NCBI GenBank assembly: GCA_041665625.1
Contig: JBAYIK010000003.1
Location: forward strand, 2,967-66,966
Length of the DNA: 64,000 nt
DNA from: Minisyncoccota bacterium
GTDB lineage: Bacteria > Patescibacteriota > Minisyncoccia > Phycocordibacterales > XYD1-FULL-46-19
Direction: 5' to 3'
Part shown: positions 1 to 64,000 of the stretch, one piece after another
How the letters are laid out: each line of letters starts with the position of its first letter
How positions within the stretch are numbered: position 1 is the stretch's first letter
Program-made: the position numbers and the translations under genes
The notes under the pieces: model-generated
What the model was told of the DNA's origin: nothing
Database searches by the model: none
What the model saw: the letters and a program-made list of their open reading frames with translations, nothing else

Positions 1-692
1 GCGAATAGTAATTCAACAAATTTAGGATGGGAGCGAGAGAGACGGAGGTTAATACCACGAGGAGTTTCCTCTACTTGATAGAGATAAGCTCGGATTCTTT
101 CTCCTGGGCGATAAAATTCACCGGGAATCTGGTCGTCACGCAAGAGGACACCAACCGCTCGGCCAAGATCAACAAAGACGGTTCCGCGGTCAACTTTTTG
201 GACTGAACCACTAAGGATTACGCCAACTTGATCTTGGTATTCACCAAGGGTACTCTCTTTCTCTGCTTCACGAAGGCGTTGGATAATGACTTGTTTGGCT
301 GTCTGGGCAGCAATACGGCCATAATCATCCTTGGCTTCTAAAGGAAAGACGATCTCATCGCCAACCTGGGAGTCCTTCTTGATCTTACGGGCATCGGCAA
401 CGGTTATATGGTGCTCGGAGTTGAACTTAGGACGTTCGTCTTCGTCATCTTCGCGTTCCTCATCTTCCATGCGAGCAGTGGTCTCGTCGGCCACAATTTT
501 TACTTGGTAGAAACTAGTAACGCCAGTGTCCAGGTCGAATTTGGCCCGGATAATTTGACCCTTTTTGCCGTAGTCTTTTTTATAGGCCGCGACAAGGGAA
601 TCCTCAATAGCGGTGAGGATTTTCTCTTTGGGGATATGCCTTTCCTCTTCCATTTGTTCGAGGCCGGCACGTAGTGCTTTAAGATCGATCAT
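1..692 (-). CDS. nusA: Transcription termination/antitermination factor NusA, N-terminal and S1 region (partial, runs off the window edge)
   Basis: Reverse-strand translation from ATG at 690-692 reads MIDLKALRAGLEQMEEERHIPKEKILTAIEDSL...QTAKQVIIQRLREAEKE...GVLLRDDQIPGEFYRPGERIRAYLYQVEETPRGINLRLSRSHPKFVELLF with no stop before position 1. This matches the NusA N-terminal/S1 consensus (QTAKQVIVQKVREAER, LFVSRS.P). It is absent from the ORF track because there is no stop inside the window. Confidence 0.75.
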   Translation of the reverse strand, partial: MIDLKALRAGLEQMEEERHIPKEKILTAIEDSLVAAYKKDYGKKGQIIRAKFDLDTGVTSFYQVKIVADETTARMEDEEREDDEDERPKFNSEHHITVADARKIKKDSQVGDEIVFPLEAKDDYGRIAAQTAKQVIIQRLREAEKESTLGEYQDQVGVILSGSVQKVDRGTVFVDLGRAVGVLLRDDQIPGEFYRPGERIRAYLYQVEETPRGINLRLSRSHPKFVELLF

Positions 693-910
693 ATAATTTA
701 ATTTTAGTCTCGCCGAGCGAGATATTATTAATAATAAAATTGGGTAAAAAAATGGTCCGTTGGGACACAACAGACTACTACATTAATAGTAAACTTTTTT
801 TATAATATGTCAACTTATCAACAGCCCTAAGGCCATTTTGGGTTGTTATGTGCTTAGTTATTAAGATATAATTAGGGCATCTAATTATTAGTCTCTAAAT
901 TTATTTATAT

Positions 911-1225
911 ATGAAGTCTTCACCAGAAAATTTTGTTGCGAGAGCCGGCAAGCGCCCCTTGGGTCTCATTGTTGCCGTTGCTGTTGTTTTGATTATTATA
1001 ATTATTCTGGTGATCTTGTCAGGCAAAGGTTTTCTTAAATCTCCAGCTGATTTAAACCAAAGCGGGGTCCTGACTGATACTCAAAAAATAGAGGCCCTCC
1101 AAAGTCTTCCCATGGGTGAGGCTCCTATCTCTGATGCCGAGAAGATAAAGGCACTCACTGATCTTCCCCTGGTCCAAGATTCTATCTCTGATGCCGAGAA
1201 GCTCAGAGCTCTAAATAGCCTATAA
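911..1225 (+). CDS. Small single-pass membrane protein with tandem ISDAEK(I/L)(K/R)AL decapeptide repeats
   Basis: N-terminal hydrophobic stretch LGLIVAVAVVLIIIIILVILSG is followed by the repeated motifs ISDAEKIKALTDLP / ISDAEKLRALNSL. Same architecture as ORF 7047-7412. It sits immediately upstream of a giant secreted protein gene. Confidence 0.5.
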   Translation: MKSSPENFVARAGKRPLGLIVAVAVVLIIIIILVILSGKGFLKSPADLNQSGVLTDTQKIEALQSLPMGEAPISDAEKIKALTDLPLVQDSISDAEKLRALNSL

Positions 1226-1250
1226 ATTTATTATTAACTATTTTATTAAA

Positions 1251-3656
1251 ATGATTACAAAAAATTTAAAATTGTTCGTTCTCGTCTTCTTCTCAGGAAT
1301 TGCCCTGTCTTTAAGTCTGGTAGTAATGGCTATTGATATCCCAGCAACTCCTCCTGTCAGTACTCCCCCCCATTGTGATCCTGCTGTCGATGGCCCTGGT
1401 TGTTATTCTCCTGTCAACGTTAGTGCTGTAACCCAAAATAAGCCAGGCAAATTGCAGTTGGGCATATTGTATTTGAACGAAGGCTTTATTCCCGGCAGTA
1501 CCCCAACCACAACTCTCAGTAATACCTTTGCCTCTATCGTTTCGGGTTATGGCTATTTGAATATTTTTGGACGAGGAACGCCGGCCAATCGTACCGTTAA
1601 GATTTGGGAGAATTTAATTGTCCCAGGCAATATTTATGCCAAGAACTATTATATTTGTTCTGGTGATGGTACTAATTGTAATCAATTTACTGGCGGAAGC
1701 TCTTATTGGGTTAAGAATGGCGAAGGAGAAATAATCACTCCTTATAAAGTGGGTATTTCTGGGGCAAATCCTAGTAGTGGCCTTGATTTGGCTATTGGGG
1801 ATCCTAATGTTGGAATTAGGGTTTCTACGACGACAGGCTTGATGTCTATATATAATGGTATTTCACGGCTGACGATCTCTTCCACCGGGGTTATCTCTGT
1901 CCCAGAGTCTAAGCCTATTATTCTCGGGGCTGGGACGTTGACTGGTCTACCGACGACTCTTGAAATCAAAGGAGTGGGAGTTACCGGCTCACGCAAGGTG
2001 ACGATTTTAGACAAAGTTTTTACAAATGAAATCTGTACTATCAGTGGCGTTTGTAATTCTGTTAGTGAGATAATCAGTGGGGTTGATAAAATTGTGGCTG
2101 GCCCTGGCGTGACTGTTTCTCCGGCTGATGGGAAGGGGACAGTCACAATTTCTTCAACGGGCTCAACGGGGTCTAGTCTTTGGACTGCGAATGGGGCTAA
2201 TATTTATAATTCTAACACTTCTGGCAATGTGGGGATTGGCGTGACTAATCCTGGAGCCAAACTTGATGTCGGTGGTGCCGGTTACTTCTCTGGCGGCCTA
2301 GTTTCGGCTGGAGGCATCAATATTATGAATAGCAAAACCCTTAAACTCGGTGATGAAACTGGTGACCAGGGTAAAATTGGAATGAAAACTTTCGCCCCTA
2401 ATAATAGCCTTGATATTGTTGGCTTTGGTTCTCTGGGAAACAGAATGATAAAACTCTGGGATAGTGTGACTATTCCCGGCTCAATTTGTGATGGAGCGGG
2501 GAGTTGTAGTCTGGTAAAAAATATTCTTGAGGGGTCTGGATTCTGGGCTAAGTCTCGTGGCACTAACAATATTTCTACCGCTTCTAATGTGGGAGTTAGT
2601 GGTGCTAGTCCTTCGGCTAGTGGTTTAAATATTGCTGTTTTTGATAACGTTGGTTTGAAATATGATTCGACGACGAAAGAATTGCAATTATTTAATGAGA
2701 AACCACGCATAATCATTGGCGGAACTGGCGATATTACTATCCCGTCAACCAAAAGACTTTGTCTTGGTGCCGACTGCCGCACTTCTTGGCCAACAGGTGG
2801 AGTAACAAGTGTTACCGCGGCTGATAGTAGTGTTCTCGTCACTCCGACAACAGGGGCCGTTACCATCAAAGCCAATCCTGCTAATAATGTCTGGACCAAA
2901 GTTCCAAGCCAATCAGAAGCTTATTATACCGGGCATATCGGTGTTGGTGGTGCCACTGACCCTGCCGTGGGGGTCTATATTGCGGTTGGTTCAAATGACG
3001 CAGGTCTTAATTGGGATGGGAATTTGAATCTTGTGACCAGTAATACGAAACGAGTAACTATTGATCCCTCAGGCAACACCACTTTTGCCAAAGTAGCTAC
3101 TTTTAATGGTGGAATTAAGATGATGACTAATTCTTATGTTGCGACCGATCGATTTCTTAAATTTGGGGACCAAACTGAAACCGTTGGTTTAATTGGAATG
3201 GAATCTTTTTCTGGGAATGGCTCTGACATTCTTGATATTGTCGGTGGCGGGGTAGCTACTCCTGCCCGGAATACTCGTGTCGTTAGAATTTGGGATAAAC
3301 TAAAAGTCAACGAACTCTGTAGCCCCGATGCTGGGACCTGTTCTACTGTCTCAAGAATAATTGATGTTATTAATAATCCTGTTGAATCTGGCTTTATCCG
3401 TTGTCATTTCTGGCCAGGTGATCCGGATGTTGTAACCGTTACTCCGGCCGGTTCCCCTAGCTGTTCCAGTTCAGGTATTAATGGCGCCGACCAGACGACT
3501 ATGCGTTGCCCAAGTGGCTACGAAGCTTTAGCCGGAGGTGTTAGTTGTGGAGGGGGAAATCGAATTGAGGCCAGTGTTATTAATGGTGATAATGGCTGGT
3601 TTGTTAATTGCAATAATAATATTGATTATTCTAATTTGACTTGCGTTAAAAGATAG
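1251..3656 (+). CDS. Giant secreted Gly/Thr/Ser/Asn-rich surface protein (801 aa) with Cys-pair motifs and a Cys-rich C-terminus; paralog of 3826-7026
   Basis: Signal peptide MITKNLKLFVLVFFSGIALSLSLVVMA. Shares the N-terminal motif PP.CDP....GC with the next gene. Recurrent ...C.....G.C... pairs (ICTISGVCNS, SICDGAGSCS, LCSPDAGTCS). Contains the motif SGNVGIGVTNPGAKLDVGG, reminiscent of phage tail-fibre-like repeats. Unusual G/T/S/N-rich composition. Confidence 0.6.
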   Translation: MITKNLKLFVLVFFSGIALSLSLVVMAIDIPATPPVSTPPHCDPAVDGPGCYSPVNVSAVTQNKPGKLQLGILYLNEGFIPGSTPTTTLSNTFASIVSGYGYLNIFGRGTPANRTVKIWENLIVPGNIYAKNYYICSGDGTNCNQFTGGSSYWVKNGEGEIITPYKVGISGANPSSGLDLAIGDPNVGIRVSTTTGLMSIYNGISRLTISSTGVISVPESKPIILGAGTLTGLPTTLEIKGVGVTGSRKVTILDKVFTNEICTISGVCNSVSEIISGVDKIVAGPGVTVSPADGKGTVTISSTGSTGSSLWTANGANIYNSNTSGNVGIGVTNPGAKLDVGGAGYFSGGLVSAGGINIMNSKTLKLGDETGDQGKIGMKTFAPNNSLDIVGFGSLGNRMIKLWDSVTIPGSICDGAGSCSLVKNILEGSGFWAKSRGTNNISTASNVGVSGASPSASGLNIAVFDNVGLKYDSTTKELQLFNEKPRIIIGGTGDITIPSTKRLCLGADCRTSWPTGGVTSVTAADSSVLVTPTTGAVTIKANPANNVWTKVPSQSEAYYTGHIGVGGATDPAVGVYIAVGSNDAGLNWDGNLNLVTSNTKRVTIDPSGNTTFAKVATFNGGIKMMTNSYVATDRFLKFGDQTETVGLIGMESFSGNGSDILDIVGGGVATPARNTRVVRIWDKLKVNELCSPDAGTCSTVSRIIDVINNPVESGFIRCHFWPGDPDVVTVTPAGSPSCSSSGINGADQTTMRCPSGYEALAGGVSCGGGNRIEASVINGDNGWFVNCNNNIDYSNLTCVKR

Positions 3657-3699
3657 TTATTGTATCTGATCTTTCTTCTTTCTAAAGTATAGAATCATA

Positions 3700-3730
3700 A
3701 AATGCCCTTCACTGGGGCATTTTATGATTT
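3700..3730 (+). terminator. Rho-independent terminator
   Basis: Hairpin ATGCCC-ttcactg-GGGCAT followed by TTTATGATTT, directly after the stop at 3656. Confidence 0.5.
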
Positions 3731-3825
3731 AGGAGTGCTTTTGTGGATAAAACAATATCTTTTTTAAAATATAAGTTTTATAATGTAAACAGCTATTTTT
3801 TCTATTATTAATTATCTTTTTTAAA

Positions 3826-6800
3826 ATGATTACCAAAACTTTTAAGCTCCTCGCTCTTGTTTCCCTTTTCTGTCTTGTTGCTTTATTTAGCCAAACAGCC
3901 TTGGCCTGGGATCAACCACCCGCGGGGACGCCTCCGGCCTGTGACCCCAATGTCACCCAGGGTTGTAACCCTCCAATCAATACCGGCTCTGTTGACCAAA
4001 TTAAAAAAGGAGGGCTGACAATTAAAGGCATCGCGACGACGAGTGGAGCCTTGATGGTGAATAATAATTCTTATTTTAATTACAATACTTATCTCAATAA
4101 CGCTAAAGGCATTATCTTCAATAGCCAGGGCAAATCTGGGGCGAGTCAAACTCTTTACGGCATAATCTACGCCTCTTCAACTGATTTAGGTATCAATGGT
4201 GTTGGTACTGCTCCCAACCGCCTGGTGAAGGTTCGCGATAATCTCGTGGCTCTTGGTTCAATAACGTCACAAAGATTTTGTTTGGGGACAGACACGCCAG
4301 CAAATTGTCTGACCAAATGGCCTACTGCTGGTGTTTCTGGGGATTCTTATTGGACAAAAGTTACTGATCAAAACGAGATAATATATCCCAATGCTATTGG
4401 GGTAGCTGGGGCAACCGATCCTAATAACACCTTGGTCGGCCGAGCTGTGGATATTGCTATTGGAACGAACCTGACAGGGATAAAGGCAGATACGGCAGGT
4501 TCTCAATCCTTATCGTTAGTTACTAATGGGGTAAACCGTCTAACTATTGCTTCGAATGGAGCCCTCTCTGTTCCTGAATCGAAGCAGCTTAATCTCGGCA
4601 CTGGTGTTATAACTGGTTGGAATAATCTCGGCTACCTGGAGATTAAAGGTATCGCCAGTACAACGGTTAATACTAACTTGAATGTTCGTATCCGAGATTA
4701 TCTTACTACTAGTTACATTTGTAGCGTTGGTGGAATTTGCAAAAAAACTGAGGATATTGTTAATAATCTTGATGGCCTGTGGACTAAAATTACTGGCACT
4801 ACGAATATTAATTATAGTGCAGGCAATGTTGGGATCGGATCAATTGTTGCTTTGAATGGCACGACTAATAATAATCCAGGCTTGAAGCTTGAAGTGAGTG
4901 GTTCTAATGGCTTTCCAGCTACTAGTGGTACAGCCCAAACTGGTTCCCTTCGAATAAGTTCTGATGTTAGCCACGCTGTCTTAGATATGGGGGTGGGTAA
5001 TTTGAATGTTGGGGCTACCGACCCTAAGGCTGGTTGGCTTCAGGTTTCTAATAAATCTAGCTTGAACGCTATTCATCCATTATTCTTAAATCCTAATGGC
5101 GGTACCGTAAAAGTTCCAAGCCAAGGGATTAATGCTTTTGCTGTTGGAATGTCTGGTAATCCTGGCGAGGAAGAAGGTATGTTCACGGCAAAAACTACTC
5201 AACCTGGCATCTGGGCCGCCTCTATTACATCAGCCAATGCGAATGCTAAAGGCTTGCGAGTTTATAATCATGGTGGAGGGGTAATTGAGAATACTGCTCT
5301 CGATGTCGTTTTGTCCACAATAGGATCAGTTTTGAAGGTTGACGGCAAAGGGAATACCATCGCGCCATCTATCTTTTCTAACTCTCTAACTCTTTCTGGT
5401 GTGGCGCCAACAGACCCCGCTAACACAAAGAACGCTCTTTATGCTGTGACTGTTGGAGCAACCGGGGAAACGATAGTCCCAGGTAATCCTGGTGTGACTT
5501 ATGCAAGTTGTCGGGAATTTAGTAGTGCTAATAGCTCAGGATTTTATGACCTTTATGATACTATCCCTGAGTGTGTGGCCGATTATCCGGGCGTAGTTGT
5601 CATTGGGGCTACTCCAGAAACAACTGTTCCAGGTACTCCGGGCACGGCAAAACTTTTCTTTGATGGTAAGCCGATTGGGGATAGCGCTTGGACAGCAAAC
5701 GGTGATGATATCCAAAATAGTAATGCTGGTAACGTCTTTATCGGAGGGGCCACGATGCAAGTTAGTCGAGACAAGGTATCTATTCCTTCTTCTCAGAACA
5801 ATTCGCTTGTTGTCGGTATGCCCGGCAACTTTGGAACTGATGAAGTTGGTGTTTTTACGACCAAAACAGTTCAACCTGGTATCTGGGCCGCTTCTATCAC
5901 TTCAGCTAATGCCAACGCAAAAGGTTTAAGGGTCTACAATAATGGTGGAGCTTCCGAGAATACTGCCTTTGATGTTGCTCTTCCTTGGGGTTCAGCGTTG
6001 AAGGTTGACGGTAGAGGTGCCGTTACTATTCCTAATTGGCTCTTTGCTGGCAAAGCGATGATCGCTGGGCTCGATTTTGACAATAACTCTATTTACTTTG
6101 ATGGTGGCTGGGGTGCGAGGATTAATTCCCCGGCGATTGGAAATGGCCAATCCTTAAGATTTTATGAGGGATCTCCTAATACAAGAGAAAGATATGGGAT
6201 GATGTTGGAGAATGATCCTGTTAATACCGGGAAATCAAGACTTTTGGTTGATAAGATTTGCAATCATGATGGCTCTAAATGCATTAATATAGAAGATATC
6301 TCCGGAACAACAGGCCAAACTCCTCCTCCTCCTCCTCCAGTTGTCACCGGGGCCCCTTACATGGTTATCAATGGCTATAGTTCAAAGACTGTTCAGTATG
6401 TTGACTTAGCCAATCGAGACGTTGGGTACAGTATCACTGTCTATAATAGTATTGCTCAATGTAAAGTTCAAAGAAACGATTTGACAGGGACAGATCAGGT
6501 TATTCAGGTTTTGGGTAGCGGCGACATTGTCGTCAACGGTCACCCTGACAGTACTAATTATGGTGCTGAATTTTATTTCCCTAAACTCTGGAAGCCAATT
6601 GGAACAGCCACTGTTCTTGGCACTGCCGAAGATACTATCACCCTCTCTTGCCCTGGTTATGCACCTCAGACTATGTATGTTCGGGTGAAGCCAGCAATAA
6701 CTTCTTTAGACCTAGAATTAGCTAATAACGATAGAATCCCTCATGCGGCCTGGACGGCCACCCCGACGGGGTATGCTTCTGGTCGACAGGGGAACTGTAC

Positions 6801-7026
6801 TGTTGTCTTCTCTCAAGTAGGGGCAACAACTAATGGTGCGGCATATATCAAACCTGCCCAAACTAAAACTGGTGGAATGATCGGCGATGTTGAAGTCAGT
6901 ACTAAGGGCGCCCTTTGTCCAATTAATGATTGGAAAGAGCAGTATTGTCGAATAAGAGCGACTCTAACTTGTGAGCTTAATGGTTTGACAGTGACATCAA
7001 CAAAAGATTCTGAGAACACTTACTAG
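3826..7026 (+). CDS. Giant secreted surface protein (1066 aa) with an internal ~60-aa duplication, a poly-Pro linker and a conserved ~220-aa C-terminal module shared with 7558-10989
   Basis: Signal peptide MITKTFKLLALVSLFCLVALFSQTALA. Motif PPACDPNVTQGC is shared with the previous gene. Duplicated segment F(T)(A/T)KT.QPGIWAASITSANANAKGLRVYN.GG. PPPPPP linker at ~6320. The C-terminal YFPKLWK...TMYVRVKPAI...GRQG.C.VVFSQVGATT...GALCP...YCRIRATL.CELNGLT is near-identical to the C-terminus of giant 3. Confidence 0.6.
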   Translation: MITKTFKLLALVSLFCLVALFSQTALAWDQPPAGTPPACDPNVTQGCNPPINTGSVDQIKKGGLTIKGIATTSGALMVNNNSYFNYNTYLNNAKGIIFNSQGKSGASQTLYGIIYASSTDLGINGVGTAPNRLVKVRDNLVALGSITSQRFCLGTDTPANCLTKWPTAGVSGDSYWTKVTDQNEIIYPNAIGVAGATDPNNTLVGRAVDIAIGTNLTGIKADTAGSQSLSLVTNGVNRLTIASNGALSVPESKQLNLGTGVITGWNNLGYLEIKGIASTTVNTNLNVRIRDYLTTSYICSVGGICKKTEDIVNNLDGLWTKITGTTNINYSAGNVGIGSIVALNGTTNNNPGLKLEVSGSNGFPATSGTAQTGSLRISSDVSHAVLDMGVGNLNVGATDPKAGWLQVSNKSSLNAIHPLFLNPNGGTVKVPSQGINAFAVGMSGNPGEEEGMFTAKTTQPGIWAASITSANANAKGLRVYNHGGGVIENTALDVVLSTIGSVLKVDGKGNTIAPSIFSNSLTLSGVAPTDPANTKNALYAVTVGATGETIVPGNPGVTYASCREFSSANSSGFYDLYDTIPECVADYPGVVVIGATPETTVPGTPGTAKLFFDGKPIGDSAWTANGDDIQNSNAGNVFIGGATMQVSRDKVSIPSSQNNSLVVGMPGNFGTDEVGVFTTKTVQPGIWAASITSANANAKGLRVYNNGGASENTAFDVALPWGSALKVDGRGAVTIPNWLFAGKAMIAGLDFDNNSIYFDGGWGARINSPAIGNGQSLRFYEGSPNTRERYGMMLENDPVNTGKSRLLVDKICNHDGSKCINIEDISGTTGQTPPPPPPVVTGAPYMVINGYSSKTVQYVDLANRDVGYSITVYNSIAQCKVQRNDLTGTDQVIQVLGSGDIVVNGHPDSTNYGAEFYFPKLWKPIGTATVLGTAEDTITLSCPGYAPQTMYVRVKPAITSLDLELANNDRIPHAAWTATPTGYASGRQGNCTVVFSQVGATTNGAAYIKPAQTKTGGMIGDVEVSTKGALCPINDWKEQYCRIRATLTCELNGLTVTSTKDSENTY

Positions 7027-7046
7027 CAACAACTAACCTTAATAAA

Positions 7047-7412
7047 ATGGATTTTAATCAAAATTCTCCACTTCAAAATCCGCCAGAGGCAAAAATTGCT
7101 TACCCTCTAGCCGGTGATAAAAAAGGGAAAAAGAATCTTATCGTTGGCCTTATTGTCTTAGTTATAATTATTATTGTGGCCCTCATTCTTGTCGTTAACT
7201 ATAAGGGCTCTGACAAAATGAGCGTACCCGGTCTCACCGAGGAAGAGAGAAGGGCAATTGTTTATTCTTTAGAAAAAACAGCAGCGGAGGCTCCCAAAAT
7301 AACCGAGGAAGAGAGAAGGGCCGTTATTTACTCTTTGCAGGAGACGTCCAAGGCTGCTCCGGCCCTAACCCCCGCCGAGCGTCAGGACATTCTTAAATCT
7401 TTGGCTCAATAG
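7047..7412 (+). CDS. Small single-pass membrane protein with tandem TEEERRA(I/V)(V/I)YSL repeats
   Basis: Hydrophobic segment LIVGLIVLVIIIIVALILVV is followed by LTEEERRAIVYSLEKT / ITEEERRAVIYSLQET / TPAERQDILKSLAQ. Architecture parallels ORF 911-1225. Confidence 0.5.
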   Translation: MDFNQNSPLQNPPEAKIAYPLAGDKKGKKNLIVGLIVLVIIIIVALILVVNYKGSDKMSVPGLTEEERRAIVYSLEKTAAEAPKITEEERRAVIYSLQETSKAAPALTPAERQDILKSLAQ

Positions 7413-7437
7413 CCGCCTAAATAAAGATCAAGTAAAC

Positions 7438-7475
7438 AAAAACTCCCCAAGATAAAGAATGGGGAGTTTTTGTTT
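7438..7475 (+). terminator. Rho-independent terminator
   Basis: AACTCCCCA-agataaagaa-TGGGGAGTT followed by TTTGTTT. Confidence 0.55.
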
Positions 7476-7557
7476 GGGGATAAACGGATATCTTTTTTAG
7501 GACACAAGTTTTATAATAAGAGTATTACCATTATTTATCAATTTAATTTTTAATAAA

Positions 7558-10500
7558 ATGAACTTAAGAAAAATTTTCGTTCTTGCCCTATTTCTTTCTC
7601 TATTTGTTTTGCCGGCTTTGACGCAGGCAGCAACGACTCCTAATGTTCCTAATCCGAGCTGGACAGCTTGGGGGAGTTGCCCCGCCATCACCTCGGCTAC
7701 CGCCTGTGGTAATTTTCTGTATCGGACAAGAATTTGTACTGGCACCCGTTGTCCATCTATGCGTGTCCAGTCTAAAATCTGTGGTTATGCTCCTTGTTCT
7801 TTAGATCAAAATAAAGCGGAGTTTGTTGAGATTACCGGGGCTCCGAGTACTTCAACTCTCACTCCTCGGCAGGAGTTCGTCCTAACTGTCAAAGTGAAGA
7901 ACACTAGTGATATCTTTTGGCCTAAACAATCTACCGCCAACTTGGCTAAAAAGGCCTATGGTTATCGACTAGCTTTTGTTGATATTAATGCCGATGTTAA
8001 CGCTGATGGTTATAGCGACTACACCAACGTTTGGGATTACTCATACGGTCTGACTTTAAATCAAGATATCGCGACAGGTAGTATCGCCACTTTCTCCAAA
8101 AAAATTAAGGCTCCTTCTAAAGCTGGGACCTATACTCTAACGATGCAGATGTACCAGCAGAATCGAGGCCTTTTTGGACCAAAATCCGAAACAAAGACAT
8201 ATACGGTGGGGGGTGGCGATACCGATATCTTAGCTAACCCAACCCTCGATTCTTATGGTGACTGGGAGATAAAGACTGCGATGAAGAAGCTTAGTTGGGA
8301 TAAAAAAGCTTTTTCTTCTTCGTATGTAGAGATTTGGATGTGCCCATCCACCGTTGTCATTCCTTCTTCTGATGATTGTATTAAGTCATATGGAGGGACA
8401 GATGCTGTTAATAGCGGTTCCCGGGATATTGGGCTACCTTTAGGTGTTACCCCTGGACTTTGGAAGGTCTTCGTTACTGGTACGACAAACGGCACTGTCG
8501 GATCTGGTTTTACCCCAGTGGTAAAATTGGTTGATAATAGTGGTATCGTTTCTTTGGGAATTAGCGGTGTTGATGTTGGGGGCACAAGCTTTAATGAGGT
8601 TTCCGACATTTGGACAAGGGGGATGAGTAAAGCTGTTGACTGGGTAACTACCGGTGATATCAACCATGTTAAAATCTCAATTTGCCCAGTTGGGTTAGAT
8701 ACTTGCCTCTTAGCTAAACATAATGATGTTACTCTCGATAACGTTCTTAACGATGATGATTATTCTCCTGTCACCATTCCTTCAAATTCTACCTATACTC
8801 AAGCCAAAATTAAGGTTGAAGACAAAACTAACTCTAGCCGATTTGGTTTAAGTCCCGTCTTTACGGTGGGGAGTGCTAATGTCGTTGTCTTGGCCAACCC
8901 TTATTTTACTGACGCGAGTGACTGGAATATTACCGGCCAGACTAAGATTATTAAATGGGACCCTAAGGCCTTTAGTAATGGTGCTGGGAATGTAGATATC
9001 TGGATGTGTAAAGCTGGTGTTAATACCTTTAGCACGACAAATGGCGACTGCATTAACTCTTATTTAGGCGTACCTAACGCCGGGGAGAGACAAATTGGTT
9101 TACCTGGCAATATAACAACCGGGTATTGGAGAGTCTATATTAAGAATTCTCTCGTTGGAAACTATAATGGTGCTGGGTTTACCCCACAAGTAAGACTAGT
9201 GGGCGGTAATACTAACGTTCCTAACGGTTTTAGTGATGTTTTAATTGAAGGGGTTAGTGGTACGGCTGACAATACTTGGTATGCTGGAACGAAAAAGAAT
9301 ATTAGTTGGCGCCGTAATGGCACCATGCCTTCAATTAATCTTCGGATTTGTTCTGTTGGGGCTTCTTCCTGCCCTTCTTACTTACTTTATAATAGTGCAC
9401 AAACAAATGGCGTAAATGATGTTACCCTGCCCGATAATATTGCGCTTGCCCCTGGTGCCTATTTCCTTAAGGTTGAGAATTACGCTAACACTAACCAGTC
9501 GGCAGTGAGTGCCAACTTTACTGTGGGAGCGGCCCCTTCGGTCTTGGCTAGTCCCTATTTAACTAACACAAATGACTGGAATATTACGGGGCAGACAAAA
9601 ACTCTTAAGTGGGGAGCCTTAGCCTTTAATTCTGGTACTGGGAATGTAGATATTTGGATGTGTAAAGATGAGGCTGGCTTCAGCGCTACTAATGGTAACT
9701 GTCTCAATTCTTATTCTGGCGTGCCTAACGCTGGTGAAAAACAAATTGGTTTACCTAGCAACATAACAACTGGGTATTGGAGAGTCTATGTTAAGGGATC
9801 GAGAGGGGATAATTCAAGAGCCGGATTCACCCCAAAAATTAAATTAGTTAGTGATTCCGTCGCGACTGTCTATGGTTCTCTTCGAGCTGCTTCTAATCAA
9901 CCGTCAGTTGGGCAGGTTCGCATTGGTGCCACTAGTGGTAATGGTTGGACCAGTGATTATACTTACCCTCAGATGAATGATACTGTCTGTCCTGGTGGAA
10001 ACTGCATTGTCTCTCTTAAGACAACAAACTCGGCTTATCGCTTTGTGGCTAATAGTGGGCCTCAGACCTGCACAGGGGACGCTAACACTGGGGTAAGAGT
10101 TTGTACTTTCCCTCGTACAACTGACAATATCTCAGTCATCGGTACCTGGGAACTTATTCCTATTAATCCCCCCCCAGAGGCTACTGGCCCAACCTGGACA
10201 GCCGTAGGCTCTTGTTCCCTTCCTTGTGGTAGCGGGACTCAAACTTGGACCTGTGCTGGGACCGCCTGCCCTCGTGCTAGAGAGGTCCGATCCTGTAATA
10301 CTCAGTCTTGCCCCTTATCTGTTGCTCCATCGATGTCTATTAATGGTTATGATCAAAACCAAGTCTATGTTGATTTAAATACCAGAGATGATGGATATAA
10401 TATCTTAATTAAGAATAGCATCGTCGGTTGTTATGTGATGAGAAATGGTAACATTATTGAGCTTTTAAGTGGAGGTGATATTGCCGTGAGCGGTTATCGA

Positions 10501-10989
10501 GATGATCCTAATTATCCTTTGACTCCTTATTTCCCTAAACTTTGGAAAATTCCTGGGACCACCCGCGTCCTTGGTACAGCTGAGGATACTATCACTCTCC
10601 GTTGCCCTTCCGACTACGGTGATAAAACTATGTATGTTCGGGTGAAGCCAGCTATTGTTGATGCCGATTTCAAAATGGAGTTGAGAGGTAATGATAGGAA
10701 ACCTCATGCGACCTGGAAGGCTGTACCAAGAGGCTATTCCTCTGGCCGTCAGGGAAGTTGCTCTGTCGTGTTTTCACAAGTCGGTGCCACGACTGATGGT
10801 GCTACTTATAGCAAACCTAACCAAACTAAAACTGGTGGTATGGTTGGGGATCAAGAAGTTAGTACTAAAGGCGCGCTTTGTCCGGTTAACAACTGGCGGA
10901 CTCAATATTGTCGAATAAGGGCTACCCTTTCTTGCGAGTTAAATGGTTTGACAACGTCTGCTGTCAAAGATGCTGAAAATACTTATTAA
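7558..10989 (+). CDS. Giant secreted surface protein (1143 aa) with two TSP1-like Cys motifs, three tandem ~115-aa modules and the shared C-terminal module
   Basis: Signal peptide MNLRKIFVLALFLSLFVLPALTQA. W..W(G)SC...CG...R.R.C...C...C patterns lie at aa ~35-80 and ~880-925. Three tandem modules begin ANP(T/Y)..., ANPYFTDASDWNITGQTK..., ASPYLTNTNDWNITGQTK.... The C-terminal 220 aa are near-identical to those of 3826-7026. Confidence 0.6.
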   Translation: MNLRKIFVLALFLSLFVLPALTQAATTPNVPNPSWTAWGSCPAITSATACGNFLYRTRICTGTRCPSMRVQSKICGYAPCSLDQNKAEFVEITGAPSTSTLTPRQEFVLTVKVKNTSDIFWPKQSTANLAKKAYGYRLAFVDINADVNADGYSDYTNVWDYSYGLTLNQDIATGSIATFSKKIKAPSKAGTYTLTMQMYQQNRGLFGPKSETKTYTVGGGDTDILANPTLDSYGDWEIKTAMKKLSWDKKAFSSSYVEIWMCPSTVVIPSSDDCIKSYGGTDAVNSGSRDIGLPLGVTPGLWKVFVTGTTNGTVGSGFTPVVKLVDNSGIVSLGISGVDVGGTSFNEVSDIWTRGMSKAVDWVTTGDINHVKISICPVGLDTCLLAKHNDVTLDNVLNDDDYSPVTIPSNSTYTQAKIKVEDKTNSSRFGLSPVFTVGSANVVVLANPYFTDASDWNITGQTKIIKWDPKAFSNGAGNVDIWMCKAGVNTFSTTNGDCINSYLGVPNAGERQIGLPGNITTGYWRVYIKNSLVGNYNGAGFTPQVRLVGGNTNVPNGFSDVLIEGVSGTADNTWYAGTKKNISWRRNGTMPSINLRICSVGASSCPSYLLYNSAQTNGVNDVTLPDNIALAPGAYFLKVENYANTNQSAVSANFTVGAAPSVLASPYLTNTNDWNITGQTKTLKWGALAFNSGTGNVDIWMCKDEAGFSATNGNCLNSYSGVPNAGEKQIGLPSNITTGYWRVYVKGSRGDNSRAGFTPKIKLVSDSVATVYGSLRAASNQPSVGQVRIGATSGNGWTSDYTYPQMNDTVCPGGNCIVSLKTTNSAYRFVANSGPQTCTGDANTGVRVCTFPRTTDNISVIGTWELIPINPPPEATGPTWTAVGSCSLPCGSGTQTWTCAGTACPRAREVRSCNTQSCPLSVAPSMSINGYDQNQVYVDLNTRDDGYNILIKNSIVGCYVMRNGNIIELLSGGDIAVSGYRDDPNYPLTPYFPKLWKIPGTTRVLGTAEDTITLRCPSDYGDKTMYVRVKPAIVDADFKMELRGNDRKPHATWKAVPRGYSSGRQGSCSVVFSQVGATTDGATYSKPNQTKTGGMVGDQEVSTKGALCPVNNWRTQYCRIRATLSCELNGLTTSAVKDAENTY
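8233..9880 (+). repeat. Three tandem ~345-bp coding repeats inside giant 3; copies 2 and 3 are near-identical at the DNA level
   Basis: Conserved DNA blocks such as gactggaatattac.gg.cagac.aa, gggaatgtagatat.tggatgtgtaaag and ggtattggagagtctat recur at ~8894-9240 and ~9548-9880. A more diverged copy lies at ~8233-8580. Confidence 0.6.
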
Positions 10990-11013
10990 AAAGTAATTTA
11001 GTAAGACAAACAA

Positions 11014-11044
11014 AAAGAGAGGATAAAACCTCTCTTTTTGTTTG
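11014..11044 (+). terminator. Rho-independent terminator
   Basis: AGAGAGG-ataaaa-CCTCTCT followed by TTTTGTTT after the stop at 10989. Confidence 0.55.
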
Positions 11045-11082
11045 GGAATAAAAAAAATTTGCGTTATAATTTGTAGTAGTTT

Positions 11083-12843
11083 ATGCCTATTAGTTTGCAA
11101 AGTTTAAAAGATTTTTTGCTCGATGCCCGCCTTTTGGCCGCGCGAGATTTTGATAGCGTCATGACTGAAGCCGGCGGTGACAACCGTCGGGCGGAGGATC
11201 TTTTGGTTAGTAAGGGTCTTATTAGTGAAGATGATTTACGTCGAGCAAAGTCTTACATCCTAGGTATCCCGTTTGTTGATTTGCATAAGGAACGAATTCC
11301 AAAGGAAGTCCTTTTCTTAATCCCTGAACCGGTCGCTCGTAAACATAATATTGTTGCCTATAAAAAAGGGGTGGATACTCTTGAAGTGGCGATGCTTGAT
11401 CCGCTTGATCTTGAATCAATCGATTTCATAAAGAAGGGAACCGGTCTTAAGATTTTACCTCGCCTTACTGATACTGATTCGATTAAAGCGGTTCTTGTTC
11501 AGTATCAAAAAAGCTTGAAGGCCGAGTTTGGCGACCTTATTCAAAAAGAGTCTTTGACGATTAAAAATCAGGCTGAAGGGGTTTCGAATGAAGATCCGAC
11601 TAGTGAGGATCTTAAGCGCTTGGCCGAGGGTTTGCCAGTCGTGAGGATTGTCGAGTCACTTCTTGAGCACGCCATTATGCAGAAGGCCTCAGACATCCAT
11701 ATTGAGCCTTTTGAACGGGAGCTTGTCATTCGTTACCGGATTGATGGGGTCCTTCATGACGCAATGATTCTTCCTAAAGAAACGGCTTCGGGGATTGTTG
11801 CTCGTATCAAAGTCTTGGCTAATCTTCGCCTGGATGAGAAGCGCCTCCCTCAAGATGGACGCTTTAAGACGACGAGCCACGGAGCTAACGTCTCTTACCG
11901 TGTCTCAACTTTACCAATTCAGTTTGGTGAGAAGGTCGTTATGCGTCTTCTTCCCGATTCTGTCCACGGGCTAACTCTTGAATCTGTCGGCTTCCACGGA
12001 GAAGGATTGGAAAAAATTCAGAAGGCGATTCAGCGCACGACAGGGATGCTCTTGGTCACGGGCCCAACTGGTTCGGGTAAATCGACAACTCTCTATGCCT
12101 TGCTTGATATTTTAAATACTCCTGACGTTAATATCTCGACGGTCGAAGACCCTGTTGAGTATCAGATCCGGCGCGTTAATCAAACTCAGGTTCGTCCTGA
12201 TATCGGTTTAACTTTTGCTTCAGGCCTTCGTACTCTCGTTCGTCAGGATCCTGACATTATCATGGTGGGAGAAATTCGTGACCAAGAAACAGCTAGTTTG
12301 GCTATTAATGCTGCCTTGACTGGGCATTTAGTTCTTTCTACTCTCCACACTAACTCGGCCGCAGGCACCATCCCTCGTCTCCTTGATTTAGGAGCAGAAC
12401 CCTTCTTATTGGTTTCGACTGTTGAGGTGATTGTTGCCCAACGTTTAGTACGTAAATTGTCTGACCCCAAGGAACCTTATATCCCTACTCCTGATGAGAT
12501 AAAAGCCTTGGGCGAAAAGGCTGATCTCCCCAAGGTGTTGTCTTGTCTTAAGAAAGAAAAAATTATTAAAGAAACTGACGACTGGGCCAATATCAATTTC
12601 TATCGGCCCAAGATTTCGGCTGACCCGGCTAACCCTGACGGCTATGCCGGTCGTCTTGCTATTGTCGAAGTCTTGACGATGTCTCGCGTTCTACGGGAAA
12701 TGATTATTAAGAACGCAACAGCCGAAGATCTTAACCGAGAAGCTCGAGAGGAAGGGATGCTCACTATGCTTGAGGACGGACTCTTCAAGGCGGTCCAGGG
12801 TTTAACCTCAGTTGAAGAAATATTGAGAGCTGTAACAGAATAG
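11083..12843 (+). CDS. pilB: Type IV pilus / type II secretion assembly ATPase (GspE/PilB family)
   Basis: Walker A LVTGPTGSGKSTTLYALL, Asp box, the Walker B/His box MVGEIRD...LVLSTLHTN, and an N-terminal GspE_N-like domain. Confidence 0.85.
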   Translation: MPISLQSLKDFLLDARLLAARDFDSVMTEAGGDNRRAEDLLVSKGLISEDDLRRAKSYILGIPFVDLHKERIPKEVLFLIPEPVARKHNIVAYKKGVDTLEVAMLDPLDLESIDFIKKGTGLKILPRLTDTDSIKAVLVQYQKSLKAEFGDLIQKESLTIKNQAEGVSNEDPTSEDLKRLAEGLPVVRIVESLLEHAIMQKASDIHIEPFERELVIRYRIDGVLHDAMILPKETASGIVARIKVLANLRLDEKRLPQDGRFKTTSHGANVSYRVSTLPIQFGEKVVMRLLPDSVHGLTLESVGFHGEGLEKIQKAIQRTTGMLLVTGPTGSGKSTTLYALLDILNTPDVNISTVEDPVEYQIRRVNQTQVRPDIGLTFASGLRTLVRQDPDIIMVGEIRDQETASLAINAALTGHLVLSTLHTNSAAGTIPRLLDLGAEPFLLVSTVEVIVAQRLVRKLSDPKEPYIPTPDEIKALGEKADLPKVLSCLKKEKIIKETDDWANINFYRPKISADPANPDGYAGRLAIVEVLTMSRVLREMIIKNATAEDLNREAREEGMLTMLEDGLFKAVQGLTSVEEILRAVTE

Positions 12844-12874
12844 TTCAATAAACTCACTACAAGTAATTATTATC

Positions 12875-14098
12875 ATGATTAATTTTTCTTATCGAGTTAG
12901 ACGTGACGGTGGAGGAGAAGAAACGGGGGAGCGTCTCTCGACGGATCGTTTTGCATTGGCCCGAGAATTGCGGGGAGAGGGGCTAACGGTTATTGCTGTC
13001 AACGAAATTAGGGTTAAGCCGGGCAATGATATTTTGTCGAAGATAAATATTTTTGGTCGCCGAGTAAAATTGAAAGATAAAATTATTTTTGCGAGCAACC
13101 TTAGTTCAATGCTTTCGGCGGGTTTGTCTTTGTCGCGGGCTTTGTCGGTTTTGTCCAAACAAACGAATAATAGAAACTTTAAAGGAGTCATCGACAAGGT
13201 CGGTGCAAAAATTAATAAGGGTGATAGTTTTAGTCGAGCCCTTGCTTCTTACCCTAAAGTTTTTCCTGAAGTTTTTGTGGCCATGATTGAAGCGGCTGAG
13301 GAGTCTGGCAAAATGCCTGAAGCCCTCAAATTAATTGCTGAGCAGCTAGAAAAAAGTTATGGCTTGCGCCGTAAAATTATGGGAGCTCTTATATACCCGG
13401 CAGTAATTGTGGTTGTCATTTTTGCCATCGGTATCTTGATGATGATTTTTCTCATCCCGACCTTGTCATCGACCTTTAGGGAATTAGATGTTCCTCTACC
13501 AGTGACAACGCTCTTTGTTATTAATCTCTCTGATTTTCTTGTTAATAATCTTGTTCTTGTTCTTATTTTAATAGCCGGGGCGGTAGCGGGGGCCTTCGTC
13601 TTCATCCGGTCAGATCTTGGCAAAAGTTACTCTTCAGCTCTTTTCTTATATATACCTTTTGTAAAGAACCTCACGCGCCAGGCCAATTCGGCGACGGTCT
13701 TGCGGACTATCTCTTCTCTTATCTCTGCTGGTGTCAGTATGACTCAAACGTTAGAAATTACGGCTCGCGTGGTTCAAAATGAGTATTATCGCAAAGTTCT
13801 AACTGAAGCTTATGATAAGGTCCAAAAGGGCTTACCTCTTTCAGCCGTGTTTGCTGCTCACCAAAACCTCTTTCCCATTTTTGCCAGTGAAATGTCCGCC
13901 GTGGGGGAGGAAACAGGTAAGTTGCCCGAACTATTACTTAAAGGAGCCCTCTTTTTTGAAGACGAAGTTGATCAAGTCACAAAAAATCTTTCCACTGTCA
14001 TTGAGCCCGTCTTAATGGTCTTTATTGGTATTGCTGTAGGCTTCTTTGCTATATCAATGATCGGTCCAATGTATTCACTTTCTAATGCGATTAAATAA
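12875..14098 (+). CDS. pilC: Type IV pilus / T2SS inner-membrane platform protein (GspF/PilC family)
   Basis: Two GspF-type repeats (GLSLSRALSVLSKQ..., ...SLISAGVSMTQTLEITARV), three TM segments, and synteny directly after the GspE ATPase. Confidence 0.8.
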   Translation: MINFSYRVRRDGGGEETGERLSTDRFALARELRGEGLTVIAVNEIRVKPGNDILSKINIFGRRVKLKDKIIFASNLSSMLSAGLSLSRALSVLSKQTNNRNFKGVIDKVGAKINKGDSFSRALASYPKVFPEVFVAMIEAAEESGKMPEALKLIAEQLEKSYGLRRKIMGALIYPAVIVVVIFAIGILMMIFLIPTLSSTFRELDVPLPVTTLFVINLSDFLVNNLVLVLILIAGAVAGAFVFIRSDLGKSYSSALFLYIPFVKNLTRQANSATVLRTISSLISAGVSMTQTLEITARVVQNEYYRKVLTEAYDKVQKGLPLSAVFAAHQNLFPIFASEMSAVGEETGKLPELLLKGALFFEDEVDQVTKNLSTVIEPVLMVFIGIAVGFFAISMIGPMYSLSNAIK

Positions 14099-15989
14099 AG
14101 GAAAAACTGGTGGATTTACCCCCACACCAAAGATGTTTCTTGCACCAGTGATTTTTATTATGGAATTTCTCAAAGATAAGATTAAATTTGTTTATGGCAA
14201 TTTTTCTATTGGCTTGGTTAAAAGCAAAAAATCGAGAAAATCTTTGGTGTGGGGGTTTACTCTTGTTGAGTCGGTTGTGGCGACAGCCATTTTTGTCATA
14301 ATCGCTCTAGGAATTTACCAAGCCTTCTATAGTTTGAGCGGTTTGGTCCAGATATCTAAACTCAAATCGACAGCCGTTTCCCTTGCCAATGAAAAGTTAG
14401 AAATTGCTCGTAATTTATCCTATTACGATCTTGGAGTTATTGATGGAGCTCCACCTGGGAAGATCCCCCAAGAGAAAAATGAAATTCGGAATGGCATTAA
14501 TTTTATTGTTAGTACAACAGTGAGAAGTATTGACGACCCTTTTGACGGTACGATTGCCAGCAGTACGGATCTAAACCCCGCGGACTATAAACTTGTTTCC
14601 GTTGAAGTCGCTTGCCCTAGTTGTCGCAATTATCAACCTATTACTTTGGCCACCCGGGTATCTCCCAAGAATTTGGAGATGAGCCTTGGTCACGGCGCCC
14701 TCTTTGTTCAAGTTATTGATGCTGAAGGCAAGGGGATTCCTGATGTCGATGTGAAGGTCACTAATACAGCGACCACTACAATTGTTATTGATAAAACGAA
14801 TAATGCGGGGCTTTTGCAGTTGGTGGACCTTCCTCCCGGCGAGCTTGTTTATCGGGTAGAGGTTAGTAAATCTGGTTATTCTTCCTCTCGGACTTATGCT
14901 CCGGGAGAGAACGGCTTAGCTCGTCCAGCTAATTTGAATCCAACTGTTTCGGCTAGCCAATTAACAAAAATGACTCTCGTTATTGATAAACTTAGTAATT
15001 TGCAAGTGAGAACGATTGATCAATATTGTCAGACTCCTTCTCGTTCTTTTTCTTTCCATTTGCAGGGGGCGAAATACTTGGATTCGGAAAATTCTATTTT
15101 GAAATATAACCAAGACTTAACAGTTTCTGGCCTACTTAGTCTCACCGGACTAGAATGGGATACCTATAAATTTACTCCTAATGATGAAACTTGGGCAATT
15201 GTGGGCTCTTTTCCTTTACAGTCAGTTCTTTTGCTTCCCGGTGCCACGAGTGAGGTTAAGCTTCTCTTGGCCCCTCCCGACGGACGGGGACTTCTCGTTT
15301 CGGTTAAGGATGGGACATCTCTTGGCCTGCCTTTGTCTGATGTCGCCGTTACTTTAAGCAAAGCGGGAGACACTCGGTCCCAGAGTACTAGCCAGGGATT
15401 CTTCAGGGACACTGATTGGTCTTCTGGAGATAGTACTGGCGATGGTAATATCACCCTTAATGATCCGGTCGGGGACCTTAAATTAAAGGAGGTTCTCGGC
15501 AGTTATGAGCCTGAAGGTTTCTTAATTTCTCAACTCTTCGATACTGGGACAAGCTCCACTGCTTTTTATAGTATTGTATTTCAGCCAACTATCCAGGATC
15601 CAGCAACGGGGGTAGATAGTGTTCGCTTTCAGATCGCTTCAAGTAATGACCCCGCGACAACCACTTGGGATTTTACTGGGCCAGATGGTTTGGCGACAAG
15701 TTTTTATACTAGCTCCGGTCAAACTATCCATTCTCAACATAACGACAGGCGTTATGTGCGTTATAAGGTATACTTATCAACAGCTAACCGAAGTTATAGC
15801 CCAAGTCTCTCTGATGTGGCTATAACTTATAGCTCTGGGTGTTTACCTTTTGGTCAAGTCTTTTTCTCCGGGTTAAGTTCGGGGACTTATAACGTCACGG
15901 CCGAAAAAGATGGCTACCAATCTTATACCGGCTCGATCTCTATTGATAGTAATTGGCAGATACTAGAAATTCCTCTCAATTTGCAATAA
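14085..15989 (+). CDS. Large prepilin-like protein (class III signal, G|FTLVE) with carboxypeptidase-regulatory-like beta-sandwich domains; start codon uncertain
   Basis: N-terminal KSLVWG|FTLVESVVATAIFVIIALGIY matches the type IV prepilin cleavage/methylation motif. Beta-rich modules follow (e.g. ALFVQVIDAEGKGIPDVDVKVTNT...). Alternative starts at 14124 or 14160 are possible. Confidence 0.6.
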   Translation: MRLNKGKTGGFTPTPKMFLAPVIFIMEFLKDKIKFVYGNFSIGLVKSKKSRKSLVWGFTLVESVVATAIFVIIALGIYQAFYSLSGLVQISKLKSTAVSLANEKLEIARNLSYYDLGVIDGAPPGKIPQEKNEIRNGINFIVSTTVRSIDDPFDGTIASSTDLNPADYKLVSVEVACPSCRNYQPITLATRVSPKNLEMSLGHGALFVQVIDAEGKGIPDVDVKVTNTATTTIVIDKTNNAGLLQLVDLPPGELVYRVEVSKSGYSSSRTYAPGENGLARPANLNPTVSASQLTKMTLVIDKLSNLQVRTIDQYCQTPSRSFSFHLQGAKYLDSENSILKYNQDLTVSGLLSLTGLEWDTYKFTPNDETWAIVGSFPLQSVLLLPGATSEVKLLLAPPDGRGLLVSVKDGTSLGLPLSDVAVTLSKAGDTRSQSTSQGFFRDTDWSSGDSTGDGNITLNDPVGDLKLKEVLGSYEPEGFLISQLFDTGTSSTAFYSIVFQPTIQDPATGVDSVRFQIASSNDPATTTWDFTGPDGLATSFYTSSGQTIHSQHNDRRYVRYKVYLSTANRSYSPSLSDVAITYSSGCLPFGQVFFSGLSSGTYNVTAEKDGYQSYTGSISIDSNWQILEIPLNLQ

Positions 15990-16567
15990 TGAAAAAAAAC
16001 TTTAACAACCTAAAGGGGCTTACCCTGATTGAGTTACTTGTAGCAATAAGCATTAGTCTCCTTGTTGGTATAGCCGTTATTAATTTTGGCCGTGATATTT
16101 TCTATCAAAATTATCTTGTTTCTAAGTCGTTGGTATCGGAGAACGAAGCTAAGTCTACCTTGAGCCGAATTGTTACCGAGCTTCGCCGGGCCGTTCCCGC
16201 AGGGACGGGGGCTTACCCTCTCGATACTGTTAGCTCTACTACCCTTATTTTTTATAGTGATACTAATGGAGATGGAGTGAGCGAGAGACTTCATTATTGG
16301 CGAGACGGCTTATCTCTTAAGCGAGGTCTAACTAGCCCTTCTGGTTCGCCCTATACTTATTCTCCAACAGATGGGAGTGTCGGTATAGCCGTGAATACTC
16401 TTATTAATGCAACGGGAACCATTTTTAGTTATTATGATCAGAACTATGATGGTTCAAGTTCCCCATTGTCCCTTCCTGTTAATGTCGCGAGCGTTCGTTT
16501 GATTAAAATAGATTTAGGAAATTTAAGTAATCAGGTCATGCTTCGGGTTCTAAAGGATAATTATTAA
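15989..16567 (+). CDS. Type IV pilin / pseudopilin-like protein
   Basis: MKKNFNNLKG|LTLIELLVAISISLLVGIAV prepilin N-terminus. The ATG at 15989 overlaps the upstream stop (TAATG). The ORF-track start at 15953 is probably too far upstream. Confidence 0.65.
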   Translation: MKKNFNNLKGLTLIELLVAISISLLVGIAVINFGRDIFYQNYLVSKSLVSENEAKSTLSRIVTELRRAVPAGTGAYPLDTVSSTTLIFYSDTNGDGVSERLHYWRDGLSLKRGLTSPSGSPYTYSPTDGSVGIAVNTLINATGTIFSYYDQNYDGSSSPLSLPVNVASVRLIKIDLGNLSNQVMLRVLKDNY

Positions 16568-16568
16568 A

Positions 16569-17984
16569 ATGAAAAAACTAAAACAAAAAGGTTATTTATT
16601 AATTCAAGTTTTAGTTTTTGGGGCTGTGGGTCTTGTCATTATTGGCGGGCTCATCGGCTTTGCCGGAACAAGCTTAAAATATTCTAATTATCTAAAATCG
16701 AGAGAACAAGCTTTGGCCATTGCTGAGGCTGGCCTTGATTATTACCGCTGGCATCTGGCCCATGCCCCTTTAGATTTTAAGGACGGGACGGGGCAGGCGG
16801 GGCCTTATGTTCATTCTTTTCCTGACAAAAACAATGATATCATCGGTCAGTTTACGTTAACGGTTATTCCTCCAGGTATGGGCTCGACTATTGTCACTAT
16901 CCAGTCTAAAGGAGAAGTCTTTGACGGTTCTGGAGCTAGTCGTACTTTAGAAAGCAAGCTCGCCATCACTTCCTTAGCTAAATATGCGGTGGTTGCCGAC
17001 GCGGATCTTCGTTTTGGCGAGGGGACAGTAATTTTTGGCCCCATTCACTCTAATGGGGGGATTCGTTTTGACGGTTTGGCTAATAATTTGGTTACCAGCG
17101 CCTTGCCCAATTATAATGATCCTGATCATACTGGGGATAATGAGTATGCTGTCCATACTCACCTTGGGACTGATGATCCGACGCCTCCGACTTCTTTGCC
17201 TCTTAGGGCCGATGTTTTCCGCGCGGGAAGACAAATCTCTGTCCCGGCAGTAAGCTTCCTTGGCCTCTCAGCTGACATGGCCGTACTTGAGACCCTGGCC
17301 AGCTCAACGGATGGAGTCTTTCTCTCTAATTCAGGGGCATCGGGCTATGAATTAGTTCTTAAGACAACGGGGAAATTTGATGTCTACAAAGTTAATTCTG
17401 TTCGTTCCCCAAGCAACTTTTTTTGTTTTAATAGTAATTTCCAAACCGGTTGGGGGACTTGGAGCATTAATGATAGGACTAAAATTTTACCAGGAGATAG
17501 ACCTTTCCCGGTTAACGGTATAATTTTTGTTAAAGATAATATCTGGGTCTCGGGGACTATAGATGGTAAACGTTTAACCATTGCCTCTTCGATGGGGGCG
17601 AGCGGGAATACGAGTATCACCGTCAATCAAGACCTTAGATATACTCACTATAATGGCGAGGATGCTTTGGCTCTTATTGCCCAGAATAATATCAATGTTG
17701 GTGAATATAGTAGCGATGTCTTAAGAATTGATGGCGCCCTAGTGGCCCAAAGCGGGCGTGTCGGGCGTTTCTATTATAATTTCGCTTGCCCGAGCAATAG
17801 CCTTTCTACCCTGAATCTTTATGGGATGATTGCCTCTAAAGAGCGTTATGGTTTCTCTTATGATGACGGTCGAGGTTATGCTAATCGTAATATTACCTAT
17901 GATGGCAATTTCCTCTATGGTCCACCACCTTCTTTTCCCCTGACTTCTGACCAATACCAGACTATCTCCTGGCGGGAAATTTAG
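16569..17984 (+). CDS. PilX-like minor pilin / pilus-tip-associated protein
   Basis: N-terminus KGYLLIQVLVFGAVGLVIIGGLI...QALAIAEAGLDYY resembles the PilX N-terminal domain. Sits downstream of the pilin genes. Confidence 0.5.
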   Translation: MKKLKQKGYLLIQVLVFGAVGLVIIGGLIGFAGTSLKYSNYLKSREQALAIAEAGLDYYRWHLAHAPLDFKDGTGQAGPYVHSFPDKNNDIIGQFTLTVIPPGMGSTIVTIQSKGEVFDGSGASRTLESKLAITSLAKYAVVADADLRFGEGTVIFGPIHSNGGIRFDGLANNLVTSALPNYNDPDHTGDNEYAVHTHLGTDDPTPPTSLPLRADVFRAGRQISVPAVSFLGLSADMAVLETLASSTDGVFLSNSGASGYELVLKTTGKFDVYKVNSVRSPSNFFCFNSNFQTGWGTWSINDRTKILPGDRPFPVNGIIFVKDNIWVSGTIDGKRLTIASSMGASGNTSITVNQDLRYTHYNGEDALALIAQNNINVGEYSSDVLRIDGALVAQSGRVGRFYYNFACPSNSLSTLNLYGMIASKERYGFSYDDGRGYANRNITYDGNFLYGPPPSFPLTSDQYQTISWREI

Positions 17985-18003
17985 GCGCTCGGCCTTGCTT
18001 CAT

Positions 18004-18046
18004 TAAAACAACACATAAAACCCCTCCAGCGAGGGGTTTTCTTACG
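18004..18046 (+). terminator. Rho-independent terminator; copy of a repeated ~40-nt element AAAACAACAC(A/T)(G/A)AAAACCCCTCCAGCGAGGGGTTTTCTTA
   Basis: Stem CCCCTC/GAGGGG followed by a T-tract. A near-identical sequence recurs at 37447-37487 and 42952-42992. Confidence 0.65.
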
Positions 18047-18184
18047 CTTCGCATCGGCCATTTTGCCATAGTTCTTCGAACAAAGGATGGCAAAAACCGG
18101 CTGGCCGTAGCTACGCGAGGTTGTTTTACTGAACAAGGCCTCGCTTAGTTGTCGGGAGTGGGGGACGAGGAGTATAATGTCTCC

Positions 18185-18952
18185 ATGTCTACAAAAATTA
18201 TTGCTGGGAACTGGAAAATGAATCCGGTGACCCTAAAGGATGCGAAGCTCACTTTTACTGGGATCAAACGTTCAGTTAGCAAGGTCCGTGGGGTCTCGGT
18301 GCTTATTTGCCCCCCCTTTATCTATTTGCCTGAGCTCAAGAAGATGTCGGCCGGTTCTAAAGTCGAGGTTGGTTCCCAGGATGTGAGTGCCAAGGATATG
18401 GGGGCGGAGACCGGGTCTGTCTCGGCCTACATGGTTCGTGATTTAGGAGTTAAGATGACAATTATCGGTCACTCGGAGAGGAGAGCGGGGGGCGACACGG
18501 ATGAGATTGTTAATCAGAAAGTTCTAACTGCTCTTACGGCCGGCCTCCATGTTATTTTATGTATCGGCGAAAAAGTTCGCGATGATAAAAGCCAGTATCT
18601 TAACACTTTACAAGAACAACTTGAGAAAGCCCTAGCTGGCTTCCCCGTAAAATTGGCTGATCGCCTGATTGTTGCTTATGAGCCCGTTTGGGCGATTGGG
18701 AAGAATGCGACGGGGGTGGAAACACCTGATGGTTTCTTGCAGAATAAAATTTTTGTTCGTAAAGTTTTGGCCGGGATCGTTGGGCGTAAGAAGGCTTTAG
18801 CTGTTCCTGTTCTTTATGGTGGCTCCGCTAATGCTCAGAATGCTGGTGATTTTCTTAAGGCCGGACAAGCTGACGGCCTCTTGGTTGGCCGTGATTCGCT
18901 TAACCCTAAGAATTTTGCCGAGATAATTAAAATTGCCAGCCAGTCTAAATAA
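18185..18952 (+). CDS. tpiA: Triosephosphate isomerase
   Basis: IIAGNWKMN, IGHSERR, AYEPVWAIG motifs. The ATG at 18185 gives a canonical N-terminus; the ORF-track start at 18149 is probably upstream of the real start. Confidence 0.85.
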   Translation: MSTKIIAGNWKMNPVTLKDAKLTFTGIKRSVSKVRGVSVLICPPFIYLPELKKMSAGSKVEVGSQDVSAKDMGAETGSVSAYMVRDLGVKMTIIGHSERRAGGDTDEIVNQKVLTALTAGLHVILCIGEKVRDDKSQYLNTLQEQLEKALAGFPVKLADRLIVAYEPVWAIGKNATGVETPDGFLQNKIFVRKVLAGIVGRKKALAVPVLYGGSANAQNAGDFLKAGQADGLLVGRDSLNPKNFAEIIKIASQSK

Positions 18953-18957
18953 AAATC

Positions 18958-20172
18958 ATGAAAACGCTAAAGGAAATTAAAAATCTCGAAGGCAAAACTG
19001 TTTTGCTTCGTGTTGCTTATGATGTCCCGATAAAACAAAAAGGCAAGAACTGGGTAGTGGCCGATGATCGAAGGATCAGAGAAACTTTACCGACTATCAA
19101 ATTTCTCCTTCAGAATAATTGCAAAATAGTTATACTCTCTTGGCTTGGTCGTCCGTCTGGTCAAGTCGTTGATAAGCTTAAAATGGACTCAGTGGCCCGA
19201 AGTTTGGCCGAAGTAACTCAAAAACCCGTTAGGAAAGTCGATGATTGTATTGGCCCCGAAGTCCAAGACGAGATAAGCTTGCTGAAGCCGGGACAGATTT
19301 TGCTCTTAGAGAATGTTCGCTTCCATCAGGGAGAAGAAAAGAATGATCCCAAATTTGCTAAGGAGTTAATAAGGGGGATTGACCTGATTGTCTTTGACGC
19401 CTTTGCCCAAGCTCACCGTATTCACGCTTCGACGACGGGGATAACAGGGCTTCTGCCAACATATGCTGGCCTGCTCTTGGAGAAGGAGCTTAATTTCTTG
19501 GGCGGCATAATGAAGAAGCCCAAGAAGCCGTTTATTGTGGTCCTTGGTGGGGCCAAAATTTCTGACAAGATTGCGGCGATCGAGAATCTTGCCAAGACGG
19601 CCGATAAAATTCTGATTGGCGGCGGTTGTGCTAATGTTTTTTTGAAAGCCAAAGGAATTCCTGTTGGAGCTTCTTTCTTAGAAGATGTCTTTGTTGATAA
19701 AGCGAAGAGAAAAAAAGTTGATTTTGTTTTGCTAGCTAAGAAAATGTTGGCCAAGTATCCCAAGAAGATTATTTTACCGGTTGATTTTGTTTCTGCTAAC
19801 AAAACTGAGGTGAATGCCAAGGTTGAGGTTGTTGACCTCGCGAAGGGGGAGATACGAAAAGATTGGAAGTTCCTAGATATTGGCCCCAAGACTGTCGAGT
19901 TCTATAATTCGGAAATCAAAAAAGCCAAAACAATACTCTGGAATGGCCCAATGGGGATGTTCGAACTACCCAAGTTCTCTAAGGGGACAAAAGATGTCGC
20001 TGAAGGGATTGCTAAATCTAAGGCCCTGACAATTATTGGTGGTGGCGATACAGAGATTGTGGCTGCTAAATATAAACTTGAGAAAAAATTTACGCACATC
20101 TCAACCGGGGGAGGGGCCATGCTCGACTACCTCGGTACTGGCAAATTAGCCGGGATTAAATCTTTAAAATAA
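18958..20172 (+). CDS. pgk: Phosphoglycerate kinase
   Basis: VLLRVAYDVP, LLENVRFH.GEEKND, ILIGGG and GGGAMLDYL motifs; about 400 aa. Confidence 0.85.
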   Translation: MKTLKEIKNLEGKTVLLRVAYDVPIKQKGKNWVVADDRRIRETLPTIKFLLQNNCKIVILSWLGRPSGQVVDKLKMDSVARSLAEVTQKPVRKVDDCIGPEVQDEISLLKPGQILLLENVRFHQGEEKNDPKFAKELIRGIDLIVFDAFAQAHRIHASTTGITGLLPTYAGLLLEKELNFLGGIMKKPKKPFIVVLGGAKISDKIAAIENLAKTADKILIGGGCANVFLKAKGIPVGASFLEDVFVDKAKRKKVDFVLLAKKMLAKYPKKIILPVDFVSANKTEVNAKVEVVDLAKGEIRKDWKFLDIGPKTVEFYNSEIKKAKTILWNGPMGMFELPKFSKGTKDVAEGIAKSKALTIIGGGDTEIVAAKYKLEKKFTHISTGGGAMLDYLGTGKLAGIKSLK

Positions 20173-20189
20173 AAATCGAGACAAATGAA

Positions 20190-20230
20190 AAACCACCAGC
20201 TGCGTTACCTGTGCAGCGGGTGGTTCATTT
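20190..20230 (+). terminator. Rho-independent terminator
   Basis: CCACCAGCTGC-gttacct-GCAGCGGGTGG followed by TTCATTT. Confidence 0.5.
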
Positions 20231-20344
20231 CAGGCTCTTTTGAAGCCCTCCCTTCGAATTTCGGTTTTCTGCCCACATTGGGCTGTTATAATTAATCAAT
20301 CTCTAACTTAAGTATAGCACAAACAGGATTATTGTCAAGCCTTG

Positions 20345-20761
20345 TTAGATTACAGCCCTTTTGATGGCTTCTTGTGTATTCTCAAAATCGGCTTTGGTCT
20401 CGCCGCCTTTGCCATGCCAGTGGGTGAAGCCATCCCCTTCGAAACGAGGGATAAGGTGGATGTGGGCGTGGAAGACTAGTTGGCCAGAGGCCTTGTCGTT
20501 ATTGATATGAACATTAAGACCATCTGCTTTTGTCCCAACTTTGATGGCACGGGCTATCTTTTGGGTAATGGGGCCAATTTTAGGGAGTATCTCCTCGGGA
20601 GCATCAAAGATATTAACAAAATGAGTTTTAGGAATAATGAGAGTATGGCCCAGATTTACTGGGTTAATGTCTAAAGTGACAATAAAGTTGTCATCTTCAT
20701 AGACTTTATAAGCGGGGATCTCACCGTTAACGATTTTGCAAAAAATGCAGTCTGTTTCCAC
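20345..20761 (-). CDS. HIT-family (histidine triad) nucleotide hydrolase
   Basis: CIFCKIVNGEIP...NLGHTLIIPKTHF...HAHIHLIPR (H.H.H.. motif). Confidence 0.8.
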   Translation of the reverse strand: METDCIFCKIVNGEIPAYKVYEDDNFIVTLDINPVNLGHTLIIPKTHFVNIFDAPEEILPKIGPITQKIARAIKVGTKADGLNVHINNDKASGQLVFHAHIHLIPRFEGDGFTHWHGKGGETKADFENTQEAIKRAVI

Positions 20762-20916
20762 CCCGTTAGAAATTTACTGCTCTTAAAATGTTTGACCTTT
20801 TATTTAAATCTCTCATCGTCATTATTATATCACATAATTTAACCTTAAATTTCTAACGGGGTCCATAGTTTTATATATTAGCTCTTATATAGTATATTGT
20901 ATAACAATAAAGACAA

Positions 20917-22668
20917 ATGATTAAGAAAAAATGGGCCCTCAGGAAGGCCATACCTAAGAAAGTCGAGAAAGAGCTAGCTAATTACCCTGAACTTGTTCGG
21001 AAGCTTCTTTTTTACCGGGGAATTGAAACGCTCAAGGAGGCAGAAATTTACCTTAACCCTGACTATGAGCGTGATTTGCCCGATCCATTCTTGATGCAAG
21101 ATATGAAGAAGGGTGTGGATCGGCTTCTCTTGGCTATTGATAAAGGCGAGCGCGTGGTCATCTTTGGTGATTATGATGCCGACGGTATTCCCGGTTCGGC
21201 TATCCTTTCCTCATTTTTTGATGAAATTAAATTTACCAATTATGAAGTTTATATTCCCGATCGTCACAATGAGGCTTATGGTCTGAATGAAAATAAAATT
21301 GGCGACTTTGTTAAACAAAATGTTAAATTAATTATCACTATCGACTGTGGCATCACTGACGTTGTCGAAGTGAAGCTGGCCCAGTCACAAGGGATAGATG
21401 TCGTAGTCACTGATCATCATTTGGTCCCCCCTATTGCTCCTCCAGCCTTTGCGGTAATTGATGCCAAGCGTAGTGATGACGAATATCCATACAAGCTCTT
21501 GGCTGGGGCTGGGGTGATGTTTAAATTTGTTTGTGCCGTGCTTGCGACTAAGCGTTTTGACATTGTCCCGGGTTGGGAGAAGTGGCTGCTAGATCTCGTT
21601 GCCATTGCTACCGTCTCAGATATGGTGGCCCTTACTGGGGAGAATAGGATGTTAGCCACTTATGGCTTAAAAGTCTTGCGTCAGACCAGACGCCTTGGTC
21701 TTCAAACCTTACTTTCTCAAATAAAACTTCGCCCAGTGAATATTATTGAGGATGATATTAGTTTTATGATTGGCCCACGTATCAACTCGGCTAGTCGTAT
21801 GTCCCATGCTTCTCAGGCCTATTATCTTCTGACAACCAAGGACCAGGCTGAGGCGCGTACTATTACAGATCATCTTGAGGAGAAGAATCAGGAACGCAAG
21901 GATGCAGTCGAGAGAATTGTTAGAGATATTGCGGAGAAGTTGGATAGTCTGGCTAGCCTGCCGGAGATCATTGTGATGGGCTCTCCTGATTGGGGTCTGG
22001 GAGTCCTTGGTATGACCTCCTCGAAGATTGTTGAGAAATACGGATGCTCGGTTTGGCTCTGGAGTAAGAATGAGGCGGGGACGATTAAGGGTTCGTGTCG
22101 TTCAGACGGCTCACTTAATGTTGTCGAGGTAATGGCTGGAGCGGGAGATAAATTCTTTAATGATTTTGGGGGTCACCCGATGGCCGGGGGATTTTCCTTG
22201 TCGGGTGATAAAGAAAAAGATTTGGCTAAGAAACTTCTTGCTTCGGCCAAGAAAGCTAAGAAGAAGGATGTCGTGACTGAACTCCTAGCGGATGAAGAGT
22301 TGTCCCTTGATCAATTGACCTGGGAAACCTATAAATTGATTGAACCTATGGCTCCCTTCGGGATGGATAATCCTAAGCCTGTCTTTTGGCTCCGGGCGGT
22401 AGAAATTGATGAGGCCAAATATTTTGGCAATGGTGGTTTGCATTTAGAATTAATGTTTAAAAAAGCTGATGGCAAGAAGATTCCCGCCATTGGTTTCTTT
22501 GCCTCGCCAACCCCGAATGATCCCAAGCATATTTTTGGCGATATTAAGTTAGAAAAGGGGGAGAAAATAGATCTCCTCGCGACCCTTGAGAAATCAATGT
22601 TTAAAAATTATCCCGAGCTTAGACTTCGGATTGTTGATATCCAGAAATCTAAAAAATCCGCTAGCTAG
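20917..22668 (+). CDS. recJ: Single-stranded-DNA-specific exonuclease RecJ
   Basis: DHH motifs VVIFGDYDADGIPGSAIL and VVVTDHH, a DHHA1-like region, ~580 aa. Confidence 0.8.
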   Translation: MIKKKWALRKAIPKKVEKELANYPELVRKLLFYRGIETLKEAEIYLNPDYERDLPDPFLMQDMKKGVDRLLLAIDKGERVVIFGDYDADGIPGSAILSSFFDEIKFTNYEVYIPDRHNEAYGLNENKIGDFVKQNVKLIITIDCGITDVVEVKLAQSQGIDVVVTDHHLVPPIAPPAFAVIDAKRSDDEYPYKLLAGAGVMFKFVCAVLATKRFDIVPGWEKWLLDLVAIATVSDMVALTGENRMLATYGLKVLRQTRRLGLQTLLSQIKLRPVNIIEDDISFMIGPRINSASRMSHASQAYYLLTTKDQAEARTITDHLEEKNQERKDAVERIVRDIAEKLDSLASLPEIIVMGSPDWGLGVLGMTSSKIVEKYGCSVWLWSKNEAGTIKGSCRSDGSLNVVEVMAGAGDKFFNDFGGHPMAGGFSLSGDKEKDLAKKLLASAKKAKKKDVVTELLADEELSLDQLTWETYKLIEPMAPFGMDNPKPVFWLRAVEIDEAKYFGNGGLHLELMFKKADGKKIPAIGFFASPTPNDPKHIFGDIKLEKGEKIDLLATLEKSMFKNYPELRLRIVDIQKSKKSAS

Positions 22669-22676
22669 CGGATTTT

Positions 22677-23060
22677 TTAGTGTCTAAAGTAATACATCGA
22701 CTTAGAACTTTTTCCCTCGAGAAAGGTGCGGCAGAATTTTTCGGCTTCTTTGTGGTCGAAGAACTTACAGCTGAAGATGTCGATAAAAGCACGATTATCA
22801 TGTTGGTCATCGAAGTGCATGGTGATGCTCGAGGTCTCGATAAATTGCATGGCGGAGTGTCCGGCGAGTTCGCCCTCAGCAAAACGTTCAATTAAGGTCG
22901 GTCCGTGGCGCTTCATATCGATGTGGTCACAGAGTTTAATCATGAATTTCTGGATCTCTTTCTTGGTGGTAATCTTCTTGGGGTTACATTTATAGACATC
23001 GATTGATGAAACCATTCCCCAACATTTTTTCTTATTATATTCTTGCTCGATTTTCTTCAT
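22677..23060 (-). CDS. Pyruvoyl-dependent decarboxylase proenzyme, SpeH/AdoMetDC-like (trimmed start MKKIEQEY)
   Basis: GHSAMQFIETSSITMHFDD...AFIDIFSCKFF resembles class-1 S-adenosylmethionine decarboxylase (processing Ser, DIFSC). The ORF-track start at 23228 would overlap the next gene; the ATG at 23060 fits better. Confidence 0.4.
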   Translation of the reverse strand: MKKIEQEYNKKKCWGMVSSIDVYKCNPKKITTKKEIQKFMIKLCDHIDMKRHGPTLIERFAEGELAGHSAMQFIETSSITMHFDDQHDNRAFIDIFSCKFFDHKEAEKFCRTFLEGKSSKSMYYFRH

Positions 23061-23147
23061 CCTTTTGGTGCTTTTTAGTATAGTCGAACTGGTCAGAATT
23101 ACAATAGAAAATGTTGATAACTTGGGTTCCCTTGCTATAATAAAAAT

Positions 23148-23672
23148 ATGGGAAAAGAAAAGAAATTGCTCATTATTATTGATGTTCAGAACTTTTTTAT
23201 TAATAAATACACTAAGGAAATCCCCCAAAGGATTGCCGACTTTCTGAAGAAGAACGGGTCTAAATACTATTTCATTGCCTTTACGAAGTATTTAAATGAC
23301 AAAAAGTCTCCTTTTTACAAAAAATTGAAGTTCAGAGAATGTCTTGGAGGTGAACAAGTAAAGATTGCTCAAGAGCTAAAAGAATTTGTTTCTAAGGATA
23401 ACCTTTTCACAAAAAGTACTTACTCGGCCTTTCAGAATAAATCTCTGACTTCTTTTATCAAGAAGCATAAAATTAATAAAATTGAGATTTGCGGCTTAAC
23501 CTCAGATGGCTGTGTTTTGGCTACGGCCTTTGAGGGTTTTGACTTAGGTTTTGACATCAAAGTTCTAAAAGATCTAACAGGAACTTGCTGGGGGCCAGAA
23601 GAATTTAATCAATCTTGTCTTAATTTGATTGGATACAAAATTGATCCTTCTCTTTTAAAATTAGATAAATAA
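23148..23672 (+). CDS. Isochorismatase-family cysteine hydrolase (nicotinamidase-like)
   Basis: LLIIIDVQNFF, catalytic-Cys region ICGLTSDGCVLATAFEGFDLGFDI. Confidence 0.55.
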   Translation: MGKEKKLLIIIDVQNFFINKYTKEIPQRIADFLKKNGSKYYFIAFTKYLNDKKSPFYKKLKFRECLGGEQVKIAQELKEFVSKDNLFTKSTYSAFQNKSLTSFIKKHKINKIEICGLTSDGCVLATAFEGFDLGFDIKVLKDLTGTCWGPEEFNQSCLNLIGYKIDPSLLKLDK

Positions 23673-23680
23673 AAAATATT

Positions 23681-24697
23681 ATGGAAACACCTGAGGGACT
23701 AAACTTGAGCAAAGGGGGGCAGCTAGAACCAGAACAGCAATTTCTTTTTAGTTTGGGTGGGTATATTGAAGACGAGGCAGAATTGAGAAATCCTGAACAG
23801 GAGATAGAAAAAATTTCTAACAATATCCGAGAGACGATGGAAAAATTTAACCGTGAAAGGGTAATCATTGCTATTAGTGCTGGCCTTGATTCCACCTTGC
23901 TTCTAGCTCTCGCTATTAAGGGAGTGGGGGAGGAGAGGGTCACTTGTTTGTATCTGCCTAATGAATTTACTGAAGGGGAAACCACAGAGCTTGTTGAAGA
24001 CGTAAGACTAATGGGGGCAGAGATAAAAACAATTGATCTCGATCCTATTCTAAAAATTATGCCGGGCTATGAAGCCTCGGCTGAGTATGCGAGGAACAAA
24101 TTAGCGGATAGCTATAAAAGAGAAAGTGGTGACAAAAGCAAGTCTAACTGGGTTAAATATCTTTCGGGTGATTGGAATAAATATGCCGAATCGATGAGAT
24201 ATTTGTTTGCGACGAGTAGTTTAAGGTCGGCCCTCCTTCAGACCGAAGGCCTGTGTCAGAATGCCTTGGTTTTGACGGCTCCCAACCGGACAGAAAAAGA
24301 AGTTGGCCTATATACTGATGGCGGTCCAGACTGTAATGGTGACATGCAACCGATTGTTCACCTCTCTAAGACTCAGGTTTTTCAATTAGCGAGAAATATT
24401 GAGGGTTTTCCTCGGCGGATTCTCGAGAGGGTGCCTACCGGGGATCTTAAGACTCCTCCCGACGAGGTTGCTCTGGGTGCTCCTTTTCCCCTTGTTGATC
24501 TTATTTTGGCCGCTCACATAAAGTTTGGCCTAGGTCGTCGAGAGATTGTTAGTCAACTGGGAGAACAATTCGAGAAATATGCGAGCCCGTTGGCCGATCT
24601 GGGTTATACCGATCCGGCCTTGGTTGTTGATAATATTATTGATGCCTATGACCTTTCTCGAGACAAGGGCCGGATACCTCTAAAAGTTAAGGATTAG
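23681..24697 (+). CDS. nadE: NH3-dependent NAD+ synthetase-like PP-loop ATPase
   Basis: PP-loop IAISAGLDSTLL. NadE-like segment LYTDGGPDCNGDMQPIVHLSKTQVFQLARNIEGFPRRILERVPTGDL. Confidence 0.55.
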   Translation: METPEGLNLSKGGQLEPEQQFLFSLGGYIEDEAELRNPEQEIEKISNNIRETMEKFNRERVIIAISAGLDSTLLLALAIKGVGEERVTCLYLPNEFTEGETTELVEDVRLMGAEIKTIDLDPILKIMPGYEASAEYARNKLADSYKRESGDKSKSNWVKYLSGDWNKYAESMRYLFATSSLRSALLQTEGLCQNALVLTAPNRTEKEVGLYTDGGPDCNGDMQPIVHLSKTQVFQLARNIEGFPRRILERVPTGDLKTPPDEVALGAPFPLVDLILAAHIKFGLGRREIVSQLGEQFEKYASPLADLGYTDPALVVDNIIDAYDLSRDKGRIPLKVKD

Positions 24698-24732
24698 GTT
24701 ATTAAGCGAAAAACATAATATAATAAAAATAT

Positions 24733-25179
24733 ATGGAGAAAATATTTATGTATACTGATGGGGGATCGCGTGGCAATCCTGGGCCGGCTGGAGCCGGGGT
24801 CTATATTTGCAATGAGAAGAAGGACGCTGTACGCACGGCTAAATTATTTTTGGGCAAGGTGACCAATAATGAGGCTGAGTATCAGGCGGTAATTTTGGGA
24901 TTAGAAACATTGAGAAAGGTTTTTGGTAAGGATAAAATTAAAGTTTTACCAGTTGAGATTCGCATGGATAGCGAGCTTATTTGTCGACAGTTAAAGGGTG
25001 AATATCAGGTGAAGGACGAGAAGTTGGCCCCTCTTTTTATGAAAATTTGGAATGCTCGCGTTGCTGACTTCCACAATCTTTCTTTTGTTCATATCCCTCG
25101 TGAACAGAATGCCGAAGCCGATAAGTTGGCTAATCAGGCGATGGATGAGGGGGCTAAATCTCAGTCAGGTTTATTCTAA
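24733..25179 (+). CDS. rnhA: Ribonuclease H (type 1, RNase HI-like)
   Basis: MYTDGGSRGNPGPAGAGVYI...TNNEAEYQAVILGLE...NAEADKLANQA carries the DEDD catalytic residues of RNase H. Confidence 0.7.
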   Translation: MEKIFMYTDGGSRGNPGPAGAGVYICNEKKDAVRTAKLFLGKVTNNEAEYQAVILGLETLRKVFGKDKIKVLPVEIRMDSELICRQLKGEYQVKDEKLAPLFMKIWNARVADFHNLSFVHIPREQNAEADKLANQAMDEGAKSQSGLF

Positions 25180-25194
25180 AAAAGAAAAATAGGC

Positions 25195-26706
25195 ATGGCT
25201 AATTTGCGAAAAATTTTAGCCCTGCTCGTTTTTGGATTTATCGGAGGAATTACCTTTTCGAGCTTTATCAATTGGGCCTTACCTTGGGTGGGGCTTTTTT
25301 TGCTTCTTGCTCTGACTTTTTTGATTTTATTTTTTCTTTTTGCGAGGCAAAAGTTTTTCTTAGCTCTTGCCATAATTTTTGTCGGGGTTATTTTGGGCCT
25401 GATCAGATTTAATTTTGATCAAAAAATTGAGACAGCTTTGCCTGATTGTTCATCTTCCGCTAGGCCCTGCCTCGCGGTAATTGTTGCTGATCCAGATCGA
25501 CGAGATGCTTCAACCAGACTAGTGATCGAGCTTTTGAGAAATGCGACCTCAAGTGAGCCCGAGGTCGTTTTTCGCAAAAGCTCGAGAGTTCTCGCTATTG
25601 TTGATAATTTTACGAATTATTCATATGGCGACAAAGTTGAGCTTGTTGGCAAGATCGAGCGCCCACAAAATTTCCTAACAGACCAGAATACTGTCTTCGA
25701 TTATCAAAATTATTTATTAGTGCGCGGAATAGAACAGACGGTTTATCAACCTAAGTTAAAAATTATTTCACGGAGCAACGGCTCAGCTGTTAAAACGAGT
25801 CTCTATTCTCTGAAAAATAATTTCTTAGCAAATTTGCGACGCGCTTTGCCCGAGCCCTCGGCCTCCCTTGCGGGCGGGCTAATCTTGGGGGATAAGGGTG
25901 GCTTGGGTAAGAAGACAGAGGATGAATTCAGAAAAGCGGGGGTCTCGCATATCATTGTTCTGTCTGGTTATAACATTACGATTGTTGCCGAGAGCGTGCT
26001 CTATTTTTTTGCCTGGCTCACGCCGGCTTTCTCTTGGCTGCTCTCAATTGGTTCAATTTTTCTTTTTGTCCTGATGACCGGCGGCGAAGCGGCAGCTGTT
26101 CGTTCGGCGGTAATGGGCGCCATCGCGCTTATCGCTCGGCGTTATGGTCGCACTTATGATGCGGGCGTAGCTTTAATTGTTGCTGGATTTCTCATGGTTC
26201 TTTGGAATCCTAGACTCCTTGCCTTCGACCTTGGCTTCCAACTCTCCTTCCTGGCGACCCTTGGTTTGATTTATTTGTCACCGGTGGTGGAGTTTTTTAT
26301 AAATAAAATCACCGGGCTTGTGAGAAGTCGCATTTCGGGCTCACTTGAAAAACGACTTCTCACAAGCCCGGCTCCCGAGCCTGTGAGAAATGCGACTTCA
26401 AGTGAGCCCGAAGTCGTTTTTCGCACAGGCTTCTGGTCTGGTTTGAAAGAGTTAATTTGCACCACCACTGGCGCACAACTCGCCGTCTACCCTTGGCTCC
26501 TCTACAAGATGGGCAACGCTTCACTCATTGGCTTCATCGCCAATATTTTCATTCTCCCTCCTATCCCTATCGCCATGTTCTTAAGTTTCTTAACTGGTAT
26601 CACGGGTTTCCTCTCAAATTTTCTTTCTCTTCTTATTAGTTACCCAACTTATTTCTTCCTCGCTTATATCCTCAAGATGGCTCATATTTTTGCGAGTTTG
26701 TTATAA
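25195..26706 (+). CDS. comEC: ComEC/Rec2-family DNA-uptake channel, membrane 'competence' domain (N-terminal fragment of a split comEC)
   Basis: LAGGLILGDKGGLGKKTEDEFRKAGVSHIIVLSGYNITIV matches the ComEC competence-domain signature. Multiple TM helices. The MBL domain is encoded separately downstream in another frame. Confidence 0.65.
   Translation: MANLRKILALLVFGFIGGITFSSFINWALPWVGLFLLLALTFLILFFLFARQKFFLALAIIFVGVILGLIRFNFDQKIETALPDCSSSARPCLAVIVADPDRRDASTRLVIELLRNATSSEPEVVFRKSSRVLAIVDNFTNYSYGDKVELVGKIERPQNFLTDQNTVFDYQNYLLVRGIEQTVYQPKLKIISRSNGSAVKTSLYSLKNNFLANLRRALPEPSASLAGGLILGDKGGLGKKTEDEFRKAGVSHIIVLSGYNITIVAESVLYFFAWLTPAFSWLLSIGSIFLFVLMTGGEAAAVRSAVMGAIALIARRYGRTYDAGVALIVAGFLMVLWNPRLLAFDLGFQLSFLATLGLIYLSPVVEFFINKITGLVRSRISGSLEKRLLTSPAPEPVRNATSSEPEVVFRTGFWSGLKELICTTTGAQLAVYPWLLYKMGNASLIGFIANIFILPPIPIAMFLSFLTGITGFLSNFLSLLISYPTYFFLAYILKMAHIFASLL
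25531..25580. repeat. ~50-nt palindromic repeat element, copy 1, inside the comEC coding sequence
   Basis: cttttgagaaatgcgacctc|aagtgagccc|gaggtcgtttttcgcaaaag has imperfect 20-nt inverted arms around a 10-nt core. It is read in frame as ELLRNATSSEPEVVFRKS. Confidence 0.6.
26314..26369. repeat. Palindromic repeat element, copy 2 (inverted orientation, perfect 17-bp inverted repeat)
   Basis: gggcttgtgagaagtcg...gggctcactt...cgacttctcacaagccc. The core gggctcactt is the reverse complement of the aagtgagccc core of copies 1 and 3. Confidence 0.6.
26380..26430. repeat. Palindromic repeat element, copy 3 (adjacent to copy 2, opposite orientation)
   Basis: cctgtgagaaatgcgacttc|aagtgagccc|gaagtcgtttttcgcacagg is read in frame as PEPVRNATSSEPEVVFRTG, almost identical to the copy-1 peptide. 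Confidence 0.6.
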
Positions 26707-26714
26707 TCAGAATA

Positions 26715-27329
26715 ATGAAATACCGTTGGGGTTTAATTTTTTTACTTTTTATTTTTACCATCACCACTTGGCTGGCAGTTTGGTGGGAGACACCCTCCAA
26801 ATACTTAACAGTAGATTTTCTCGATGTTGGCCAGGGGGATGCCATCTTAATCACGGCACCTAATGGCAATCAAGTTTTAATAGACGGTGGTCCGGACCGG
26901 AGCGTTATAAGGGCGCTCGGACAAGCCATGCCCTTCTTCGACCGTTCTATCGACCTTGTCTTAGAATCGCACCCCGACCAAGACCATATTGGTGGTTTGC
27001 CTGAAGTCTTTGATCGATATAATGTGGCTGGTTTTATCGAACCCCTCTTCACGGCCGAGACCTCTGTTTATAAAACTCTCGAGCAAGATGTGACCCAAGA
27101 AAAATCTTCTCATCTTATCGCCAAGAATGGGACAAAAATTACTTTAAGCCCTGGTGTCTATCTCAATATTATCGAAGCCCACCCCGCGACTTGGGGCCCG
27201 CGGGGAGGGAAGCCGGATTCTAATTATAGTTCAATAATTGCTAAGCTAACCTATGCCTCAACCTCCTTCCTCTTCATGGGGGATGCGTCTCTTAAGTTAG
27301 AAAACCAATTACTCTCGCAAAATCCTTAA
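26715..27329 (+). CDS. comEC: ComEC metallo-beta-lactamase domain, N-terminal part, terminated by an in-frame TAA
   Basis: TM helix, then LTVDFLDVGQGDAILITAPNGNQVLIDGGP...ESHPDQDHIGGL (MBL H.H.DH motif). The ORF ends ...LFMGDASLKLENQLLSQNP* in the middle of the domain. Confidence 0.65.
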   Translation: MKYRWGLIFLLFIFTITTWLAVWWETPSKYLTVDFLDVGQGDAILITAPNGNQVLIDGGPDRSVIRALGQAMPFFDRSIDLVLESHPDQDHIGGLPEVFDRYNVAGFIEPLFTAETSVYKTLEQDVTQEKSSHLIAKNGTKITLSPGVYLNIIEAHPATWGPRGGKPDSNYSSIIAKLTYASTSFLFMGDASLKLENQLLSQNP

Positions 27330-27569
27330 GCTCTTAAAGCTGATGTTCTCAAAGTTGCGCACCATGGCGCTAAGAGTTCTAATTCCCTCGCTTTCTTTAG
27401 GGCTGTCAAACCAGAGTTGGCCATAATCTCGGTGGCTGAGAAAAATCGTTATAACCACCCAAGCCCAGAGACTATCGGCTGGCTCAAGATGGCTGGTATT
27501 CAAACTCTCCAAACCAAGGACCTTGGAACCATCAAACTAAAATCCGACGGTATTAGCGTCGGATTTTAG
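27330..27569 (+). pseudogene. comEC: In-frame continuation of the ComEC MBL domain after the TAA stop (ADVLKVAHHG... segment)
   Basis: The same frame translates ALKADVLKVAHHGAKSSNSLAFFRAVKPELAIISVAEKNRYNHPSPETIGWLKMAGIQT...GISVGF*. This is the conserved C-terminal half of the ComEC MBL domain, so the TAA at 27327-27329 interrupts one coding region. Confidence 0.55.
27539..27567. terminator. Bidirectional Rho-independent terminator between comEC (+) and rpmB (-)
   Basis: AAAATCCGACG-gtattag-CGTCGGATTTT is a perfect 11-bp stem with A/T runs on both sides. Confidence 0.6.
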
Positions 27570-27585
27570 CGGTGTACTTTGAGAT

Positions 27586-27804
27586 TTATTTGGCCTTAGC
27601 TTTAGTAGAAGTAACAGTGAGATTTTTGCCCGCCTTTAAACATCGGGTGCAAATCTTGATGCGGGAACCGTCGGCTGTCTTGCCCCATTGCAAATTAGGC
27701 TGCTTGCGCTGCTTAGGAATTGGGTTATATTTGGTCGCACGCACGCGGTTGGAGTAACCACCAACCATGAGGGAACCTTTGTCGCAGATCAAACAAGTTT
27801 TCAT
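27586..27804 (-). CDS. rpmB: 50S ribosomal protein L28
   Basis: C.IC.K.......N.V.ATK...P...QPNLQ......G.RIK.CTRCLK fits the bL28 family pattern; 72 aa. Confidence 0.65.
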   Translation of the reverse strand: MKTCLICDKGSLMVGGYSNRVRATKYNPIPKQRKQPNLQWGKTADGSRIKICTRCLKAGKNLTVTSTKAKAK

Positions 27805-27890
27805 ATAAGTGGTTACATGCTATCATTATATGGTTAATTTGGCAAGCTGGCTTTATATATACAAAATACTAAATAAAATATACTAATCTT

Positions 27891-28511
27891 ATGGAGGCAA
27901 TTACTATTGGTTTTATCTTTTCCCTAATAATTTTGATCATCTCGGTCATTGTCCATGAGGTTTCTCATGGCTGGGCGGCCTATATTTTAGGCGATCCCAC
28001 TGCCAAGCTGGCTGGGCGCTTAACCCTGAACCCAATTCCTCACATTGATCCCATTGGCTCTATCCTTGTGCCCCTTGTCTTGTCTCTTATCCCTGGGGGG
28101 ATTGTCTTTGGCTGGGCTAAACCGGTGCCCTATAATCCCTATAACCTCAAAGCAGGTAAGTATGGTCCAGCTTATGTTGCGGCCGCGGGGCCTCTCTCGA
28201 ATATCCTCTTGGCTTTGATCTTTGGTCTTCTTATTCGTTCGGGCTTGGCCGTGTCCTTACTTGGCGCTTCGGTAACCCCTATCCTCTCGGTGATTGTTGT
28301 CATTAATATAATGCTTGCTCTCTTTAATCTTATTCCCGTCCCTCCTCTTGATGGCTCAACTATCCTCTTCTCTTTTCTCCCGTATCGCTCCCGGGTCGCC
28401 GAATTCTTTGCTCGTTATCAAATTATCGTCATTTTGGCCGTTATCCTCGCCGCCGGCGCCATCATCGACAAACTTGTCGGTTCTATCTATTACCTAATCA
28501 CGGGGCTCTAG
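27891..28511 (+). CDS. Site-2-protease-like M50 family membrane zinc metalloprotease (small form)
   Basis: HEVSHGWAAYILGDP (HExxH) within a TM helix, a second motif LFNLIPVPPLDGS (LDG), multi-pass membrane topology. Confidence 0.7.
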   Translation: MEAITIGFIFSLIILIISVIVHEVSHGWAAYILGDPTAKLAGRLTLNPIPHIDPIGSILVPLVLSLIPGGIVFGWAKPVPYNPYNLKAGKYGPAYVAAAGPLSNILLALIFGLLIRSGLAVSLLGASVTPILSVIVVINIMLALFNLIPVPPLDGSTILFSFLPYRSRVAEFFARYQIIVILAVILAAGAIIDKLVGSIYYLITGL

Positions 28512-28590
28512 GCCTGTTTTTGCTTGCATTTTATCCCGTCTTATATTAAAGTAGTGCTTACCTGGCCGAGAGGTCATTTTTATTGTATTT

Positions 28591-29025
28591 ATGCCCACAA
28601 TCAATCAATTAATTAGGAAGCCTCGCAAAATCGTTAAGCGCAAGTCTAACACGGTGGCTTTAGAGCGCGGTTTTAATACTATTAAGAACAAGCCAGTTTT
28701 CTATCCATCTCCCTTCAAACGAGGTGTCTGTTTGCAGGTTAAGACTACTACTCCTAAGAAGCCTAACTCCGCTTTGCGTAAGATTGCCCGTGTACGTTTG
28801 ACCAACGGTATGGAGGTCACGGCTTATATCCCAGGTGAGGGTCATAATTTGCAAGAGCACTCAGTGGTTATTATCCGTGGTGGTCGTGTGAAGGACTTGC
28901 CAGGTGTTCGTTACCACATTGTCCGCGGTCTCTTGGATACCGCTGGTGTTGAGAAGCGTCGCCAGGGCCGTTCTCTATATGGTAACAAGCGTCCTAAGGC
29001 TGGTGCCGATGCTAAAAAGAAATAA
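28591..29025 (+). CDS. rpsL: 30S ribosomal protein S12
   Basis: [13 protein letters not shown]...[10 protein letters not shown]...[18 protein letters not shown]. Confidence 0.9.
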
Positions 29026-29030
29026 TTATT

Positions 29031-29510
29031 ATGCGACGACCTACTAAAAGATTAGTTAAATTAGAGCCAGATCATCAATATCAATCTCTCAAGGTTGAGA
29101 AGCTTATTAACTATATTATGGAGCGTGGCAAGAAAAATGTTGCCCGAACCATTGTTTATGGTGCTTTTGATATCATCAAAGAGAAGACCAAGGAGGAGCC
29201 TATCGAAGTTTTTGAAACTGCTATTCGCAATGTCTCCCCACAGGTTGAAGTTCGCTCCCGCCGTGTTGGTGGTGCTAACTATCAGGTTCCTCACGAAGTC
29301 CGTCCTGAGCGCAAGCTCGCTTTAACTTATCGCTGGATTATTGAGGCTGCCAAGGGAAAGAAAGGGAAGCCAATGGCTCAAAAATTGGCCGACGAACTTA
29401 TTGGTGCTTATAAAAATGAAGGCGAAGCTATTAAGAAGCGTGAGAACGTTCATCGTATGGCTGAAGCCAACAGAGCTTTTGCTCACTTTGCCCTCGCTCG
29501 TAAGAAATAA
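29031..29510 (+). CDS. rpsG: 30S ribosomal protein S7
   Basis: EVRSRRVGGANYQVPHEVRPERKLALTYRWII...REN VHRMAEANRAFAHF matches S7. Confidence 0.9.
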   Translation: MRRPTKRLVKLEPDHQYQSLKVEKLINYIMERGKKNVARTIVYGAFDIIKEKTKEEPIEVFETAIRNVSPQVEVRSRRVGGANYQVPHEVRPERKLALTYRWIIEAAKGKKGKPMAQKLADELIGAYKNEGEAIKKRENVHRMAEANRAFAHFALARKK

Positions 29511-29523
29511 AATTTAATAATTA

Positions 29524-29572
29524 ATTAGGGTGTTCGAAGTTGGACTTCGGGCACACTTGAAGTCCAACTTCT
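29524..29572. repeat. Perfect 13-bp inverted repeat (hairpin) in the rpsG-fusA intergenic spacer
   Basis: cGAAGTTGGACTTCgggcacacttGAAGTCCAACTTCt. Confidence 0.5.
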
Positions 29573-29584
29573 AACAACAAATCT

Positions 29585-31726
29585 ATGAGAGATTATCCTT
29601 TAGACAAAGTTCGCAATTTCGGTATTATCGCCCACATCGACGCTGGTAAGACTACTGTCTCCGAGCGTATTCTTTATTATACTGGTGTCTCTCATAAGAT
29701 TGGTGAGGTTCACGAAGGTGAGGCTGTCATGGACTGGATGGATCAAGAGCGTGAGCGTGGTATTACCATTTGTTCAGCCGCTACCACCGCTTTCTGGACC
29801 CCAACTTACGACATTTTAAATCCTGATCGCAAGCATCGTTTGAATATCATCGACACCCCGGGGCACATTGATTTCACCGTTGAGGTTAAGCGTTCTCTCC
29901 GTGTTCTTGATGGCGCCGTGGTTATCTTCGACGGTGTCGCTGGTGTGGAGCCTCAGTCTGAGACCAACTGGCGTTATGCTGATGAGGCCAAGGTTCCTCG
30001 TATGTGTTTTGTTAATAAGCTCGACCGTATGGGCGCCTCTTATGACAAATCTTTCCAGACTATTCTTGACCGTCTTTCGAAGAAAGCAATTCGAATTCAA
30101 ATTCCTATTGGTGTTGATTCTGAACACGAAGGGGTTATCGATTTGATCAAAATGAAGGGTTATCTCTTCGAAGGGGATAAGGGTAAAGAAATTAAAGAAA
30201 TTGAGATTCCTGAGAAATATCTTGAAGATGCCAAAACTCTCCGAGCTGAACTCGTGGAGCGTATTGTTGAGAACGACGATACTTTGATGACCGACTTTCT
30301 TGAAGGTAAGGAAATTTCTATCCCTGATCTCAAGCGTGTAATGCGCAAGGCTGTTATCGCCAACGAAATTTTCCCTGTTATGTGTGGTTCGGCTCTTAAG
30401 AATAAGGGTGTGCAACTCATGCTCGATGCCGTTGTCGATTATTTGCCAAGTCCATTAGACATGCCCGCTATCCACGGCTTCCATCCTGTTACTGGCGAAG
30501 AAGAATTCCGCAAGACTTCGGATGATGAGCATTTCTCGGCTCTCGCTTTCAAAATGCAGGCGGATCCCTTTGTTGGTCAGTTGACCTTCTTCCGTGTCTA
30601 CTCTGGTGTTCTCAAGTCTGGGTCCTATGTCTACAATTCCATCAATGATGAACGTGAGCGGGTTGGACGTATTGTTCGTCTCCACGCTAACCATCGTGAA
30701 GAAGTGCCGGAGGTCTATGCGGGAGAAATTGCCGCTATCGTGGGCCTTAAGAGCACCAAGACTGGCCACACTCTTTGTGATGAGAATTTCCCTATTGTTC
30801 TTGAAGGTATCAAGATTCCTGAACCGGTCGTGGAAATGAGAATTGAGCCTAAGACTAAGGTTGACCAAGAGAAAATGGGTATTGCTCTTAAGAAACTCTC
30901 TGATGAAGATCCAACCTTCCGCATCAAATCTGATCCTGAGACCATGGAGACCATTATCGCCGGTATGGGCGAATTACACTTAGACGTTCTCGTTGAACGT
31001 ATGAAGCGTGAGTTCGGCGTGGAGGCTAATATTGGTAAACCACAGGTCGCCTACAAAGAAACTATCACTGCCCCGGCTGAAGCTGAGAGTAAGTATGTGA
31101 AGCAGTCTGGTGGTAAGGGTCAATATGGCCACGTACGTATCCGCATTAAGCCTCTAGAGAAGATTGTCGATCCAGAAGCAAAGGTGGCCAAGAACATTAA
31201 GCGTGAAGCCAATTTCGAATTCATTAATAATATTAAAGGTGGTGCCATCCCGGGTGAGTATATCCCAGCCGTGGAGAAGGGTATCCGTGAAGGTCTCTCC
31301 CGTGGTATCTCCGCTGGCTTCGAAGTTGTCGATGTCTCAGTTGAACTCTATGATGGTTCCTACCACGAAGTGGACTCCTCCGAAATGGCCTTCAAGATGG
31401 CCGGCTCGATGGCTGTACAAGAAGCTGCCCGTCGCGCTAAGCCAGTGCTCCTTGAGCCAATTATGAAAGTTGAAGTTGTTGTCCCTGAGAAGTTCATGGG
31501 TGATATTACTGGCCACCTCTCCTCTAAGCGCGGACAGATTGAAGCGATGGAAGAAAGAGGGGATCTTAAGGTCATCAATGCTAAGGTACCTTTGTCTGAA
31601 ATGTTCGGCTATGTCACCACTCTTCGCTCCATGACCGAAGGCCGTGGCAACTACACCATGGAATTCCTCGAGTATGCCATTATCCCAACAAGTGTTGCTC
31701 AGGCTATCATCGAAGCGAGAAAATAG
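29585..31726 (+). CDS. fusA: Elongation factor G
   Basis: G-domain motifs [21 protein letters not shown]; ~710 aa; conserved C-terminal domains. Confidence 0.95.
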
Positions 31727-31737
31727 TTCGAAATAGG

Positions 31738-32535
31738 ATGAAGAAATTTTTAAGTTTATGTCAGGAAATTAAGACCTCTGATGTTATAAAAGGCGGTCGG
31801 GTTTCTTTTGTTTTCTATTTTTTCCTCACCCATATACTTAACCTGGTTTGGCATTTTAATCAGAAATTGACCAGAATTATTGCGGCTCGGCTTGCTACCC
31901 CTAAGAGATTTCTGATTAAGAATAAAACCGGTTATTTTTGGGTTTCCCCCTTTAATGATTCAATGACGGTCTCGGCTGATTATTATGATTCTCAGCTGGT
32001 TAATTGGTTAGAAAAACCACCTAAGAAGAGGATTTTTGTTGATATCGGGGCTCATATTGGACGGTATTCAATTTTAGCTGGTAGGAAATACTACAAAGTT
32101 GTTGCTTTTGAACCAAATCCAGCTATTTTTTCAGTTTTAGAAAATAATATTAAAGCTAACAATTTAGAGGAAAAAGTTAATCTACATAAAGTTGCCTTAA
32201 GTGATAAACCCGGGACAGTCCTTTTTACCGTTGACGATATTTACTCGGTAGCAAGTGGCATTTCCGATGATGGGACGGGGTTACCTGTTTCTTGTGCCCT
32301 TGGCGATGAGATTCTTAAAGGGGTTAACTTTGAAGAGATTGATTTCATCAAAATAGATGTTGAGGGCCATGATCGGGAAGTTTTAAATGGGCTAAATGAG
32401 GTTCTAACCAAGATGCCTATGGGGAGCTTCATTATGATCGAGTTTGATAATGAGACCGCAAAAACCCTAAAGAAGTACTCCTTTGAATTTGTAAAATCTG
32501 ATGGTGGACTTAACCACTTGTTCGAAAAGAGATAG
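31738..32535 (+). CDS. FkbM-family SAM-dependent methyltransferase
   Basis: FVDIGAHIGRYSILAGRKYYKVVAFEPNPAIFSVLENN...VALSDKPGTV fits the Methyltransf_21/FkbM motif. Confidence 0.6.
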   Translation: MKKFLSLCQEIKTSDVIKGGRVSFVFYFFLTHILNLVWHFNQKLTRIIAARLATPKRFLIKNKTGYFWVSPFNDSMTVSADYYDSQLVNWLEKPPKKRIFVDIGAHIGRYSILAGRKYYKVVAFEPNPAIFSVLENNIKANNLEEKVNLHKVALSDKPGTVLFTVDDIYSVASGISDDGTGLPVSCALGDEILKGVNFEEIDFIKIDVEGHDREVLNGLNEVLTKMPMGSFIMIEFDNETAKTLKKYSFEFVKSDGGLNHLFEKR

Positions 32536-32642
32536 ACCTCCTTAACTTGATAGTCTCGGTGCCCGTGTTATTCCTTGTCAAATTGTCTTGCCCGGGAGTA
32601 TTATTAGGTCATTAAAAGTTCACAATTATAATAAATAAAAAT

Positions 32643-33065
32643 ATGGAAGGAGCACCAACACGAGAGTCAAGACGAGAAGAAGATATGACCCCAATTGAAA
32701 GGGTTAGAAACGCTAGGAATATTTTAGAAGAAAAAAGAGAAAATTTAGGGAATGCTGTTGGGGAGGTTGGGAGATTGGAGTTTGTTATTCGCTATGCCGT
32801 AAAACATCCAGGAACTCCTATTTCGCAATATGTCGAAAAATATCTTGAGAAGATAGACAAATATATTGAAGATGAAGGCGAAAATGCTGATCAGAATGAT
32901 GTAGCAAAAATGGCTGACAATATGCTCAACGGTTTTAATGAGATGCTCCTGGAACAAGGAGATCTTAGCATCGCAGAAGACAACCGGTTGATGGGGAAGG
33001 GTGAAACTTTTACTCCGACACAGGCCCCTTCTGAAGAAGGGGGGTCCGGAGCCATGGCTGCTTAA
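32643..33065 (+). CDS. Hypothetical acidic protein (140 aa)
   Basis: ORF with a plausible RBS context, no recognisable domain, Glu/Asp-rich. Confidence 0.35.
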   Translation: MEGAPTRESRREEDMTPIERVRNARNILEEKRENLGNAVGEVGRLEFVIRYAVKHPGTPISQYVEKYLEKIDKYIEDEGENADQNDVAKMADNMLNGFNEMLLEQGDLSIAEDNRLMGKGETFTPTQAPSEEGGSGAMAA

Positions 33066-33092
33066 ATAAGGGAATTTCTATTTATAAAATGA

Positions 33093-33132
33093 GAACCCCC
33101 CGGCGAGCGCTAGTGCTCGCCGGGGGGTTTGT
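33093..33132 (+). terminator. Rho-independent terminator
   Basis: CCCCCCGGCGAGC-gctagt-GCTCGCCGGGGGG followed by TTTGT. Confidence 0.6.
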
Positions 33133-33233
33133 GGCCTAGTTTGACTTATCTGAGGATTTTGCTAATATAAGTACTGCGTTTGTGCGCAGTCTTTTAATTT
33201 GTATTTATTATTAATCGTTAATTTTAATTAATT

Positions 33234-34439
33234 ATGGCAGCAGAAAAATTTGATCGTTCCAAGCCACACGTTAACGTCGGGACCATTGGCCACGTTGACC
33301 ACGGCAAGACCACCCTCACCGCCGCTATCTTGTACACTCTAAACATGGCCTCTGGCCAAGGTTATAGTGCTCGCGTAGAGAACGTCGATGGTATTGATAA
33401 TGCCCCTGAAGAGAAAGCGAGAGGAATCACTATTGCTCTTCACCACTCTGAGTACAGCACTCCTAAGCGTCACTATGCTCACATCGACGCTCCAGGTCAC
33501 GCTGACTATATTAAGAACATGATTACTGGTGCCGCCCAGATGGATGGCGCTGTTATCGTGGTTGCTGCGACTGATGGTATTATGCCTCAGACTCGCGAGC
33601 ACGTTCTTTTGGCTCGCCAGGTTGGTGTGCCTAAGATCATTGTTTTCATCAACAAGTGCGATATGGTTGATGATCCTGAACTCATTGACTTGGTTGAAGA
33701 GGAAGTTCGTGAACTTCTTACTAAACAAGAATTCGATGGCGCCAATGCCCCTGTTATCCGTGGCTCCGCTCTTAAGGCTCTTGCTTCCACCAGTCTTGAT
33801 GACGAGTGGTCCAAGGGTATCCTTGCTTTAGTTCAGGCTATGGATGACTATATTCCTGATCCTATCCGTGAAGTTGACAAGCCATTCTTGATGCCGATTG
33901 AAGATATCTTCTCAATTGAAGGTCGCGGGACTGTCGTTACTGGCCGTATCGAGCGCGGTGTTGTGAAGGTTGGTGAAGATGCCGAAATTGTCGGTCTCAC
34001 TCCTACTGTCAAAACTACCATTACCGGTATCGAAATGTTCAACAAGCAACTCGACGAGGGTATGGCTGGCGACAACGCTGGTATTCTCTTGCGCGGTCTT
34101 AAGAAGGACGATGTTACCCGTGGTCAGGTTTTGGCCAAGGTCGGCTCCGTTACTCCTCACACCGAATTCACCGCTGAAGTTTACATTTTGACCAAGGAGG
34201 AAGGTGGTCGCCACACTCCATTCTTCGCTGGTTACAAGCCACAATTCTACATTCGTACCACTGACGTGACTGGTGAGGTTATTCTCCCAGAGGATGTTAA
34301 AATGGTTATGCCTGGCGATACCATTAGTATCACTGTTAAGTTGATTTCTCCGGTCGCCTTGGAAGACAAGCAACGCTTTGCTATCCGCGAGGGTGGTAAG
34401 ACTGTTGGAGCCGGTGCTGTTAACAAAATTATTGCTTAA
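33234..34439 (+). CDS. tuf: Elongation factor Tu
   Basis: [26 protein letters not shown] motifs; ~400 aa. Confidence 0.95.
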
Positions 34440-34472
34440 GTTCGCTTAATCAATCAAGCACCTTACAAAATT

Positions 34473-34847
34473 ATGGAAAACGAAACAAAAACAACCAAAG
34501 CCAAGAAGCCCGCGAAGGCCAAGAAGGATGAGGTAAAAGAATTGGCCAAGTTGCGCATTCGTGTCTCAGCTTATGAGCACAAAGTGCTTGATGCTAGCGT
34601 GAAGCAGATTGTTGATACCGCGACTCGTTATGATGGTAAGATTGAGGGTCCTATCCCTCTTCCTACCGAGTTCAAGAAGTATACTGTTAACCGCAGTTCC
34701 TTCATCGACAAGAACTCCCGCGAGCAGTTCGAAATGCGTATCCATAAGCGCTTGATTGATATCTCTAACCCCTCTCCGAAGTTGATTGAGAGCCTTACAA
34801 ATCTCAACCTCCCATCCGGAGTCAACATCGACGTAAAGATGATGTAA
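34473..34847 (+). CDS. rpsJ: 30S ribosomal protein S10 (with a Lys-rich N-terminal extension)
   Basis: [23 protein letters not shown]...GPIPLPT...[12 protein letters not shown]. Confidence 0.85.
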
Positions 34848-34849
34848 AC

Positions 34850-34878
34850 AAAAAAGCCCCTCCGGGGGCTTTTTTGTT
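34850..34878 (+). terminator. Rho-independent terminator between rpsJ and rplC
   Basis: AAAAAAGCCCC-tccg-GGGGCTTTTTT. Confidence 0.6.
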
Positions 34879-34940
34879 GACATTTCTCCCTGATTTGTTA
34901 GTATAAATCAAAGCTCGTAGGGGCTATTATTTTTACTTTT

Positions 34941-35594
34941 ATGAAATTCATTCTCGGCAAAAAGGAATACATGACCCAGCTCTTTGATGAGTCTGGTAAG
35001 GTTGTCCCTGGGACGGTTGTTTCGGCTGGTCCTATGTATGTTCTTGAACTTAAAAAAGGTAAGCCCTCTACTACTAAATCCAAGACTGGCACCTACGATT
35101 CGATGGTTATCGGTTATGGCGAGCGCAACCTCAAGAATGTCAATAAGCCTCAGAAAGGTTTGATCAAGAAGGCTCTTGCTGAGAGAGAGAAGGGTTTCAC
35201 TATCATTCGTGAATTCAATAATAAGAAAAGTGCTTTGCCTGAAGTCGGAGTTGGCGGGGTCATCGATGCCTCAACTTTCGCTCAAGGTGATAAGGTTGTT
35301 GTTAGCTCCATCTCTAAGGGTAAGGGCTTCCAAGGTGTGGTCAAGCGTCACCACTTCGAAGGAGGACGTCGTTCCCATGGTCAGAAGCACTCCGAGCGTG
35401 AGCCAGGTTCTATTGGTGCCGGTGGTAAACAGCGTGTTATGCCTGGTATGCGTATGGCCGGCCGTATGGGTACTGATCGCATCACTTCTAAGAATTGTAT
35501 CGTTTCCCGTGTTGATGCCGACAAGAATTTGATTTTTATTAAGGGAGCCATTGCTGGTCGCAAGGGTACATTGGTGGAAATAGTTGTTAAATAG
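34941..35594 (+). CDS. rplC: 50S ribosomal protein L3
   Basis: MKFILGKKEYMTQLFDE parallels MIGLVGKKVGMTRIF. The GKGFQGVVKRH...GSIG region is conserved. Confidence 0.9.
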   Translation: MKFILGKKEYMTQLFDESGKVVPGTVVSAGPMYVLELKKGKPSTTKSKTGTYDSMVIGYGERNLKNVNKPQKGLIKKALAEREKGFTIIREFNNKKSALPEVGVGGVIDASTFAQGDKVVVSSISKGKGFQGVVKRHHFEGGRRSHGQKHSEREPGSIGAGGKQRVMPGMRMAGRMGTDRITSKNCIVSRVDADKNLIFIKGAIAGRKGTLVEIVVK

Positions 35595-35608
35595 ACTGAT
35601 AAATTATC

Positions 35609-36277
35609 ATGATTGAAGCAAAGGTTTATAATTTTGAAGGAGCTGAATCAGGGAAGGCAAGTTTGCCCGAGGCTATCTTTGGCGTGAAGTGGAACAATGA
35701 CTTGGTTTACCAGGTTGCTGTTGCTATGCAGGCCAATCTTCGTCGCGTGACCGCTGATACTAAGGACCGTTCCGATGTTCGCGGTGGTGGTAAGAAACCA
35801 TGGCGCCAGAAGGGTACTGGGCGTGCCCGTCACGGTTCCTCTCGTTCTCCAATCTGGAAGGGTGGTGGTATTACTCATGGCCCAGTTGCTGAGAAGGATT
35901 ATAGCCAGAAGATCAATAAGAAAATGAAGTCCAAGGCCTTCTTCATCGCTTTGTCTAAGAAGCTCGCTGATGGCGAAGTTGTCTTTGTCCAAGATCTACC
36001 TCTAACTGTGGCTAAGACCAAGCAGGCTCAAGCCTATTTGAATAATTTTGCTAAGGCTGGTTTCGAGAAAATCAACTACAAGAAGGGTAAGCGTGCCCTT
36101 ATCACTACCGCCAAGAAGGATGAGAAGACCTCTAAGAGCTTCAAGAATATTCCTAGCGCTACTGTTTCTGACTTGCGCGATATTAATCTTCTTGATTTAT
36201 TGAATTATAAATATATTGTCATTACCAACCCGGCTGATAGTTTGGTCGTTCTTAAGACCCGCGCTAAAGCAGAATAA
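35609..36277 (+). CDS. rplD: 50S ribosomal protein L4
   Basis: [20 protein letters not shown] motif. Confidence 0.9.
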
Positions 36278-36282
36278 ATACC

Positions 36283-36588
36283 ATGTCTAAAATCGGTAAA
36301 GAAAACAAAACCCAGATTGTCTTGAAGTCACCTCGCGTTACCGAGAAGTCGACAGATTTGTCTTTGCGCAAGAGTGGTCCGGCTTATGTCTTCGAAGTCG
36401 CGCAAGAAGCCACCAAACCTATGGTTGTTGCCGCCTTTGTTGCTAAATATAAGGTTAAGCCAGTGAAGGTCAATATTGTTAATTTGCCAGCCAAGAAGAC
36501 TTTGGTTCGCGGTAAGCGCGGTCATAAGAGTGCCATTAAGAAGGCGATCGTTTTTATTAAGGTTGGTGAAAAAATAGAAATTGTCTAA
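36283..36588 (+). CDS. rplW: 50S ribosomal protein L23
   Basis: Size, position and the YVFEV...VKVNIVN pattern. Confidence 0.8.
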   Translation: MSKIGKENKTQIVLKSPRVTEKSTDLSLRKSGPAYVFEVAQEATKPMVVAAFVAKYKVKPVKVNIVNLPAKKTLVRGKRGHKSAIKKAIVFIKVGEKIEIV

Positions 36589-36589
36589 T

Positions 36590-37429
36590 ATGAAAAAATA
36601 CGCCCCAACAACCCCATCCCGTCGCAACATGACCACGATTAACTATCGTGAGTATTTGACCGTCTCCGAGCCTCACAAGCCCCTTACCAAGGGTGTGAAG
36701 AGAGATGTCGGCCGCAATGGCGATGGTCGCATTACTGTTCGTCACAAGGGAGGGGGACATAAGCGCCTCTATCGTGATATTGATTTCAAATACACCAAAG
36801 TTGGTATTCCTGCCAAGATTGAGACTGTAGAGTATGATCCTAACCGCTCTGGCTTTATCGCCCTCGTTTGTTATAAGGATGGGGCTCGTGCCTATCACTT
36901 GCTACCCAAGGAGCTTAAGGTTGGCGACGTCATCTTGAATGATGCTAGCGCTGACGTGAAGACTGGTAATCGTTTGCCTCTGTCTAAAATTCCTGTCGGT
37001 ACCTTTATTTATAATATCGAGACCAAGCCGGGGAGTGGGGCTAAGTTTGTCCGTTCTGCTGGTTCTTATGCCGAGGTTGTCTCTCACGATGCCGGTTATA
37101 CCGCTATCAAGATGCCTTCAACCGAAATTCACAAATTACTTGATACTTGTTCCGCTTCGGTTGGTGCCGTTTCTAATGATGAGCACAAGCTGGTGAAATA
37201 TGGTAAGGCTGGTCGCTCTCGTTGGATGGGTATCCGCCCAACCGTTCGTGGTACCGCTATGAACCCTGTCGACCATCCATACGGTGGAGGTGAAGGTGTC
37301 CAGGGTCGCGGAACTAAGCGTCCTAAGACTATGTGGGGTAAGGTTACCGGTGGCCGTAAGACTCGTCATCCTAAGAAATATTCTAACCACCTCGTTGTTT
37401 CTCGCCGTAAGGTTGGGAAGCGTAAATAG
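36590..37429 (+). CDS. rplB: 50S ribosomal protein L2
   Basis: MKKYAPTTPSRR...GGGHKRLYR...NPVDHPYGGGEG. The ATG at 36590 sits just after the rplW stop; the ORF-track TTG start at 36581 overlaps it. Confidence 0.9.
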   Translation: MKKYAPTTPSRRNMTTINYREYLTVSEPHKPLTKGVKRDVGRNGDGRITVRHKGGGHKRLYRDIDFKYTKVGIPAKIETVEYDPNRSGFIALVCYKDGARAYHLLPKELKVGDVILNDASADVKTGNRLPLSKIPVGTFIYNIETKPGSGAKFVRSAGSYAEVVSHDAGYTAIKMPSTEIHKLLDTCSASVGAVSNDEHKLVKYGKAGRSRWMGIRPTVRGTAMNPVDHPYGGGEGVQGRGTKRPKTMWGKVTGGRKTRHPKKYSNHLVVSRRKVGKRK

Positions 37430-37446
37430 ACGCTCCACTTGCTCAA

Positions 37447-37487
37447 TAAAACAACACAGAAAACCCCTCCAGCGAGGGGTTTTCTTA
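37447..37487 (+). terminator. Rho-independent terminator, second copy of the repeated ~40-nt element
   Basis: AAAACAACACAGAAAACCCCTCCAGCGAGGGGTTTTCTTA is identical to the hairpin at 18004-18046. Confidence 0.65.
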
Positions 37488-37617
37488 TCCACTCTTAGTT
37501 TTTCTCTAAACCATATCTATGGTGCTATAATAAATTTAGGCGTAAACGCTTGCTTTGTTTTATTATAAATTTATTATTAATCAATGTCTCGCTTAGCGGG
37601 ATTTAAAAACTAATTTA

Positions 37618-39267
37618 ATGAAAAAATATATTTTAGGAGCCATCCTCGTTTTATCGCTGGTTGTCGTTCCTTTTGTATCTTCGGCTCAGACTTCTGGGAT
37701 TGCCCCCTGCCCGATTATCACGGTTAATTTATCTCTGGGTAGCACTGGGCCCGACGTCACGGCGCTTCAGAAGTATTTGATTGAAGAAGGCCTGTTAAAC
37801 ATAGAAGGGGGTGGCCCCACTGGCTATTTTGGTGATCTAACTAGGGCTGCTGTTGTCCGATGGCAGACTGATCACAACATTCTCAACGAGACTGGCTTCG
37901 GTCCCTTGTCTCGAGCCGCTTTAGACTCCCTCTGTTCTGTCTCAGGTAAAGAAATTTCTCCTCGCATCTCAGGTGTCTCTGGTCAAATCCAGGGTAAAAT
38001 TTATCCTGGGGCTTGGATTAAACTTACAGGGAATCGTTTGACGGCTGACGTACGTATTACTAAATCTGGTAATCCAAACATTGTTATCAAGCCTGAGGCA
38101 AAAAGTGTTACTTATTATGATGAGGGCCGAGAGAGAATGAGGATTGACTTCCAGCTTAGTTCCACCACTCCGGTTGGGAGCTACTATATCAATGTCTATA
38201 GTGCTACGGGAGTGAAGAGCCCAACAGTGCCTTTCCGTGTTGTTAAGAGGCCAGTGGCCGCCGACGGCCTTCTTGATCCGGTTATTGTCTCTGTTTCTGC
38301 CAGCACTACTGATATCTACCCTGGTTCATGGGTTAAATTACTTGGCAAAAGACTCAGTGGTGATGTTCGAATTACTAAACATAATTATCCCAACATCATT
38401 ATCAAGCCGGTGGCAAGAATTAATGCAGACGCCTCGAGGGTTGATTTCAAACTTCCTCCTGAAGTAACTGTTGGTGCTTACTATCTTAATGTTTACAGCG
38501 ATGTCGGACGCAATAGTAATACTATGCCATTGAGGGTGGTGGGCTCTAATTCTGAGGAAAATGTTCAACCAACAATTACCTTTGTTTCTCCAAGTGGAGG
38601 AGAAACATTTAAGTCAGGGCAACAAGTGATTGTTAGATATGATATGGCTAATTTCCTTCGAGTTGCTAACGTTCAAATTCAACTTAATAAAGGAGCTATT
38701 TATCCTGGGGGTCCTTATAACCCAGTGGGCAATGCTACTAATTATATGCCCGCCGGTCATTATACTTTTACTATTCCAGCAGATGCTCCTTCGGGGGATG
38801 ACTATAGCTTTATGATTAATTCTGATTACCCTAATACGGAAACTAGTGCTCATTTCCAATCGAACATTTTTAGTATCGTTGCCCCCGATACCTCTGCCTC
38901 TGGTAGGCCACGTATAGAGGGAGAGGTTCTTACTGGTGTCTCTGGTCATGGCACTGGCCATTGGCTTAGAATTCGTGGGGCTCGTCTGACGAACAATGTC
39001 GTTATTCGTAAATACGGCGGAACAGCCACGACAACTCTCTCTGGGGGTATCGTTTCTGGTGTTCCTGGTAATGCTGCCGCTTTCCTTGATATTGAGTTAA
39101 ATATCCCAGTTGGGAGCTATCAGCTTAATATAATTGGTTCTGATGGCACGGTTAGTAACACAGTAAGACTGAACGTCACAGCGGAAACGGCAAGCTCAAG
39201 AGCTAGTCAAATTGCAGCTGTCGCTAGCGCTATCCAGGCTCTGGTTGCTCAACTTAAGGTTCAGTAA
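37618..39267 (+). CDS. Secreted cell-wall-binding protein: N-terminal PG_binding_1-like domain plus three IPT/TIG-like beta-sandwich repeats; inserted between rplB and rpsS
   Basis: Signal peptide MKKYILGAILVLSLVVVPFVSSA. LSLGSTGPDVTALQKYLIEEGLL...GYFGDLTRAAVVRWQ matches the peptidoglycan-binding-domain consensus. Repeats begin YPGAWIKLTGNRLTADVRITK..., YPGSWVKLLGKRLSGDVRITK..., GHWLRIRGARLTNNVVIRK.... Confidence 0.6.
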   Translation: MKKYILGAILVLSLVVVPFVSSAQTSGIAPCPIITVNLSLGSTGPDVTALQKYLIEEGLLNIEGGGPTGYFGDLTRAAVVRWQTDHNILNETGFGPLSRAALDSLCSVSGKEISPRISGVSGQIQGKIYPGAWIKLTGNRLTADVRITKSGNPNIVIKPEAKSVTYYDEGRERMRIDFQLSSTTPVGSYYINVYSATGVKSPTVPFRVVKRPVAADGLLDPVIVSVSASTTDIYPGSWVKLLGKRLSGDVRITKHNYPNIIIKPVARINADASRVDFKLPPEVTVGAYYLNVYSDVGRNSNTMPLRVVGSNSEENVQPTITFVSPSGGETFKSGQQVIVRYDMANFLRVANVQIQLNKGAIYPGGPYNPVGNATNYMPAGHYTFTIPADAPSGDDYSFMINSDYPNTETSAHFQSNIFSIVAPDTSASGRPRIEGEVLTGVSGHGTGHWLRIRGARLTNNVVIRKYGGTATTTLSGGIVSGVPGNAAAFLDIELNIPVGSYQLNIIGSDGTVSNTVRLNVTAETASSRASQIAAVASAIQALVAQLKVQ

Positions 39268-39277
39268 GTTAATTTAG

Positions 39278-39322
39278 AAAACCGCCCAGGCCTCGGGAAA
39301 CCAGAGGTCTGGGCGGTTTTTT
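39278..39322 (+). terminator. Rho-independent terminator
   Basis: AAACCGCCCAGG...CCTGGGCGGTTTTTT. Confidence 0.55.
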
Positions 39323-39451
39323 GTGGGGCCTGAAGGGCTTTTGTTGACATTGAGCCAGTTTTTGCTATGATGACAGAGCTCATATTTGGGCGTTTATTTT
39401 TGCTCGTCAGGGTGTGCCAATCGGCCACTTCAACGGGTGTTTAAATTAATT

Positions 39452-39796
39452 ATGGCAAGATCACTATCTAAGGGTCCCTATGTGGACGAAAATTTATTAA
39501 AGAAAATCGCTGGTAAGAAGGCGAGCGATGCTAGCGTAGGTGTTATCAAAACCTGGGCTCGTCGCAGTCAAATTAGCCCTGAGATGGTTGGTTTTACTTT
39601 TGGTGTTCATAATGGCAAGAGCCACTTAGAGGTCTTTGTGACCGAAGAAATGGTTGGCCATCGTTTGGGCGAATTTTCCCCAACCCGTAAGTTCACTAAG
39701 CACGGAGGTAAGATGCAGAAAGAAATAGAACAGAAGAAGAAGGAGGCTGAGATCTCAGCTGCTAAATCAGCTAAGGAATCCCCAGCTAAGAAATAA
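39452..39796 (+). CDS. rpsS: 30S ribosomal protein S19 (with a Lys/Glu-rich C-terminal tail)
   Basis: [18 protein letters not shown]...[17 protein letters not shown]. The ATG at 39452 is preferred over the ORF-track start at 39386. Confidence 0.9.
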
Positions 39797-39798
39797 TC

Positions 39799-40140
39799 AT
39801 GAAAGCTTTTCTTAAGAACCATCATCAAACCCCAAGAAAGACCCGCCTAATCGCGGATCTTATCCGTGGCAAGAAGGTCTCGGTAGCGATGGCTGAGCTC
39901 GACTTGGTAATTAAGAAATCCGCTGCCCCCATCAAGAAGCTTATTCAATCAGCTGTGGCTAATGCTAAAGCTAATTTTAAGGCTAAGGAAGAAGAACTCT
40001 ATGTTAAGAATTTGACCGTTGATAAGGGTAATGTCATCAAGCGCTCCCGTCCAATGTCTCGTGGTCGAGCTTTTCCTATCCGTCACCGTTTGAGCCATAT
40101 CGAAGTCACTTTGGAAGCTAAAGAACCTACTAAAAAATAA
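39799..40140 (+). CDS. rplV: 50S ribosomal protein L22
   Basis: PRKTRLIADLIRGKKVSVAMAEL. Confidence 0.85.
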   Translation: MKAFLKNHHQTPRKTRLIADLIRGKKVSVAMAELDLVIKKSAAPIKKLIQSAVANAKANFKAKEEELYVKNLTVDKGNVIKRSRPMSRGRAFPIRHRLSHIEVTLEAKEPTKK

Positions 40141-40141
40141 T

Positions 40142-40807
40142 ATGACACACCGCGTTCATCCATATGCACATAGACTCACTATTATCCGCGACTGGCAATC
40201 TCGCTGGTTTGGTAAGGGTGAGAAATATGTTGAATTCCTAAAGGCTGACGTTCTTTTGCGCGAATTTCTGACCAAGCGTTTGCGTGGTTTCTATGTTGAC
40301 CGTGTTGATATTGAGCGTGGAGAAAATTTCTATAAAATTATCGTTCGCACCTCTCGTCCTGGTATGATTATTGGCCGCGGGGGAGATGGTATCACCAAGC
40401 TTAAGAGTGAGATTATTACTCAACTTCAGAAAACTGGTACCACTCTACCTAAGGATGTTCAGGTTGATATCCAAGAGGTTAAGGAACCTGAGGCTAGTGC
40501 CGCAATTGTTGCCTACATGATCGCTGAAGGTTTGGAGAAGCGTTTGCCTTTCCGTCGTGTCTTGAAGCAAACGGTTGAGAAAGTTTTGAACAGCAAATCC
40601 GTTAAAGGGGTTAAGGTTACCTTGTCTGGCCGTCTGGGTGGTGCTGATATGGGTCGTACTGAGACCTTGCGTAAGGGTCAGGTCCCTCTTCAGACTTTGC
40701 GTGCTGATATTGATTTTGCTCGTGAGAAGGCCTATATGTATTACGGCGTGACTGGTATTAAGGTCTGGATTTATCGGGGCGAGATTTTTAACACTGAGAA
40801 TAAATAA
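40142..40807 (+). CDS. rpsC: 30S ribosomal protein S3
   Basis: KH domain IIGRGGDGITKLK; GKGEKYVEF...LRADIDFAREKAYMYYG. Confidence 0.9.
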   Translation: MTHRVHPYAHRLTIIRDWQSRWFGKGEKYVEFLKADVLLREFLTKRLRGFYVDRVDIERGENFYKIIVRTSRPGMIIGRGGDGITKLKSEIITQLQKTGTTLPKDVQVDIQEVKEPEASAAIVAYMIAEGLEKRLPFRRVLKQTVEKVLNSKSVKGVKVTLSGRLGGADMGRTETLRKGQVPLQTLRADIDFAREKAYMYYGVTGIKVWIYRGEIFNTENK

Positions 40808-40813
40808 ACTACC

Positions 40814-41230
40814 ATGTTATTACCAAAGAAAGTAAAATTCAGAAAGTGGCAAACCATGCGGACTAACCCTAAGAAGGTTAAGACCGAAACGCGTGGGACA
40901 AAATTGGCTTTTGGTAATTTTGGTTTGAAGGCTGAGACCCCGGGCCGTATTAAGTCTAATCAGATTGAAGCTGCTCGTAAGACTATTGCCCGCCAAATGC
41001 ACAAGACTGGTAAACTTTGGATCCGCATCTTCCCTGATATGCCTTTTACCGCTAAAGCCGCTGAGGTGGGTATGGGTAAAGGTAAAGGTGATCCTCAGGG
41101 TTATCAGATCCAGGTTTGGCCAGGTCGTTTAATTTTTGAAGTTGACGGTCTTACTGATGAGATTGCTAAGGAGGCCTTGCGTAAAGCTGGTGCCAAATTA
41201 CCAATCAAGACTAAGATTGTTAGCCGTTAA
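40814..41230 (+). CDS. rplP: 50S ribosomal protein L16
   Basis: [11 protein letters not shown]...[11 protein letters not shown]...[16 protein letters not shown]. Confidence 0.9.
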
Positions 41231-41239
41231 GATAAGAAT

Positions 41240-41425
41240 ATGAAAAAGACCGATTTTAAAACTAAATCAGACGCTGAATTAAAGAAAGTTCTCATTGAGA
41301 AACGAGATTCTTTGGCTAAATTCAAGTTCGGCATGACCGGTTCCCGTACCAAGAATGTCAAAGAAGGGCGCAATACTCGTCGAGATATTGCCAGAATTTT
41401 AACCGCCCTCAAGGCCAGCAAATAA
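41240..41425 (+). CDS. rpmC: 50S ribosomal protein L29
   Basis: Size and position; ELKKVLIEKRDSLAKFKFGMTGS. Confidence 0.75.
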   Translation: MKKTDFKTKSDAELKKVLIEKRDSLAKFKFGMTGSRTKNVKEGRNTRRDIARILTALKASK

Positions 41426-41430
41426 ATAAT

Positions 41431-41676
41431 ATGGAAAAAGAAATTAAAAATAAGAAAGTTCTTAAGGGGAAGGTTGTCTCTGACAAGATGGATAAGACTG
41501 TCGTTGTTGAGATCAAGCGCTTTGTGAAGCACCCTAAGTACGGTAAGTTCTTCAATCTTTCTAAGCGTCACAAGGCTCATGATCCAGAGAATAAGGCCAA
41601 GATCGGAGACGAAGTCGAGATTCGTGAGTGTCGCCCATTATCGAAAGATAAACATTTCGAAGTAATTTATAAATAA
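41431..41676 (+). CDS. rpsQ: 30S ribosomal protein S17
   Basis: LKGKVVSDKMDKTVVVEI...KFFNLSKRHKAHDPEN. Confidence 0.85.
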   Translation: MEKEIKNKKVLKGKVVSDKMDKTVVVEIKRFVKHPKYGKFFNLSKRHKAHDPENKAKIGDEVEIRECRPLSKDKHFEVIYK

Positions 41677-41682
41677 ACTACC

Positions 41683-42054
41683 ATGATTCAGCCACAATCC
41701 ATTGTAAAAATTGCCGACAACACTGGCGCCAAGATTGGACGCGTCTTCAAGGTGCTCGGTAGCTCGAAGAAACGTTATGCCCGGATTGGCGAGCTGGTTA
41801 TTCTCTCTGTCCAGACCGCTGAGCCTCGCAAGGCCGTTAAGAAGAAGGAAGTTCTCCGCGCTTTGGTTGTCCGTCAGAAATCACCTTTTCGTCGCGCTGA
41901 TGGTTCTTACCTCCGCTTTGACGAGAATGCTGTTGTTATCCTAGACAAGACCAAGCCTGAACCACGTGGTGGACGTATCTTTGGACCTATTCCTCGTGAG
42001 ATTGGTGAATTGGGTTATCAGAAAATTGTGTCATTAGCCCCAGAAGTGGTATAA
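41683..42054 (+). CDS. rplN: 50S ribosomal protein L14
   Basis: MIQPQSIVKIADNTGAK...VIRQ pattern. Confidence 0.9.
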   Translation: MIQPQSIVKIADNTGAKIGRVFKVLGSSKKRYARIGELVILSVQTAEPRKAVKKKEVLRALVVRQKSPFRRADGSYLRFDENAVVILDKTKPEPRGGRIFGPIPREIGELGYQKIVSLAPEVV

Positions 42055-42066
42055 ACAAATACGAGT

Positions 42067-42375
42067 ATGAAAATCAAAAAGAATGACAATGTAGTAATCA
42101 TCACTGGTAAGGATCGCGGCAAGCAGGGCAAAGTTTTGCGTGTATTGGCCGAAGATGAGAAGGTCTTAGTGGAGGGGATGAATCTTCGTAAGAAGCATCA
42201 GAAGCCTCGCAAAGAAGGGGACAAGGGTCAGATGATTGATATGCCACATCCAATCCATATTTCTAATGTTGCCCTTTATTGTTCTAGTTGTGGTAAGGGT
42301 GTTCGCATGGGTGCTAAGATGGCTGATGGTAAGAAAAAAGTCCGCGTTTGCAAGAAGTGCGGTAAAGAAATTTAA
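42067..42375 (+). CDS. rplX: 50S ribosomal protein L24 with a C-terminal C4 zinc-ribbon extension
   Basis: KOW motif IKKNDNVVIITGKDRGKQGKVLRV. C-terminal CSSCGKG...CKKCGK. Confidence 0.85.
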   Translation: MKIKKNDNVVIITGKDRGKQGKVLRVLAEDEKVLVEGMNLRKKHQKPRKEGDKGQMIDMPHPIHISNVALYCSSCGKGVRMGAKMADGKKKVRVCKKCGKEI

Positions 42376-42381
42376 AATACT

Positions 42382-42930
42382 ATGAAGAAGTTAAAAGAAA
42401 AAATTGAAGCCGCGATGCCCGAACTCAAGAAGGAGTTGGGTGTTAAGAATAAGATGGCGACCCCTCACTTGGTGAAGGTGGTTGTTAATTCTGGAACCGG
42501 TAAAGCTAAGGACAAGAAACGTAATGAATTGGTGGAGAATCGTCTCGGTAAGATCACTGGTCAGAAGGCTTCGCCTCGTGGCGCCAAGCAGTCTGTAGCT
42601 TCCTTCAAGGTTCGTCAGGGTGATATCATTGGTTTTGCTACCACTCTTCGTGGCCAGCGCATGTATGACTTCCTCGATCTTCTCTTTAATGTCACTATTC
42701 CTCGTATTCGTGACTTCAAGGGTTATGATGAAAAAATTGTGGATGAAGTTGGTAATTTAACTTTGGGTGTTAAAGAGCATACCGTTTTCCCTCAGACCGC
42801 TGACGAAGAACTCAAAGATGTTTTCGGTCTCGCTATCACCATCGTTACTTCCGCTAAAGATAAGAAATCCGCCCTCGCTTTCTTCAAGGCAATCGGTTTT
42901 CCTTTCAAGAAGCCTGTTGCTGCCAAATAA
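42382..42930 (+). CDS. rplE: 50S ribosomal protein L5
   Basis: LKEKIEAAMPELKKELG...GLAITIVTSAKD. Confidence 0.9.
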   Translation: MKKLKEKIEAAMPELKKELGVKNKMATPHLVKVVVNSGTGKAKDKKRNELVENRLGKITGQKASPRGAKQSVASFKVRQGDIIGFATTLRGQRMYDFLDLLFNVTIPRIRDFKGYDEKIVDEVGNLTLGVKEHTVFPQTADEELKDVFGLAITIVTSAKDKKSALAFFKAIGFPFKKPVAAK

Positions 42931-42951
42931 TCCACTCAACTTAAATTTACC

Positions 42952-42992
42952 AAAACAACACAGAAAACCCCTCTTCAGAGGGTTTTTCTTAT
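42952..42992 (+). terminator. Rho-independent terminator, third copy of the repeated element
   Basis: AAAACAACACAGAAAACCCCTCTTCAGAGGGTTTTTCTTA carries a variant loop (TTCA). Confidence 0.6.
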
Positions 42993-43035
42993 GCTATAAT
43001 TATAAATAGCAAATTAGTAGCTTAATTATAAAATA

Positions 43036-44619
43036 ATGAAAAAATATCTATTTGGAATTGTCCTGGTTTTGTCTCTCGTTATTGCTCCTCTGACGACTTC
43101 AGCTGTCACTATCGCTGAGTTGCAAAATCAGATCGCGGCTCTTATGGCACAATTAGCTGCTCTACAAAATAATCGGTCAGTTTGTCAGTTCACCCACGAC
43201 CTATCTTTAGGTGATGGTGATAATGATGGTTTGTCGGGCGAAGTCACTGCTTTGCAGAGGATTCTCATCTCTGGTGGATATCTTAGGGTGGCAAAGCCGA
43301 CTGGTTGGTTTGGTAAAATGACTATGAATGCCGTTAAACAATGGCAAAACGCTAATGCCAAAGTTGGGCGAGCTGTCTCTGGTAATGGTTCAATTAACGC
43401 CAGTGACCGTGGAATTTTGTGCGGTAATATCCCAGATTCCTCAAGCTCAATTTCTATTTCTAATGTTTCTGGCCCAACTTCTCTTAATGTTAACCAGACT
43501 GGTACGTGGAGCGTTAGCGTTAAAGGCCCGAGTGGAACAAATTTAAATTATCGTGTGGCTTGGGGTGAATACGATGGCTACGCTGGCGTTTCGGCGAAGC
43601 CCGTGTCGGTTAATTTGGTCAATCAGACTGGGACATTTACACATGCTTATTCTAATCCGGGGACTTACACAATTAGGTTTAACGTTTACGATTACGACAA
43701 ATGTGACCCGACCGGTAATTCTTCATGTGTTGCTCAGGCTAGTCTGACTGTTGTTGTTGGAAGTAGTAATTCTGTCCAACCAATTGTCATTCAAGATGTT
43801 AAATATTCTCCGGCCTCACCAAAGGTCAATGAATTAATTACTACGACTGTTACGATAACAAATAGTAGCCTTAACCATTATAATTTGCCTTTCAAAGTTA
43901 ATGTTCAGGGTACGACAGTGACAGTTCCTTCTCTTCTTGCTAGAGAGTGGAAGACGGTCACTGTTCCCAATGCCTTCTCTTTTTCGGAGCCGGGAACGAA
44001 GACACTGAACACTTCGATTATCTATCCTTTATCTTATGACCCAGCTCAGGGGAATGTTGGTGATACATTTACCAATACCTTAACTTTTACCGCTGACTCG
44101 ACGTCTAATCCTTATATTAGTTCGGTTAGCTATGAAAAGGCTAGTCACAAGGTTACTGTTTGGGGTAGCAATTTGAATGGAGTTAATGCTGTCTATATTG
44201 ATAACACCTTGACTATTGTGAACGATCGCATCGCAGATTCTGACGGCAAGAAATTTACTTTCATTTTGCCAGCAGATATTGCCGCTATTGCTGGTAACCA
44301 CAGCTTGATTCTTATGAACGTGGCTGGACTTGGTAGCAATATGGTAACTCTCAGTGTTAATCAGGCTCCGTACATCAGAAGTGTCAATTATAGCTTCGGC
44401 ACTGCAAGTAATCGAGATATTGTTATCGTTGGAGAGAGACTCGACAAGGTAAATGCTATTTATGTTGATGGAGGCCAAATTTCTGCTGGCTACTCAATAG
44501 GAGATAATGGTAATATGCAATTTCTCTTGCCAACATCAATTGCAAGGGGTTCCCACACTATGCAATTGGGGAGTGTCTATGGGCGAAGTAACTCAGCCCC
44601 CTTCCTTGTTTCTAACTAA
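43036..44619 (+). CDS. Secreted cell-wall-binding protein, paralog of 37618-39267 (PG_binding_1-like plus IPT/TIG-like repeats); inserted between rplE and rpsN
   Basis: Signal peptide MKKYLFGIVLVLSLVIAPLTTSA. LSLGDGDNDGLSGEVTALQRILISGGYL...GWFGKMTMNAVKQWQ matches the PG_binding_1 consensus. C-terminal repeats VTVWGSNLNGVNAVYIDN... and IVIVGERLDKVNAIYVDG.... Confidence 0.6.
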   Translation: MKKYLFGIVLVLSLVIAPLTTSAVTIAELQNQIAALMAQLAALQNNRSVCQFTHDLSLGDGDNDGLSGEVTALQRILISGGYLRVAKPTGWFGKMTMNAVKQWQNANAKVGRAVSGNGSINASDRGILCGNIPDSSSSISISNVSGPTSLNVNQTGTWSVSVKGPSGTNLNYRVAWGEYDGYAGVSAKPVSVNLVNQTGTFTHAYSNPGTYTIRFNVYDYDKCDPTGNSSCVAQASLTVVVGSSNSVQPIVIQDVKYSPASPKVNELITTTVTITNSSLNHYNLPFKVNVQGTTVTVPSLLAREWKTVTVPNAFSFSEPGTKTLNTSIIYPLSYDPAQGNVGDTFTNTLTFTADSTSNPYISSVSYEKASHKVTVWGSNLNGVNAVYIDNTLTIVNDRIADSDGKKFTFILPADIAAIAGNHSLILMNVAGLGSNMVTLSVNQAPYIRSVNYSFGTASNRDIVIVGERLDKVNAIYVDGGQISAGYSIGDNGNMQFLLPTSIARGSHTMQLGSVYGRSNSAPFLVSN

Positions 44620-44644
44620 GTTTAGCTAAAATTAAGAAGGAACA

Positions 44645-44675
44645 GAAAAAGACGAGGCTGAAGCTCGTCTTTTTC
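44645..44675 (+). terminator. Rho-independent terminator
   Basis: GACGAG-gctgaag-CTCGTC followed by TTTTTCTGTT. Confidence 0.5.
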
Positions 44676-44690
44676 TGTTATAATAAAAGT

Positions 44691-45194
44691 ATGAAAATTG
44701 CGATTATTTCCGATGCCCATGACAATATGGCTAACCTTGAGAAATTCTTGGAGGTGACCAAGAGGGAGGGGATAGAAGGAATAATTCATTGTGGGGATGT
44801 GACAACACCCGAAACTCTTGACTGGCTGGCGGAGAATTTTGCTGGCCCGATTAAGCTGGCTGACGGCAATATGGAGATCAGGCGAGAGGAATTTGGCCAG
44901 GTAGTTGAGAGGCATAAGAATCTTGAGGTTTTTCCCGAAATTGGGGTTTGGGAGCTAGAAATTAGAGGGGCAGGAACAAAAATTGCTTTTACTCATCGAC
45001 CTAATAAAAATGAGGAATTGGCTCAAACTAAGGCTTATTCCTTCGTTTTTTATGGCCATACTCACAAACCTTGGATTAGCCAGATTGGGTCAGTTTTGGT
45101 GGCAAATCCTGGTACTTTGGGGGGCGTCTTTACGGCTCCAACCTATGCCACTTTAGATACTGATATTGGTCAACTGGCCCTACACCGGCTCTAG
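44691..45194 (+). CDS. Calcineurin-like metallophosphoesterase (YfcE/MJ0936-like)
   Basis: MKIAIISDAHDN...HCGDV...GHTH motifs. Confidence 0.7.
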   Translation: MKIAIISDAHDNMANLEKFLEVTKREGIEGIIHCGDVTTPETLDWLAENFAGPIKLADGNMEIRREEFGQVVERHKNLEVFPEIGVWELEIRGAGTKIAFTHRPNKNEELAQTKAYSFVFYGHTHKPWISQIGSVLVANPGTLGGVFTAPTYATLDTDIGQLALHRL

Positions 45195-45271
45195 GCCTTA
45201 GTTTAGTTGACATTTAGGCCTCTTTCTTGTTAGGATAGAGGGTGGCTCGTAGGAGCCCACTTTGATTTTAT

Positions 45272-45457
45272 ATGGCTAAAACATCAGTTATCGCCCGGTC
45301 TAAGAAGACCCCAAAATTCAGCTCCCGCCTCGTGCGGCGCTGTTTCCGTTGTGGTCGTAAGCACGCTTTTATGCGCGATTTTGGCCTATGTCGTATCTGT
45401 TTTAGAGAACTTGCTAACGAGGGTAAAATCCCCGGAGTCCGTAAGTCATCTTGGTAA
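45272..45457 (+). CDS. rpsN: 30S ribosomal protein S14, type Z (zinc-binding)
   Basis: 61 aa with C.RCGR...C.ICF. Confidence 0.85.
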
Positions 45458-45471
45458 TTCTATATAATATT

Positions 45472-45864
45472 ATGTCAACAGATTCTATTTCAGACTTTTT
45501 AATACAAATCAAGAATGGCGGGCGAGTAAAGCGCGAGAGTATTACTGTTCCTGCTTCTAATCTTAAAGAAGCTATCGCGGAGACTCTGGTTCGCACTGGT
45601 TGGCTTAAGAGTGTCGTCAAGCGCGGGAAGAAGGTCAAGAAGTATCTTACTTGTGAATTAGCCTACAAGGCTGGCGAACCTAAGATCGTTGAAGTTAAGC
45701 GTATCTCTAAACCATCTCGTCGTGTTTATGTTGGGACTGACGAGCTTAACCTTGTTCGCCAAGGTTTTGGTCTTGCTATTCTTTCAACACCAAAAGGAAT
45801 TTTAACCAATTTTGAAGCTAAGAAGGCTAAGGTCGGTGGGGAGTTAATGTTTGAAATTCACTAA
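45472..45864 (+). CDS. rpsH: 30S ribosomal protein S8
   Basis: MSTDSISDFLIQIKNG...GLAILSTPKGI. The ATG at 45472 is preferred over the ORF-track TTG at 45451. Confidence 0.9.
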   Translation: MSTDSISDFLIQIKNGGRVKRESITVPASNLKEAIAETLVRTGWLKSVVKRGKKVKKYLTCELAYKAGEPKIVEVKRISKPSRRVYVGTDELNLVRQGFGLAILSTPKGILTNFEAKKAKVGGELMFEIH

Positions 45865-45865
45865 T

Positions 45866-46402
45866 ATGTCACGTATTGCTAAAAGACCAATATCCCTCCC
45901 AACTGGCGTTACCGTCACTGTTCTTGGTGACGAATTCAAAGTTAAGGGTCCACAAGGCGAACTCTCTAAGAAATTTAAGAGTGACGTCACTATTGTCGCC
46001 GATGATAAAGAAGTCCAGGTTACTCCTAGCCACAAATCTATCTCTGCTAACGCTTTATCTGGTACCTATGCTTCCCATCTTAAGAACATGATCGAGGGGG
46101 TGACTAAGGGTTTTGAGAAGAAATTGATTGTTGAAGGTGTCGGTTATAAATATGTTGTTAACGGTAATGAAGTTCGTTTAGATATTGGGTTTTCTCATCC
46201 GGTGATGGTCCCTATTCCTGATGGTATTAAAGTTGTTACCGAGAAGAGCAACATGACCATTACTGGTATTGATAAAGAATTGGTTGGTGAATTTGCTGCC
46301 AAGATCCGTTCGCTTAAGAAGGTTGAGCCTTATAAGGGTAAGGGTATCCGTTACATTGACGAAGTTGTCCGTCGTAAGCAAGGGAAGAAGGCTAGCGCCT
46401 AA
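45866..46402 (+). CDS. rplF: 50S ribosomal protein L6
   Basis: [17 protein letters not shown]...GVGYK. The ATG at 45866 follows directly on the rpsH stop. Confidence 0.9.
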
Positions 46403-46410
46403 TTAAATTT

Positions 46411-46788
46411 ATGAAAATAATTCGTTTCAAAACTAAAGAAGAAAAAAGAGGTCGTCGCGCTACCCGCGTTCGGGCTAAGGTGTCGGGCACTATGGAGCGT
46501 CCTCGTCTTTCTGTTTTTCGTTCTAACAAACATATCTTTGCTCAATTGATTGATGATAATACTGGTAAGACCTTGGCTTCAGCTTCAGATAAAGAAATTA
46601 AGTTAGCCAAAAAAGAGAAGGGTGCTCAGACCAAAGTTTTGGCGGGCATGGCTGTTGGGAAATTATTAGCTGAGAAAGCCAAGGCTGGCAAACTATCTAA
46701 GGCGGTCTTTGATCGTGCTGGTTATCGTTTTACCGGTCGAGTTAAGGCTGTCGCTGAAGGGGCCCGTGAAGGGGGACTAGAATTTTAA
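46411..46788 (+). CDS. rplR: 50S ribosomal protein L18
   Basis: [18 protein letters not shown]...FDRAGYRF. Confidence 0.85.
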
Positions 46789-46797
46789 TAAAATATT

Positions 46798-47436
46798 ATG
46801 GCTGAACAACCAACAAACAATCAAGTCGTGAGAAAAGTTTTTGCTTCTCCCGGAACCGCTCGTCCAAGTTTTGGTCGTGGTGGTGCTATTGGTGGGGCAA
46901 ATCGCCCTGGTGGCAATCGTCCTGGAGGCAATCGCCCCGGCGGTAATCGTGGTGGCCGTTTTGGTGCCGATCGCCCTAAGCCAGAATTTGATCAGAAGAC
47001 TATCAATGTTCGTCGTGTGGCGCGTGTTGTTTCTGGTGGCCGTCGTTTCAGTTTCTCGGTGGCTCTTATTGCCGGAGACAAGAATGGCCGCGTAGGTGTT
47101 GGTGTTGGTAAGGCTGGAGACACCGCTTTGGCTGTCGAGAAGGCTCTTAATAAGGCCAAGAAAGCGATGATTCGTGTTAACATGACCGACAAGAAATCTA
47201 TTCCTCATGAAGTCTCGGCTAAGTACAAGTCAGCTCGTGTGGATCTTCGCCCGGCTAAGGGTCGTGGTCTAGTTGCTGGTAGTGCTGTTCGTGTTGTCCT
47301 CGCTTTGGCTGGTCTCCATGATGTTAACGCCAAGATTGTTTCGCGCAGTAAGGATAAATTAAATATTGCTCGGGCTGCGATTCTTGCCCTTTCTAGTTTG
47401 AAAACTAAGGCCCCTAAGACGACTGAAGCCAAATAG
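46798..47436 (+). CDS. rpsE: 30S ribosomal protein S5 with a Gly/Arg/Pro-rich repetitive N-terminal extension
   Basis: Core RVARVVSGGRRFSFSVALIAGDKNGRVGVGVGKA. N-terminal GGNRPGGNRPGGNRPGGNRGGRFG is encoded by a 15-bp tandem repeat at ~46899-46960. Confidence 0.85.
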   Translation: MAEQPTNNQVVRKVFASPGTARPSFGRGGAIGGANRPGGNRPGGNRPGGNRGGRFGADRPKPEFDQKTINVRRVARVVSGGRRFSFSVALIAGDKNGRVGVGVGKAGDTALAVEKALNKAKKAMIRVNMTDKKSIPHEVSAKYKSARVDLRPAKGRGLVAGSAVRVVLALAGLHDVNAKIVSRSKDKLNIARAAILALSSLKTKAPKTTEAK

Positions 47437-47455
47437 TCCCTTGTAGATAAATATT

Positions 47456-47905
47456 ATGCAATTACATAACCTAAAAAAGAATAAGACAAACAGAGCTGCC
47501 CGTCAGATTGGTCGCGGTGGTAAGCGCGGTACAACTTCCGGTCGGGGAACCAAGGGTCAGAACGCTCGTGCTGGTAACAAGCGCCGCCCAGAAATGCGTG
47601 ACATCATTAAGAAATTACCTAAGTTACGTGGTTACCGTTTTAAGGGTTATGGTATTAAACCAATGGTGGTTAATCTTTTCCTTTTGAGTAAGTCATATGA
47701 AGCCGGGGAAACTGTTAACCCAACAACCTTATTGGCCAAGAAGCTGATCAATAAGAAAAGTGGTAGATTGCCTGAGGTTAAAGTCTTGGCGACCGGCACT
47801 CTTGTTAAGGCCTTGAAATTTGAGGACTGCTTAGTCTCCGAAGCCGCTAAAGTAAAAATTGAACAAGCTGGTGGTTCCGTTATCTCTGTTCCGGCCGAAA
47901 AATAA
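47456..47905 (+). CDS. rplO: 50S ribosomal protein L15
   Basis: MQLHNLKKNK..R..RQIGRGGKRGTTSGRGTKGQNARAG. It follows rpsE directly, so there is no rpmD (L30). Confidence 0.85.
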   Translation: MQLHNLKKNKTNRAARQIGRGGKRGTTSGRGTKGQNARAGNKRRPEMRDIIKKLPKLRGYRFKGYGIKPMVVNLFLLSKSYEAGETVNPTTLLAKKLINKKSGRLPEVKVLATGTLVKALKFEDCLVSEAAKVKIEQAGGSVISVPAEK

Positions 47906-47908
47906 AAT

Positions 47909-49183
47909 ATGATCGATACATTTCTAAACAAACTAAGACTCGTTTTTGAAGATCGCGGTCTGCGTAATCGGATTTTGTTTGTTGTTGCCGCGCTTTTTAT
48001 GTTCCGCTTAGGCGCCTCTATCCCTATCCCGGGCGTTAATGTTTTAGCTCTTGACCGTTTTCTCTCTGACAACCAATTCTTTGGGATGTTGAACATCTTT
48101 TCTGGTGGTGGTCTTTCTAACCTATCCATTATGATGTTAGGTGTTGGTCCTTATATTACCGCTTCGATTATTTTCCAGCTCCTTACCCTAGTTTTCCCTT
48201 CTCTAAAGCAGATGTACCATGAGGATGGCGCCGCTGGTCGTCGTAAGATTGCCCAGTATTCCCGTTATCTCACTGTTCCTCTTTGTGTCGTCCAGGGTTT
48301 GTCCTTGCTTGTTATGTTGGAGAAACAAGGCGTTTTAATGAATCTTACCTATTTCGATCGCATCCTTAACATTTTAGTTGTCACGGCTGGGTCAATGCTC
48401 TTGATGTGGATTGGTGAATTGATTACTGAGTACGGTATTGGTAACGGTGTTTCCCTCTTGATTTTTGCCGGTATCGTCTCAAGTCTTCCTTCTGTCCTTT
48501 CTCAGCTCTGGTTGACTGGTGATATGTCCAATATCCCAATGTACCTTGGCTTCGCTGTCTTGGCGGTGATCATCCTGGCCGCCATTGTCTTCATCACTGA
48601 AGCCGAACGGCCTATTCCTATTACCTATGCCAAACGAGTGCGGGGGATGAAGGTCTATGGTGGCACTTCTACTTATCTCCCTATTCGCGTTAATAATGCT
48701 GGTGTCATGCCAATTATCTTTGCCATTTCCATTATTCTCTTTCCTCAGATGATTGCTAATTATCTGGCCACTTCTAGCGTCGACTCGGTCAGAGTTGTCG
48801 CCGAAGCCGTCCTGGCTTTTATTAATAATGCTTGGGCCTATGGCATTTTCTACTTCCTCTTGGTAGTGGTCTTCACTTATTTCTATTCTGCCGTTACCTT
48901 TGACCCAGTTGCTATCTCTGAGAACTTGCAGAAGAATGGAGCCTTCATCCCCGGTGTTCGTCCTGGTCATTCCACCGCCCTTTATATTGGTAATATTTTG
49001 ACCCGTTTGACCCTAATTGGGTCTCTCTTCCTTGGTATTGTTGCTCTTTTGCCAATTCTTATCCAGAACATGACGGGGATTGCCTCGCTGGCTATTGGCG
49101 GAACGAGTCTCTTGATCGTCGTCTCAGTAGCGATTGAATTCGTCAAACAAATCAACGCTCAGATCTCAATGCGGGAGTATTAG
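47909..49183 (+). CDS. secY: Preprotein translocase subunit SecY
   Basis: Ten TM segments, with N-terminal LRNRILFVVAALFMFRLGASIPIPGV. Confidence 0.9.
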   Translation: MIDTFLNKLRLVFEDRGLRNRILFVVAALFMFRLGASIPIPGVNVLALDRFLSDNQFFGMLNIFSGGGLSNLSIMMLGVGPYITASIIFQLLTLVFPSLKQMYHEDGAAGRRKIAQYSRYLTVPLCVVQGLSLLVMLEKQGVLMNLTYFDRILNILVVTAGSMLLMWIGELITEYGIGNGVSLLIFAGIVSSLPSVLSQLWLTGDMSNIPMYLGFAVLAVIILAAIVFITEAERPIPITYAKRVRGMKVYGGTSTYLPIRVNNAGVMPIIFAISIILFPQMIANYLATSSVDSVRVVAEAVLAFINNAWAYGIFYFLLVVVFTYFYSAVTFDPVAISENLQKNGAFIPGVRPGHSTALYIGNILTRLTLIGSLFLGIVALLPILIQNMTGIASLAIGGTSLLIVVSVAIEFVKQINAQISMREY

Positions 49184-49211
49184 ACGCTCAGGTTGTTGCC
49201 TATAAAACCTA

Positions 49212-49240
49212 GAAAAATCCCCGGATGGGGTTTTTCTTTT
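49212..49240 (+). terminator. Rho-independent terminator after secY
   Basis: AAAAATCCCC-ggat-GGGGTTTTTCTTTT. Confidence 0.6.
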
Positions 49241-49301
49241 ATTTTTATGCTCTGAAGAGGTATACTTAAGCTATCGGCTTATTAGCTAAGGATTTTTTCT
49301 T

Positions 49302-52300
49302 ATGAGTAAAAAGATTAAAATATACTTTCTCAGCGTTATTTTTTTGGTTTCAGCCTTCTTTTTAACTCTTCCATTGGCATCATCGGCTGCAACTTTTTGT
49401 GTGAGGCACGATGGCACTGCCACGTTCACTCGTTCTGTCAGTAATATTACTAGCGACGTGGCCCATGGTGGTTACGTCAAGGTCCAAACTAGTGGTGCTG
49501 TCGCTGTTCCGGCGGGGGACTATATTACTCTTAGGGGGGTTGGTACTACTGGTCAAGATATCAATGGTACCCACCAAGTTATATTTAATGATTCTGGAAC
49601 TCCTAATAGACTTTTAACAATTGATGTTCCCTATGTTAGTGGTACTGGTGTAACTGGTGGATATATATTACCCTCGGGCTCAACGACTGACAGTGCTGTC
49701 GGGTTAACTAATGATGCTGGTCATTGCTTGGGGCTAGTAGCGAGTTTTAATAATGCTCACGCCTCGACCCCTTTCCTCCCGGGTGACATCATTTACTTTG
49801 GAGGAGCTCTTAGTACCACCGCTCTTTATACCATCACAGATAGTGGTTCGGCGGGTAATCCTATCACGTTTACTTCTTTTCCTGGTGCTATGCCTGCAAT
49901 TGACAATACCGCAGGGGTAATTCTCAACATTACTTCTGGGGTTTCTTATATTAACATTAATAATTTTATTGGTACTACTACCTCTGCGGGTAGCCAAGCA
50001 GTAAAATTCAACGGTAATAATAGCTATGTCACTATTTCTAGCAGTACTTTAGCTGTTGGAGGAGGAAATACTGGGAGCATTATTCAGTCGAACGGAACTG
50101 ATGTTCACGACATTACAATTTCCGATATTGTCGGTAATGGAGGAGCTGTCTCTTTTGCCACTGGTTCTCCTCAAAGTATATATCTCAATAATGTTAATAT
50201 TACTGGTGGGACAAGTATGGCTTTTGACGGGGTGAGCTCCACAACTTTAATTAATGTTTCTCATGCTAGCACGACTGGCTTTGGTTTACAGATTTTGAAT
50301 GGTCTAGGTAAGTTGACCATTGATAATTATGTTGGAGGTTCTTCCACCGATAAAGGGGTTTATATCCTTAATTCGACTTTTGATTCTGGTAGCCAACTTA
50401 TCAATTCTTCCGTTTCTTTTTCTAGTAGTAGCGCCTATTACTTGAGCAATGTGGAAGGCTTGTCTCTATCAAACAATGTTTCCTCTGATGCGAAAGGCCA
50501 CGCTTTCGTGATTCTTGGGTCAAGGGACTTAAGTTTCACCTCTAACACTGTGAATGTCCCATCAAATTTCCCCGCTGGCTCCTATGGTTTTTATGTGGTG
50601 AGTTCTTCAGATAATATAAATTTTAGCTCTAATACTGTAAATAATGCTATTGGGGCTGGGGCCAGTTATTCCGTCGATGGCTCGTCGAACATCAGTTTCA
50701 ATGGAGATTCCGTCGGTCTTACCTCGACAACCACTTCATTTTCCATTTCTTCTTCAACGGGCGTTTCTCTTAGGAATATCAGTGTCTCTAATGGTGGTTC
50801 GATGGCTTTTTCGAGTAGCTCAGCTCTAACGATTGACAACGTCTCTAGTGTTGATTCCCTTGGTTATGGTATGACTATTGTAAATAGCGTGGGAACCACC
50901 TCAATTAATAATTTGAATATCAGCTCCTCAACTCTTGCTGGATTATATGTCGCGACTTCAACTTTCTCTGGTAGCACAAATAAAGTATCTAACTCTACTA
51001 TCTCTACGCCTGGTACTTATTCGTACTTTCTAGATAATGTTTCTGGTTTAAGTTTGGAGGACAACTCTTCTGTTAACCCTGTCAGTCATGCCTTTATTAT
51101 CTCTAGCTCCACAAATATTAGTCTTACTAGAAATACGGCTACTGGAGGAGCCAGGGGCATTACTTCAACAGTTGGCTACTATGTCATTTCCACCTCTAGT
51201 AATATTACCTTTAATTCCAATATCTCCAATAGTGCTCGATCATCAGGGTTCGTGGTTAAAGATGGGTCTAACAATATAACTTTTAATTCTGACCTTGCCG
51301 AGAATTCCGTTGATCTGACTGGCTTCAGTTTTTCAGAAAGTTCCAACCTTATAACATGTAATTCTTGTATCGCGAGGAATAATGGCGACGATGGTTTCTC
51401 AACCACGGATTTTGCACATGATATAACTTTCAATAAATGTTTGGCCTACGGTAATGGTTCCTCAACGGTTGATTCCAGCGGCGATGGTTTTACCTCACAT
51501 AAAGAAAATTACAATATCTTGATCAACAATTCGCTCGCTTATGACAACTGGGATTCTGGCTTCGGGATGTCTGGTAGTAGCACGAGCGTTAATAGCTCCG
51601 GCCGCATTTACAACTCCGTCGCTGCTACTACCCGAGGCGGATCACGTCAGATGGCTGGGATGCTCTTTAGCACCCAAGGTTTAAATTCAACAACAAATGA
51701 AGGTTGGACTGTTAAAAATAATATTGGTTACAAAAATAATAACAACACTGGACTTGGCTATACTCCTCATGAAATTGCCACTTTTAATAGCACGGCCCTA
51801 TCTTCTGGCCGTGTCGCCCTTGATTACAATGTTTATAAGCCCTTAAGTGACGATACTTTCTCAATGGTCGGCGTTGCCCCGTCACCTTTTGTCTCTAAGA
51901 CTTGGGCCGAGCACTCAGTTTATGAACCTCACAGCGTTAATGCGAGCACCAGCCAAATCTTTGTTAGTGCTTCACCTTCAACCACGACCGACTTCCGATT
52001 AGCTGATCTTTCTCCCGCCATCGACGCTGGCGATTCCTCCATCGTCACTTCCACCACCACTGATTATCTCGGCAACCCACTCTATGGTGCTCCAGACGCT
52101 GGTGCCTTCGAATATCAGCCCACTCTGACCATTACCACCACTGACCCTCAATATACGGGCAATATCCGTATTTACGCTGACGGCAAGTATCGTTATACCT
52201 CGGCCACTTCTAGTGCCACCAGCGCCAACTTCTTAGTCACCCCCGTTAGCGGTTCTTACACCAGTTACGGTGCCTCCACCACCCGCCCAGAGTATCTAAA

Positions 52301-52976
52301 CGTCACCTTCAATACCTGGGAGACCACTGGCAGCCAGAACAAGAGTTGGACGGCTTCTTCCTCTATGGCTGGCGACACCACTTATACCATCGGTGACCTT
52401 GTTCCTAATACTCCCTACACTTTCAAACTAGACGGCACCGCCAACACTGCCATCACTAGCTCAGCCTGCTCTGGCTCAACCTGTACCTCAGACTCTGCTG
52501 GCCAAATCGTCTTCACCTATACGGGTGGCTATTCCACTCACACCTTCGAATTAGTTAATGCTACCGTTCCGGCCACGGAGACAGCCCCTGTTCATCGTTC
52601 CTCTGGTGGAACTGTCGCCAATCAGATCTCCAACTTAATTTCAATGGGAAATCTTGAATTAGCCAATGAACTTAGTGCCAAATACAATTTAGGAACTTCT
52701 TCTGCCGCCAAAGCTTCTTCAACCCTTCGTTATTCTTTTACTCGTAATCTAAAAACTGGCTCAACAGGCTCTGATGTTAAATTGTTGCAACAATTCTTAA
52801 ATACCCACGGCTTTATTCTGGCCAAGTCTGGAGCTGGGTCACCAGGGAGAGAGACGAGTTATTTTGGTCAAGCTACAAGAAACGCCTTAATCAGATTCCA
52901 AAAGGCTAACAAAATTACTCCCGCAGTCGGCTACTTTGGGCCGGTGACGAGGGGGGTGGTGGAAAGAATTAAATAG
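49302..52976 (+). CDS. Giant secreted parallel-beta-helix (pectate-lyase-fold-like) protein with a C-terminal PG_binding_1-like domain; sits between secY and adk
   Basis: Signal peptide MSKKIKIYFLSVIFLVSAFFLTLPLASSA. Long runs of ~22-25-aa beta-helix-type repeats rich in N/S/T/G/V (...SNNVSSDAKGHAFVILGSRDLSFTSNTV...). C-terminus LKTGSTGSDVKLLQQFLNTHGFIL...SYFGQATRNALIRFQKANKI fits the PG_binding_1 consensus. Confidence 0.55.
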   Translation: MSKKIKIYFLSVIFLVSAFFLTLPLASSAATFCVRHDGTATFTRSVSNITSDVAHGGYVKVQTSGAVAVPAGDYITLRGVGTTGQDINGTHQVIFNDSGTPNRLLTIDVPYVSGTGVTGGYILPSGSTTDSAVGLTNDAGHCLGLVASFNNAHASTPFLPGDIIYFGGALSTTALYTITDSGSAGNPITFTSFPGAMPAIDNTAGVILNITSGVSYININNFIGTTTSAGSQAVKFNGNNSYVTISSSTLAVGGGNTGSIIQSNGTDVHDITISDIVGNGGAVSFATGSPQSIYLNNVNITGGTSMAFDGVSSTTLINVSHASTTGFGLQILNGLGKLTIDNYVGGSSTDKGVYILNSTFDSGSQLINSSVSFSSSSAYYLSNVEGLSLSNNVSSDAKGHAFVILGSRDLSFTSNTVNVPSNFPAGSYGFYVVSSSDNINFSSNTVNNAIGAGASYSVDGSSNISFNGDSVGLTSTTTSFSISSSTGVSLRNISVSNGGSMAFSSSSALTIDNVSSVDSLGYGMTIVNSVGTTSINNLNISSSTLAGLYVATSTFSGSTNKVSNSTISTPGTYSYFLDNVSGLSLEDNSSVNPVSHAFIISSSTNISLTRNTATGGARGITSTVGYYVISTSSNITFNSNISNSARSSGFVVKDGSNNITFNSDLAENSVDLTGFSFSESSNLITCNSCIARNNGDDGFSTTDFAHDITFNKCLAYGNGSSTVDSSGDGFTSHKENYNILINNSLAYDNWDSGFGMSGSSTSVNSSGRIYNSVAATTRGGSRQMAGMLFSTQGLNSTTNEGWTVKNNIGYKNNNNTGLGYTPHEIATFNSTALSSGRVALDYNVYKPLSDDTFSMVGVAPSPFVSKTWAEHSVYEPHSVNASTSQIFVSASPSTTTDFRLADLSPAIDAGDSSIVTSTTTDYLGNPLYGAPDAGAFEYQPTLTITTTDPQYTGNIRIYADGKYRYTSATSSATSANFLVTPVSGSYTSYGASTTRPEYLNVTFNTWETTGSQNKSWTASSSMAGDTTYTIGDLVPNTPYTFKLDGTANTAITSSACSGSTCTSDSAGQIVFTYTGGYSTHTFELVNATVPATETAPVHRSSGGTVANQISNLISMGNLELANELSAKYNLGTSSAAKASSTLRYSFTRNLKTGSTGSDVKLLQQFLNTHGFILAKSGAGSPGRETSYFGQATRNALIRFQKANKITPAVGYFGPVTRGVVERIK

Positions 52977-53006
52977 TTTTGCTTTTAGGGTAACTTTGGG
53001 CTAAAA

Positions 53007-53636
53007 TTGAAGGATATGGAAAATAATCAAGAAGGCTCTGGTCTCAAGACCTTTATTTTTATTGGTCGTTCGGGCTGTGGCAAGGGGACGCAAGTTGAAC
53101 AGTTGGCCGAGCACTTAAAAGGGAAGGGGATCATCAATAGTGACCATGCTTGGTTGCGGGTGGAAACTGGTGCCCAGTTTAGGAAATTTGCCGAGAGAGA
53201 TAATTATTCAGCTTGCAAATTGAAGGAGTCCATGGAGAGTGGTAATCGTTTACCTGATTGTTTTGCTATTTGGACTTGGTGTAATTACTTTATTGAAAAT
53301 TATACTGGCGAGGAACACATCTTCTGTGATGGTTGCCCTCGTTCTTTGCTCGAAGCACAATCTTTAGATTTTCTTTTTAGATTTTATAATCGTAAAGAGT
53401 TGTCTGTTGTTTATCTTGATATCTCTAAAGAGGAGGCGACAAGGCGAATGCTCGCTCGGGGGAGGGCCGATGATCAGCTTGAAGATATCGAAAAACGATT
53501 AGAGTGGTTTGACAAGGACGTTGTCCCGGCGATTGAATATTACCGTAACAATTCTAAATATAAGTTTGTCGAGGTTGATGGAGAGCAGACAATTGAGAAA
53601 ATTCACGAAGACCTGATTTCAATGCTGGATGTTTAG
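53007..53636 (+). CDS. adk: Adenylate kinase (divergent)
   Basis: P-loop IFIGRSGCGKGTQ. CDGCPRSLLEAQSL aligns with LLDGFPRT. RMLARGRADDQLEDIEKRLEWF fits the LID/C-terminal region. Confidence 0.7.
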   Translation: MKDMENNQEGSGLKTFIFIGRSGCGKGTQVEQLAEHLKGKGIINSDHAWLRVETGAQFRKFAERDNYSACKLKESMESGNRLPDCFAIWTWCNYFIENYTGEEHIFCDGCPRSLLEAQSLDFLFRFYNRKELSVVYLDISKEEATRRMLARGRADDQLEDIEKRLEWFDKDVVPAIEYYRNNSKYKFVEVDGEQTIEKIHEDLISMLDV

Positions 53637-53726
53637 AATTACGTGTCCCGTTAAAATTTCTAAAGATAGATAACGGGAAGAAATAAGGTAAAACAATAAA
53701 TTATAGAAGAATTAAATTTTAATGGG

Positions 53727-54491
53727 ATGATTAAACTAAAGACCCAAGAAGAAATCGCAATCTTGAAGGAGGGCGGGCGACGCTTAGCTGTTATTCTTGA
53801 TGCGGTTAGGGCTAAAGTGGCCCCCGGGGTTAAAACTATCGAGCTAGAAAATTTGACGAGGAAATTAATAAAAGAGGGCGGCGATCAGCCGGCCTTCTTG
53901 GGTTATAAGCCCCATGGTGCCCCACGACCTTACCCAGCGGCTCTCTGTGTCTCTATTAATAATGAGATTGTTCATGGTTTGCCAGGTGAGAGGGTTCTCA
54001 AAGAAGGGGATATTGTTGGTTTGGATTCTGGCCTTGTCCATGAAGGTCTCTATACTGATATGGCTATCACTGTGCCTGTGGGCAAGATCTCCCGAGAGGC
54101 TGAGAAGATGATTAGGACGGCCGAAGAAGCACTTGAAGCTGGCATTTGGGCGGCCGTGCCTGGTAAAAAAGTTGGCGACATTAGTCTCGCCATTGAGAAG
54201 GTAATTAAGAGCGCCGGCTTTAATGTCGTTCGTGAATTAGCCGGTCATGGTGTTGGTTACTCACCTCACGAAGATCCTTTTGTCCCTAATTATGGTAAAG
54301 CTGGTACTGGCCCCGAACTTATCCCTGGGCTGGTGATTGCGATTGAACCAATGGTGACGAGTGGCTCAGGCGATATTGATGTCGCTCCCGATGAATTCAC
54401 TTTTGTCACCTCTGATGGGCACTTAGCCACTCATGCGGAGAAGACAATAGTTATTACTGAGACGGGGGCAGAAATTATTACAAAATTATAA
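53727..54491 (+). CDS. map: Methionine aminopeptidase type I
   Basis: Pita-bread metal-ligand pattern with HG, D.G, H..., E..E motifs; ~250 aa. Confidence 0.85.
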   Translation: MIKLKTQEEIAILKEGGRRLAVILDAVRAKVAPGVKTIELENLTRKLIKEGGDQPAFLGYKPHGAPRPYPAALCVSINNEIVHGLPGERVLKEGDIVGLDSGLVHEGLYTDMAITVPVGKISREAEKMIRTAEEALEAGIWAAVPGKKVGDISLAIEKVIKSAGFNVVRELAGHGVGYSPHEDPFVPNYGKAGTGPELIPGLVIAIEPMVTSGSGDIDVAPDEFTFVTSDGHLATHAEKTIVITETGAEIITKL

Positions 54492-54514
54492 TTATTAAGT
54501 AATTACAAAATATT

Positions 54515-55102
54515 ATGGCTCATCCAAAAGAAGAGAGAACCTATATAATGATTAAGCCCGATGGTGTGCGCAAGGGTTTGATTGGTGAGATTATCAAACG
54601 TATCGAACAGCGTGACCTTAAAGTTGTCGCCCTGGAGATGTTTATGCCGACTCTTGAACAGATTGACGACCATTATCCAAAGGATGAGGCTTGGATTAAG
54701 CGCTTAGGGACTAAGACCATGAGTAATTACAACAAATATGGTTTTGACCCCATTGCTGAGGTTGGGACAGCTGATGAGTTTGAGATTGGCAAGAAGGTCC
54801 GGGGTTGGTTGCTAGATTATATGACCTCGGCCCCCTTAGTTAAGATGGTGGTGCAGGGTGTGCACGCTGTGGATGTTATTCGCAAAATTGCTGGCCCAAC
54901 TATTCCCTCGACAGCTGAATTGGGGACCATTCGTGGTGACTTCTCGATTGATTCTCCCGTCTTAGCTAATAAAGAAAAGCGCGCCGTGATGAACCTTGTC
55001 CATGCTTCTGAGACACCTGAAGAGGCTCTTCATGAGATTGAGCATTGGTTTGGTAAAGAGGCCTCTATTTGTGACTACAAACGTTTTGGGGTGGACGAAT
55101 AA
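54515..55102 (+). CDS. ndk: Nucleoside diphosphate kinase (long form with insertions)
   Basis: ERTYIMIKPDGVRKGLIGEIIKRIEQRDLKVVALEM...TIRGDFSID...NLVHASET (catalytic His). Confidence 0.7.
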   Translation: MAHPKEERTYIMIKPDGVRKGLIGEIIKRIEQRDLKVVALEMFMPTLEQIDDHYPKDEAWIKRLGTKTMSNYNKYGFDPIAEVGTADEFEIGKKVRGWLLDYMTSAPLVKMVVQGVHAVDVIRKIAGPTIPSTAELGTIRGDFSIDSPVLANKEKRAVMNLVHASETPEEALHEIEHWFGKEASICDYKRFGVDE

Positions 55103-55372
55103 TCCACTATTTATTATAGTGGACAGCCTATGAAGTTAGATTATAATAAAATTAGGTTGTTTAGATAATATTCTTAGTACAATTTTAAATATCAGGGAGC
55201 TCAAATTGCGATTGGCCGTGGTCAACTCGTTGCGGGCACCCACCTAGAATACTCTAGGGATATCTATACTAAGCAACCAACAAAATGACTCCCTGGCGCA
55301 AGCCTGGGGTCGTTTTGTTTCTGGTTTTTATCAACTGGCGCCATTTTAGCCAGTTGGTATAATGATAGTACC

Positions 55373-55816
55373 GTGAAGTTTAAGAAGTTTTTTAGCTTGA
55401 GTGTCTGTCTCTTGGTTGCGATTACTGTTCTGGACTTTCTTGCCTTTAAGAACTTCTGGTACTGGCGTTGGCCTTGGTTTGATAAACCGATGCACTTCAT
55501 GGGCGGTCTCTTGGCCGGTCTCGTGGCCATTCAGCTCTTTTTATACTTTAGACGGCGACACTTAAGAGATGTTTCTGGTTTGGACTTCGCCTTAGTAAGT
55601 TTATTGGCCGCTGTCGTCATTGGGGGTTTGTGGGAAGTTCTTGAGTTTACCGCTGACAAGTTCTATGTCGCCCATGTTGAGCTTAAGACACTAGATATGC
55701 TTTATAACGGCTGGCAAGGTTCGCTCAAAGATCTTTTATTCGATTTAATTGGCTCGGTGGTCGCAACAATTTTATTCTTAATCTCATTTATATGGCAGAA
55801 CAAAAAAGCACGATAA
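55373..55816 (+). CDS. Hypothetical multi-pass membrane protein
   Basis: Four predicted TM helices. A possible frameshifted upstream start (short ORF from 55286) suggests the 5' end is uncertain. Confidence 0.35.
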   Translation: MKFKKFFSLSVCLLVAITVLDFLAFKNFWYWRWPWFDKPMHFMGGLLAGLVAIQLFLYFRRRHLRDVSGLDFALVSLLAAVVIGGLWEVLEFTADKFYVAHVELKTLDMLYNGWQGSLKDLLFDLIGSVVATILFLISFIWQNKKAR

Positions 55817-57165
55817 CTTTTTACGGGGGAGTAGGGGAAGTGACAGGGGCAAATTTCCTCTTTAAGGATGGTCCATCGGGGCTCTCTATTCTGGTGGATT
55901 GTGGCCTCTTCCAAGGAGTTAAGGCTTTTGATGATAAAAATATTGAAGCTTTTGCCTATGACCCTAAAACCATTGATTATTTGTTTGTCACCCATGCCCA
56001 CCTTGATCATATTGGCCGTATTCCTAAACTAGTTAAAGATGGGTTCAATGGCGTTATCTATTCGACGGCTCCCACTAAAGAGATTGCCGAGATTGCTTTA
56101 GCTGACAGCCTTAACCTTTTCAAAAAAGAAAATGAAGATAAAGAGCCGTTCTTTAGTACGGCTGACATTACCAAATCAATGGAGCTGTGGAAGACGGCCG
56201 AATATCACGAGACGATTAATCTAAAAGAAGGGTTGAGGGTGAGCCTTAAGGATGCCGGCCATATTTTAGGTTCCACAATGTTTGAATTTGCTCGAGGCGA
56301 GAATAAACTTGTTTTTACTGGCGACCTTGGTAATTCCCCCTCGCCTTTGCTCTACGACACTGAATCTATCAAGGGGGCCAATTACCTGGTTATGGAGAGT
56401 GTCTATGGCGACCGTAATCATGAAGACCGGTCTGAACGAAGGAATCTCTTAGAGGATGCCATTGAAGATACGATGCGCGCTGGTGGGACTCTTATGATCC
56501 CGGCTTTCTCAATTGAGCGTACACAGGAGATCCTTTATGAAATTGAAAATATGATTGAAGAGTCTCGCATTCCTTTGGCCCCAGTGTTTCTTGACTCACC
56601 AATGGGTATTCGGGTAACTGATATTTATAAGAAATATGCGAGATTTCTAAATGAGGGTGTTCGGCAGCAAGTAGAGGAGAGTGGTGATAGTATATTCCGC
56701 TTTGCCCAGCTCCATGAGACCTTAAGCACCGATGAGTCCAAGGCCATTTTCCAAGCCAACCCTAAGAAAATTATTCTAGCTGGTTCGGGAATGTCGACAG
56801 GCGGGCGCATTCTCCATCACGAAAAGAATTACCTCTCTGACCCGCGGAGCACCTTGCTCTTGGTTGGCTACCAACAGATGGGGAGTCTCGGGCGTTTGAT
56901 CCAAGATGGAGTTAAGACTGTTAAAATTATGGGGCAAGAGATTGCCGTTCGCTCTCAGGTTAGGGTTATTCACGGCTATTCGGCCCACAAAGATTCTGAT
57001 CATCTCTTAGAGTTTGTTGATGACACCAAGGATACACTTAAAAAAGTTTTTGTCGTTATGGGGGAAACTAAGGCGGCGATGTTCTTGTCTCAGCGAATTC
57101 GAGATTATCTTGGCGTCTTAGCTAAGGCTCCCGAAGCGGCTGAGGTGGCCGAGATAGATTTATAA
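55792..57165 (+). CDS. Metallo-beta-lactamase / beta-CASP family RNA-processing nuclease (CPSF73 / RNase J-like)
   Basis: Glycine-rich region VDCGLFQG, the MBL motif VTHAHLDHIGRIP, and beta-CASP-like C-terminal motifs (D...H...GH). Confidence 0.6.
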   Translation: MAEQKSTITFYGGVGEVTGANFLFKDGPSGLSILVDCGLFQGVKAFDDKNIEAFAYDPKTIDYLFVTHAHLDHIGRIPKLVKDGFNGVIYSTAPTKEIAEIALADSLNLFKKENEDKEPFFSTADITKSMELWKTAEYHETINLKEGLRVSLKDAGHILGSTMFEFARGENKLVFTGDLGNSPSPLLYDTESIKGANYLVMESVYGDRNHEDRSERRNLLEDAIEDTMRAGGTLMIPAFSIERTQEILYEIENMIEESRIPLAPVFLDSPMGIRVTDIYKKYARFLNEGVRQQVEESGDSIFRFAQLHETLSTDESKAIFQANPKKIILAGSGMSTGGRILHHEKNYLSDPRSTLLLVGYQQMGSLGRLIQDGVKTVKIMGQEIAVRSQVRVIHGYSAHKDSDHLLEFVDDTKDTLKKVFVVMGETKAAMFLSQRIRDYLGVLAKAPEAAEVAEIDL

Positions 57166-57200
57166 TAATTAATAACTAGGCATTAATTTAGAAAAATATT

Positions 57201-57848
57201 ATGGACAACGAAAAATTAGAGGAAATGCGCAATGAGCACCATAAGATTAAGATCTGTGTCTCGGGTGCCGCTGATACAACTTATTGTGGTAAGGACGGTT
57301 TAGAAATTGCTAAGGAACTTGGCCGAGAAATTGTCCGCCAAGGCTGTGTTATCGTCACTGGGGCGACTACTGGTTGGCCTCTCTGGTCAGCGATGGGGGC
57401 CAAAGAAGAAGGTGGGACATCTATTGGCCTTTCTCCAGCAGCGACAGAGAAAGAACATGTTGAAGAATGGGGTCTGCCTCTAGATTTTTTGGATACTATT
57501 ATTTATACCGGACAGGGCTTCCCGGGGCGCGATATTTTGCTTACCCGCACCACTGATGCGGTTATTCTTGGCTGTGGCCGCATCGGGACTATCCATGAAT
57601 TTACAGTGGCCTTTGAGGACAACAAGCCCATTGGTATCTTAGAGGGTGACTGGGAAATGGATGAAACACTAAAGGGGATTATTGAGCATGGTCATCGTCC
57701 TAATCCAAAAATTGTTTTTGATAAAGACCCTAAGGAACTTATCGCTCGTATTATCAAGTTGGTCGAGAAAGATAAAGAGGGTGTAGAGAAGGATAGTTTA
57801 TTAAAGGCTGTTAAAGCACAAGAGAAAGACGGCGGCATTAGAGGTTAA
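57201..57848 (+). CDS. LOG/TIGR00725-family Rossmann-fold protein (possible nucleotide N-glycosidase)
   Basis: KICVSGAADTTYCG...VIVTGATTGWPLWSAMGA...ILGCGRIGTIHEF pattern. Confidence 0.45.
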   Translation: MDNEKLEEMRNEHHKIKICVSGAADTTYCGKDGLEIAKELGREIVRQGCVIVTGATTGWPLWSAMGAKEEGGTSIGLSPAATEKEHVEEWGLPLDFLDTIIYTGQGFPGRDILLTRTTDAVILGCGRIGTIHEFTVAFEDNKPIGILEGDWEMDETLKGIIEHGHRPNPKIVFDKDPKELIARIIKLVEKDKEGVEKDSLLKAVKAQEKDGGIRG

Positions 57849-57866
57849 TTATTTATAAAATTATTT

Positions 57867-58283
57867 ATGACAAAAATAAAAAACAAAGAAGGTCGTGCCA
57901 AGTACGTCCTTGTTATTATTGCAATATTAATTGTTCTGGCTGTTCTTTTGACCCTGGTGAAGCTTAATTCAAACCTTATTGGCAAGGGGCTAGCTGCTGT
58001 TGGGCTTGCTTCGACCTCAGAAAGCGTCGCTCCGGTTTTAGAACAAACGGGGGTCGTCACACAGGTTGCGCCTGGCGCCTCCGTGACTTTTCGTGGTTCT
58101 GATTTAACCCCTAATGTCTTCATTATGGGGGCGACTTATCCGGTTCTCTCCCCGACGGTAAGCGAAGGGAATAAGGAGGTTAGTTTCCAGGTTGATCCAC
58201 GAGAAAAGGTGGGGAATTACGAAGTCTATGTAATCAATACTGCTGGGGTTAGCAATACTTTACCATTAGCCATCACGGAGTAA
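57867..58283 (+). CDS. Hypothetical membrane-anchored protein (138 aa)
   Basis: N-terminal TM helix YVLVIIAILIVLAVLLTLV; no recognisable domain. Confidence 0.35.
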   Translation: MTKIKNKEGRAKYVLVIIAILIVLAVLLTLVKLNSNLIGKGLAAVGLASTSESVAPVLEQTGVVTQVAPGASVTFRGSDLTPNVFIMGATYPVLSPTVSEGNKEVSFQVDPREKVGNYEVYVINTAGVSNTLPLAITE

Positions 58284-58294
58284 AATATTAAAAA

Positions 58295-58330
58295 CAAAAA
58301 CCCCGCTAGGCAGCGGGGTTTTTGTTTTGA
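58295..58330. terminator. Bidirectional Rho-independent terminator between convergent genes
   Basis: AAAAACCCCGCT-aggc-AGCGGGGTTTTTGTTTT. Confidence 0.65.
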
Positions 58331-58344
58331 TTAAAATTTGAAGT

Positions 58345-58692
58345 TTAAGCTTTGGCTTCTTTGACAATAGTTTCGAAGGCCTTGGCTTCGGTGGCAGCGA
58401 GCTCGGAGAGCATCTTGCGGTTTAAGGCAATATTTTTCTTCTTGAGCATGCCGATGAATTTGCTGTAGGAAAGTTCAAAGGGGGCGAGGCCAGCGGAGAG
58501 GCGAGTCTGCCAGAGAGCACGGAAATCAGCTTTCTTATTGCGACGATGGGCGAAGGAGTAGACTCCGGCTTTAACCAAGGCTACCTTGGCCTCACGTTCT
58601 TTCTTGCTACGGCCGAATCTAAAGCCTTTGGCGTCTCCTAAGACGTTGCGGCGGTGCTTCATTGAAATTGTCCCTCTTTTTACTCTACTCAT
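58345..58692 (-). CDS. rplT: 50S ribosomal protein L20
   Basis: MSRVKRGTISMKHRRNVLGDAKGFRFGRSK...ALVKAGVYSFAHRR. Confidence 0.9.
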   Translation of the reverse strand: MSRVKRGTISMKHRRNVLGDAKGFRFGRSKKEREAKVALVKAGVYSFAHRRNKKADFRALWQTRLSAGLAPFELSYSKFIGMLKKKNIALNRKMLSELAATEAKAFETIVKEAKA

Positions 58693-58698
58693 ATATTT

Positions 58699-58884
58699 TT
58701 ATTTAGTTGGGAAATAACGACCCAAGTCCTTATTCTTCATGGTAATAACCCTTCCGCGCTTGTGGTTCATCTGGGTGGAGCGGCTTTCTTTGGCGTTGAA
58801 GTGGTTTTGGCCGGAGGCACGAACCAAGAGTTTGCCATTTTTGGTGATCTTGATTCTTTTGGCTAAAGATTTGTTGGTTTTCAT
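58699..58884 (-). CDS. rpmI: 50S ribosomal protein L35
   Basis: MKTNKSLAKRIKITKNGKLLVRASGQNHF...KRGRV. Confidence 0.85.
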   Translation of the reverse strand: MKTNKSLAKRIKITKNGKLLVRASGQNHFNAKESRSTQMNHKRGRVITMKNKDLGRYFPTK

Positions 58885-58963
58885 AATATAAATCCCGTTA
58901 AACGGGACTCATATAGCTTACTATAAAGGGCTTGTTTTGTCTACCCCACTAAGCGGGGCAAGG

Positions 58964-59473
58964 CTATTTGGCCCGTTCGATGATAACGGTCATGCCCTTG
59001 GGGCTCTTTTGAGGAGCTGAGGCAATCTTATAGTTCTCGCTGACGAGGGTGAGGATGCGGTCTAGCCGTTCTTTAAGGAAATTAGGGTCCAAATACTTGG
59101 CCCGTCCAGGAAGGAAGAGGTCAATCTTGACCCGATGCCCTTCTTTGAGGAATTGAGAGGCTTTCTTGGCCTTAAGCTCTAGATCGTGTTCACCTGTCCC
59201 AATCTTAACCTGTAAGTTTTTGGTTTCACCACCAGTTGGCCCTTTAGCTTGCTTTTGTTTCTTTTGCTCCAGATATTGGTATTTGCCGAAATCCATGATC
59301 TTGGCCACAGGGGGAATGGCATTGGGGGAGACCTCAATTAAGTCCATATCCATCTCATGAGCCTTATCTAGAGCGTCTCCAAAGGATAAGACGCCGAGGT
59401 TCTCGCCCTCTTCGTCTATAACACGGAGTTCCTTGGCACGGATCTGATTGTTGATGCGGATAGGAGTAAACAA
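58964..59473 (-). CDS. infC: Translation initiation factor IF-3
   Basis: [63 protein letters not shown]. The true start may be an atypical codon upstream. Confidence 0.85.
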   Translation of the reverse strand: [169 protein letters not shown]

Positions 59474-59530
59474 GTTATTATTACTGCTAAATCATACCAG
59501 AATGTGCTAATATAAGCAATATCAACAGAT

Positions 59531-59989
59531 ATGGCCAATTTAATCGAAAACAAAAAAGCTGGTTTGAATTATGAGTGGCTCGAGACCTTTGAGACGGGAA
59601 TTGAGCTTTTTGGCGGCGAGGTTAAGTCACTTAAGGCCAAGCAGGGTTCACTGGAGGGCGCGCGAGTGCTTATCCGTGGGGGTGAGGCTTATGTTGTGGG
59701 TATCTTTATTCCTCCCTACCAAATCAATAATCTTAAGGCTGTCGCTTATGATCCTTACCGTACTCGTCGTTTACTACTAAAGAAGAGCGAACTTAAGGAA
59801 TTGGCCGAGAAGGGGGATCAGAAGGGTTTGACAATAGTGCCACTTTCGGTGTATAATAAAGGAAGGTTCCTGAAAGTAAAAATTGCCCTTGTTCGTGGTA
59901 AGAAGAAGTATGACAAGCGTGAGGATCTTAAGAAGAAGGAATCTAAAAGAGATGTCGCAAGAGATCTCAAGAGTTCGTTGACAAGATAA
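59531..59989 (+). CDS. smpB: SsrA-binding protein SmpB
   Basis: IENKKAGLNYEWLETFETGIELFGGEVKSLKAKQGSLEGARV...LLLKKSELKEL. Confidence 0.9.
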   Translation: MANLIENKKAGLNYEWLETFETGIELFGGEVKSLKAKQGSLEGARVLIRGGEAYVVGIFIPPYQINNLKAVAYDPYRTRRLLLKKSELKELAEKGDQKGLTIVPLSVYNKGRFLKVKIALVRGKKKYDKREDLKKKESKRDVARDLKSSLTR

Positions 59990-59993
59990 AAAT

Positions 59994-60392
59994 GGGTATG
60001 TAACGGTATCGACAGGTAGTTTGTCGTTAGCTGTGTATGTGGAGATGTCGACTTCCTCCTTAAATTGTCGGCAAAAACGTTAAATGCCAACGCATCTAAC
60101 AAGGGACTTGTGGCTTCGCCATATTTCTCTCCAGCCTTCGCTTTAGCCTAGTGCTGGTGTTCGTTTGAATCGCAGTCTGGATGACTCAAACGGGCATAAT
60201 AAATTCTGGACTAGCAAGTGGAAATTTCTCGGTCCACAAGCAAAACTAAGAGAATCGACTACTTAAGCTCTTGGTTATTTCTGACTTAAGTAATTTAAAA
60301 TTATCTTCGGATAATCTGAATTAACCTAAACATATAGATTCGCTAGGGATTGCTATTTGCACGGGAGTTCGACTCTCCCCATATCCACCACT
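59994..60392 (+). ncRNA. ssrA: tmRNA (transfer-messenger RNA, ssrA), immediately downstream of smpB
   Basis: The 5' end GGGUAUGUAACGGUAUCGACAGG resembles the conserved tmRNA 5' motif (GGGG.UGAUUCUGGAUUCGACGGG). The 3' end has a T-arm GGGAG-UUCGACU-CUCCC, acceptor strand CAUAUCC pairing with the 5' GGGUAUG, and a CCA. A candidate tag ORF GCC AAC GCA ... TTA GCC TAG (ANASNKGLVASPYFSPAFALA*) lies at 60086-60151. Confidence 0.6.
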
Positions 60393-60534
60393 TCGCTCCT
60401 CGCTAAACGCTCGGAGCTTCGCGGTGCGCGCACTACGAAAAAACAAGAAAATACGAAGCAGGCCACAAGCGAAGGGGTGCCCCGCAGAGTTATTGCTTTG
60501 CAATAACGACGTGGGGCGGTGCTATAATATAAAA

Positions 60535-60774
60535 ATGTACTACGTTTATATTTTAAAAAGCCAAATAGACGGCAGTAAATATATTGGCGCTACTACTGAT
60601 TTGAAGCAAAGGCTTGAACAGCATAATTGGAAAGAAACCAAATCCAATAAAACTAAAGCTCCTTTTGTTGTTGTTTGGTATTGCGGTTTTATAAAAAAAG
60701 AAAAAGCTTATGATTTTGAAAAATACCTAAAGAGCTCCTCTGGCTTTGCTTTTACCAACAAGCATTTACTATAA
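60535..60774 (+). CDS. Small GIY-YIG nuclease-domain protein
   Basis: MYYVYILKSQIDGSKYIGATTDLKQRLEQHN is the GIY-YIG motif. The ATG at 60535 has an upstream TATAAT box. The ORF-track start at 60424 would overlap the tmRNA. Confidence 0.6.
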   Translation: MYYVYILKSQIDGSKYIGATTDLKQRLEQHNWKETKSNKTKAPFVVVWYCGFIKKEKAYDFEKYLKSSSGFAFTNKHLL

Positions 60775-60782
60775 TAATTATT

Positions 60783-61544
60783 ATGTTATCCGACATTGCT
60801 CAATATAATTTAGACAAAGATAAAAACGTCTTAGGCAAGGACTGGCTTCTTACTTATGGAGGTTATTTTTCTGATGAAGAAAATATTGCTATGTTTATTA
60901 AGTCGGTTGAATCTTTTTTGCCTGATCGGGAACTTAATATCTTGTACGTCGCTTCGGCCTCTGGCTTGTTGGGAGAGAGATTGATTGAGAATTTGGACCG
61001 TGGGAAATTGACGATTGTTGATATTTCTCAAAAACATTTGGCTGAAAATAAAAATCCACAGACCAAGAAAATTTGTGCCGATTTGTTGTCTCTTGATCTT
61101 GGCCAGAAGTTCGACCTTATACTTATGCGTAGTTCTCTCGATTATTTTCCGTCTCGGGACTTGCAAGTAAAAGTCCTTAAGAATATTAAAAATCATTTGA
61201 AACCAGAGGGTATTTTTATAAATCAACCGGCCTATGTCCCAAACACAGAGGATAGAGATATTTTGAGCCGGGCCTATAATATTACTGACAAGATTGGCCA
61301 ACGCTTTTTTCAATCAACAGACATTGGCGAAATTTATAAGGAAGCGGGGTTTGAAGAACCTAAGAGAATAGGGGAAGGTAAACTGATGGTTTTGACGGAA
61401 GAAGATCAAATTGAGAGATATGGTTTAGAGGGCAATGATATTAAGGAAATTCAAACTGTTCTTAAGAAAGCCCAAAATAGTGGCCAAGTGACTGAGTCTG
61501 GCTATACCCTTCGATTCGAATTCCCTATATTTTTGTCCCGGTAA
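60783..61544 (+). CDS. Class I SAM-dependent methyltransferase-like protein
   Basis: LNILYVASASGLLGERL (motif I-like), LILMRSSLDYF, LKPEGIFI. Confidence 0.45.
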   Translation: MLSDIAQYNLDKDKNVLGKDWLLTYGGYFSDEENIAMFIKSVESFLPDRELNILYVASASGLLGERLIENLDRGKLTIVDISQKHLAENKNPQTKKICADLLSLDLGQKFDLILMRSSLDYFPSRDLQVKVLKNIKNHLKPEGIFINQPAYVPNTEDRDILSRAYNITDKIGQRFFQSTDIGEIYKEAGFEEPKRIGEGKLMVLTEEDQIERYGLEGNDIKEIQTVLKKAQNSGQVTESGYTLRFEFPIFLSR

Positions 61545-61564
61545 TTAACTGAGTCAATTTAATT

Positions 61565-61588
61565 GGCCCACTTTGGTGGGTTTTTCTT
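61565..61588 (+). terminator. Rho-independent terminator
   Basis: CCCAC-tttg-GTGGG followed by TTTTTCTTG. Confidence 0.5.
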
Positions 61589-61932
61589 GTGCTTGACTCT
61601 TTTCCATCATTTGCTAAGATTTTCTTCAGATCTCATGTCCCAACCTTAAGCGGAAGGAAGAGCGCACATGACTGTCCTGTTCATTTTGCACACGTTCGTT
61701 CTCCCTCCCTTTGGGTGGGGTGAGCGGATGCCGGTTGAGCCGATTATGTCGCCTTGGCCCGCTCTTTTTAAGAGCACGGCGACCATCATTATGTTCTGCC
61801 ACCGAGGTTTGCCGAGAGCCTCGATGGTTAACCCTTCTCGGACTATGTTCGAACTGCGAGCCCATGGCTTGCGGATAAGAAGCCCGACGACATGCAGCCT
61901 ATCCTCTGACGGGGATGGGCTGTTTTCTTTTT

Positions 61933-63648
61933 CTATTGCCCCCAGACACAACCAGCTTTGATTCCTGAGAGGGAAGCTAGTTGCTGACACAAACCTTCTA
62001 AACTGCTTTTCTTTTTGAAGACATGGTCTTCTCCGGCATATTTTACAAGAGACATTTGCTTGCCTTTGAGATTAAATATCTTGGCTAGATAATCTGCTTG
62101 GCTTGATGGGACAGTATTATCATTACTGGCCTGAGCCACAATGATCTTTTGGCCCTTTAGATTCTTCACTCGATCAGCAATGTCCGCTTGGTAATAAAGA
62201 TTACTGTTTTCTTCTCCGAGAAGCCCTTTAAATTGTACATTGAAAATGGAGTTTTCTAGTCTATCAAGCAAAACAAACCAATCAGTTACGCCGTTGATGG
62301 ATAAGACACCAGCAATTTTTTTAGAGGCTTGTGGATCAACGATAGTGCGCAAGGCGAGATAGCCACCGTAACTATTGCCAACAAGATAAGTATTGGAGAT
62401 TTTGTAGAATTTCTTTAGCTCAGTTTGAGCATTTAGAACATCAGTGACGTCGCCTTTACCAACTTGGCCGGTAATACTCTCGGCAAAACTTCGGCCATAA
62501 CCATAGGAGCCGCGATAATCGAGTTTGAGGACAAGAGCCCCGTTCTTAGCTAGTTCCCCAAGCATCCAATCATAAACAGCGTAGCCTAAGTAAGAATGAT
62601 AGCCTAAAGCGGCTTGGCGATATGGTCCGCCATGAAGCCAGATGATGAGAGGGTATTTCTTTTCCGCAGAATAATTACTTGGTTTTAGAAGAACACCACC
62701 GAGTTTGCCTAGGGTAACTTCTTTTTCTGTGTAGCCGGTTGTCTTAGGATTAGCCGAGAGAGCGGGGAAGTGGCTTATCGCTGAAGTCTCTGGATCAAGA
62801 AGAGCGGGGATACTTGAATTATTGATTACTTGCATGAATAATAATTTTTTATCTTCTCCCGAGCTTACCAAACGCATTTTTTGGTTATAAGATACATTAT
62901 CTGCCATCTTCTTAAGATCCTTGGTTATTAAGTTGTAGCGATAAAGTGACCAAGTATGCTTGCTCTCACGATTGGCCGAAAAATAGATAACCTCATCATT
63001 TAAAAAGATAAAATCGGCTACCGAGTATTTTTTTAGAATAACTTGTTGGCCGGGCAATCTCCCGCCTTTTGGGGGTGTGCCGGTGAGATAAACAAGGTAA
63101 GGAACAGAGTATCCATTCTTGTCATCGAGATACATTAATTTATCGCCACTAGGTGAGAAATTAAAAATTCTTAGCTCTTCAGACAAGAGGTCCCAATAAT
63201 TAACTTTACCAGTGAGTTCATAAGCTTTATTTTTTACCCCGTCTATCAAATTGATGAGAACGAATTTACGGATTTTTTCTTTGTTGGCCAGAGCGGCATC
63301 ATAATAGACAAGCCATTTCTCATCTGGAGACAGAAGCACTCGGGTAGCGTTGGTCCGGTCGAATTTAACATTTTTTATTTTAATATCTTGGTCGTCATGA
63401 TTGGTAAAAGATTCTGACACAACTGGGGGTGTTGTTGAGCCAACGTTCTCGCAAGAGAGGTTCGCCAGTTGGCAGATAAAGATGTTGGTTTTTTCTAGGC
63501 CTCCCGAACGGAAGAGGACTTGCCCGTCTTTATCGCTAACAATGGTGGTATATTTTAATTCAGTGGCGAAAACCTGAGAACTTAGAATAAAAAAACTTAG
63601 GGTTATTAATGAAAAGAATGCGAATTTTTTTAGATTATTTATCAACAT
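61933..63648 (-). CDS. Secreted S9-family serine peptidase (prolyl oligopeptidase / dipeptidyl-peptidase-like) with an N-terminal beta-propeller
   Basis: Signal peptide MLINNLKKFAFFSLITLSFFILSSQVFA. C-terminal alpha/beta-hydrolase region PLIIWLHGGPY...LDYRGSYGYG...YLVGNSYGGYLAL (nucleophile elbow G.S.GG) ...GEDH. Confidence 0.7.
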   Translation of the reverse strand: MLINNLKKFAFFSLITLSFFILSSQVFATELKYTTIVSDKDGQVLFRSGGLEKTNIFICQLANLSCENVGSTTPPVVSESFTNHDDQDIKIKNVKFDRTNATRVLLSPDEKWLVYYDAALANKEKIRKFVLINLIDGVKNKAYELTGKVNYWDLLSEELRIFNFSPSGDKLMYLDDKNGYSVPYLVYLTGTPPKGGRLPGQQVILKKYSVADFIFLNDEVIYFSANRESKHTWSLYRYNLITKDLKKMADNVSYNQKMRLVSSGEDKKLLFMQVINNSSIPALLDPETSAISHFPALSANPKTTGYTEKEVTLGKLGGVLLKPSNYSAEKKYPLIIWLHGGPYRQAALGYHSYLGYAVYDWMLGELAKNGALVLKLDYRGSYGYGRSFAESITGQVGKGDVTDVLNAQTELKKFYKISNTYLVGNSYGGYLALRTIVDPQASKKIAGVLSINGVTDWFVLLDRLENSIFNVQFKGLLGEENSNLYYQADIADRVKNLKGQKIIVAQASNDNTVPSSQADYLAKIFNLKGKQMSLVKYAGEDHVFKKKSSLEGLCQQLASLSGIKAGCVWGQ

Positions 63649-63787
63649 ATTTATATTTTAGCATACTTGTAAAAATTCGGGATGGGTCTATCATTAAATC
63701 AGATCCCCGTAGTTTCCTTGCTTAGGCTCATGCCTTTCTGGGAAGGGGAAAGGGTTGTTGTTTGAAACACTCTGGAGGACCCGTATT

Positions 63788-64000
63788 ATGAAACGAGTAT
63801 GTTGTGTTGCGTTTGTCGGCTTGGCCATGTTGTTCGGGATTGCTTTCGCCGGACTCACTGCCGTTACACCGACCACCTGCCCGGCGGCTGCGATAGTCGC
63901 CACTTCCGCCCTGACGGCCACCCCGGTCGTCATCCCTGCCATCGCGATGTCCCAGACGCTCGTTGCCATTTCGCCGGCAGCGCTCGTCACCCATTCGGCC
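63788..64000 (+). CDS. 5' end of a GC-rich gene encoding a signal-peptide-bearing, Ala/Thr/Pro-rich protein (partial; runs off the window)
   Basis: GGAGG RBS 8 nt upstream of the ATG at 63788. MKRVCCVAFVGLAMLFGIAFAGLTAVTPTTCPAAAIVATSALTATPVV... has no stop before the window end. The region is visibly GC-richer than the rest of the window. Confidence 0.3.
   Translation, partial: MKRVCCVAFVGLAMLFGIAFAGLTAVTPTTCPAAAIVATSALTATPVVIPAIAMSQTLVAISPAALVTHSA

Follow-up and report, generated by a model that had tools for sequence, protein, structure and literature searches.

The locus analysed here raises the question of why two secreted proteins that differ along most of their length should end in the same module of about 220 residues, and of what such a module may do. 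The proteins, here termed A and B, are surface proteins exported by the Sec route in an uncultured, ultra-small bacterium of the Paceibacterota; both are annotated at NCBI as 'hypothetical protein'. With 1066 aa for A (MFA6476222.1; 3826..7026) and 1143 aa for B (MFA6476224.1; 7558..10989) they are large rather than giant, as the initial annotation had described them. Coordinates refer to the 64-kb stretch of DNA analysed (the window), and all features named below are on its + strand. A large part of bacterial diversity belongs to the CPR/Patescibacteria; to our knowledge, all of their cultivated members live attached to other microbes, and the mode of attachment of those outside the Saccharibacteria is essentially unknown.

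In a metagenome-assembled genome of the Paceibacterota (CPR), the genes for A and B stand at the front of a type IV pilus operon, in the same-strand order S1-P1-A-S2-B-pilB-pilC-pilins, with divergent nusA and tig upstream of S1. S1 (911..1225; 104 aa), the first gene of the cluster, encodes a small single-pass membrane protein with three copies of the repeat [LI][TS]xxE[KR]xxx[LI]xxL, a motif found elsewhere only in S2, and has P1 directly downstream. P1 (1251..3656) encodes an 801-aa secreted protein with no family match in Pfam, NCBIfam or PHROGs. Over its first ~350 aa the protein is a paralog of A (33% over ~400 columns, E=4e-37, BLASTP), and its C terminus is a different, Cys-rich domain, such that P1 lacks the module of A and B. 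S2 (7047..7412), 20 bp downstream of A and 145 bp upstream of B, encodes a small single-pass membrane protein of 121 aa with three 'TEEERRAxxYSL'-type repeats; these are retained in its ortholog from a related population (L082), with which overall identity is just 62%. The pilus gene block downstream of B (11083..17984) comprises a PilB-like ATPase (11083-12843; T2SSE and MshEN matches), a PilC-like platform protein (12875-14098; T2SSF match) and three prepilin-like proteins (14085-15989, 15953-16567 and 16569-17984) with N_methyl, CarboxypepD_reg and ComGE/GspJ-like N termini.

The two proteins reach their common end by different routes. In A, a Sec-type signal peptide (MITKTFKLLALVSLFCLVALFSQTALA/WD by sequence reading) and a P1-like N-terminal region (aa 1-363) are followed by a fibre-like middle containing an internal repeat, a poly-Pro linker and the module. 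A is itself a mosaic, the N-terminal ~360 aa of which are paralogous to the upstream gene P1. This A-type N terminus, i.e. a Pro-rich segment and a conserved Cys motif immediately after the signal peptide, is common over ~160-360 aa to P1, A and a distant 911-aa protein, P0004, all three of which have different C termini. B consists of a signal peptide, a Cys-rich TSP1-like repeat, three tandem repeat units containing Ig-like domains (BigA_beta, Kre9_KNH-like; Pfam BigA_beta 2e-7), a second TSP1-like repeat and the module. The stalks, therefore, differ, being a P1-like fibre in A and tandem units with Ig-like domains in B. The TSP1-like matches are below threshold both in the B segment preceding the module (TSP1_spondin, E=0.004, 17.8 bits, cutoff 41) and in P0004 (TSP_1, E=9.5e-4, 19.8 bits, cutoff 21.6); a W..W/C..CG pattern is visible by eye.

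BLASTP of the whole ORFs gave a single strong HSP (A 816-1066 versus B 901-1143, 149/254 identical), the E value of which, 4e-85, excludes low-complexity or chance similarity as an explanation; all remaining HSPs had E values of at least 0.5, so the upstream ~840-920 residues are indeed unrelated. Homology starts sharply at 'AP[YS]M.INGY' (A residue 843, nt 6352; B residue 923, nt 10324) and extends through the final residue ('...ENTY'), the module comprising A residues 843-1066 and B residues 923-1143. It is preceded in A by a Pro-rich linker (TPPPPPPVVTG, 6319..6351) that connects it to the stalk and in B by the TSP1-like repeat, and in both proteins the junction with the respective, different stalk coincides exactly with a domain boundary. 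The initial annotation was thus right in proposing a common, Cys-containing C-terminal module on two otherwise different proteins: the module is real, autonomously bounded, not of low complexity, and has six Cys conserved in both copies. An identical stretch of DNA that had been pointed out was also recovered (26 nt, at 6670-6695 and 10627-10652). The description of the copies as aligning without gaps and almost verbatim was too strong, because the alignment has three indels (nine gap columns), protein identity is 66.5% (145/218; 61% in the first half and 72% in the second), DNA identity is 67-70%, and synonymous sites are near saturation. By tblastn, the window holds two copies, those of A and B only.

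The module is predicted to comprise two distinct beta-sandwich domains, from structure models built on alignments of 2-3 sequences and of moderate confidence only. Sub-domain 1 (A 6352..6699, residues 843-958, with conserved Cys 879 and 942; B 10324..10656, residues 923-1033) is predicted, with low to moderate confidence, to be all-beta, without a confident fold assignment. Sub-domain 2 (A 6700..7023, residues 959-1066, with conserved Cys 991, 1031, 1041 and 1049, ending in ...ENTY; B 10657..10986, residues 1034-1143) is predicted, with moderate confidence, to be a seven-strand, two-sheet FN3/MG-like beta-sandwich superposable on known members. The cysteines of the module probably form disulfides. 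By hhalign, sub-domain 1 showed no relation to sub-domain 2 or to the stalk repeats of B. Whole-protein domain searches (Pfam E<=0.1, NCBIfam 0.01) gave no Pfam, NCBIfam or PHROG match for the module, including no Pfam Ig or FN3 family, and its isolated halves had no Pfam match even at E<=1; single-sequence and profile searches gave no PDB sequence match. Fold matches were to generic FN3/Ig/macroglobulin sandwiches only, and the module carries no lectin or CBM signature, so the lectin-like assignment suggested earlier was not borne out. We found no description of the module in the literature; it is an uncharacterised new domain family, of an ordinary kind.

Its extreme C-terminal position invites the explanation that it is a known sorting or export signal in divergent form, e.g. 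a T9SS CTD, LPXTG, PEP-CTERM, GlyGly-CTERM, SLH, CWB2 or dockerin; the T9SS CTD is, like sub-domain 2, a ~100-aa seven-strand beta-sandwich in general shape. However, no well-known sorting domain was matched in Pfam, NCBIfam or PHROGs, and the family searches with the isolated halves were likewise negative. The C termini of A and B (...CELNGLTVTSTKDSENTY and ...CELNGLTTSAVKDAENTY) are hydrophilic and motif-free, with no LPXTG motif, hydrophobic segment or TM tail, and the end '...KDSENTY' has neither a hydrophobic segment nor a motif. No profile match was obtained in A or B for SLH, CWB2, PG_binding_1 or LysM; PG_binding_1 was found in three other secreted proteins of the window, showing that the detection method works on this genome. 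The T9SS is a system of the Bacteroidota and the organism is a Patescibacterium, which EF-G (77% to a Paceibacterota MAG) assigns to the Patescibacteria/Paceibacterota, in line with the NCBI name of its MAG, Candidatus Paceibacterota; neither A nor B has a profile match to the T9SS CTD (Por_Secre_tail / TIGR04183), and no T9SS gene was present among the window proteins scanned. At 220 aa in two domains, the module is also far above tripartite sorting signals in size. A known sorting signal is consequently very improbable, this reading being largely refuted already.

An exhaustive HMM search of 1.84 billion representative proteins placed the whole module only in this population. The search returned four matches, including a spurious one (P0003, E=2.7e-21), rejected as a relative of the module because its score comes from eleven near-identical repeats contributing 8.8 bits each. 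P0004, which has the A-type N terminus and, near it, a dockerin-like domain at the Pfam threshold, ends in sub-domain 2 alone. Sub-domain 2 is at the extreme C terminus, with a final Tyr, in 4/4 carriers, i.e. A, B, the L082 ortholog and P0004. Word-index searches, which are lossy in that both B and P0004 were missed, gave as sole match a copy of A, truncated and belonging to the same population. No module was found in the GTDB genomes, JGI metagenomes, IMG/VR or phage genomes scanned. A phage origin of the tip is unsupported, BFVD having given only weak, generic tandem-Ig matches (TM about 0.3).

The A and B modules differ with a pS of 0.67 and a dS of about 1.6 and, because synonymous sites are so near saturation, the copies are old, diverged paralogs rather than a cassette swapped of late; on the same ground we reject gene conversion between A and B that would be both recent and extensive. 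Comparison of the module with its L082 ortholog (dS 0.78, dN 0.047, dN/dS about 0.06) shows strong purifying selection since it was joined to its stalks and, given a dN of 0.24 for the adjacent S2 gene versus L082, few parts of the locus are as constrained as the module. Residues shared by the two copies have the same codon in 75/145 cases, which slightly exceeds the 61.8+-5.5 expected by codon usage alone (P~0.01), and the 26-nt identical run, which lies at the sub-domain junction, is longer than chance (simulated mean 13 nt, P~0.0014). The exception to this constraint is a mosaic or variable patch of 115 nt within sub-domain 2 of A (6792..6906, about residues 990-1027), in which the L082 ortholog carries B-type states, including B-type codons; B-like versus A-like sites number 15 versus 9 inside this tract and 11 versus 91 outside it (Max-chi2; Fisher 4e-7, permutation P=2e-4), although the synonymous-only sites of the tract, at 5:5, are not significant alone. 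Contig L001 has four SNPs clustered within 13 nt (6802-6814) inside the same patch; its seven differences from the window are all non-synonymous, all in A or B, and 5/7 in the module, but come from one assembly, two others being identical to the window, so that they may be errors.

The mosaic patch suggests limited exchange between A-type and B-type copies, the evidence for exchange coming from a single metagenome contig of 1 kb and a single variant assembly. The identical run, the codon excess, the B-type tract and the clustered SNPs are also what would be cited in favour of a recombination cassette, in which active gene conversion between the A and B modules generates surface variation beside a pilus operon in a pilE/pilS-type manner. 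We regard such a cassette as unlikely: the low DNA identity and near-saturated synonymous sites imply that any exchange is infrequent and confined to short tracts, the pattern could also stem from a burst of substitutions in the A lineage, and the window is without silent donor copies. Diversification of the variable patch by a DGR was rejected within the window, because B, at ~70% identity, is the only other copy there and neither a template repeat nor a reverse transcriptase is present; among the long ORFs, a YxDD motif occurs just once, inside a peptidase S9 gene. The proposal that the module is swapped by recombination between surface proteins, therefore, does not hold for recent swapping and survives in a weak, small-tract form.

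The module is probably a shared interaction end-piece, i.e. a common docking or binding piece, and would give A and B one common binding specificity. Of the original suggestion of a common binding, sorting or anchoring domain, binding, docking or anchoring is still reasonable, because the module is real, autonomously bounded and unlike known sorting or anchor domains; identity with one of the latter is not, none having matched. Of the more specific roles, we favour docking on, or retention by, the envelope or pilus of the bacterium itself as the most likely, if short of probable. As the cell-proximal piece, the module would then hold A and B non-covalently on a shared partner on the bacterium's own surface, thereby leaving two different stalks free for different jobs; candidate partners would be the cell wall or S-layer, the pilus tip or downstream minor pilins, and S2. 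Consistent with docking, A and B have cleavable-looking Sec signal peptides and no recognisable anchor, so that something must hold them on the cell, and a module that contacts a conserved partner would be expected to show such high constraint. The C-terminal place of sub-domain 2 in all of its carriers and the gene order also speak for docking. Where surface proteins of otherwise different build have a conserved C-terminal domain in common, this usually serves in anchoring, sorting or docking, as do SLH, CWB2, LPXTG, the T9SS CTD, the TAA anchor and the PilY1 C-domain. Against docking, the module is carried by two proteins and almost nowhere else among 1.84 billion, whereas an anchor of general use should be more widespread among proteins and lineages, the N terminus common to P1, A and P0004 fits a constant cell-proximal end with the C terminus as functional tip, and the clustered amino-acid changes in sub-domain 2 of A look more like a specificity surface.

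The last two points lead to the opposite orientation, in which the module is the outward head of A and B, binding the same ligand of a host cell or substrate like one 'hand' on two 'arms', with the conserved N-terminal regions or other parts holding the proteins on the cell. P1, A and P0004 are laid out as fibres and phage receptor-binding proteins are, with a conserved N and a variable C terminus, and the N-terminal dockerin-like domain of P0004 could be a docking device. The variable patch, with the non-synonymous L001 differences concentrated in the module, and the very narrow phyletic range, as in fast-turnover host-interaction domains, are in line with such a role, as is the presence in Saccharibacteria of essential secreted FN3/dockerin/VCBS proteins speculated to be adhesins (PMC10633639). 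However, a dN/dS of about 0.06 between orthologs and the high conservation of the paralogs are unlike what is expected of an arms-race tip, the fold matches are generic without a lectin or CBM signature, and the L001 differences carry the possibility of assembly error noted above. We consider a distal tip possible, though somewhat less likely than docking. A further idea, which we judge improbable, is that the locus is a dedicated Paceibacteria surface-display system, not yet described, with S1 and S2, through three helical repeats each, as membrane receptors for the Cys-rich C-terminal end-domains of large secreted fibres; S1 would pair with the P1 end-domain and S2 with the A/B module, adhesive stalks would be set beside the type IV pilus machinery, and short-tract gene conversion between module copies would tune a specificity patch in sub-domain 2.

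The genes for A and B lie directly upstream of those for pilus assembly, and the end-module common to the two proteins is strongly conserved and restricted to the lineage. A and B are therefore concrete candidates for the apparatus by which a Paceibacterota lineage attaches. The module is a clean, testable unit (about 220 aa, two domains, six Cys) that may be used in binding assays or as a handle for partner pull-down. At the level of sequence the phenomenon is ordinary, i.e. domain sharing between paralogous surface proteins, and demonstrates no new principle; the module is very rare, real and of modest interest.

Comparison with known systems places the module close to several of them in layout or fold. 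With FN3, Ig-like and macroglobulin (MG) domains, sub-domain 2 shares the predicted seven-strand sandwich, but sequence identity is <15%, without a Pfam Ig/FN3 match, and it differs in its four conserved Cys and strictly C-terminal place. SLH, CWB2, the LPXTG region, the T9SS CTD and the TAA anchor have a like layout of variable N-terminal passenger and conserved C-terminal piece, whereas the module has no homology to them, two carriers, and no motif or hydrophobic tail. The PilY1/PilC adhesins, which dock on the pilus through a conserved C-terminal domain and vary in their N-terminal region, resemble A and B in that their genes accompany those for type IV pili and minor pilins; A and B, however, have no PilY1 or Neisseria_PilC match and end in a predicted beta-sandwich, not a beta-propeller, their association with the pilus being suggested by gene order alone. 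In their conserved N terminus and different C-terminal ends, P1, A and P0004 resemble both phage receptor-binding fibres and polymorphic toxins. In contrast to the former, A and B have no PHROG match and none in phage genomes or IMG/VR; in contrast to polymorphic toxins and contact-dependent inhibition systems, they have no toxin domain or immunity gene, and their small neighbours are repeat-bearing membrane proteins. As proposed from the outset, A and B show the reverse of polymorphic-toxin polarity, their common part being C-terminal and a (predicted) beta-sandwich. In Southlakia epibionticum (Saccharibacteria), secreted FN3, dockerin and VCBS proteins are essential, and are speculated by the authors to be adhesins targeting host glycans (PMC10633639). 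These proteins, of a different Patescibacteria class and with recognisable Pfam domains, are likened to A and B by description rather than sequence; like A and B, they are secreted multi-domain proteins, and they belong to a CPR epibiont the genome of which also depends on type IV pili.

The secreted proteins A (3826-7026, 1066 aa) and B (7558-10989, 1143 aa) have different stalks, but end in a common, conserved, Cys-containing double beta-sandwich of ~220 residues, here termed the module. BLASTP of A against B returns one significant HSP only (149/254 identical, E=4e-85), with E>=0.5 for the rest, and the likeness of the two C-termini that the initial annotation had reported is thus real and far beyond chance. 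The homology starts abruptly at AP[YS]M.INGY, i.e. at A843 (nt 6352) and B923 (nt 10324), directly after a TPPPPPPVVTG linker in A and a Cys-rich, thrombospondin type-1 (TSP1)-like repeat in B, and reaches the final residue, ...ENTY, of both proteins. On global alignment the copies share 145/218 identities (66.5%), rising from 61% over the first half to 72% over the second; three indels take up 9 columns, six cysteines are kept in both copies and DNA identity is 67-70%. The earlier descriptions of the alignment as almost verbatim and without gaps, and of proteins of this length as giant, were overstated. The identical DNA stretch quoted in the initial annotation is confirmed, being 26 nt long (6670-6695 and 10627-10652) and encoding TMYVRVKPA; it is the only long exact DNA match between the copies and lies exactly at the junction of the module's two parts, sub-domains 1 and 2. 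There is no third copy of the module within the window.

AlphaFold2 models, built from only 2-3 sequences, are all-beta for the whole module (a moderate model, pLDDT 68.8) and better for the second half alone, which has seven strands (pLDDT 79.8, pTM 0.74). No relation is detectable between sub-domains 1 and 2, or between either half and the stalk repeats of B. Searches of Pfam, NCBIfam, PHROG and PDB sequences with both halves were all empty. Given this lack of a family match and a hydrophilic C terminus bearing no sorting motif, the possibility that the module is a known sorting signal or anchor domain, which the initial annotation had considered, is essentially excluded.

The genes for A and B lie at the front of a type IV pilus operon, within one same-strand gene cluster that occupies the window's first 18 kb. 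The cluster comprises S1 (911-1225), encoding a small single-pass membrane protein of 104 aa, P1 (1251-3656, 801 aa), A, S2 (7047-7412), encoding a second such protein of 121 aa, B, a PilB-like ATPase (11083-12843), a PilC-like platform protein (12875-14098) and three pilin-like proteins with prepilin-type N-termini (up to 17984); A and B each have a Sec-type signal peptide, as read from sequence. In longer assemblies of the same population nusA and the trigger factor gene are divergently transcribed upstream of S1, and the cluster therefore begins at S1. The layout of S1, which precedes P1, and of S2, which lies between A and B, is unusual: a TM helix is followed by three [LI][TS]xxE[KR]xxx[LI]xxL repeats, a motif absent from the rest of the window. 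S1 and S2 have no BLAST-detectable similarity to each other, and neither has a family match. Between P1 and A, a perfect hairpin with a 15-bp stem (3693-3729), the strongest terminator-like structure within the first 18 kb, suggests that transcription of A, S2 and B is separate from that of S1 and P1. Beyond the cluster, the window contains ordinary chromosomal genes (TIM, PGK, RecJ, ComEC, EF-G, EF-Tu, ribosomal proteins, SecY and tmRNA), with the tmRNA gene (59994-60390; RF00023, 137 bits) being the sole Rfam family at gathering threshold. EF-G has its best match in a Candidatus Paceibacterota MAG (77%), followed by other Patescibacteria; A and B are identical to the NCBI entries MFA6476222.1 and MFA6476224.1, both labelled 'hypothetical protein', from a Candidatus Paceibacterota MAG (91-kb contig).

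Over its first ~360 residues A is a paralog of P1 (33% identity, E=4e-37; 3826-4914 versus 1251-3656), and this common region takes in the signal peptide, a Pro-rich stretch and the motif C..(P/D)...GC..P(I/V)N. P1 itself closes with a different, ~90-aa Cys-rich domain (CPSGYEALAGGVSCGGG...) that is unmatched in PDB and Pfam, and the N-terminal 920 residues of B have no relative within the window. Since its N terminus is paralogous to P1 and its module is common with B, A joins a P1-type head to a B-type tail. Two Cys-rich segments of B, at ~7642-7800 (after the signal peptide) and 10189-10323 (directly before the module), show the TSP1 pattern W..W..C...CG...R.C, although the TSP1_spondin score (E=0.004) is below the Pfam threshold. 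A has an internal duplication, in which a 23-residue peptide, QPGIWAASITSANANAKGLRVYN, occurs at aa 459 and aa 683 (5200-5268 and 5872-5940, DNA identity 55/69), each time inside a longer repeated segment.

An exhaustive search of 1.84 billion representative proteins with the module HMM gave four matches, two of which come from a JGI contig of the same population (L001) and represent B itself and a truncated form of A. A third, the 5174-aa protein P0003, is an artefact: its eleven near-identical ~340-aa repeats score 8.8 bits each, and the summed score corresponds to E=2.7e-21, a warning against taking summed HMMER scores at face value on repetitive giant proteins. The fourth match, the 911-aa protein P0004, comes from an unrelated ENA assembly. 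Its last ~110 residues are 35-38% identical to sub-domain 2, keeping all four cysteines of that sub-domain and the terminal Tyr, and it has no sub-domain 1, which implies that the module is a composite of two domains. P0004 is homologous to A and P1 over its N-terminal ~160 residues, and it also carries a dockerin-like domain and TSP1-like repeats, the latter directly before its sub-domain 2. Sub-domain 2 is an independent unit that is always terminal. Scans of GTDB species genomes, JGI metagenomes, IMG/VR and phage genomes turned up nothing more, and on the data now available the module family as a whole is extremely restricted. Among P1, A and P0004 the N terminus is conserved and the C-termini vary, the opposite of the arrangement in the A/B pair; in these proteins both ends act as exchangeable modules. 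The module is common to A and B through old domain shuffling.

Synonymous differences between the two module copies reach a proportion of 0.67 (dS about 1.6), with a non-synonymous proportion of 0.23. When codons were redrawn from the window's own usage to give the chance expectation, 61.8+-5.5 identical residues were expected to share a codon and 75 do so (P~0.01), and the longest exact run averaged 13 nt in simulation versus 26 nt observed (P~0.0014). From the synonymous divergence and these simulations, the copies are old paralogs, in which DNA identity persists, or has been restored locally, to a trace at most. The initial annotation had named identical synonymous sites as a sign of gene conversion to look for; the codon excess is slight, and recent wholesale conversion is rejected.

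L082 is a 1-kb contig of a different JGI metagenome; it derives from a related population and carries an ortholog of the last 158 codons of A, then S2 and the start of B, at ~80% DNA identity to the window. The module and its ortholog differ with dS 0.78 and dN 0.047, a ratio of 0.06 that marks strong purifying selection on the module; for the adjoining S2, dN is 0.24. In a three-way comparison of A, the ortholog and B, informative sites outside the tract 6792-6906 support the expected grouping of A with its ortholog by 91:11, whereas inside these 115 nt the grouping of ortholog with B is favoured by 15:9 (Fisher P 4e-7; max-chi2 permutation P 2e-4). Several replaced residues in the tract carry B's codons, and its synonymous-only sites divide 5:5. 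The tract fits patchy gene conversion over short stretches, within one lineage, between A-type and B-type copies; it also fits a burst of change on A's branch. Of the recombinational swapping proposed in the initial annotation only a weak, short-tract form survives, and a recombination cassette is improbable; the dS of about 1.6 speaks against recent wholesale exchange. Mutagenesis of the variable tract by a DGR finds no support, the window having neither a template repeat nor a reverse transcriptase. L001 differs from the window (6144-16549) at 7 of 10,406 positions; all seven differences are non-synonymous and in A (V993L, two changes at V994, Q997K) or B (I528M, Y740S, E1009G), and there is none in 5.5 kb of pilus genes. 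Four of them cluster at 6802-6814, inside the same tract. Two other assemblies (L083 and L084) are identical to the window, and the L001 differences may be either strain variation or assembly error.

Three more secreted-looking proteins in the window (37618-39267, 43036-44619 and 49302-52976) carry PG_binding_1, showing that for other surface proteins the organism does employ a wall-binding domain of recognisable type; two are inserted within or beside the ribosomal-protein gene region, and the remaining one (1224 aa) has a right-handed beta-helix and a C-terminal PG_binding_1. When surface proteins that otherwise differ share a C-terminal domain, it is usually an anchor or a docking piece. 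Because of this general rule, the high conservation of the module and the lack of any other recognisable anchor on A and B, we tentatively favour a role for the module as a cell-proximal docking or retention piece. Its partner could be the wall or S-layer, the pilus or minor pilins, or S2, and the module would give A and B one shared binding specificity. The main rival, that the module is a distal tip binding a host or substrate, draws on the conservation of the N terminus among P1, A and P0004, the variable patch in the module and the narrow distribution of the module; we consider it somewhat less likely than docking. A precedent for such a tip is provided by Saccharibacteria, in which FN3/dockerin/VCBS proteins are essential and are speculated by the authors to target host glycans (PMC10633639). 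The A/B module, a real and uncharacterised pair of lineage-restricted domains whose fold is common, is a useful candidate for studies of CPR attachment biology. It is not a new kind of system.

Follow-up and report, generated by a model that had tools for sequence, protein, structure and literature searches.

The ~40-nt module that occurs three times in the window, the 64,000-nt stretch of DNA analyzed here, is the best-conserved section of a larger interspersed repeat family. This family of ~170-base palindromic elements is new, previously undescribed, and specific to a lineage of Ca. Vogelbacteria-like Paceibacteria within the candidate phyla radiation. The full element of ~165-170 nt comprises a 5' arm that begins 0-4 nt past a stop codon, hairpin 1 (GC-rich AAAACCCCTC-CAGC-GAGGGGTTTT with a 10-12 bp stem, followed by UUUUCUUA), a long hairpin 2, and a 3' arm that pairs with the 5' arm; as a single strand, it is predicted to form a three-way junction in which the two arms make up an outer stem of 20 or more bp. 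Altogether, we consider it probable that the element is a lineage-specific, MITE-like palindromic repeat with terminator-like properties that is separate from the secreted-protein genes inserted beside some of its copies.

All three 40-nt modules reported in the initial annotation are present on the plus strand where it had placed them, and a pattern search and the gene context agree on this. The 22-mer AAAACAACACAGAAAACCCCTC, allowing up to three mismatches, matches the window three times (starts at 18005, 37448, and 42952) against a chance expectation of 0.01, and three or more matches occurred in none of 100 shuffles. The variant loop ascribed to the third copy is real, its loop and stem reading CCCCTCTTCAGAGGGT with one stem mismatch, and the conserved 5' flank reaches further 5' than had been described, as a ~25-nt arm that starts flush with the stop codon (TAG then GCGCTCGGCC in copy 1, TAG then ACGCTCC in copy 2, TAA then TCCACTC in copy 3). 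Copy 1 extends ~105 nt 3' of the 40-nt module to give a 164-nt structured element, which can be aligned over its whole length with 11 further full-length copies (nhmmer E = 5e-58) and folds at -74 kcal/mol (z = -4.55), and copy 2 keeps a decayed 3' part. A fourth, diverged member absent from the initial annotation lies 3' of secY. Scanning the window, filters off, with a covariance model of the 5' module that has all four window copies in its training alignment gave exactly four strong matches (81, 80, 64, and 51 bits); the next match, at 25 bits, comes from the hairpin of copy 2 itself, read on the reverse strand, and the best score at any further site is ~20 bits.

Table 1 Copies of the element in the window and their gene context
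Feature	Position	Strand	Remarks
Copy 1, full-length, 164 nt	17985..18148	+	3' of last ORF in type IV pilus-like operon; between stop codon TAG (17982-17984) and -35 box TTGTCG (18149) of tpiA promoter
Copy 1, 5' arm GCGCTCGGCCTTGCTTCATTAAAACAAC	17985..18012	+	pairs with 3' arm (helix 1)
Copy 1, hairpin 1	18015..18044	+	stem-loop AAAACCCCTC-CAGC-GAGGGGTTTT at 18017-18040, U-rich tail TTTTCTTA; the terminator-like module spotted in the initial annotation
Copy 1, hairpin 2 CGCTTCGCATCGGCCATTTTGCCAT...ATGGCAAAAACCGGCTGGCCGTAGCTACGCG	18045..18117	+	6-nt bulge ACCGGC, two internal loops, variable tip
Copy 1, 3' arm GTTGTTTTACTGAACAAGGCCTCGC, then TTAG	18120..18148	+	pairs with 5' arm
Copy 2, decayed full-length	37430..37596	+	after rplB, stop codon 37427-37429; nhmmer aligns model positions 4-65, E = 2e-15; covariance model 79.7 bits
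Copy 2, 5' arm	37430-37455	+	
Copy 2, hairpin 1	37458-37485	+	
Copy 2, hairpin 2		+	eroded; now holds TGCTATAAT -10 box at 37523-37531
Copy 2, 3' arm remnant TTGTTTTAT...TCTCGCTTAG	up to 37596	+	
Inserted gene	37618..39267	+	549-aa secreted protein, PG_binding_1 and Kre9_KNH domains
Terminator of 549-aa-protein gene	39283-39320	+	followed by rpsS promoter
Copy 3, truncated (5' arm and hairpin 1 only)	42931..42991	+	after rplE, stop codon 42928-42930; covariance model 64.3 bits; full-length copy at the orthologous site in L016/L006
Copy 3, 5' arm	42931-42959	+	
Copy 3, hairpin 1 variant	42962-42988	+	loop TTCA, one stem mismatch; -12.6 kcal/mol
TGCTATAAT -10 box after copy 3	42992-43000	+	
Inserted gene	43036..44619	+	527-aa secreted PG_binding_1 protein
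Terminator of 527-aa-protein gene	44641-44679	+	followed by TGTTATAAT box for metallophosphoesterase gene
Copy 4, diverged 5' module	49184..49247	+	after secY, stop codon 49181-49183; 5' arm ACGCTCAGGTTGTTGCCTATAAAAC; covariance model 50.9 bits; same subfamily (B) as module after rplB in L025
Copy 4, hairpin AGAAAAATCCCC-GGAT-GGGGTTTTTCT	49211-49237	+	followed by T-tract
Third inserted gene	49302..52976	+	3' of secY; 1224 aa, Beta_helix and C-terminal PG_binding_1
Gene downstream of third insert	53007-53636		putative adk, by synteny with L026

Relatives (Ca. Vogelbacteria/Paceibacterota genomes and metagenomes) contain ~20 further copies, which follow unrelated genes and all point in the same direction as the gene they follow. 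Together, the window, Ca. Vogelbacteria bin-1736, a Paceibacterota MAG, and metagenome contigs yielded 14 full-length alignments representing 12 distinct sequences, as well as several truncated copies and one single-hairpin copy. The common flank, loop, and arm, and the recurrence of the unit ~20 times in related genomes, support the earlier proposal that the copies are related by descent rather than convergent. Of 19 placements checked, 17 have a stop codon on the same strand where the element begins; of the remaining two, one is at a locus with a cut end and one is the opposite strand of the palindromic copy in L002. In the convergent gene pairs of L001, L005, and L008, this placement applies to both genes, and orientation therefore tracks transcription, not replication. 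Copies at orthologous sites in different genomes, after SMC, RNase R, rplE, and two further genes, have arms that differ compensatorily.

Syntenic sites gain or lose copies: two syntenic junctions between the pilus operon and tpiA (L032 and L033) lack the element, the stop codon being followed directly by the tpiA promoter, while in the window the 164-nt element fills precisely the interval from the stop codon to the -35 box. Decay to the truncated form is seen in the alternation of full-length and truncated copies between genomes at three orthologous sites and in the 3' arm remnants of copy 2. A search for a consistent target-site duplication found none: copies 1 and 2 are flanked by TAG...TAG, at the 3' junction, three loci have TAA and 7 of the 12 distinct full-length copies have TTG or TTC, and a TA duplication is present in only five of the 12. 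Nor did we find a parent IS with ends matching the element; Y1 (IS200-like) transposase genes in L025, L011, and L023 have their own unrelated hairpins in direct orientation, and no Y1 gene is present in the window.

The predicted structure is well reflected in the alignment, with 96% of cells paired over the copies and strong covariation, double changes being present in 15 of 54 pairs where shuffles gave 6.9 +/- 1.6 and slid controls 1-3. In helix 1, 11 of the 22 pairs differ between copies by compensatory double changes, and in hairpin 1, two stem pairs covary (AAAGCCCTTC/GAAGGGCTTT) in the L008b/L005b subfamily. A G-U strand bias sought in the stems was absent (eight G-U pairs versus nine A-C mismatches), so that the covariation is no proof of plus-strand structure at the RNA level; DNA-level pairing or arm-to-arm correction could yield the same pattern. 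Mean pairwise identity over 12 copies is 95% in the inner segment and hairpin 1 and 88% in the hairpin 2 stems; conservation peaks at the centre and is lowest in the arms (about 63-66%), and flanking orthologous coding sequence, at 74-81%, lies below the element core. The 5' arm is still conserved in truncated copies that have lost its pairing partner. Conservation of the core far above what a terminator needs hints at sequence-specific recognition or gene conversion.

Most likely, the element stops transcription, a function that we infer from hairpin 1. Its terminator reading is plausible because a 10-12 bp stem of about -20 kcal/mol (z = -5.8) is followed by UUUUCUUA, with U in six of eight tail positions, in sense orientation and directly past the stop codon. 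Other strong terminators in the window have the same palindromic A-tract/stem/T-tract design. The initial annotation had suggested that the element could be more than a plain terminator, and this stands insofar as the module is the 5' part of a ~170-nt repeat family that is gained and lost; the terminator reading itself stays plausible.

Two other readings account for parts of this evidence. In one, which we regard as unlikely, the element is a trans-recognized structured RNA that acts in cis in 3'-UTRs or between cistrons, as an RNase III processing or stabilizing site or as a platform for a dedicated protein, with the core read sequence-specifically and termination secondary. The three-way junction with its short conserved junction strands, the conserved CAGC loop, the 6-nt bulge, and the strict sense orientation all fit such an RNA, as does a core that is 84-99% identical across genomes within arms that vary with compensation. 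The tip of hairpin 2 varies in length (17 nt in copy 1, 29 nt in L001 and L006, 44 nt in L004) and the L001 copy has an additional hairpin, features typical of structured RNA families, while the outer stem is long enough for RNase III, the gene for which adjoins one L008 copy. However, an Rfam search of the element gave no match even at E <= 10, and G-U pairs are no more frequent than A-C mismatches in the stems. Moreover, many copies persist at gene ends without hairpin 2 and the 3' arm, the full structure needs read-through of hairpin 1, and the neighbor genes have no common function. It is likewise improbable that the copies are ordinary terminators of an ancestral design, duplicated long ago, inherited vertically, and homogenized by gene conversion without mobility. 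Copies have been kept at orthologous sites although the flanking genes have diverged, paralogous cores on one contig (L022/L023) are 99% identical as compared with 90% for the orthologous cores of L015/L020, and generic terminators share the palindrome style. But this leaves unexplained how a first copy arrived at a new gene end, and it fits poorly with the clean presence or absence of the element at the tpiA junction, with a subfamily B module that follows secY in the window and rplB in L025, and with near-identical cores inside different arms at non-orthologous sites.

The initial annotation had also linked the module to the inserted genes, proposing a cassette of terminator and downstream gene. 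In this scenario, the two would have entered the ribosomal protein operons as one unit, with the promoter, by duplication or movement; it is now largely refuted, and we consider it very improbable. Copies 2 and 3 do each precede a secreted PG_binding_1 gene, and all three truncated modules in the ribosomal cluster of the window precede its three PG_binding_1 insertions. The first two inserts were described as paralogous; their first ~100 residues are alike (39% identity), but the likeness is limited to these residues, and the third insert has a different N-terminus with the PG_binding_1 domain at the C-terminus. The gene at the rplE site is closest (49% over 255 aa) to the rplB-site gene of L025, which likewise has a bare hairpin 1 ahead of it. 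From these truncated modules and the L025 hairpin, local co-duplication is possible for copy 3. Against a common cassette, genes occur without the module and the module without genes in relatives: L027 shares the inserted rplB-site gene and its 5' UTR with the window and yet has no module there, the same site in L026 is occupied by a plain terminator and promoter and no inserted gene, and the insert that L028 carries 3' of rplE comes without the module. The inserted genes carry their own promoters and terminators, and the spacers between module and gene (130 nt for copy 2, 40 nt for copy 3) are non-homologous beyond a generic TGCTATAAT -10 box that is also found at other window sites. Finally, the proposed association does not extend to the family. 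Most of its copies in relatives, like copy 1, have unrelated neighbors, for example tpiA downstream or SMC and RNase R upstream, and with or without an insert, the module is always found directly against the stop codon of the upstream gene.

The element resembles several known systems without coinciding with any of them. It shares with plain intrinsic (Rho-independent) terminators the GC stem, tetraloop, and U-rich tail of hairpin 1 in sense orientation directly past the stop codon, whereas unrelated terminators have no common loop, flanks, or 25-nt upstream arm and do not lie within a conserved 170-nt structure. REP/BIME and REPIN-RAYT sequences lie at gene 3' ends; they are extragenic, GC-rich palindromes, long inherited, and form hairpin composites. 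The element is similarly palindromic and at gene 3' ends, and Y1 transposase genes exist in related genomes; however, these Y1 genes are associated with hairpins unrelated to the element, and the density seen for it, about 1 copy per 10-20 kb, is lower than that of classical REPs. SPRITE is an interspersed repeat with a predicted Rho-independent terminator-like motif and a bias to gene 3' ends (PMC3184786). These three properties recur here, but we found no sequence relationship, and our element belongs to a different phylum, is longer, forms a three-way junction with a closing stem, and lies 0-4 nt from the stop codon after co-directional as well as convergent genes. bcr1 of the Bacillus cereus group (~155 bp) has a distribution that is not conserved between related strains and compensatory changes that keep a cruciform-like structure (PMC3184786). 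Our element is of similar size, patchy between relatives, and compensated in the same way, but 5-bp direct repeats are consistent in bcr1, which is also known to be transcribed and is not tied to stop codons, while no consistent duplication was found for our element. ERIC/IRU and Correia MITEs are intergenic, non-coding sequences of about 100-170 nt that form imperfect palindromes, in some cases with TA flanks, and that affect transcript processing or provide promoters (PMC3184786). Our element is of the same kind and comparable in length and location, but they have well-conserved terminal inverted repeats and it has its most conserved sequence at the centre, with a TA duplication in a minority of copies.

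Returning to the reading of a MITE-like, terminator-like repeat, we suggest a model in which new copies are generated by duplication or in a MITE-like manner, after which selection for pairing maintains them at orthologous sites. Hairpin 1 and the U-tract would act as the intrinsic terminator of the upstream transcription unit, while the outer stem and hairpin 2 would form only in read-through transcripts, where they might serve as a second block to transcription or as a structure for 3'-end protection or processing. Where a promoter for the downstream gene evolved or was placed, the 3' part would decay, leaving the 5' arm and hairpin 1, as after rplB, rplE, and secY. The inserted secreted-protein genes would be separate transcription units at clade-variable break points of the operon that were not brought by the module.

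The reading best supported by our results is that the terminator-like module recurring in the window belongs to a lineage-specific, MITE-like interspersed palindromic repeat, the first hairpin of which probably acts as an intrinsic terminator of the gene upstream. The three copies described in the initial annotation sit where it had placed them, as inspection of the sequence confirmed: the 22-mer AAAACAACACAGAAAACCCCTC matches three times in the window with at most one mismatch each (0.01 expected), and a gapless repeat search returned them as one family in which copies 2 and 3 are 96% and 80% identical to copy 1, respectively. The module is a real unit of larger extent than had been noted, since alignment of the flanks makes it the 5' third of a 164-nt element composed of a 5' arm, a terminator-like hairpin (hairpin 1), a second hairpin (hairpin 2) and a 3' arm. 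A covariance model (R1) of the 5' module, run with filters off, gave four matches in the window at 51-81 bits, all four of which belonged to its training alignment, and scored at most about 20 bits elsewhere apart from a 25-bit match to the reverse strand of the copy 2 hairpin. A 22-mer scan of one genome per species yielded further copies in Ca. Vogelbacteria bin-1736 and in a Paceibacterota MAG, a metagenome scan yielded a dozen more, and these were aligned to set the boundaries of the element.

Coordinates of the repeat copies and of other features discussed in the text (positions refer to the window unless a locus from a relative, L plus number, is named)
Feature	Position	Upstream gene or setting	Downstream gene or content	Gene context by
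Copy 1, full element	17985-18148	471-aa ORF closing type IV pilus-like operon	tpiA-pgk	Pfam
Copy 1, gapless repeat	18000-18044
Copy 2, gapless repeat	37443-37487	rplB	549-aa PG_binding_1/Kre9_KNH protein, then rpsS	Pfam
Copy 2, remnant	37587-37596
Copy 3, gapless repeat	42947-42991	rplE	527-aa PG_binding_1 protein, then metallophosphoesterase, rpsN, rpsH	Pfam
Copy 4, diverged member, beyond the three first described	49184-49247	secY
Break-point secreted-protein genes	37618-39267; 43036-44619; 49302-52976	rplB/rpsS; rplE/metallophosphoesterase; secY/next gene
Terminators downstream of inserts	39283-39320; 44641-44679
YfcE-like metallophosphoesterase gene	44691-45194		Metallophos_2
Generic terminators	7432-7477; 11015-11050; 34850-34876; 58291-58328
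Paralogous ORFs	3826-7026; 7558-10989	pilus region, upstream	1066 aa; 1143 aa
Second palindromic family	25527-25582 (+); 26376-26431 (+); inverted copy near 26300-26346
comEC	25195-26706
Second palindromic family, relatives	L005 ~1240-1290; L031 ~3900-3960	intergenic
Genes at the L025 Y1 position	31738-33065		FkbM-type methyltransferase, 140-aa ORF
tmRNA gene	59994-60390 (+)
Y1_Tnp genes	L025 3160-3897; L011 6560-7320 (-); L023 10205-10570 (-)
Stretch between convergent elements	L008 4653-5488
Rearranged fragment of third element	L008 5372-5407

The element begins at the stop codon with the 5' arm (GCGCTCGGCCTTGCTTCATTAAAACAAC in copy 1). Hairpin 2 is long (GGCCATTTTGCCAT...ATGGCAAAAACCGGCTGGCC), carries a bulge of 6 nt and varies in the length of its tip, and the 3' arm, GTTGTTTTACTGAACAAGGCCTCGC, is complementary to the 5' arm; the copy 1 region folds to -74 kcal/mol (z = -4.6). 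A profile search of the fetched loci gave 14 full-length alignments, representing 12 distinct sequences, together with truncated copies consisting of the 5' arm and hairpin 1 only. Copy 3 is truncated, and copy 2 is a decayed full-length copy in which AAUAAAACAA still pairs with UUGUUUUAUU and the remnant TCTCGCTTAG is retained. In the copy of L002, which lacks hairpin 2, the flank AACAACACAG pairs directly with CTGTGTTGTT; taken with the anatomy of the element, this indicates that the "conserved 5' flank" from which descent had been argued consists in part of the A-rich strand whose pairing partner is the U-rich side. Four generic terminators in the window are long perfect palindromes whose A-rich 5' flank (AAACAAAAA) mirrors the T-tract (TTTTTGTTT), a design principle common to the family hairpin, and such a flank alone is therefore no evidence of common descent. 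Across the aligned stems 96% of cells are standard pairs, and compensatory double changes are found in 15 of 54 pairs, compared with 6.9 +/- 1.6 in shuffles and 1-3 with slid partners. A diverged subfamily shows covariation within hairpin 1 as well (AAAGCCCTTC/GAAGGGCTTT), with the CAGC loop retained.

Hairpin 1 has the shape of an intrinsic terminator, with a GC-rich stem of 10-12 bp (5-6 of them G-C), a loop of 4 nt and a tail reading UUUUCUUA; in copy 2 it folds to -20.3 kcal/mol (z = -5.8) and in copy 3 more weakly, to -12.6 kcal/mol. Its location fits a gene end in the sense orientation, as a same-strand stop codon lies at the element start, within a few bases, in 17 of 19 placements; of the remaining two, one falls on a locus whose end is cut off and the other is the opposite strand of the palindromic copy in L002. 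Copy 4 obeys the same rule, as do both members of the convergent pairs that L001, L005 and L008 carry at a spacing of only about 1 kb, and the orientation of the element thus tracks the upstream gene and not replication. We suggest that hairpin 1 would terminate transcription of the upstream gene, and that the remainder of the element, which would form only on read-through, may provide a back-up block or a 3'-end structure.

As expected of a MITE, copies are dispersed (the 64 kb of the window hold 4, related loci about 20) and vary in their presence. In L032 and L033, where the pilus operon-tpiA junction is syntenic (TpiA 85% and 78% identical), no element intervenes between the stop codon and the tpiA promoter, and at the same junction of the window the 164-nt element lies exactly between TAG and the -35 box. 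Orthologous sites in different genomes carry copies after SMC, RNase R, rplE and two other genes, and at three of these sites some genomes have the full-length form and others the truncated one. TAG stands at both ends of copies 1 and 2; the 3' junction of other copies is TAA (L004, L005a and L008a) or TTG/TTC (the other 7 of 12 distinct full-length copies), so that a target duplication is not established. The arms are complementary within each copy (93% of cells paired) and change between copies by compensation, a pattern not typical of terminal inverted repeats recognised by a transposase. No cognate autonomous insertion sequence with matching ends was found in the window or the 33 loci from relatives.

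Several rival readings of the family were weighed. Mean identity between copies is 63-66% in the arms, 95% in hairpin 1 with its flanks and 88% in the hairpin 2 stems, and the orthologous coding sequence flanking the copies is 74-81% identical. The cores of two copies on one contig are 99% identical, compared with 90% for an orthologous pair between genomes, which suggests some concerted evolution; that all copies are purely vertical terminators homogenised by conversion, a reading to be set beside the empty junctions of L032 and L033, seems to us distinctly improbable. The covarying stems invite the idea of an RNA module recognised in trans, for example an RNase III site. Strand assignment was attempted from the counts of G-U pairs and A-C mismatches in the stems, and since the former (8) do not exceed the latter (9), the data do not indicate selection of the structure as RNA on one strand; we regard such a module as unlikely. 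It is tempting to speculate, at rather long odds, that the element is an active unit, mobile or recombinogenic and selective in its sites, that hits stop codons exactly, restores the stop (TAG...TAG) and supplies a ready-made terminator, in which case the copies in the ribosomal cluster would be recombination hot spots swapping mosaic secreted cell-wall-binding protein genes among close relatives, or else that a dedicated protein of these ultra-small bacteria recognises the invariant core.

The initial annotation had further suggested that the terminator and the downstream peptidoglycan (PG)-binding gene moved or were duplicated jointly as a cassette. Comparison of the rplB-rpsS and rplE-rpsH regions in relatives reached via L2 homologues, together with a gene map of contig 5 of the closest genome (Vogelbacteria bin-1736; L2 98% identical), speaks against this: no contiguous block of terminator, promoter and gene recurs at different loci, the spacers (130, 40 and 65 nt) cannot be aligned, and relatives separate the module from the gene. 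The rplB/rpsS junction holds genes of 549 (window), 586, 616, 754+424 or 699 aa and none in L026 and L028, and the rplE junction genes of 527 (window), 254, 201 or 550 aa and none in L025, L026 and L027. After rplB, L026 has a plain palindromic terminator and a promoter without insert, L025 has a diverged module of the subfamily of the window's secY copy, and L027 has the window's rplB-site gene with its 5' UTR (TTATTATAAATTTATTATTAA) and lacks the module, as does the rplE-site insert of L028. The inserts carry promoters of their own (a generic TGnTATAAT box) and end in unrelated terminators of their own, beyond which lie promoters serving the next ribosomal genes. Module and inserts are thus independent and meet at operon break points. 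Between the two PG-binding proteins after rplB and rplE, similarity (39% over about 100 aa) is confined to the signal peptide and the PG-binding domain. Within the window the truncated modules (n = 3) are exactly those preceding inserts, and the rplE-site gene is closest to an rplB-site gene of L025, itself preceded by a bare hairpin 1; this leaves room for a weak form of the cassette idea, which as originally framed we consider very improbable. Nor did an insert split an element, as no 3' arm lies downstream of the inserts, where unrelated terminators are found.

Other identities were considered and rejected. A minus-strand sRNA ending in hairpin 1 is ruled out by the covarying outer stem, which runs past the would-be termination point, and by an orientation that always tracks the upstream gene, convergent pairs included; a small coding gene is ruled out because the antisense ORFs, read from the sequence, lie in different frames across copies. 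A self-cleaving ribozyme or retron-like ncRNA does not seem to fit, with no hammerhead core, junction strands of 2-3 nt, no adjacent RT and no Rfam match: with Rfam 15 at gathering score tmRNA was the sole match in the whole window (137 bits; ARAGORN tag peptide ANASNKGLVASPYFSPAFALA), leaving the element without a family, and at E <= 10 only sub-threshold terminator-like noise appeared in 17900-18250. Paired integron attC core sites (RYYYAAC ... GTTRRRY) are absent from the outer-stem base, which reads GCGCTC.../...CTCGC, and a sequence resembling RYYYAAC, GCTTAAC, is confined to the 3' end of some copies, where alignment and pair table leave it unpaired. A phage origin was discarded because a scan of viral contigs gave no matches to the element. 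A REP/REPIN-RAYT link was dismissed because the palindromes flanking the Y1 transposase genes of L025 and L011 are unlike the element and absent from the window. Each Y1_Tnp gene (IS200-like or RAYT-like) of the close relatives L025, L011 and L023 has a hairpin of its own on either side, both in direct orientation: in L025 this is GGGGGAGGTTGAGCCTCCCCC, in L011 TCCAAGGATTACCCTTGGA with a duplicated TGTTATAAT promoter. The L025 gene lies between fusA and tuf.

Further repeats were observed. The hairpin of a second palindromic family has a conserved loop, AAGTGAGCCC, as in CGAGCTTTTGAGAAATGCGACCTC-AAGTGAGCCC-GAGGTCGTTTTTCGCAAAAGCT, and two copies lie in frame within comEC, both translated as ...RNATSSEPEVVFR..., reminiscent of Rickettsia palindromic elements. 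In L008, 835 nt without long ORFs separate two convergent full-length elements and contain extra copies of the motif CCTCGCTTA, which occurs 9 times in the window with at most one mismatch versus 3.4 expected. The two large paralogous ORFs of the pilus region have in common a C-terminal repeat of 300 nt (73% identity), and the second contains internal tandem duplications of ~650 nt.

Among known repeats, SPRITE of pneumococcus is closest in function and habit, being a terminator-like repeat near gene 3' ends (PMC3184786), and bcr1 of the Bacillus cereus group is also alike in its length of about 155 bp, its non-conserved distribution and its compensatory changes (PMC3184786); the likeness to ERIC, Correia and REP/BIME is looser (PMC3184786). 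By sequence, the element belongs to none of these. Compared with classical MITEs its conservation is inverted, the core being more conserved than the ends, and this trait together with the strict abutment to stop codons is unusual.

Our analysis also shows that the S10-spc ribosomal protein cluster of this clade is divided into several transcription units, with breaks between rplB and rpsS, between rplE and the metallophosphoesterase gene, and between secY and the downstream gene, and that these break points hold highly variable secreted-protein genes. These genes vary in number, size and domains among genomes with L2 80-98% identical, some genomes having none (loci L016 and L025-L028, together with gene maps). 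The inserted proteins form a mosaic family with a MKKY... signal peptide and a TIAELQ... N-terminus in common, and homologues occupy different break points in different genomes. In all the relatives examined (L016 and L025-L028) the metallophosphoesterase gene lies between rplE and rpsN/rpsH, and it seems to be fixed in the clade's spc operon as a non-ribosomal component.

Candidate-phyla-radiation bacteria have very small genomes, and we know of almost no interspersed repeats or non-coding elements described in them; a literature search on their repeats or terminators returned nothing specific. The family and R1 provide an alignable unit for studying the limits of transcription units in Paceibacteria and could help to annotate gene ends and serve as a strain marker. 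If the strict stop-codon placement reflects targeting, it would represent a new insertion specificity. Finally, the family lets one ask how small palindromic repeats spread where mobile elements are few.

Follow-up and report, generated by a model that had tools for sequence, protein, structure and literature searches.

A two-cistron ComEC locus of a Minisyncoccota bacterium with a premature stop codon in its nuclease gene and translated palindromic hairpins in its channel gene

The analyzed window, a stretch of 64,000 nt from contig JBAYIK010000003.1 of a Minisyncoccota bacterium (assembly GCA_041665625.1), contains on its forward strand an intact comEC core gene of 503 aa (25195–26706) that terminates at its native TAA. 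The DUF4131 (OB) domain and the polytopic Competence membrane domain (PF03772), by which ComEC/Rec2 proteins are recognized, were both identified within this single ORF with Pfam matches above the cut-offs (E = 9e-40 and 9e-13), and the same two-domain architecture was common to the best 120 homologues. A stand-alone MBL gene of 284 codons (26715–27569, + strand), encoding a ComEC C-terminal-domain-like nuclease, follows directly and is interrupted at codon 205. The conserved gene junction (26704–26717, + strand) consists of the comEC TAA, an 8-nt spacer, and the ATG of the MBL gene, the first codons of which encode a hydrophobic stretch resembling a membrane anchor. The ORF preceding the interruption (26715–27329) corresponds to a product of 204 aa featuring a Pfam Lactamase_B domain.

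An earlier sequence-only reading of this DNA had noted that the Competence and MBL ORFs are located in different frames and separated by a stop, which was confirmed (TAA at 26704–26706, followed by 8 nt), and had regarded this "frame break" as gene fragmentation. Comparison with relatives indicated a normal gene boundary instead, since the identical TAA–8 nt–ATG junction was detected in L009, L011, and L012. All close relatives encode a ComEC of about 460–520 aa (DUF4131 and Competence) and then a stand-alone 284-aa MBL protein; the separate MBL gene was found after comEC on the contigs L009, L010, L011, L012/L013, and P0006, with a gap of 8 nt in most of them and a 268-aa minus-strand gene inserted between both genes in L010. 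The MBL domain was absent from all of the best 120 ComEC homologues. In the MBL homologue search, 7305 out of 8000 scored candidates reached E ≤ 1e-20, the 120 matches listed being stand-alone proteins of 264–312 aa; stand-alone MBL homologues of about 284 aa appear to exist in the thousands. To judge from these sequence comparisons, ComEC in the Paceibacterota lineage of the host is normally encoded by two adjacent cistrons, and the "frame break" represents their boundary. A channel protein (OB and Competence) and a membrane-anchored 284-aa MBL nuclease would be produced from these cistrons.

The same three modules as in canonical fused ComEC (e.g., that of Bacillus subtilis), namely OB, Competence, and MBL, are present at the locus, and the MBL protein shares with canonical ComEC the motif II HPDQDH, the Asn at motif III, the Asp at motif IV, and HHG. 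Unlike in the fused proteins, the MBL module of this locus and of all close relatives is encoded by a cistron of its own and carries a hydrophobic anchor at its N-terminus. The fused C-terminal domain has been described to be missing in about half of ComECs (PMC8579336). For annotation purposes, Paceibacterota ComEC is better treated as a two-gene unit. The apparent split of comEC in the JGI contig L104 corresponded to a run of N and not to a mutation.

The premature TAA at codon 205 of the MBL gene (27327–27329, + strand) was already seen in the sequence-only reading to cut the MBL domain while the frame continues to position 27569, and this observation held: the same frame is open for 79 more codons (ALKADVLKVAHHG...) up to the TAG at 27567–27569. 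The codon alignment with the 284-aa orthologues is ungapped over 855 nt, and the orthologues carry sense codons at this variable position (CAA in L010, TCT in L009 and L012, and CCC in L011). Metal-binding motifs up to D190 are located upstream of the TAA, and 13 out of the 37 invariant MBL columns, including H216 and H217 of the HHG motif as well as H248, are located downstream; the 204-aa product lacks the complete set of five metal-binding motifs in one polypeptide that is expected for a ComEC C-terminal MBL nuclease. Downstream of the stop, dN/dS values of 0.02–0.05 were obtained versus L009 and L010, and seven synonymous and zero non-synonymous changes were assigned to the window's own branch. 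Based on these comparisons, the TAA is most likely a very recent, real nonsense mutation, most simply explained by a CAA>TAA substitution. Unless suppressed, it would remove MBL motif V (HHG) and should inactivate the nuclease, leaving the channel gene untouched. Re-initiation after the TAA, yielding a split enzyme, was rejected, because the first in-frame start (TTG at 27417) is located beyond the HHG motif. The 204-aa protein MFA6476239.1 and the 45-aa protein MFA6476240.1 in the public record would represent two pieces of one interrupted MBL gene. The CPR population appears to have just lost its ComEC-associated nuclease while keeping the channel, which bears on the extent to which these organisms rely on DNA uptake.

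The identical 204-aa product was found in the NCBI MAG, ENA ERZ27249449, JGI 3300037810, and Logan SRR18595301 and, because these four assemblies agree, the assembly or sequencing error offered earlier as one explanation is unlikely. If the TAA were an error of sequencing or consensus building, or an allele carried by a minority, and the MBL gene were intact in the cells, this would agree with the complete lack of decay downstream and would require only one C>T change; furthermore, the four assemblies are 100% identical and possibly derived from the same reads. However, the same base was called in four assembly pipelines or records, the site is neither a homopolymer nor a repeat, and substitution errors in consensus sequences are rare, so that this explanation is considered rather improbable. 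The homologue search yielded no intact MBL allele of the same strain, the best match (94% identical) being of the L009 type. Programmed recoding, which the sequence-only reading had itself ranked last, is very unlikely: the 79 downstream codons are perfectly conserved, as would be expected if the TAA were read through or recoded by design, but 40 of the window's 57 ORFs terminate with TAA, and all other neighbouring ORFs in the same frame possess an ATG of their own within 36 nt. Reassignment of the TAA codon was likewise dismissed, since no second gene with such an interruption is present in the window. TGA stops are absent. The relatives, moreover, carry differing ordinary sense codons at the position in question, UAA is recognized by both release factors, and a reassignment of UAA in bacteria is not known.

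The channel gene itself is intact and not decaying, because its dN/dS is 0.07 (at a dS of about 1.1), all ComEC invariant residues are retained, and the AF2 model reached a pLDDT of 89.6. The sequence-only reading had offered, as one of three possibilities, a decaying comEC colonized by a palindromic element; the colonization was substantiated, whereas the decay was not. That comEC is a pseudogene, broken by a frameshift and a stop and overrun by repeats, might be suggested by the two ORFs in different frames together with the internal TAA, and such a loss would be tolerable, since comEC is not needed for growth of a cultured Saccharibacterium (PMC10633639). This explanation is very improbable and was largely refuted: the two-ORF layout is ancestral, frameshifts are absent, the MBL gene aligns without gaps and gathered no non-synonymous changes after the stop, and, apart from the inserts, the AF2 model has high confidence. 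The sole lesion of the locus is the one TAA within the MBL gene.

Three palindromes read through in frame had been reported within comEC, and all of them were recovered with slightly larger extents. Copy 1 (25526–25585, + strand, type I) consists of 25-nt arms around the 10-nt loop AAGTGAGCCC on the plus strand, encodes ...LLRNATSSEPEVVFRKSS... at a position flanked by two OB-domain beta-strands, and folds with −34.9 kcal/mol (z = −6.5). Copy 2 (26312–26371, − strand) carries this loop on the minus strand with its arms swapped relative to copy 3, is translated as GLVRSRISGSLEKRLLTSP, and folds with −44.9 kcal/mol (z = −10.8). Copy 3 (26377–26432, + strand, type I) is translated as EPVRNATSSEPEVVFRTGF and, together with copy 2, fills the loop between two transmembrane helices. 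As RNA, the three comEC hairpins reached −35 to −45 kcal/mol with z-scores between −4.5 and −10.8 versus shuffles, and a hairpin of comparable size appeared in none of five trials with codon-shuffled windows. As had been claimed, the same peptide, RNATSSEPEVVFR, is encoded twice. The exact loop 10-mer occurs three times in the window, compared to our estimate of about 0.1 expected by chance. In the AF2 model, residues 111–130 (insert site of copy 1, where the pLDDT dips) and 381–410 (insert site of copies 2 and 3, pLDDT 53–60) are the only regions of ComEC combining low pLDDT with coil, indicating fold-compatible insertion points in this protein, the one examined in this respect.

The search for further copies, suggested by the sequence-only reading, uncovered a fourth hairpin in the window, located in the intergenic region that separates rpsG from fusA (29529–29578, − strand; nhmmer E = 1e-7), with the loop AAGTGTGCCC on the minus strand and the arms GAAGTTGGACTTC/GAAGTCCAACTTC; in L027, a copy is likewise located at this position upstream of fusA. 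Among close ComEC homologues, the inserts are present, absent, or different. They are lineage-specific, being absent from P0006, P0007, P0013, P0020, P0027, and all distant ComECs, and are not native to all ComEC homologues. A terminator role of the comEC copies was discarded, because no T-run is present on the sense strand, and translational bypass of the inserts was considered unlikely, since copies inside ORFs are always in a stop-free frame.

Genome and metagenome scans revealed 87 distinct hairpin copies with usable flanks, showing that the family is dispersed over many genes and genomes. All 16 type I copies and 19 out of 31 type III copies were located inside long ORFs of unrelated housekeeping genes, the hosts including IscS, Dus, PfkB, MiaA, enolase, LeuRS, PolA, UvrC, RNase R, LepA, and ComEC. 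The elements are 56–60 nt long and add about 18–20 residues to the proteins, with the encoded peptides being TSSEPEV, TSGSLEV, LQVSPK, or LRAHLK. Copies in relatives are read in frame in either orientation, and both orientations occur at orthologous sites. The 10-nt loop is near-constant across the family, its apparent conservation being inflated, because most copies were found via the loop sequence itself; where orthologous comEC sites were identified through homology of the gene, loops vary (AAGAGAGCCC, AAGGTTGCCC, and the second loop type GCGTAGCCA). GC-rich versions resemble terminators. Hairpins were kept at orthologous sites in comEC, Dus, IscS, MiaA, PfkB, and rpsG-fusA, with a density of about one per 16 kb in the window and about one per 10–30 kb on other contigs. 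Rfam, applied with gathering and E-value thresholds, returned no family for the hairpins but merely sub-threshold miRNA-precursor look-alikes, and the loop pattern had 0 matches in the viral contigs scanned.

The outer stems of the hairpins co-vary. All four bases occur at the outer stem positions, which nevertheless pair, the observed value being reached in 0 out of 500 shuffles; 78.8% of the cells were paired compared to 64.9% in shuffles, and the covariation score amounted to 0.375, whereas shuffles gave 0.141 and slid partners ≤0.115. Furthermore, an A.G mismatch in the stem is conserved. At comEC site 1, comparison of the window with L010 revealed three stem pairs with double compensatory changes and no single-sided ones, and the hairpin core was 91% identical, compared to 75–78% for the flanks, at a dS of about 1.1. 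The element at this site of L010 shares the same 56 nt with copy 3 of the window.

Taken together, a joint explanation appears probable, in which a two-cistron ComEC has acquired a real, recent nonsense codon in its MBL gene and comEC hosts translated copies of a dispersed hairpin family. The three comEC copies of the approximately 56–60-nt repeat would behave like Rickettsia palindromic elements (RPEs). Within genes, such a palindrome would survive only if it is of a length and in a frame that leave the ORF open, and if the extra 18–20 or so residues fall into a tolerant loop. Spread and homogenization presumably proceed by copy/paste or gene conversion, and the complementarity of the arms may be kept by palindrome self-correction or by selection. 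Simple nested inversions did not fit as the origin of the arm-swapped isomer (copy 2 of the window and site 1 of L009).

It is unlikely, by comparison, that the hairpins are selected cis-acting signals instead of selfish DNA, with a host protein recognizing the constant loop on its stem. Such signals might act in transcript- or chromosome-related functions like those of REPs, in termination, in pausing, or in uptake or recombination. Such a function would be in line with the loop and closing pairs common to coding, intergenic, and GC-rich terminator-like copies, the compensatory stem changes and the conserved mismatch, the retention at the orthologous sites named above, and a hairpin core the conservation of which exceeds that of synonymous sites in the host gene. 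However, selection can be mimicked by gene conversion and by self-correction of palindromes. A single orthologous site can, moreover, hold the hairpin in either orientation, so that the loop found in the mRNA is not always the same one. Loops also change at orthologous comEC sites, the inserts are missing in many close relatives, and the density in the window is far below that of known uptake sequences. It is equally doubtful that the hairpin with its near-constant loop AAGTGAGCCC and its conserved stem irregularities constitutes a lineage-wide cis-acting signal that is bound, in its folded DNA or RNA form, by a protein of the host or of a mobile element. Such a hairpin would have its shape maintained by selection even in essential coding sequence, would flip in place, and would double as an intergenic terminator. 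If true, it would represent a Patescibacteria counterpart of REP/uptake-signal systems embedded in proteins.

Returning to translated, dispersed hairpins as the preferred explanation, RPEs appear to be the closest analogue, likened by description and not by sequence. RPEs are described as in-frame palindromic repeats in unrelated housekeeping genes at fold-compatible positions and also outside genes (PMC10969869). Both systems comprise stable, dispersed palindromes (87 distinct copies in the scans, and four in the window) that reside in small genomes, occur in frame within unrelated housekeeping genes as well as outside genes, and add a conserved peptide at fold-compatible positions. The elements studied here differ from RPE-1 to RPE-10, which measure about 100–150 bp (given also as ~150 bp), in their length of 56–60 nt and in their structure, each unit being one extended hairpin whose 10-nt loop is near-constant and whose outer stems are specific to the individual copy. 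Furthermore, one site can carry them in either orientation, and they belong to a different phylum (Patescibacteria).

REP/BIME sequences resemble the hairpins in being short, imperfect repeated palindromes with conserved stem irregularities, some copies being located terminator-like at gene ends. REPs are described as extragenic, with a GTAG/CGTC head (PMC3733652). By contrast, most type I and type III copies in this study reside inside genes and are translated; a GTAG head was not observed, and a link to a RAYT gene did not emerge from the loci scanned. MITEs share the small size, the non-autonomous appearance, the inverted arms, and the possibility of in-frame fusions; here, however, the whole unit is one hairpin, for which neither terminal inverted repeats around an internal region nor a target-site duplication or a parent insertion sequence could be identified. 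DUS/USS, short strand-independent motifs occurring about once per kb, differ from the three exact and one near-exact copies in 64 kb.

A literature search for the loop sequence and for palindromic, in-frame, hairpin, or MITE elements in CPR, Patescibacteria, or Parcubacteria yielded no description of the family. As translated parts of core enzymes, among them polymerase I, LeuRS, enolase, and IscS, short hairpin repeats would constitute a second, independent case after Rickettsia, again in a reduced genome. The family offers a tractable system for studying the persistence, flipping, and continued pairing of palindromes in coding sequence, and for asking what makes such elements interfere with homology searches and structure prediction; it may also be the source of some of the insertions in CPR proteins that have lacked an explanation. 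Direct repeats flanking the hairpin copies, with their ends placed provisionally, were not detected. No transposase linked to the hairpins was recognized when 733 kb of loci were scanned with a regex; the one IS200/IS605-like TnpA detected (L071) was located about 1.2 kb from a hairpin and was itself flanked by different, unrelated hairpins.

The reading of this locus as a fragmented, decaying comEC, made from the sequence alone, was accurate in observation and largely wrong in interpretation: two genes are present, the second of which most likely carries a single nonsense mutation. The Competence and MBL ORFs split by a stop were recovered as described, namely comEC (25195-26706, plus strand, 503 aa; Pfam DUF4131, E=9e-13, and Competence, E=9e-40) and a metallo-beta-lactamase-fold (MBL) ORF reaching to a premature stop (26715-27329, plus strand, 204 aa; Lactamase_B, E=2e-12), separated by TAA and 8 nt. 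The supposed frame break is instead a gene boundary, as a separate 284-aa Lactamase_B gene follows comEC in all five relatives compared (contigs L009, L010, L011, L012/L013, and those of the ComEC homologue P0006, represented by gene calls only; ComEC identity 69-82%). The junction TAA-8 nt-ATG-AAA-TA(C/T)-CG(C/T)-TGG is kept in L009, L011, and L012, and an opposite-strand 268-aa gene lies between both genes in L010. The best 120 homologues of the 503-aa protein measure 320-532 aa and feature DUF4131 and Competence as sole domains; for the MBL protein, 7305 of the 8000 candidates scored reached E<=1e-20, the 120 matches listed being stand-alone proteins of 264-312 aa. Its hydrophobic N-terminal segment (MKYRWGLIFLLFIFTITTWLAVWW) would, by inference, anchor the protein on the membrane's outer face, where the C-terminal domain of ComEC acts (PMC8579336). 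Regarding decay, comEC is under strong purifying selection (dN/dS = 0.07 at dS about 1.1, versus L009 and L010) and has retained all invariant residues of a 100-sequence alignment. In the JGI scaffold L104, an N run (813-822, corresponding to window 26030-26037) splits comEC in gene callers; a mutational split was rejected here in favor of a scaffolding artefact.

The in-frame TAA at 27327-27329 was confirmed, including the open frame of 79 sense codons beyond it, up to TAG at 27567-27569. The interrupted MBL gene (26715-27569) aligns codon for codon and with zero gaps to its 284-aa orthologues, the identity to L009 being 94%. Codon 205 is TAA in the window, CAA in L010, TCT in L009 and L012, and CCC in L011. 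Because it reads CAA in L010 and its surroundings are locally variable among orthologues, one C>T change from CAA would be the simplest origin. No decay was detected 3' of the TAA (dN/dS 0.02-0.05 versus L009 and L010; window-branch-specific changes, seven synonymous and zero non-synonymous), and the lesion must therefore have arisen very recently, be an artefact, or be read through. A sequence error is unlikely, since the 204-aa product and 100% identical DNA occur in the NCBI MAG, ENA ERZ27249449, JGI 3300037810, and Logan SRR18595301, although these records may share reads. Read-through or recoding, also compatible with an undecayed 3' part, is very unlikely: of the 57 plus-strand ORFs in the window, 40 end in TAA, all other same-frame neighbor pairs there have their own ATG at most 36 nt past the preceding stop, and both release factors recognize UAA. 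A real, recent nonsense mutation in a separate MBL partner of ComEC is the most likely explanation. The NCBI MAG annotation of this gene consists of MFA6476239.1 and a 45-aa leftover, MFA6476240.1. Since 13 of 37 invariant MBL columns, including H216, H217 (HHG), and H248, as well as motif V, are located 3' of the TAA, and the first in-frame start there (TTG 27417) is already beyond HHG, the truncated 204-aa protein should be inactive, as predicted from these motifs. Loss of the MBL nuclease is plausible because a cultured Saccharibacterium can grow without comEC (PMC10633639). A 15-bp hairpin (CTAAAATCCGACGGT att AGCGTCGGATTTTAG; 27537-27569) spans the last MBL codons and the stop, and the C-terminus encoded across it, KLKSDGISVGF, is conserved in relatives.

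More than the supposed gene decay, the palindromes represent the interesting part of the comEC locus. All three that had been reported within comEC, one of them inverted, are present and translated in frame: copy 1 (25526-25585, plus), copy 2 (26312-26371, opposite orientation), and copy 3 (26377-26432, plus). They are near-identical, with arms of 23-25 nt around the 10-nt loop AAGTGAGCCC, and are predicted to fold as RNA at -35 to -45 kcal/mol (z-scores -4.5 to -10.8). An AlphaFold2 model of ComEC (100 homologues; mean pLDDT 89.6, pTM 0.85) features weak stretches solely at residues 111-130, between two OB strands, and 381-410, between two transmembrane helices. As these coincide exactly with the insert positions, the inserts look like tolerated loop extensions in the model.

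A profile built from the copies recovered a fourth one (29529-29578, loop AAGTGTGCCC) between the rpsG stop (29510) and the fusA ATG (29585), whose arm sequences differ from those in comEC yet are complementary; contig L027 has a copy at the equivalent place upstream of fusA. Looking for other copies, a check proposed in the sequence-only reading, thus revealed a dispersed family, with 7 loci in Vogelbacteria/Paceibacterota MAGs of the species-genome collection, 89 stretches in the metagenome collection, and zero matches in the viral contigs scanned. The 87 distinct copies with usable flanks were distinguished into type I (16 copies; arms GTGAGAAATGCGACTTC / GAAGTCGTTTTTCGCAC), type III (31; arms GAAGTCNNACTTC, nearly self-complementary on its own), type IV (36; GC-rich arms, CCCGCCAGACCTC / GAGGTSTGGCGGG), and four stemless chance matches. 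Long ORFs contain 16/16 type I and 19/31 type III copies; type IV copies are mainly intergenic, often followed by a T-run. Type IV hairpins with the loop AAGTGAGCCC (L014-L101) mostly lie between co-directional genes and are terminator-like, and the terminator at window 39278-39320, 3' of a gene ending at 39267, has a type IV-like stem with a different loop, GGGAAACCA.

Besides ComEC, putative hosts, recognized from translations alone, are cysteine desulfurase (two sites), Dus, PfkB kinase, MiaA, 2-hydroxyacid dehydrogenase, enolase, LeuRS, DNA polymerase I, UvrC (three copies), RNase R, LepA, RNase HII, PrmC, and a DNA polymerase III delta'-like protein. The hairpin core has one TGA frame per orientation, and ORF-internal copies use an open frame without exception, encoding TSSEPEV or LQVSPK (forward) and TSGSLEV or LRAHLK (reverse). 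Other recurrent insert peptides were observed in host proteins of L016, L023, L033, L063, L065, L080, and L089, for example KSDLATQSTTSH, TRSTSSGQA, and VRSPISL(H/R)EKRLLT, the last accompanied by a second loop type, GCGTAGCCA; this suggests further in-frame palindromic insert families in the same genomes.

The two insertion places in comEC, site 1 (window copy 1) and site 2 (copies 2 and 3), range from empty to singly or doubly occupied among close homologues, in agreement with the proposed lineage-specific insertion and not with palindromes native to all ComEC homologues. At site 1, the window and L010 have a type I copy in forward orientation, L009 an arm-swapped isomer, L012 a reversed copy, and L011 (3330-3440) a reversed copy with a 33-nt palindrome (CCTGCCCGCAATGCTTTGCAACGCAAGGCAGG...) nested in its loop, in frame (product VRETTSACPQCFATQGRRGSPEVASLTG). 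Most relatives carry an inverted pair at site 2, with loops swapped for the GCGTAGCCA type. Window copy 2 and the L009 site 1 copy share the loop orientation and have two 13-nt inner arms exchanged; on the strand with AAGTGAGCCC, both show G.U and U.U stem irregularities. Simple nested inversions were rejected as their origin, such an arrangement not being produced. At L010 site 1, the 56-nt element is identical to copy 3 of the window, located at site 2, which points to copies having moved between sites by copy/paste or gene conversion. In IscS, PfkB, MiaA, and Dus, too, a copy at the same site can be of either orientation or either type, depending on the genome. Since loops are exchanged at orthologous sites, the loop is not strictly conserved there; it is the hairpin, rather than the loop sequence, that persists.

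Judging from substitution patterns, the stem is actively maintained. At 5-7 positions beyond the type-specific arms, all four bases occur across copies, yet they are paired within each copy, a pairing reached by 0/500 shuffles. In an ungapped alignment of 44 sequences (A4), 78.8% of cells are paired (shuffles, 64.9%), the covariation score of 0.375 compares with 0.141 for shuffles and at most 0.115 for slid partners, and double changes occur at 18/25 pairs; the stem also keeps an A.G mismatch, located 14 pairs away from the loop. The copies at comEC site 1 were located via gene homology and are thus free of ascertainment bias; of the 23 pairs compared there between window and L010, three show a compensatory double substitution and none a change on one side only. 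Between these two copies, identity amounts to 91% over the 44-nt core, versus 75-78% in the coding DNA on either side, with dS about 1.1. Either selection or a combination of palindrome self-correction and gene conversion could account for the sustained complementarity; a role of the hairpin as a selected cis-acting signal seems rather improbable.

Overall, the palindromes are a family of translated hairpin repeats in Paceibacterota resembling Rickettsia palindromic elements (RPEs). As described in PMC10969869, RPEs are often inserted in frame in unrelated genes at fold-compatible positions, as is the family studied here. In contrast to RPEs, it is much shorter and consists of a single hairpin with a shared loop and copy-specific stems, in a different phylum. 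REPs were rejected since the copies are intragenic, and MITE identity is not demonstrable, as neither a target-site duplication nor a parent insertion sequence turned up. No mobilizing enzyme was identified in the loci scanned for Y1 transposases. Contig L071 encodes an IS200/IS605-type Y1 transposase (1642-2073, minus strand, 143 aa, KYRR...DHIHL...RYIEWQ) about 1.2 kb from a type IV hairpin, with HicA/HicB-like genes in between; the hairpins flanking the transposase itself bear no relation to the family. In the literature searched, elements of the family's kind turned out not to be described for CPR bacteria, which is not proof of novelty.

Further features were observed in the window. Its 57 non-overlapping plus-strand ORFs of at least 100 aa end in TAA (40), TAG (17), or TGA (0), and nothing was seen to suggest that TGA serves as a sense codon; TGA appears unused in these ORFs, which bears on the status of RF2 (prfB). 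A tmRNA gene is located at 59994-60390 (Rfam, 137 bits; tag peptide ANASNKGLVASPYFSPAFALA). Intergenic perfect hairpins of 16-22 bp, each with flanking A- and T-runs, are present at 7434-7475, 11007-11044, 34842-34883, 44641-44679, and 58286-58333; they resemble bidirectional intrinsic terminators, and their sequences show no relation to the hairpin family.
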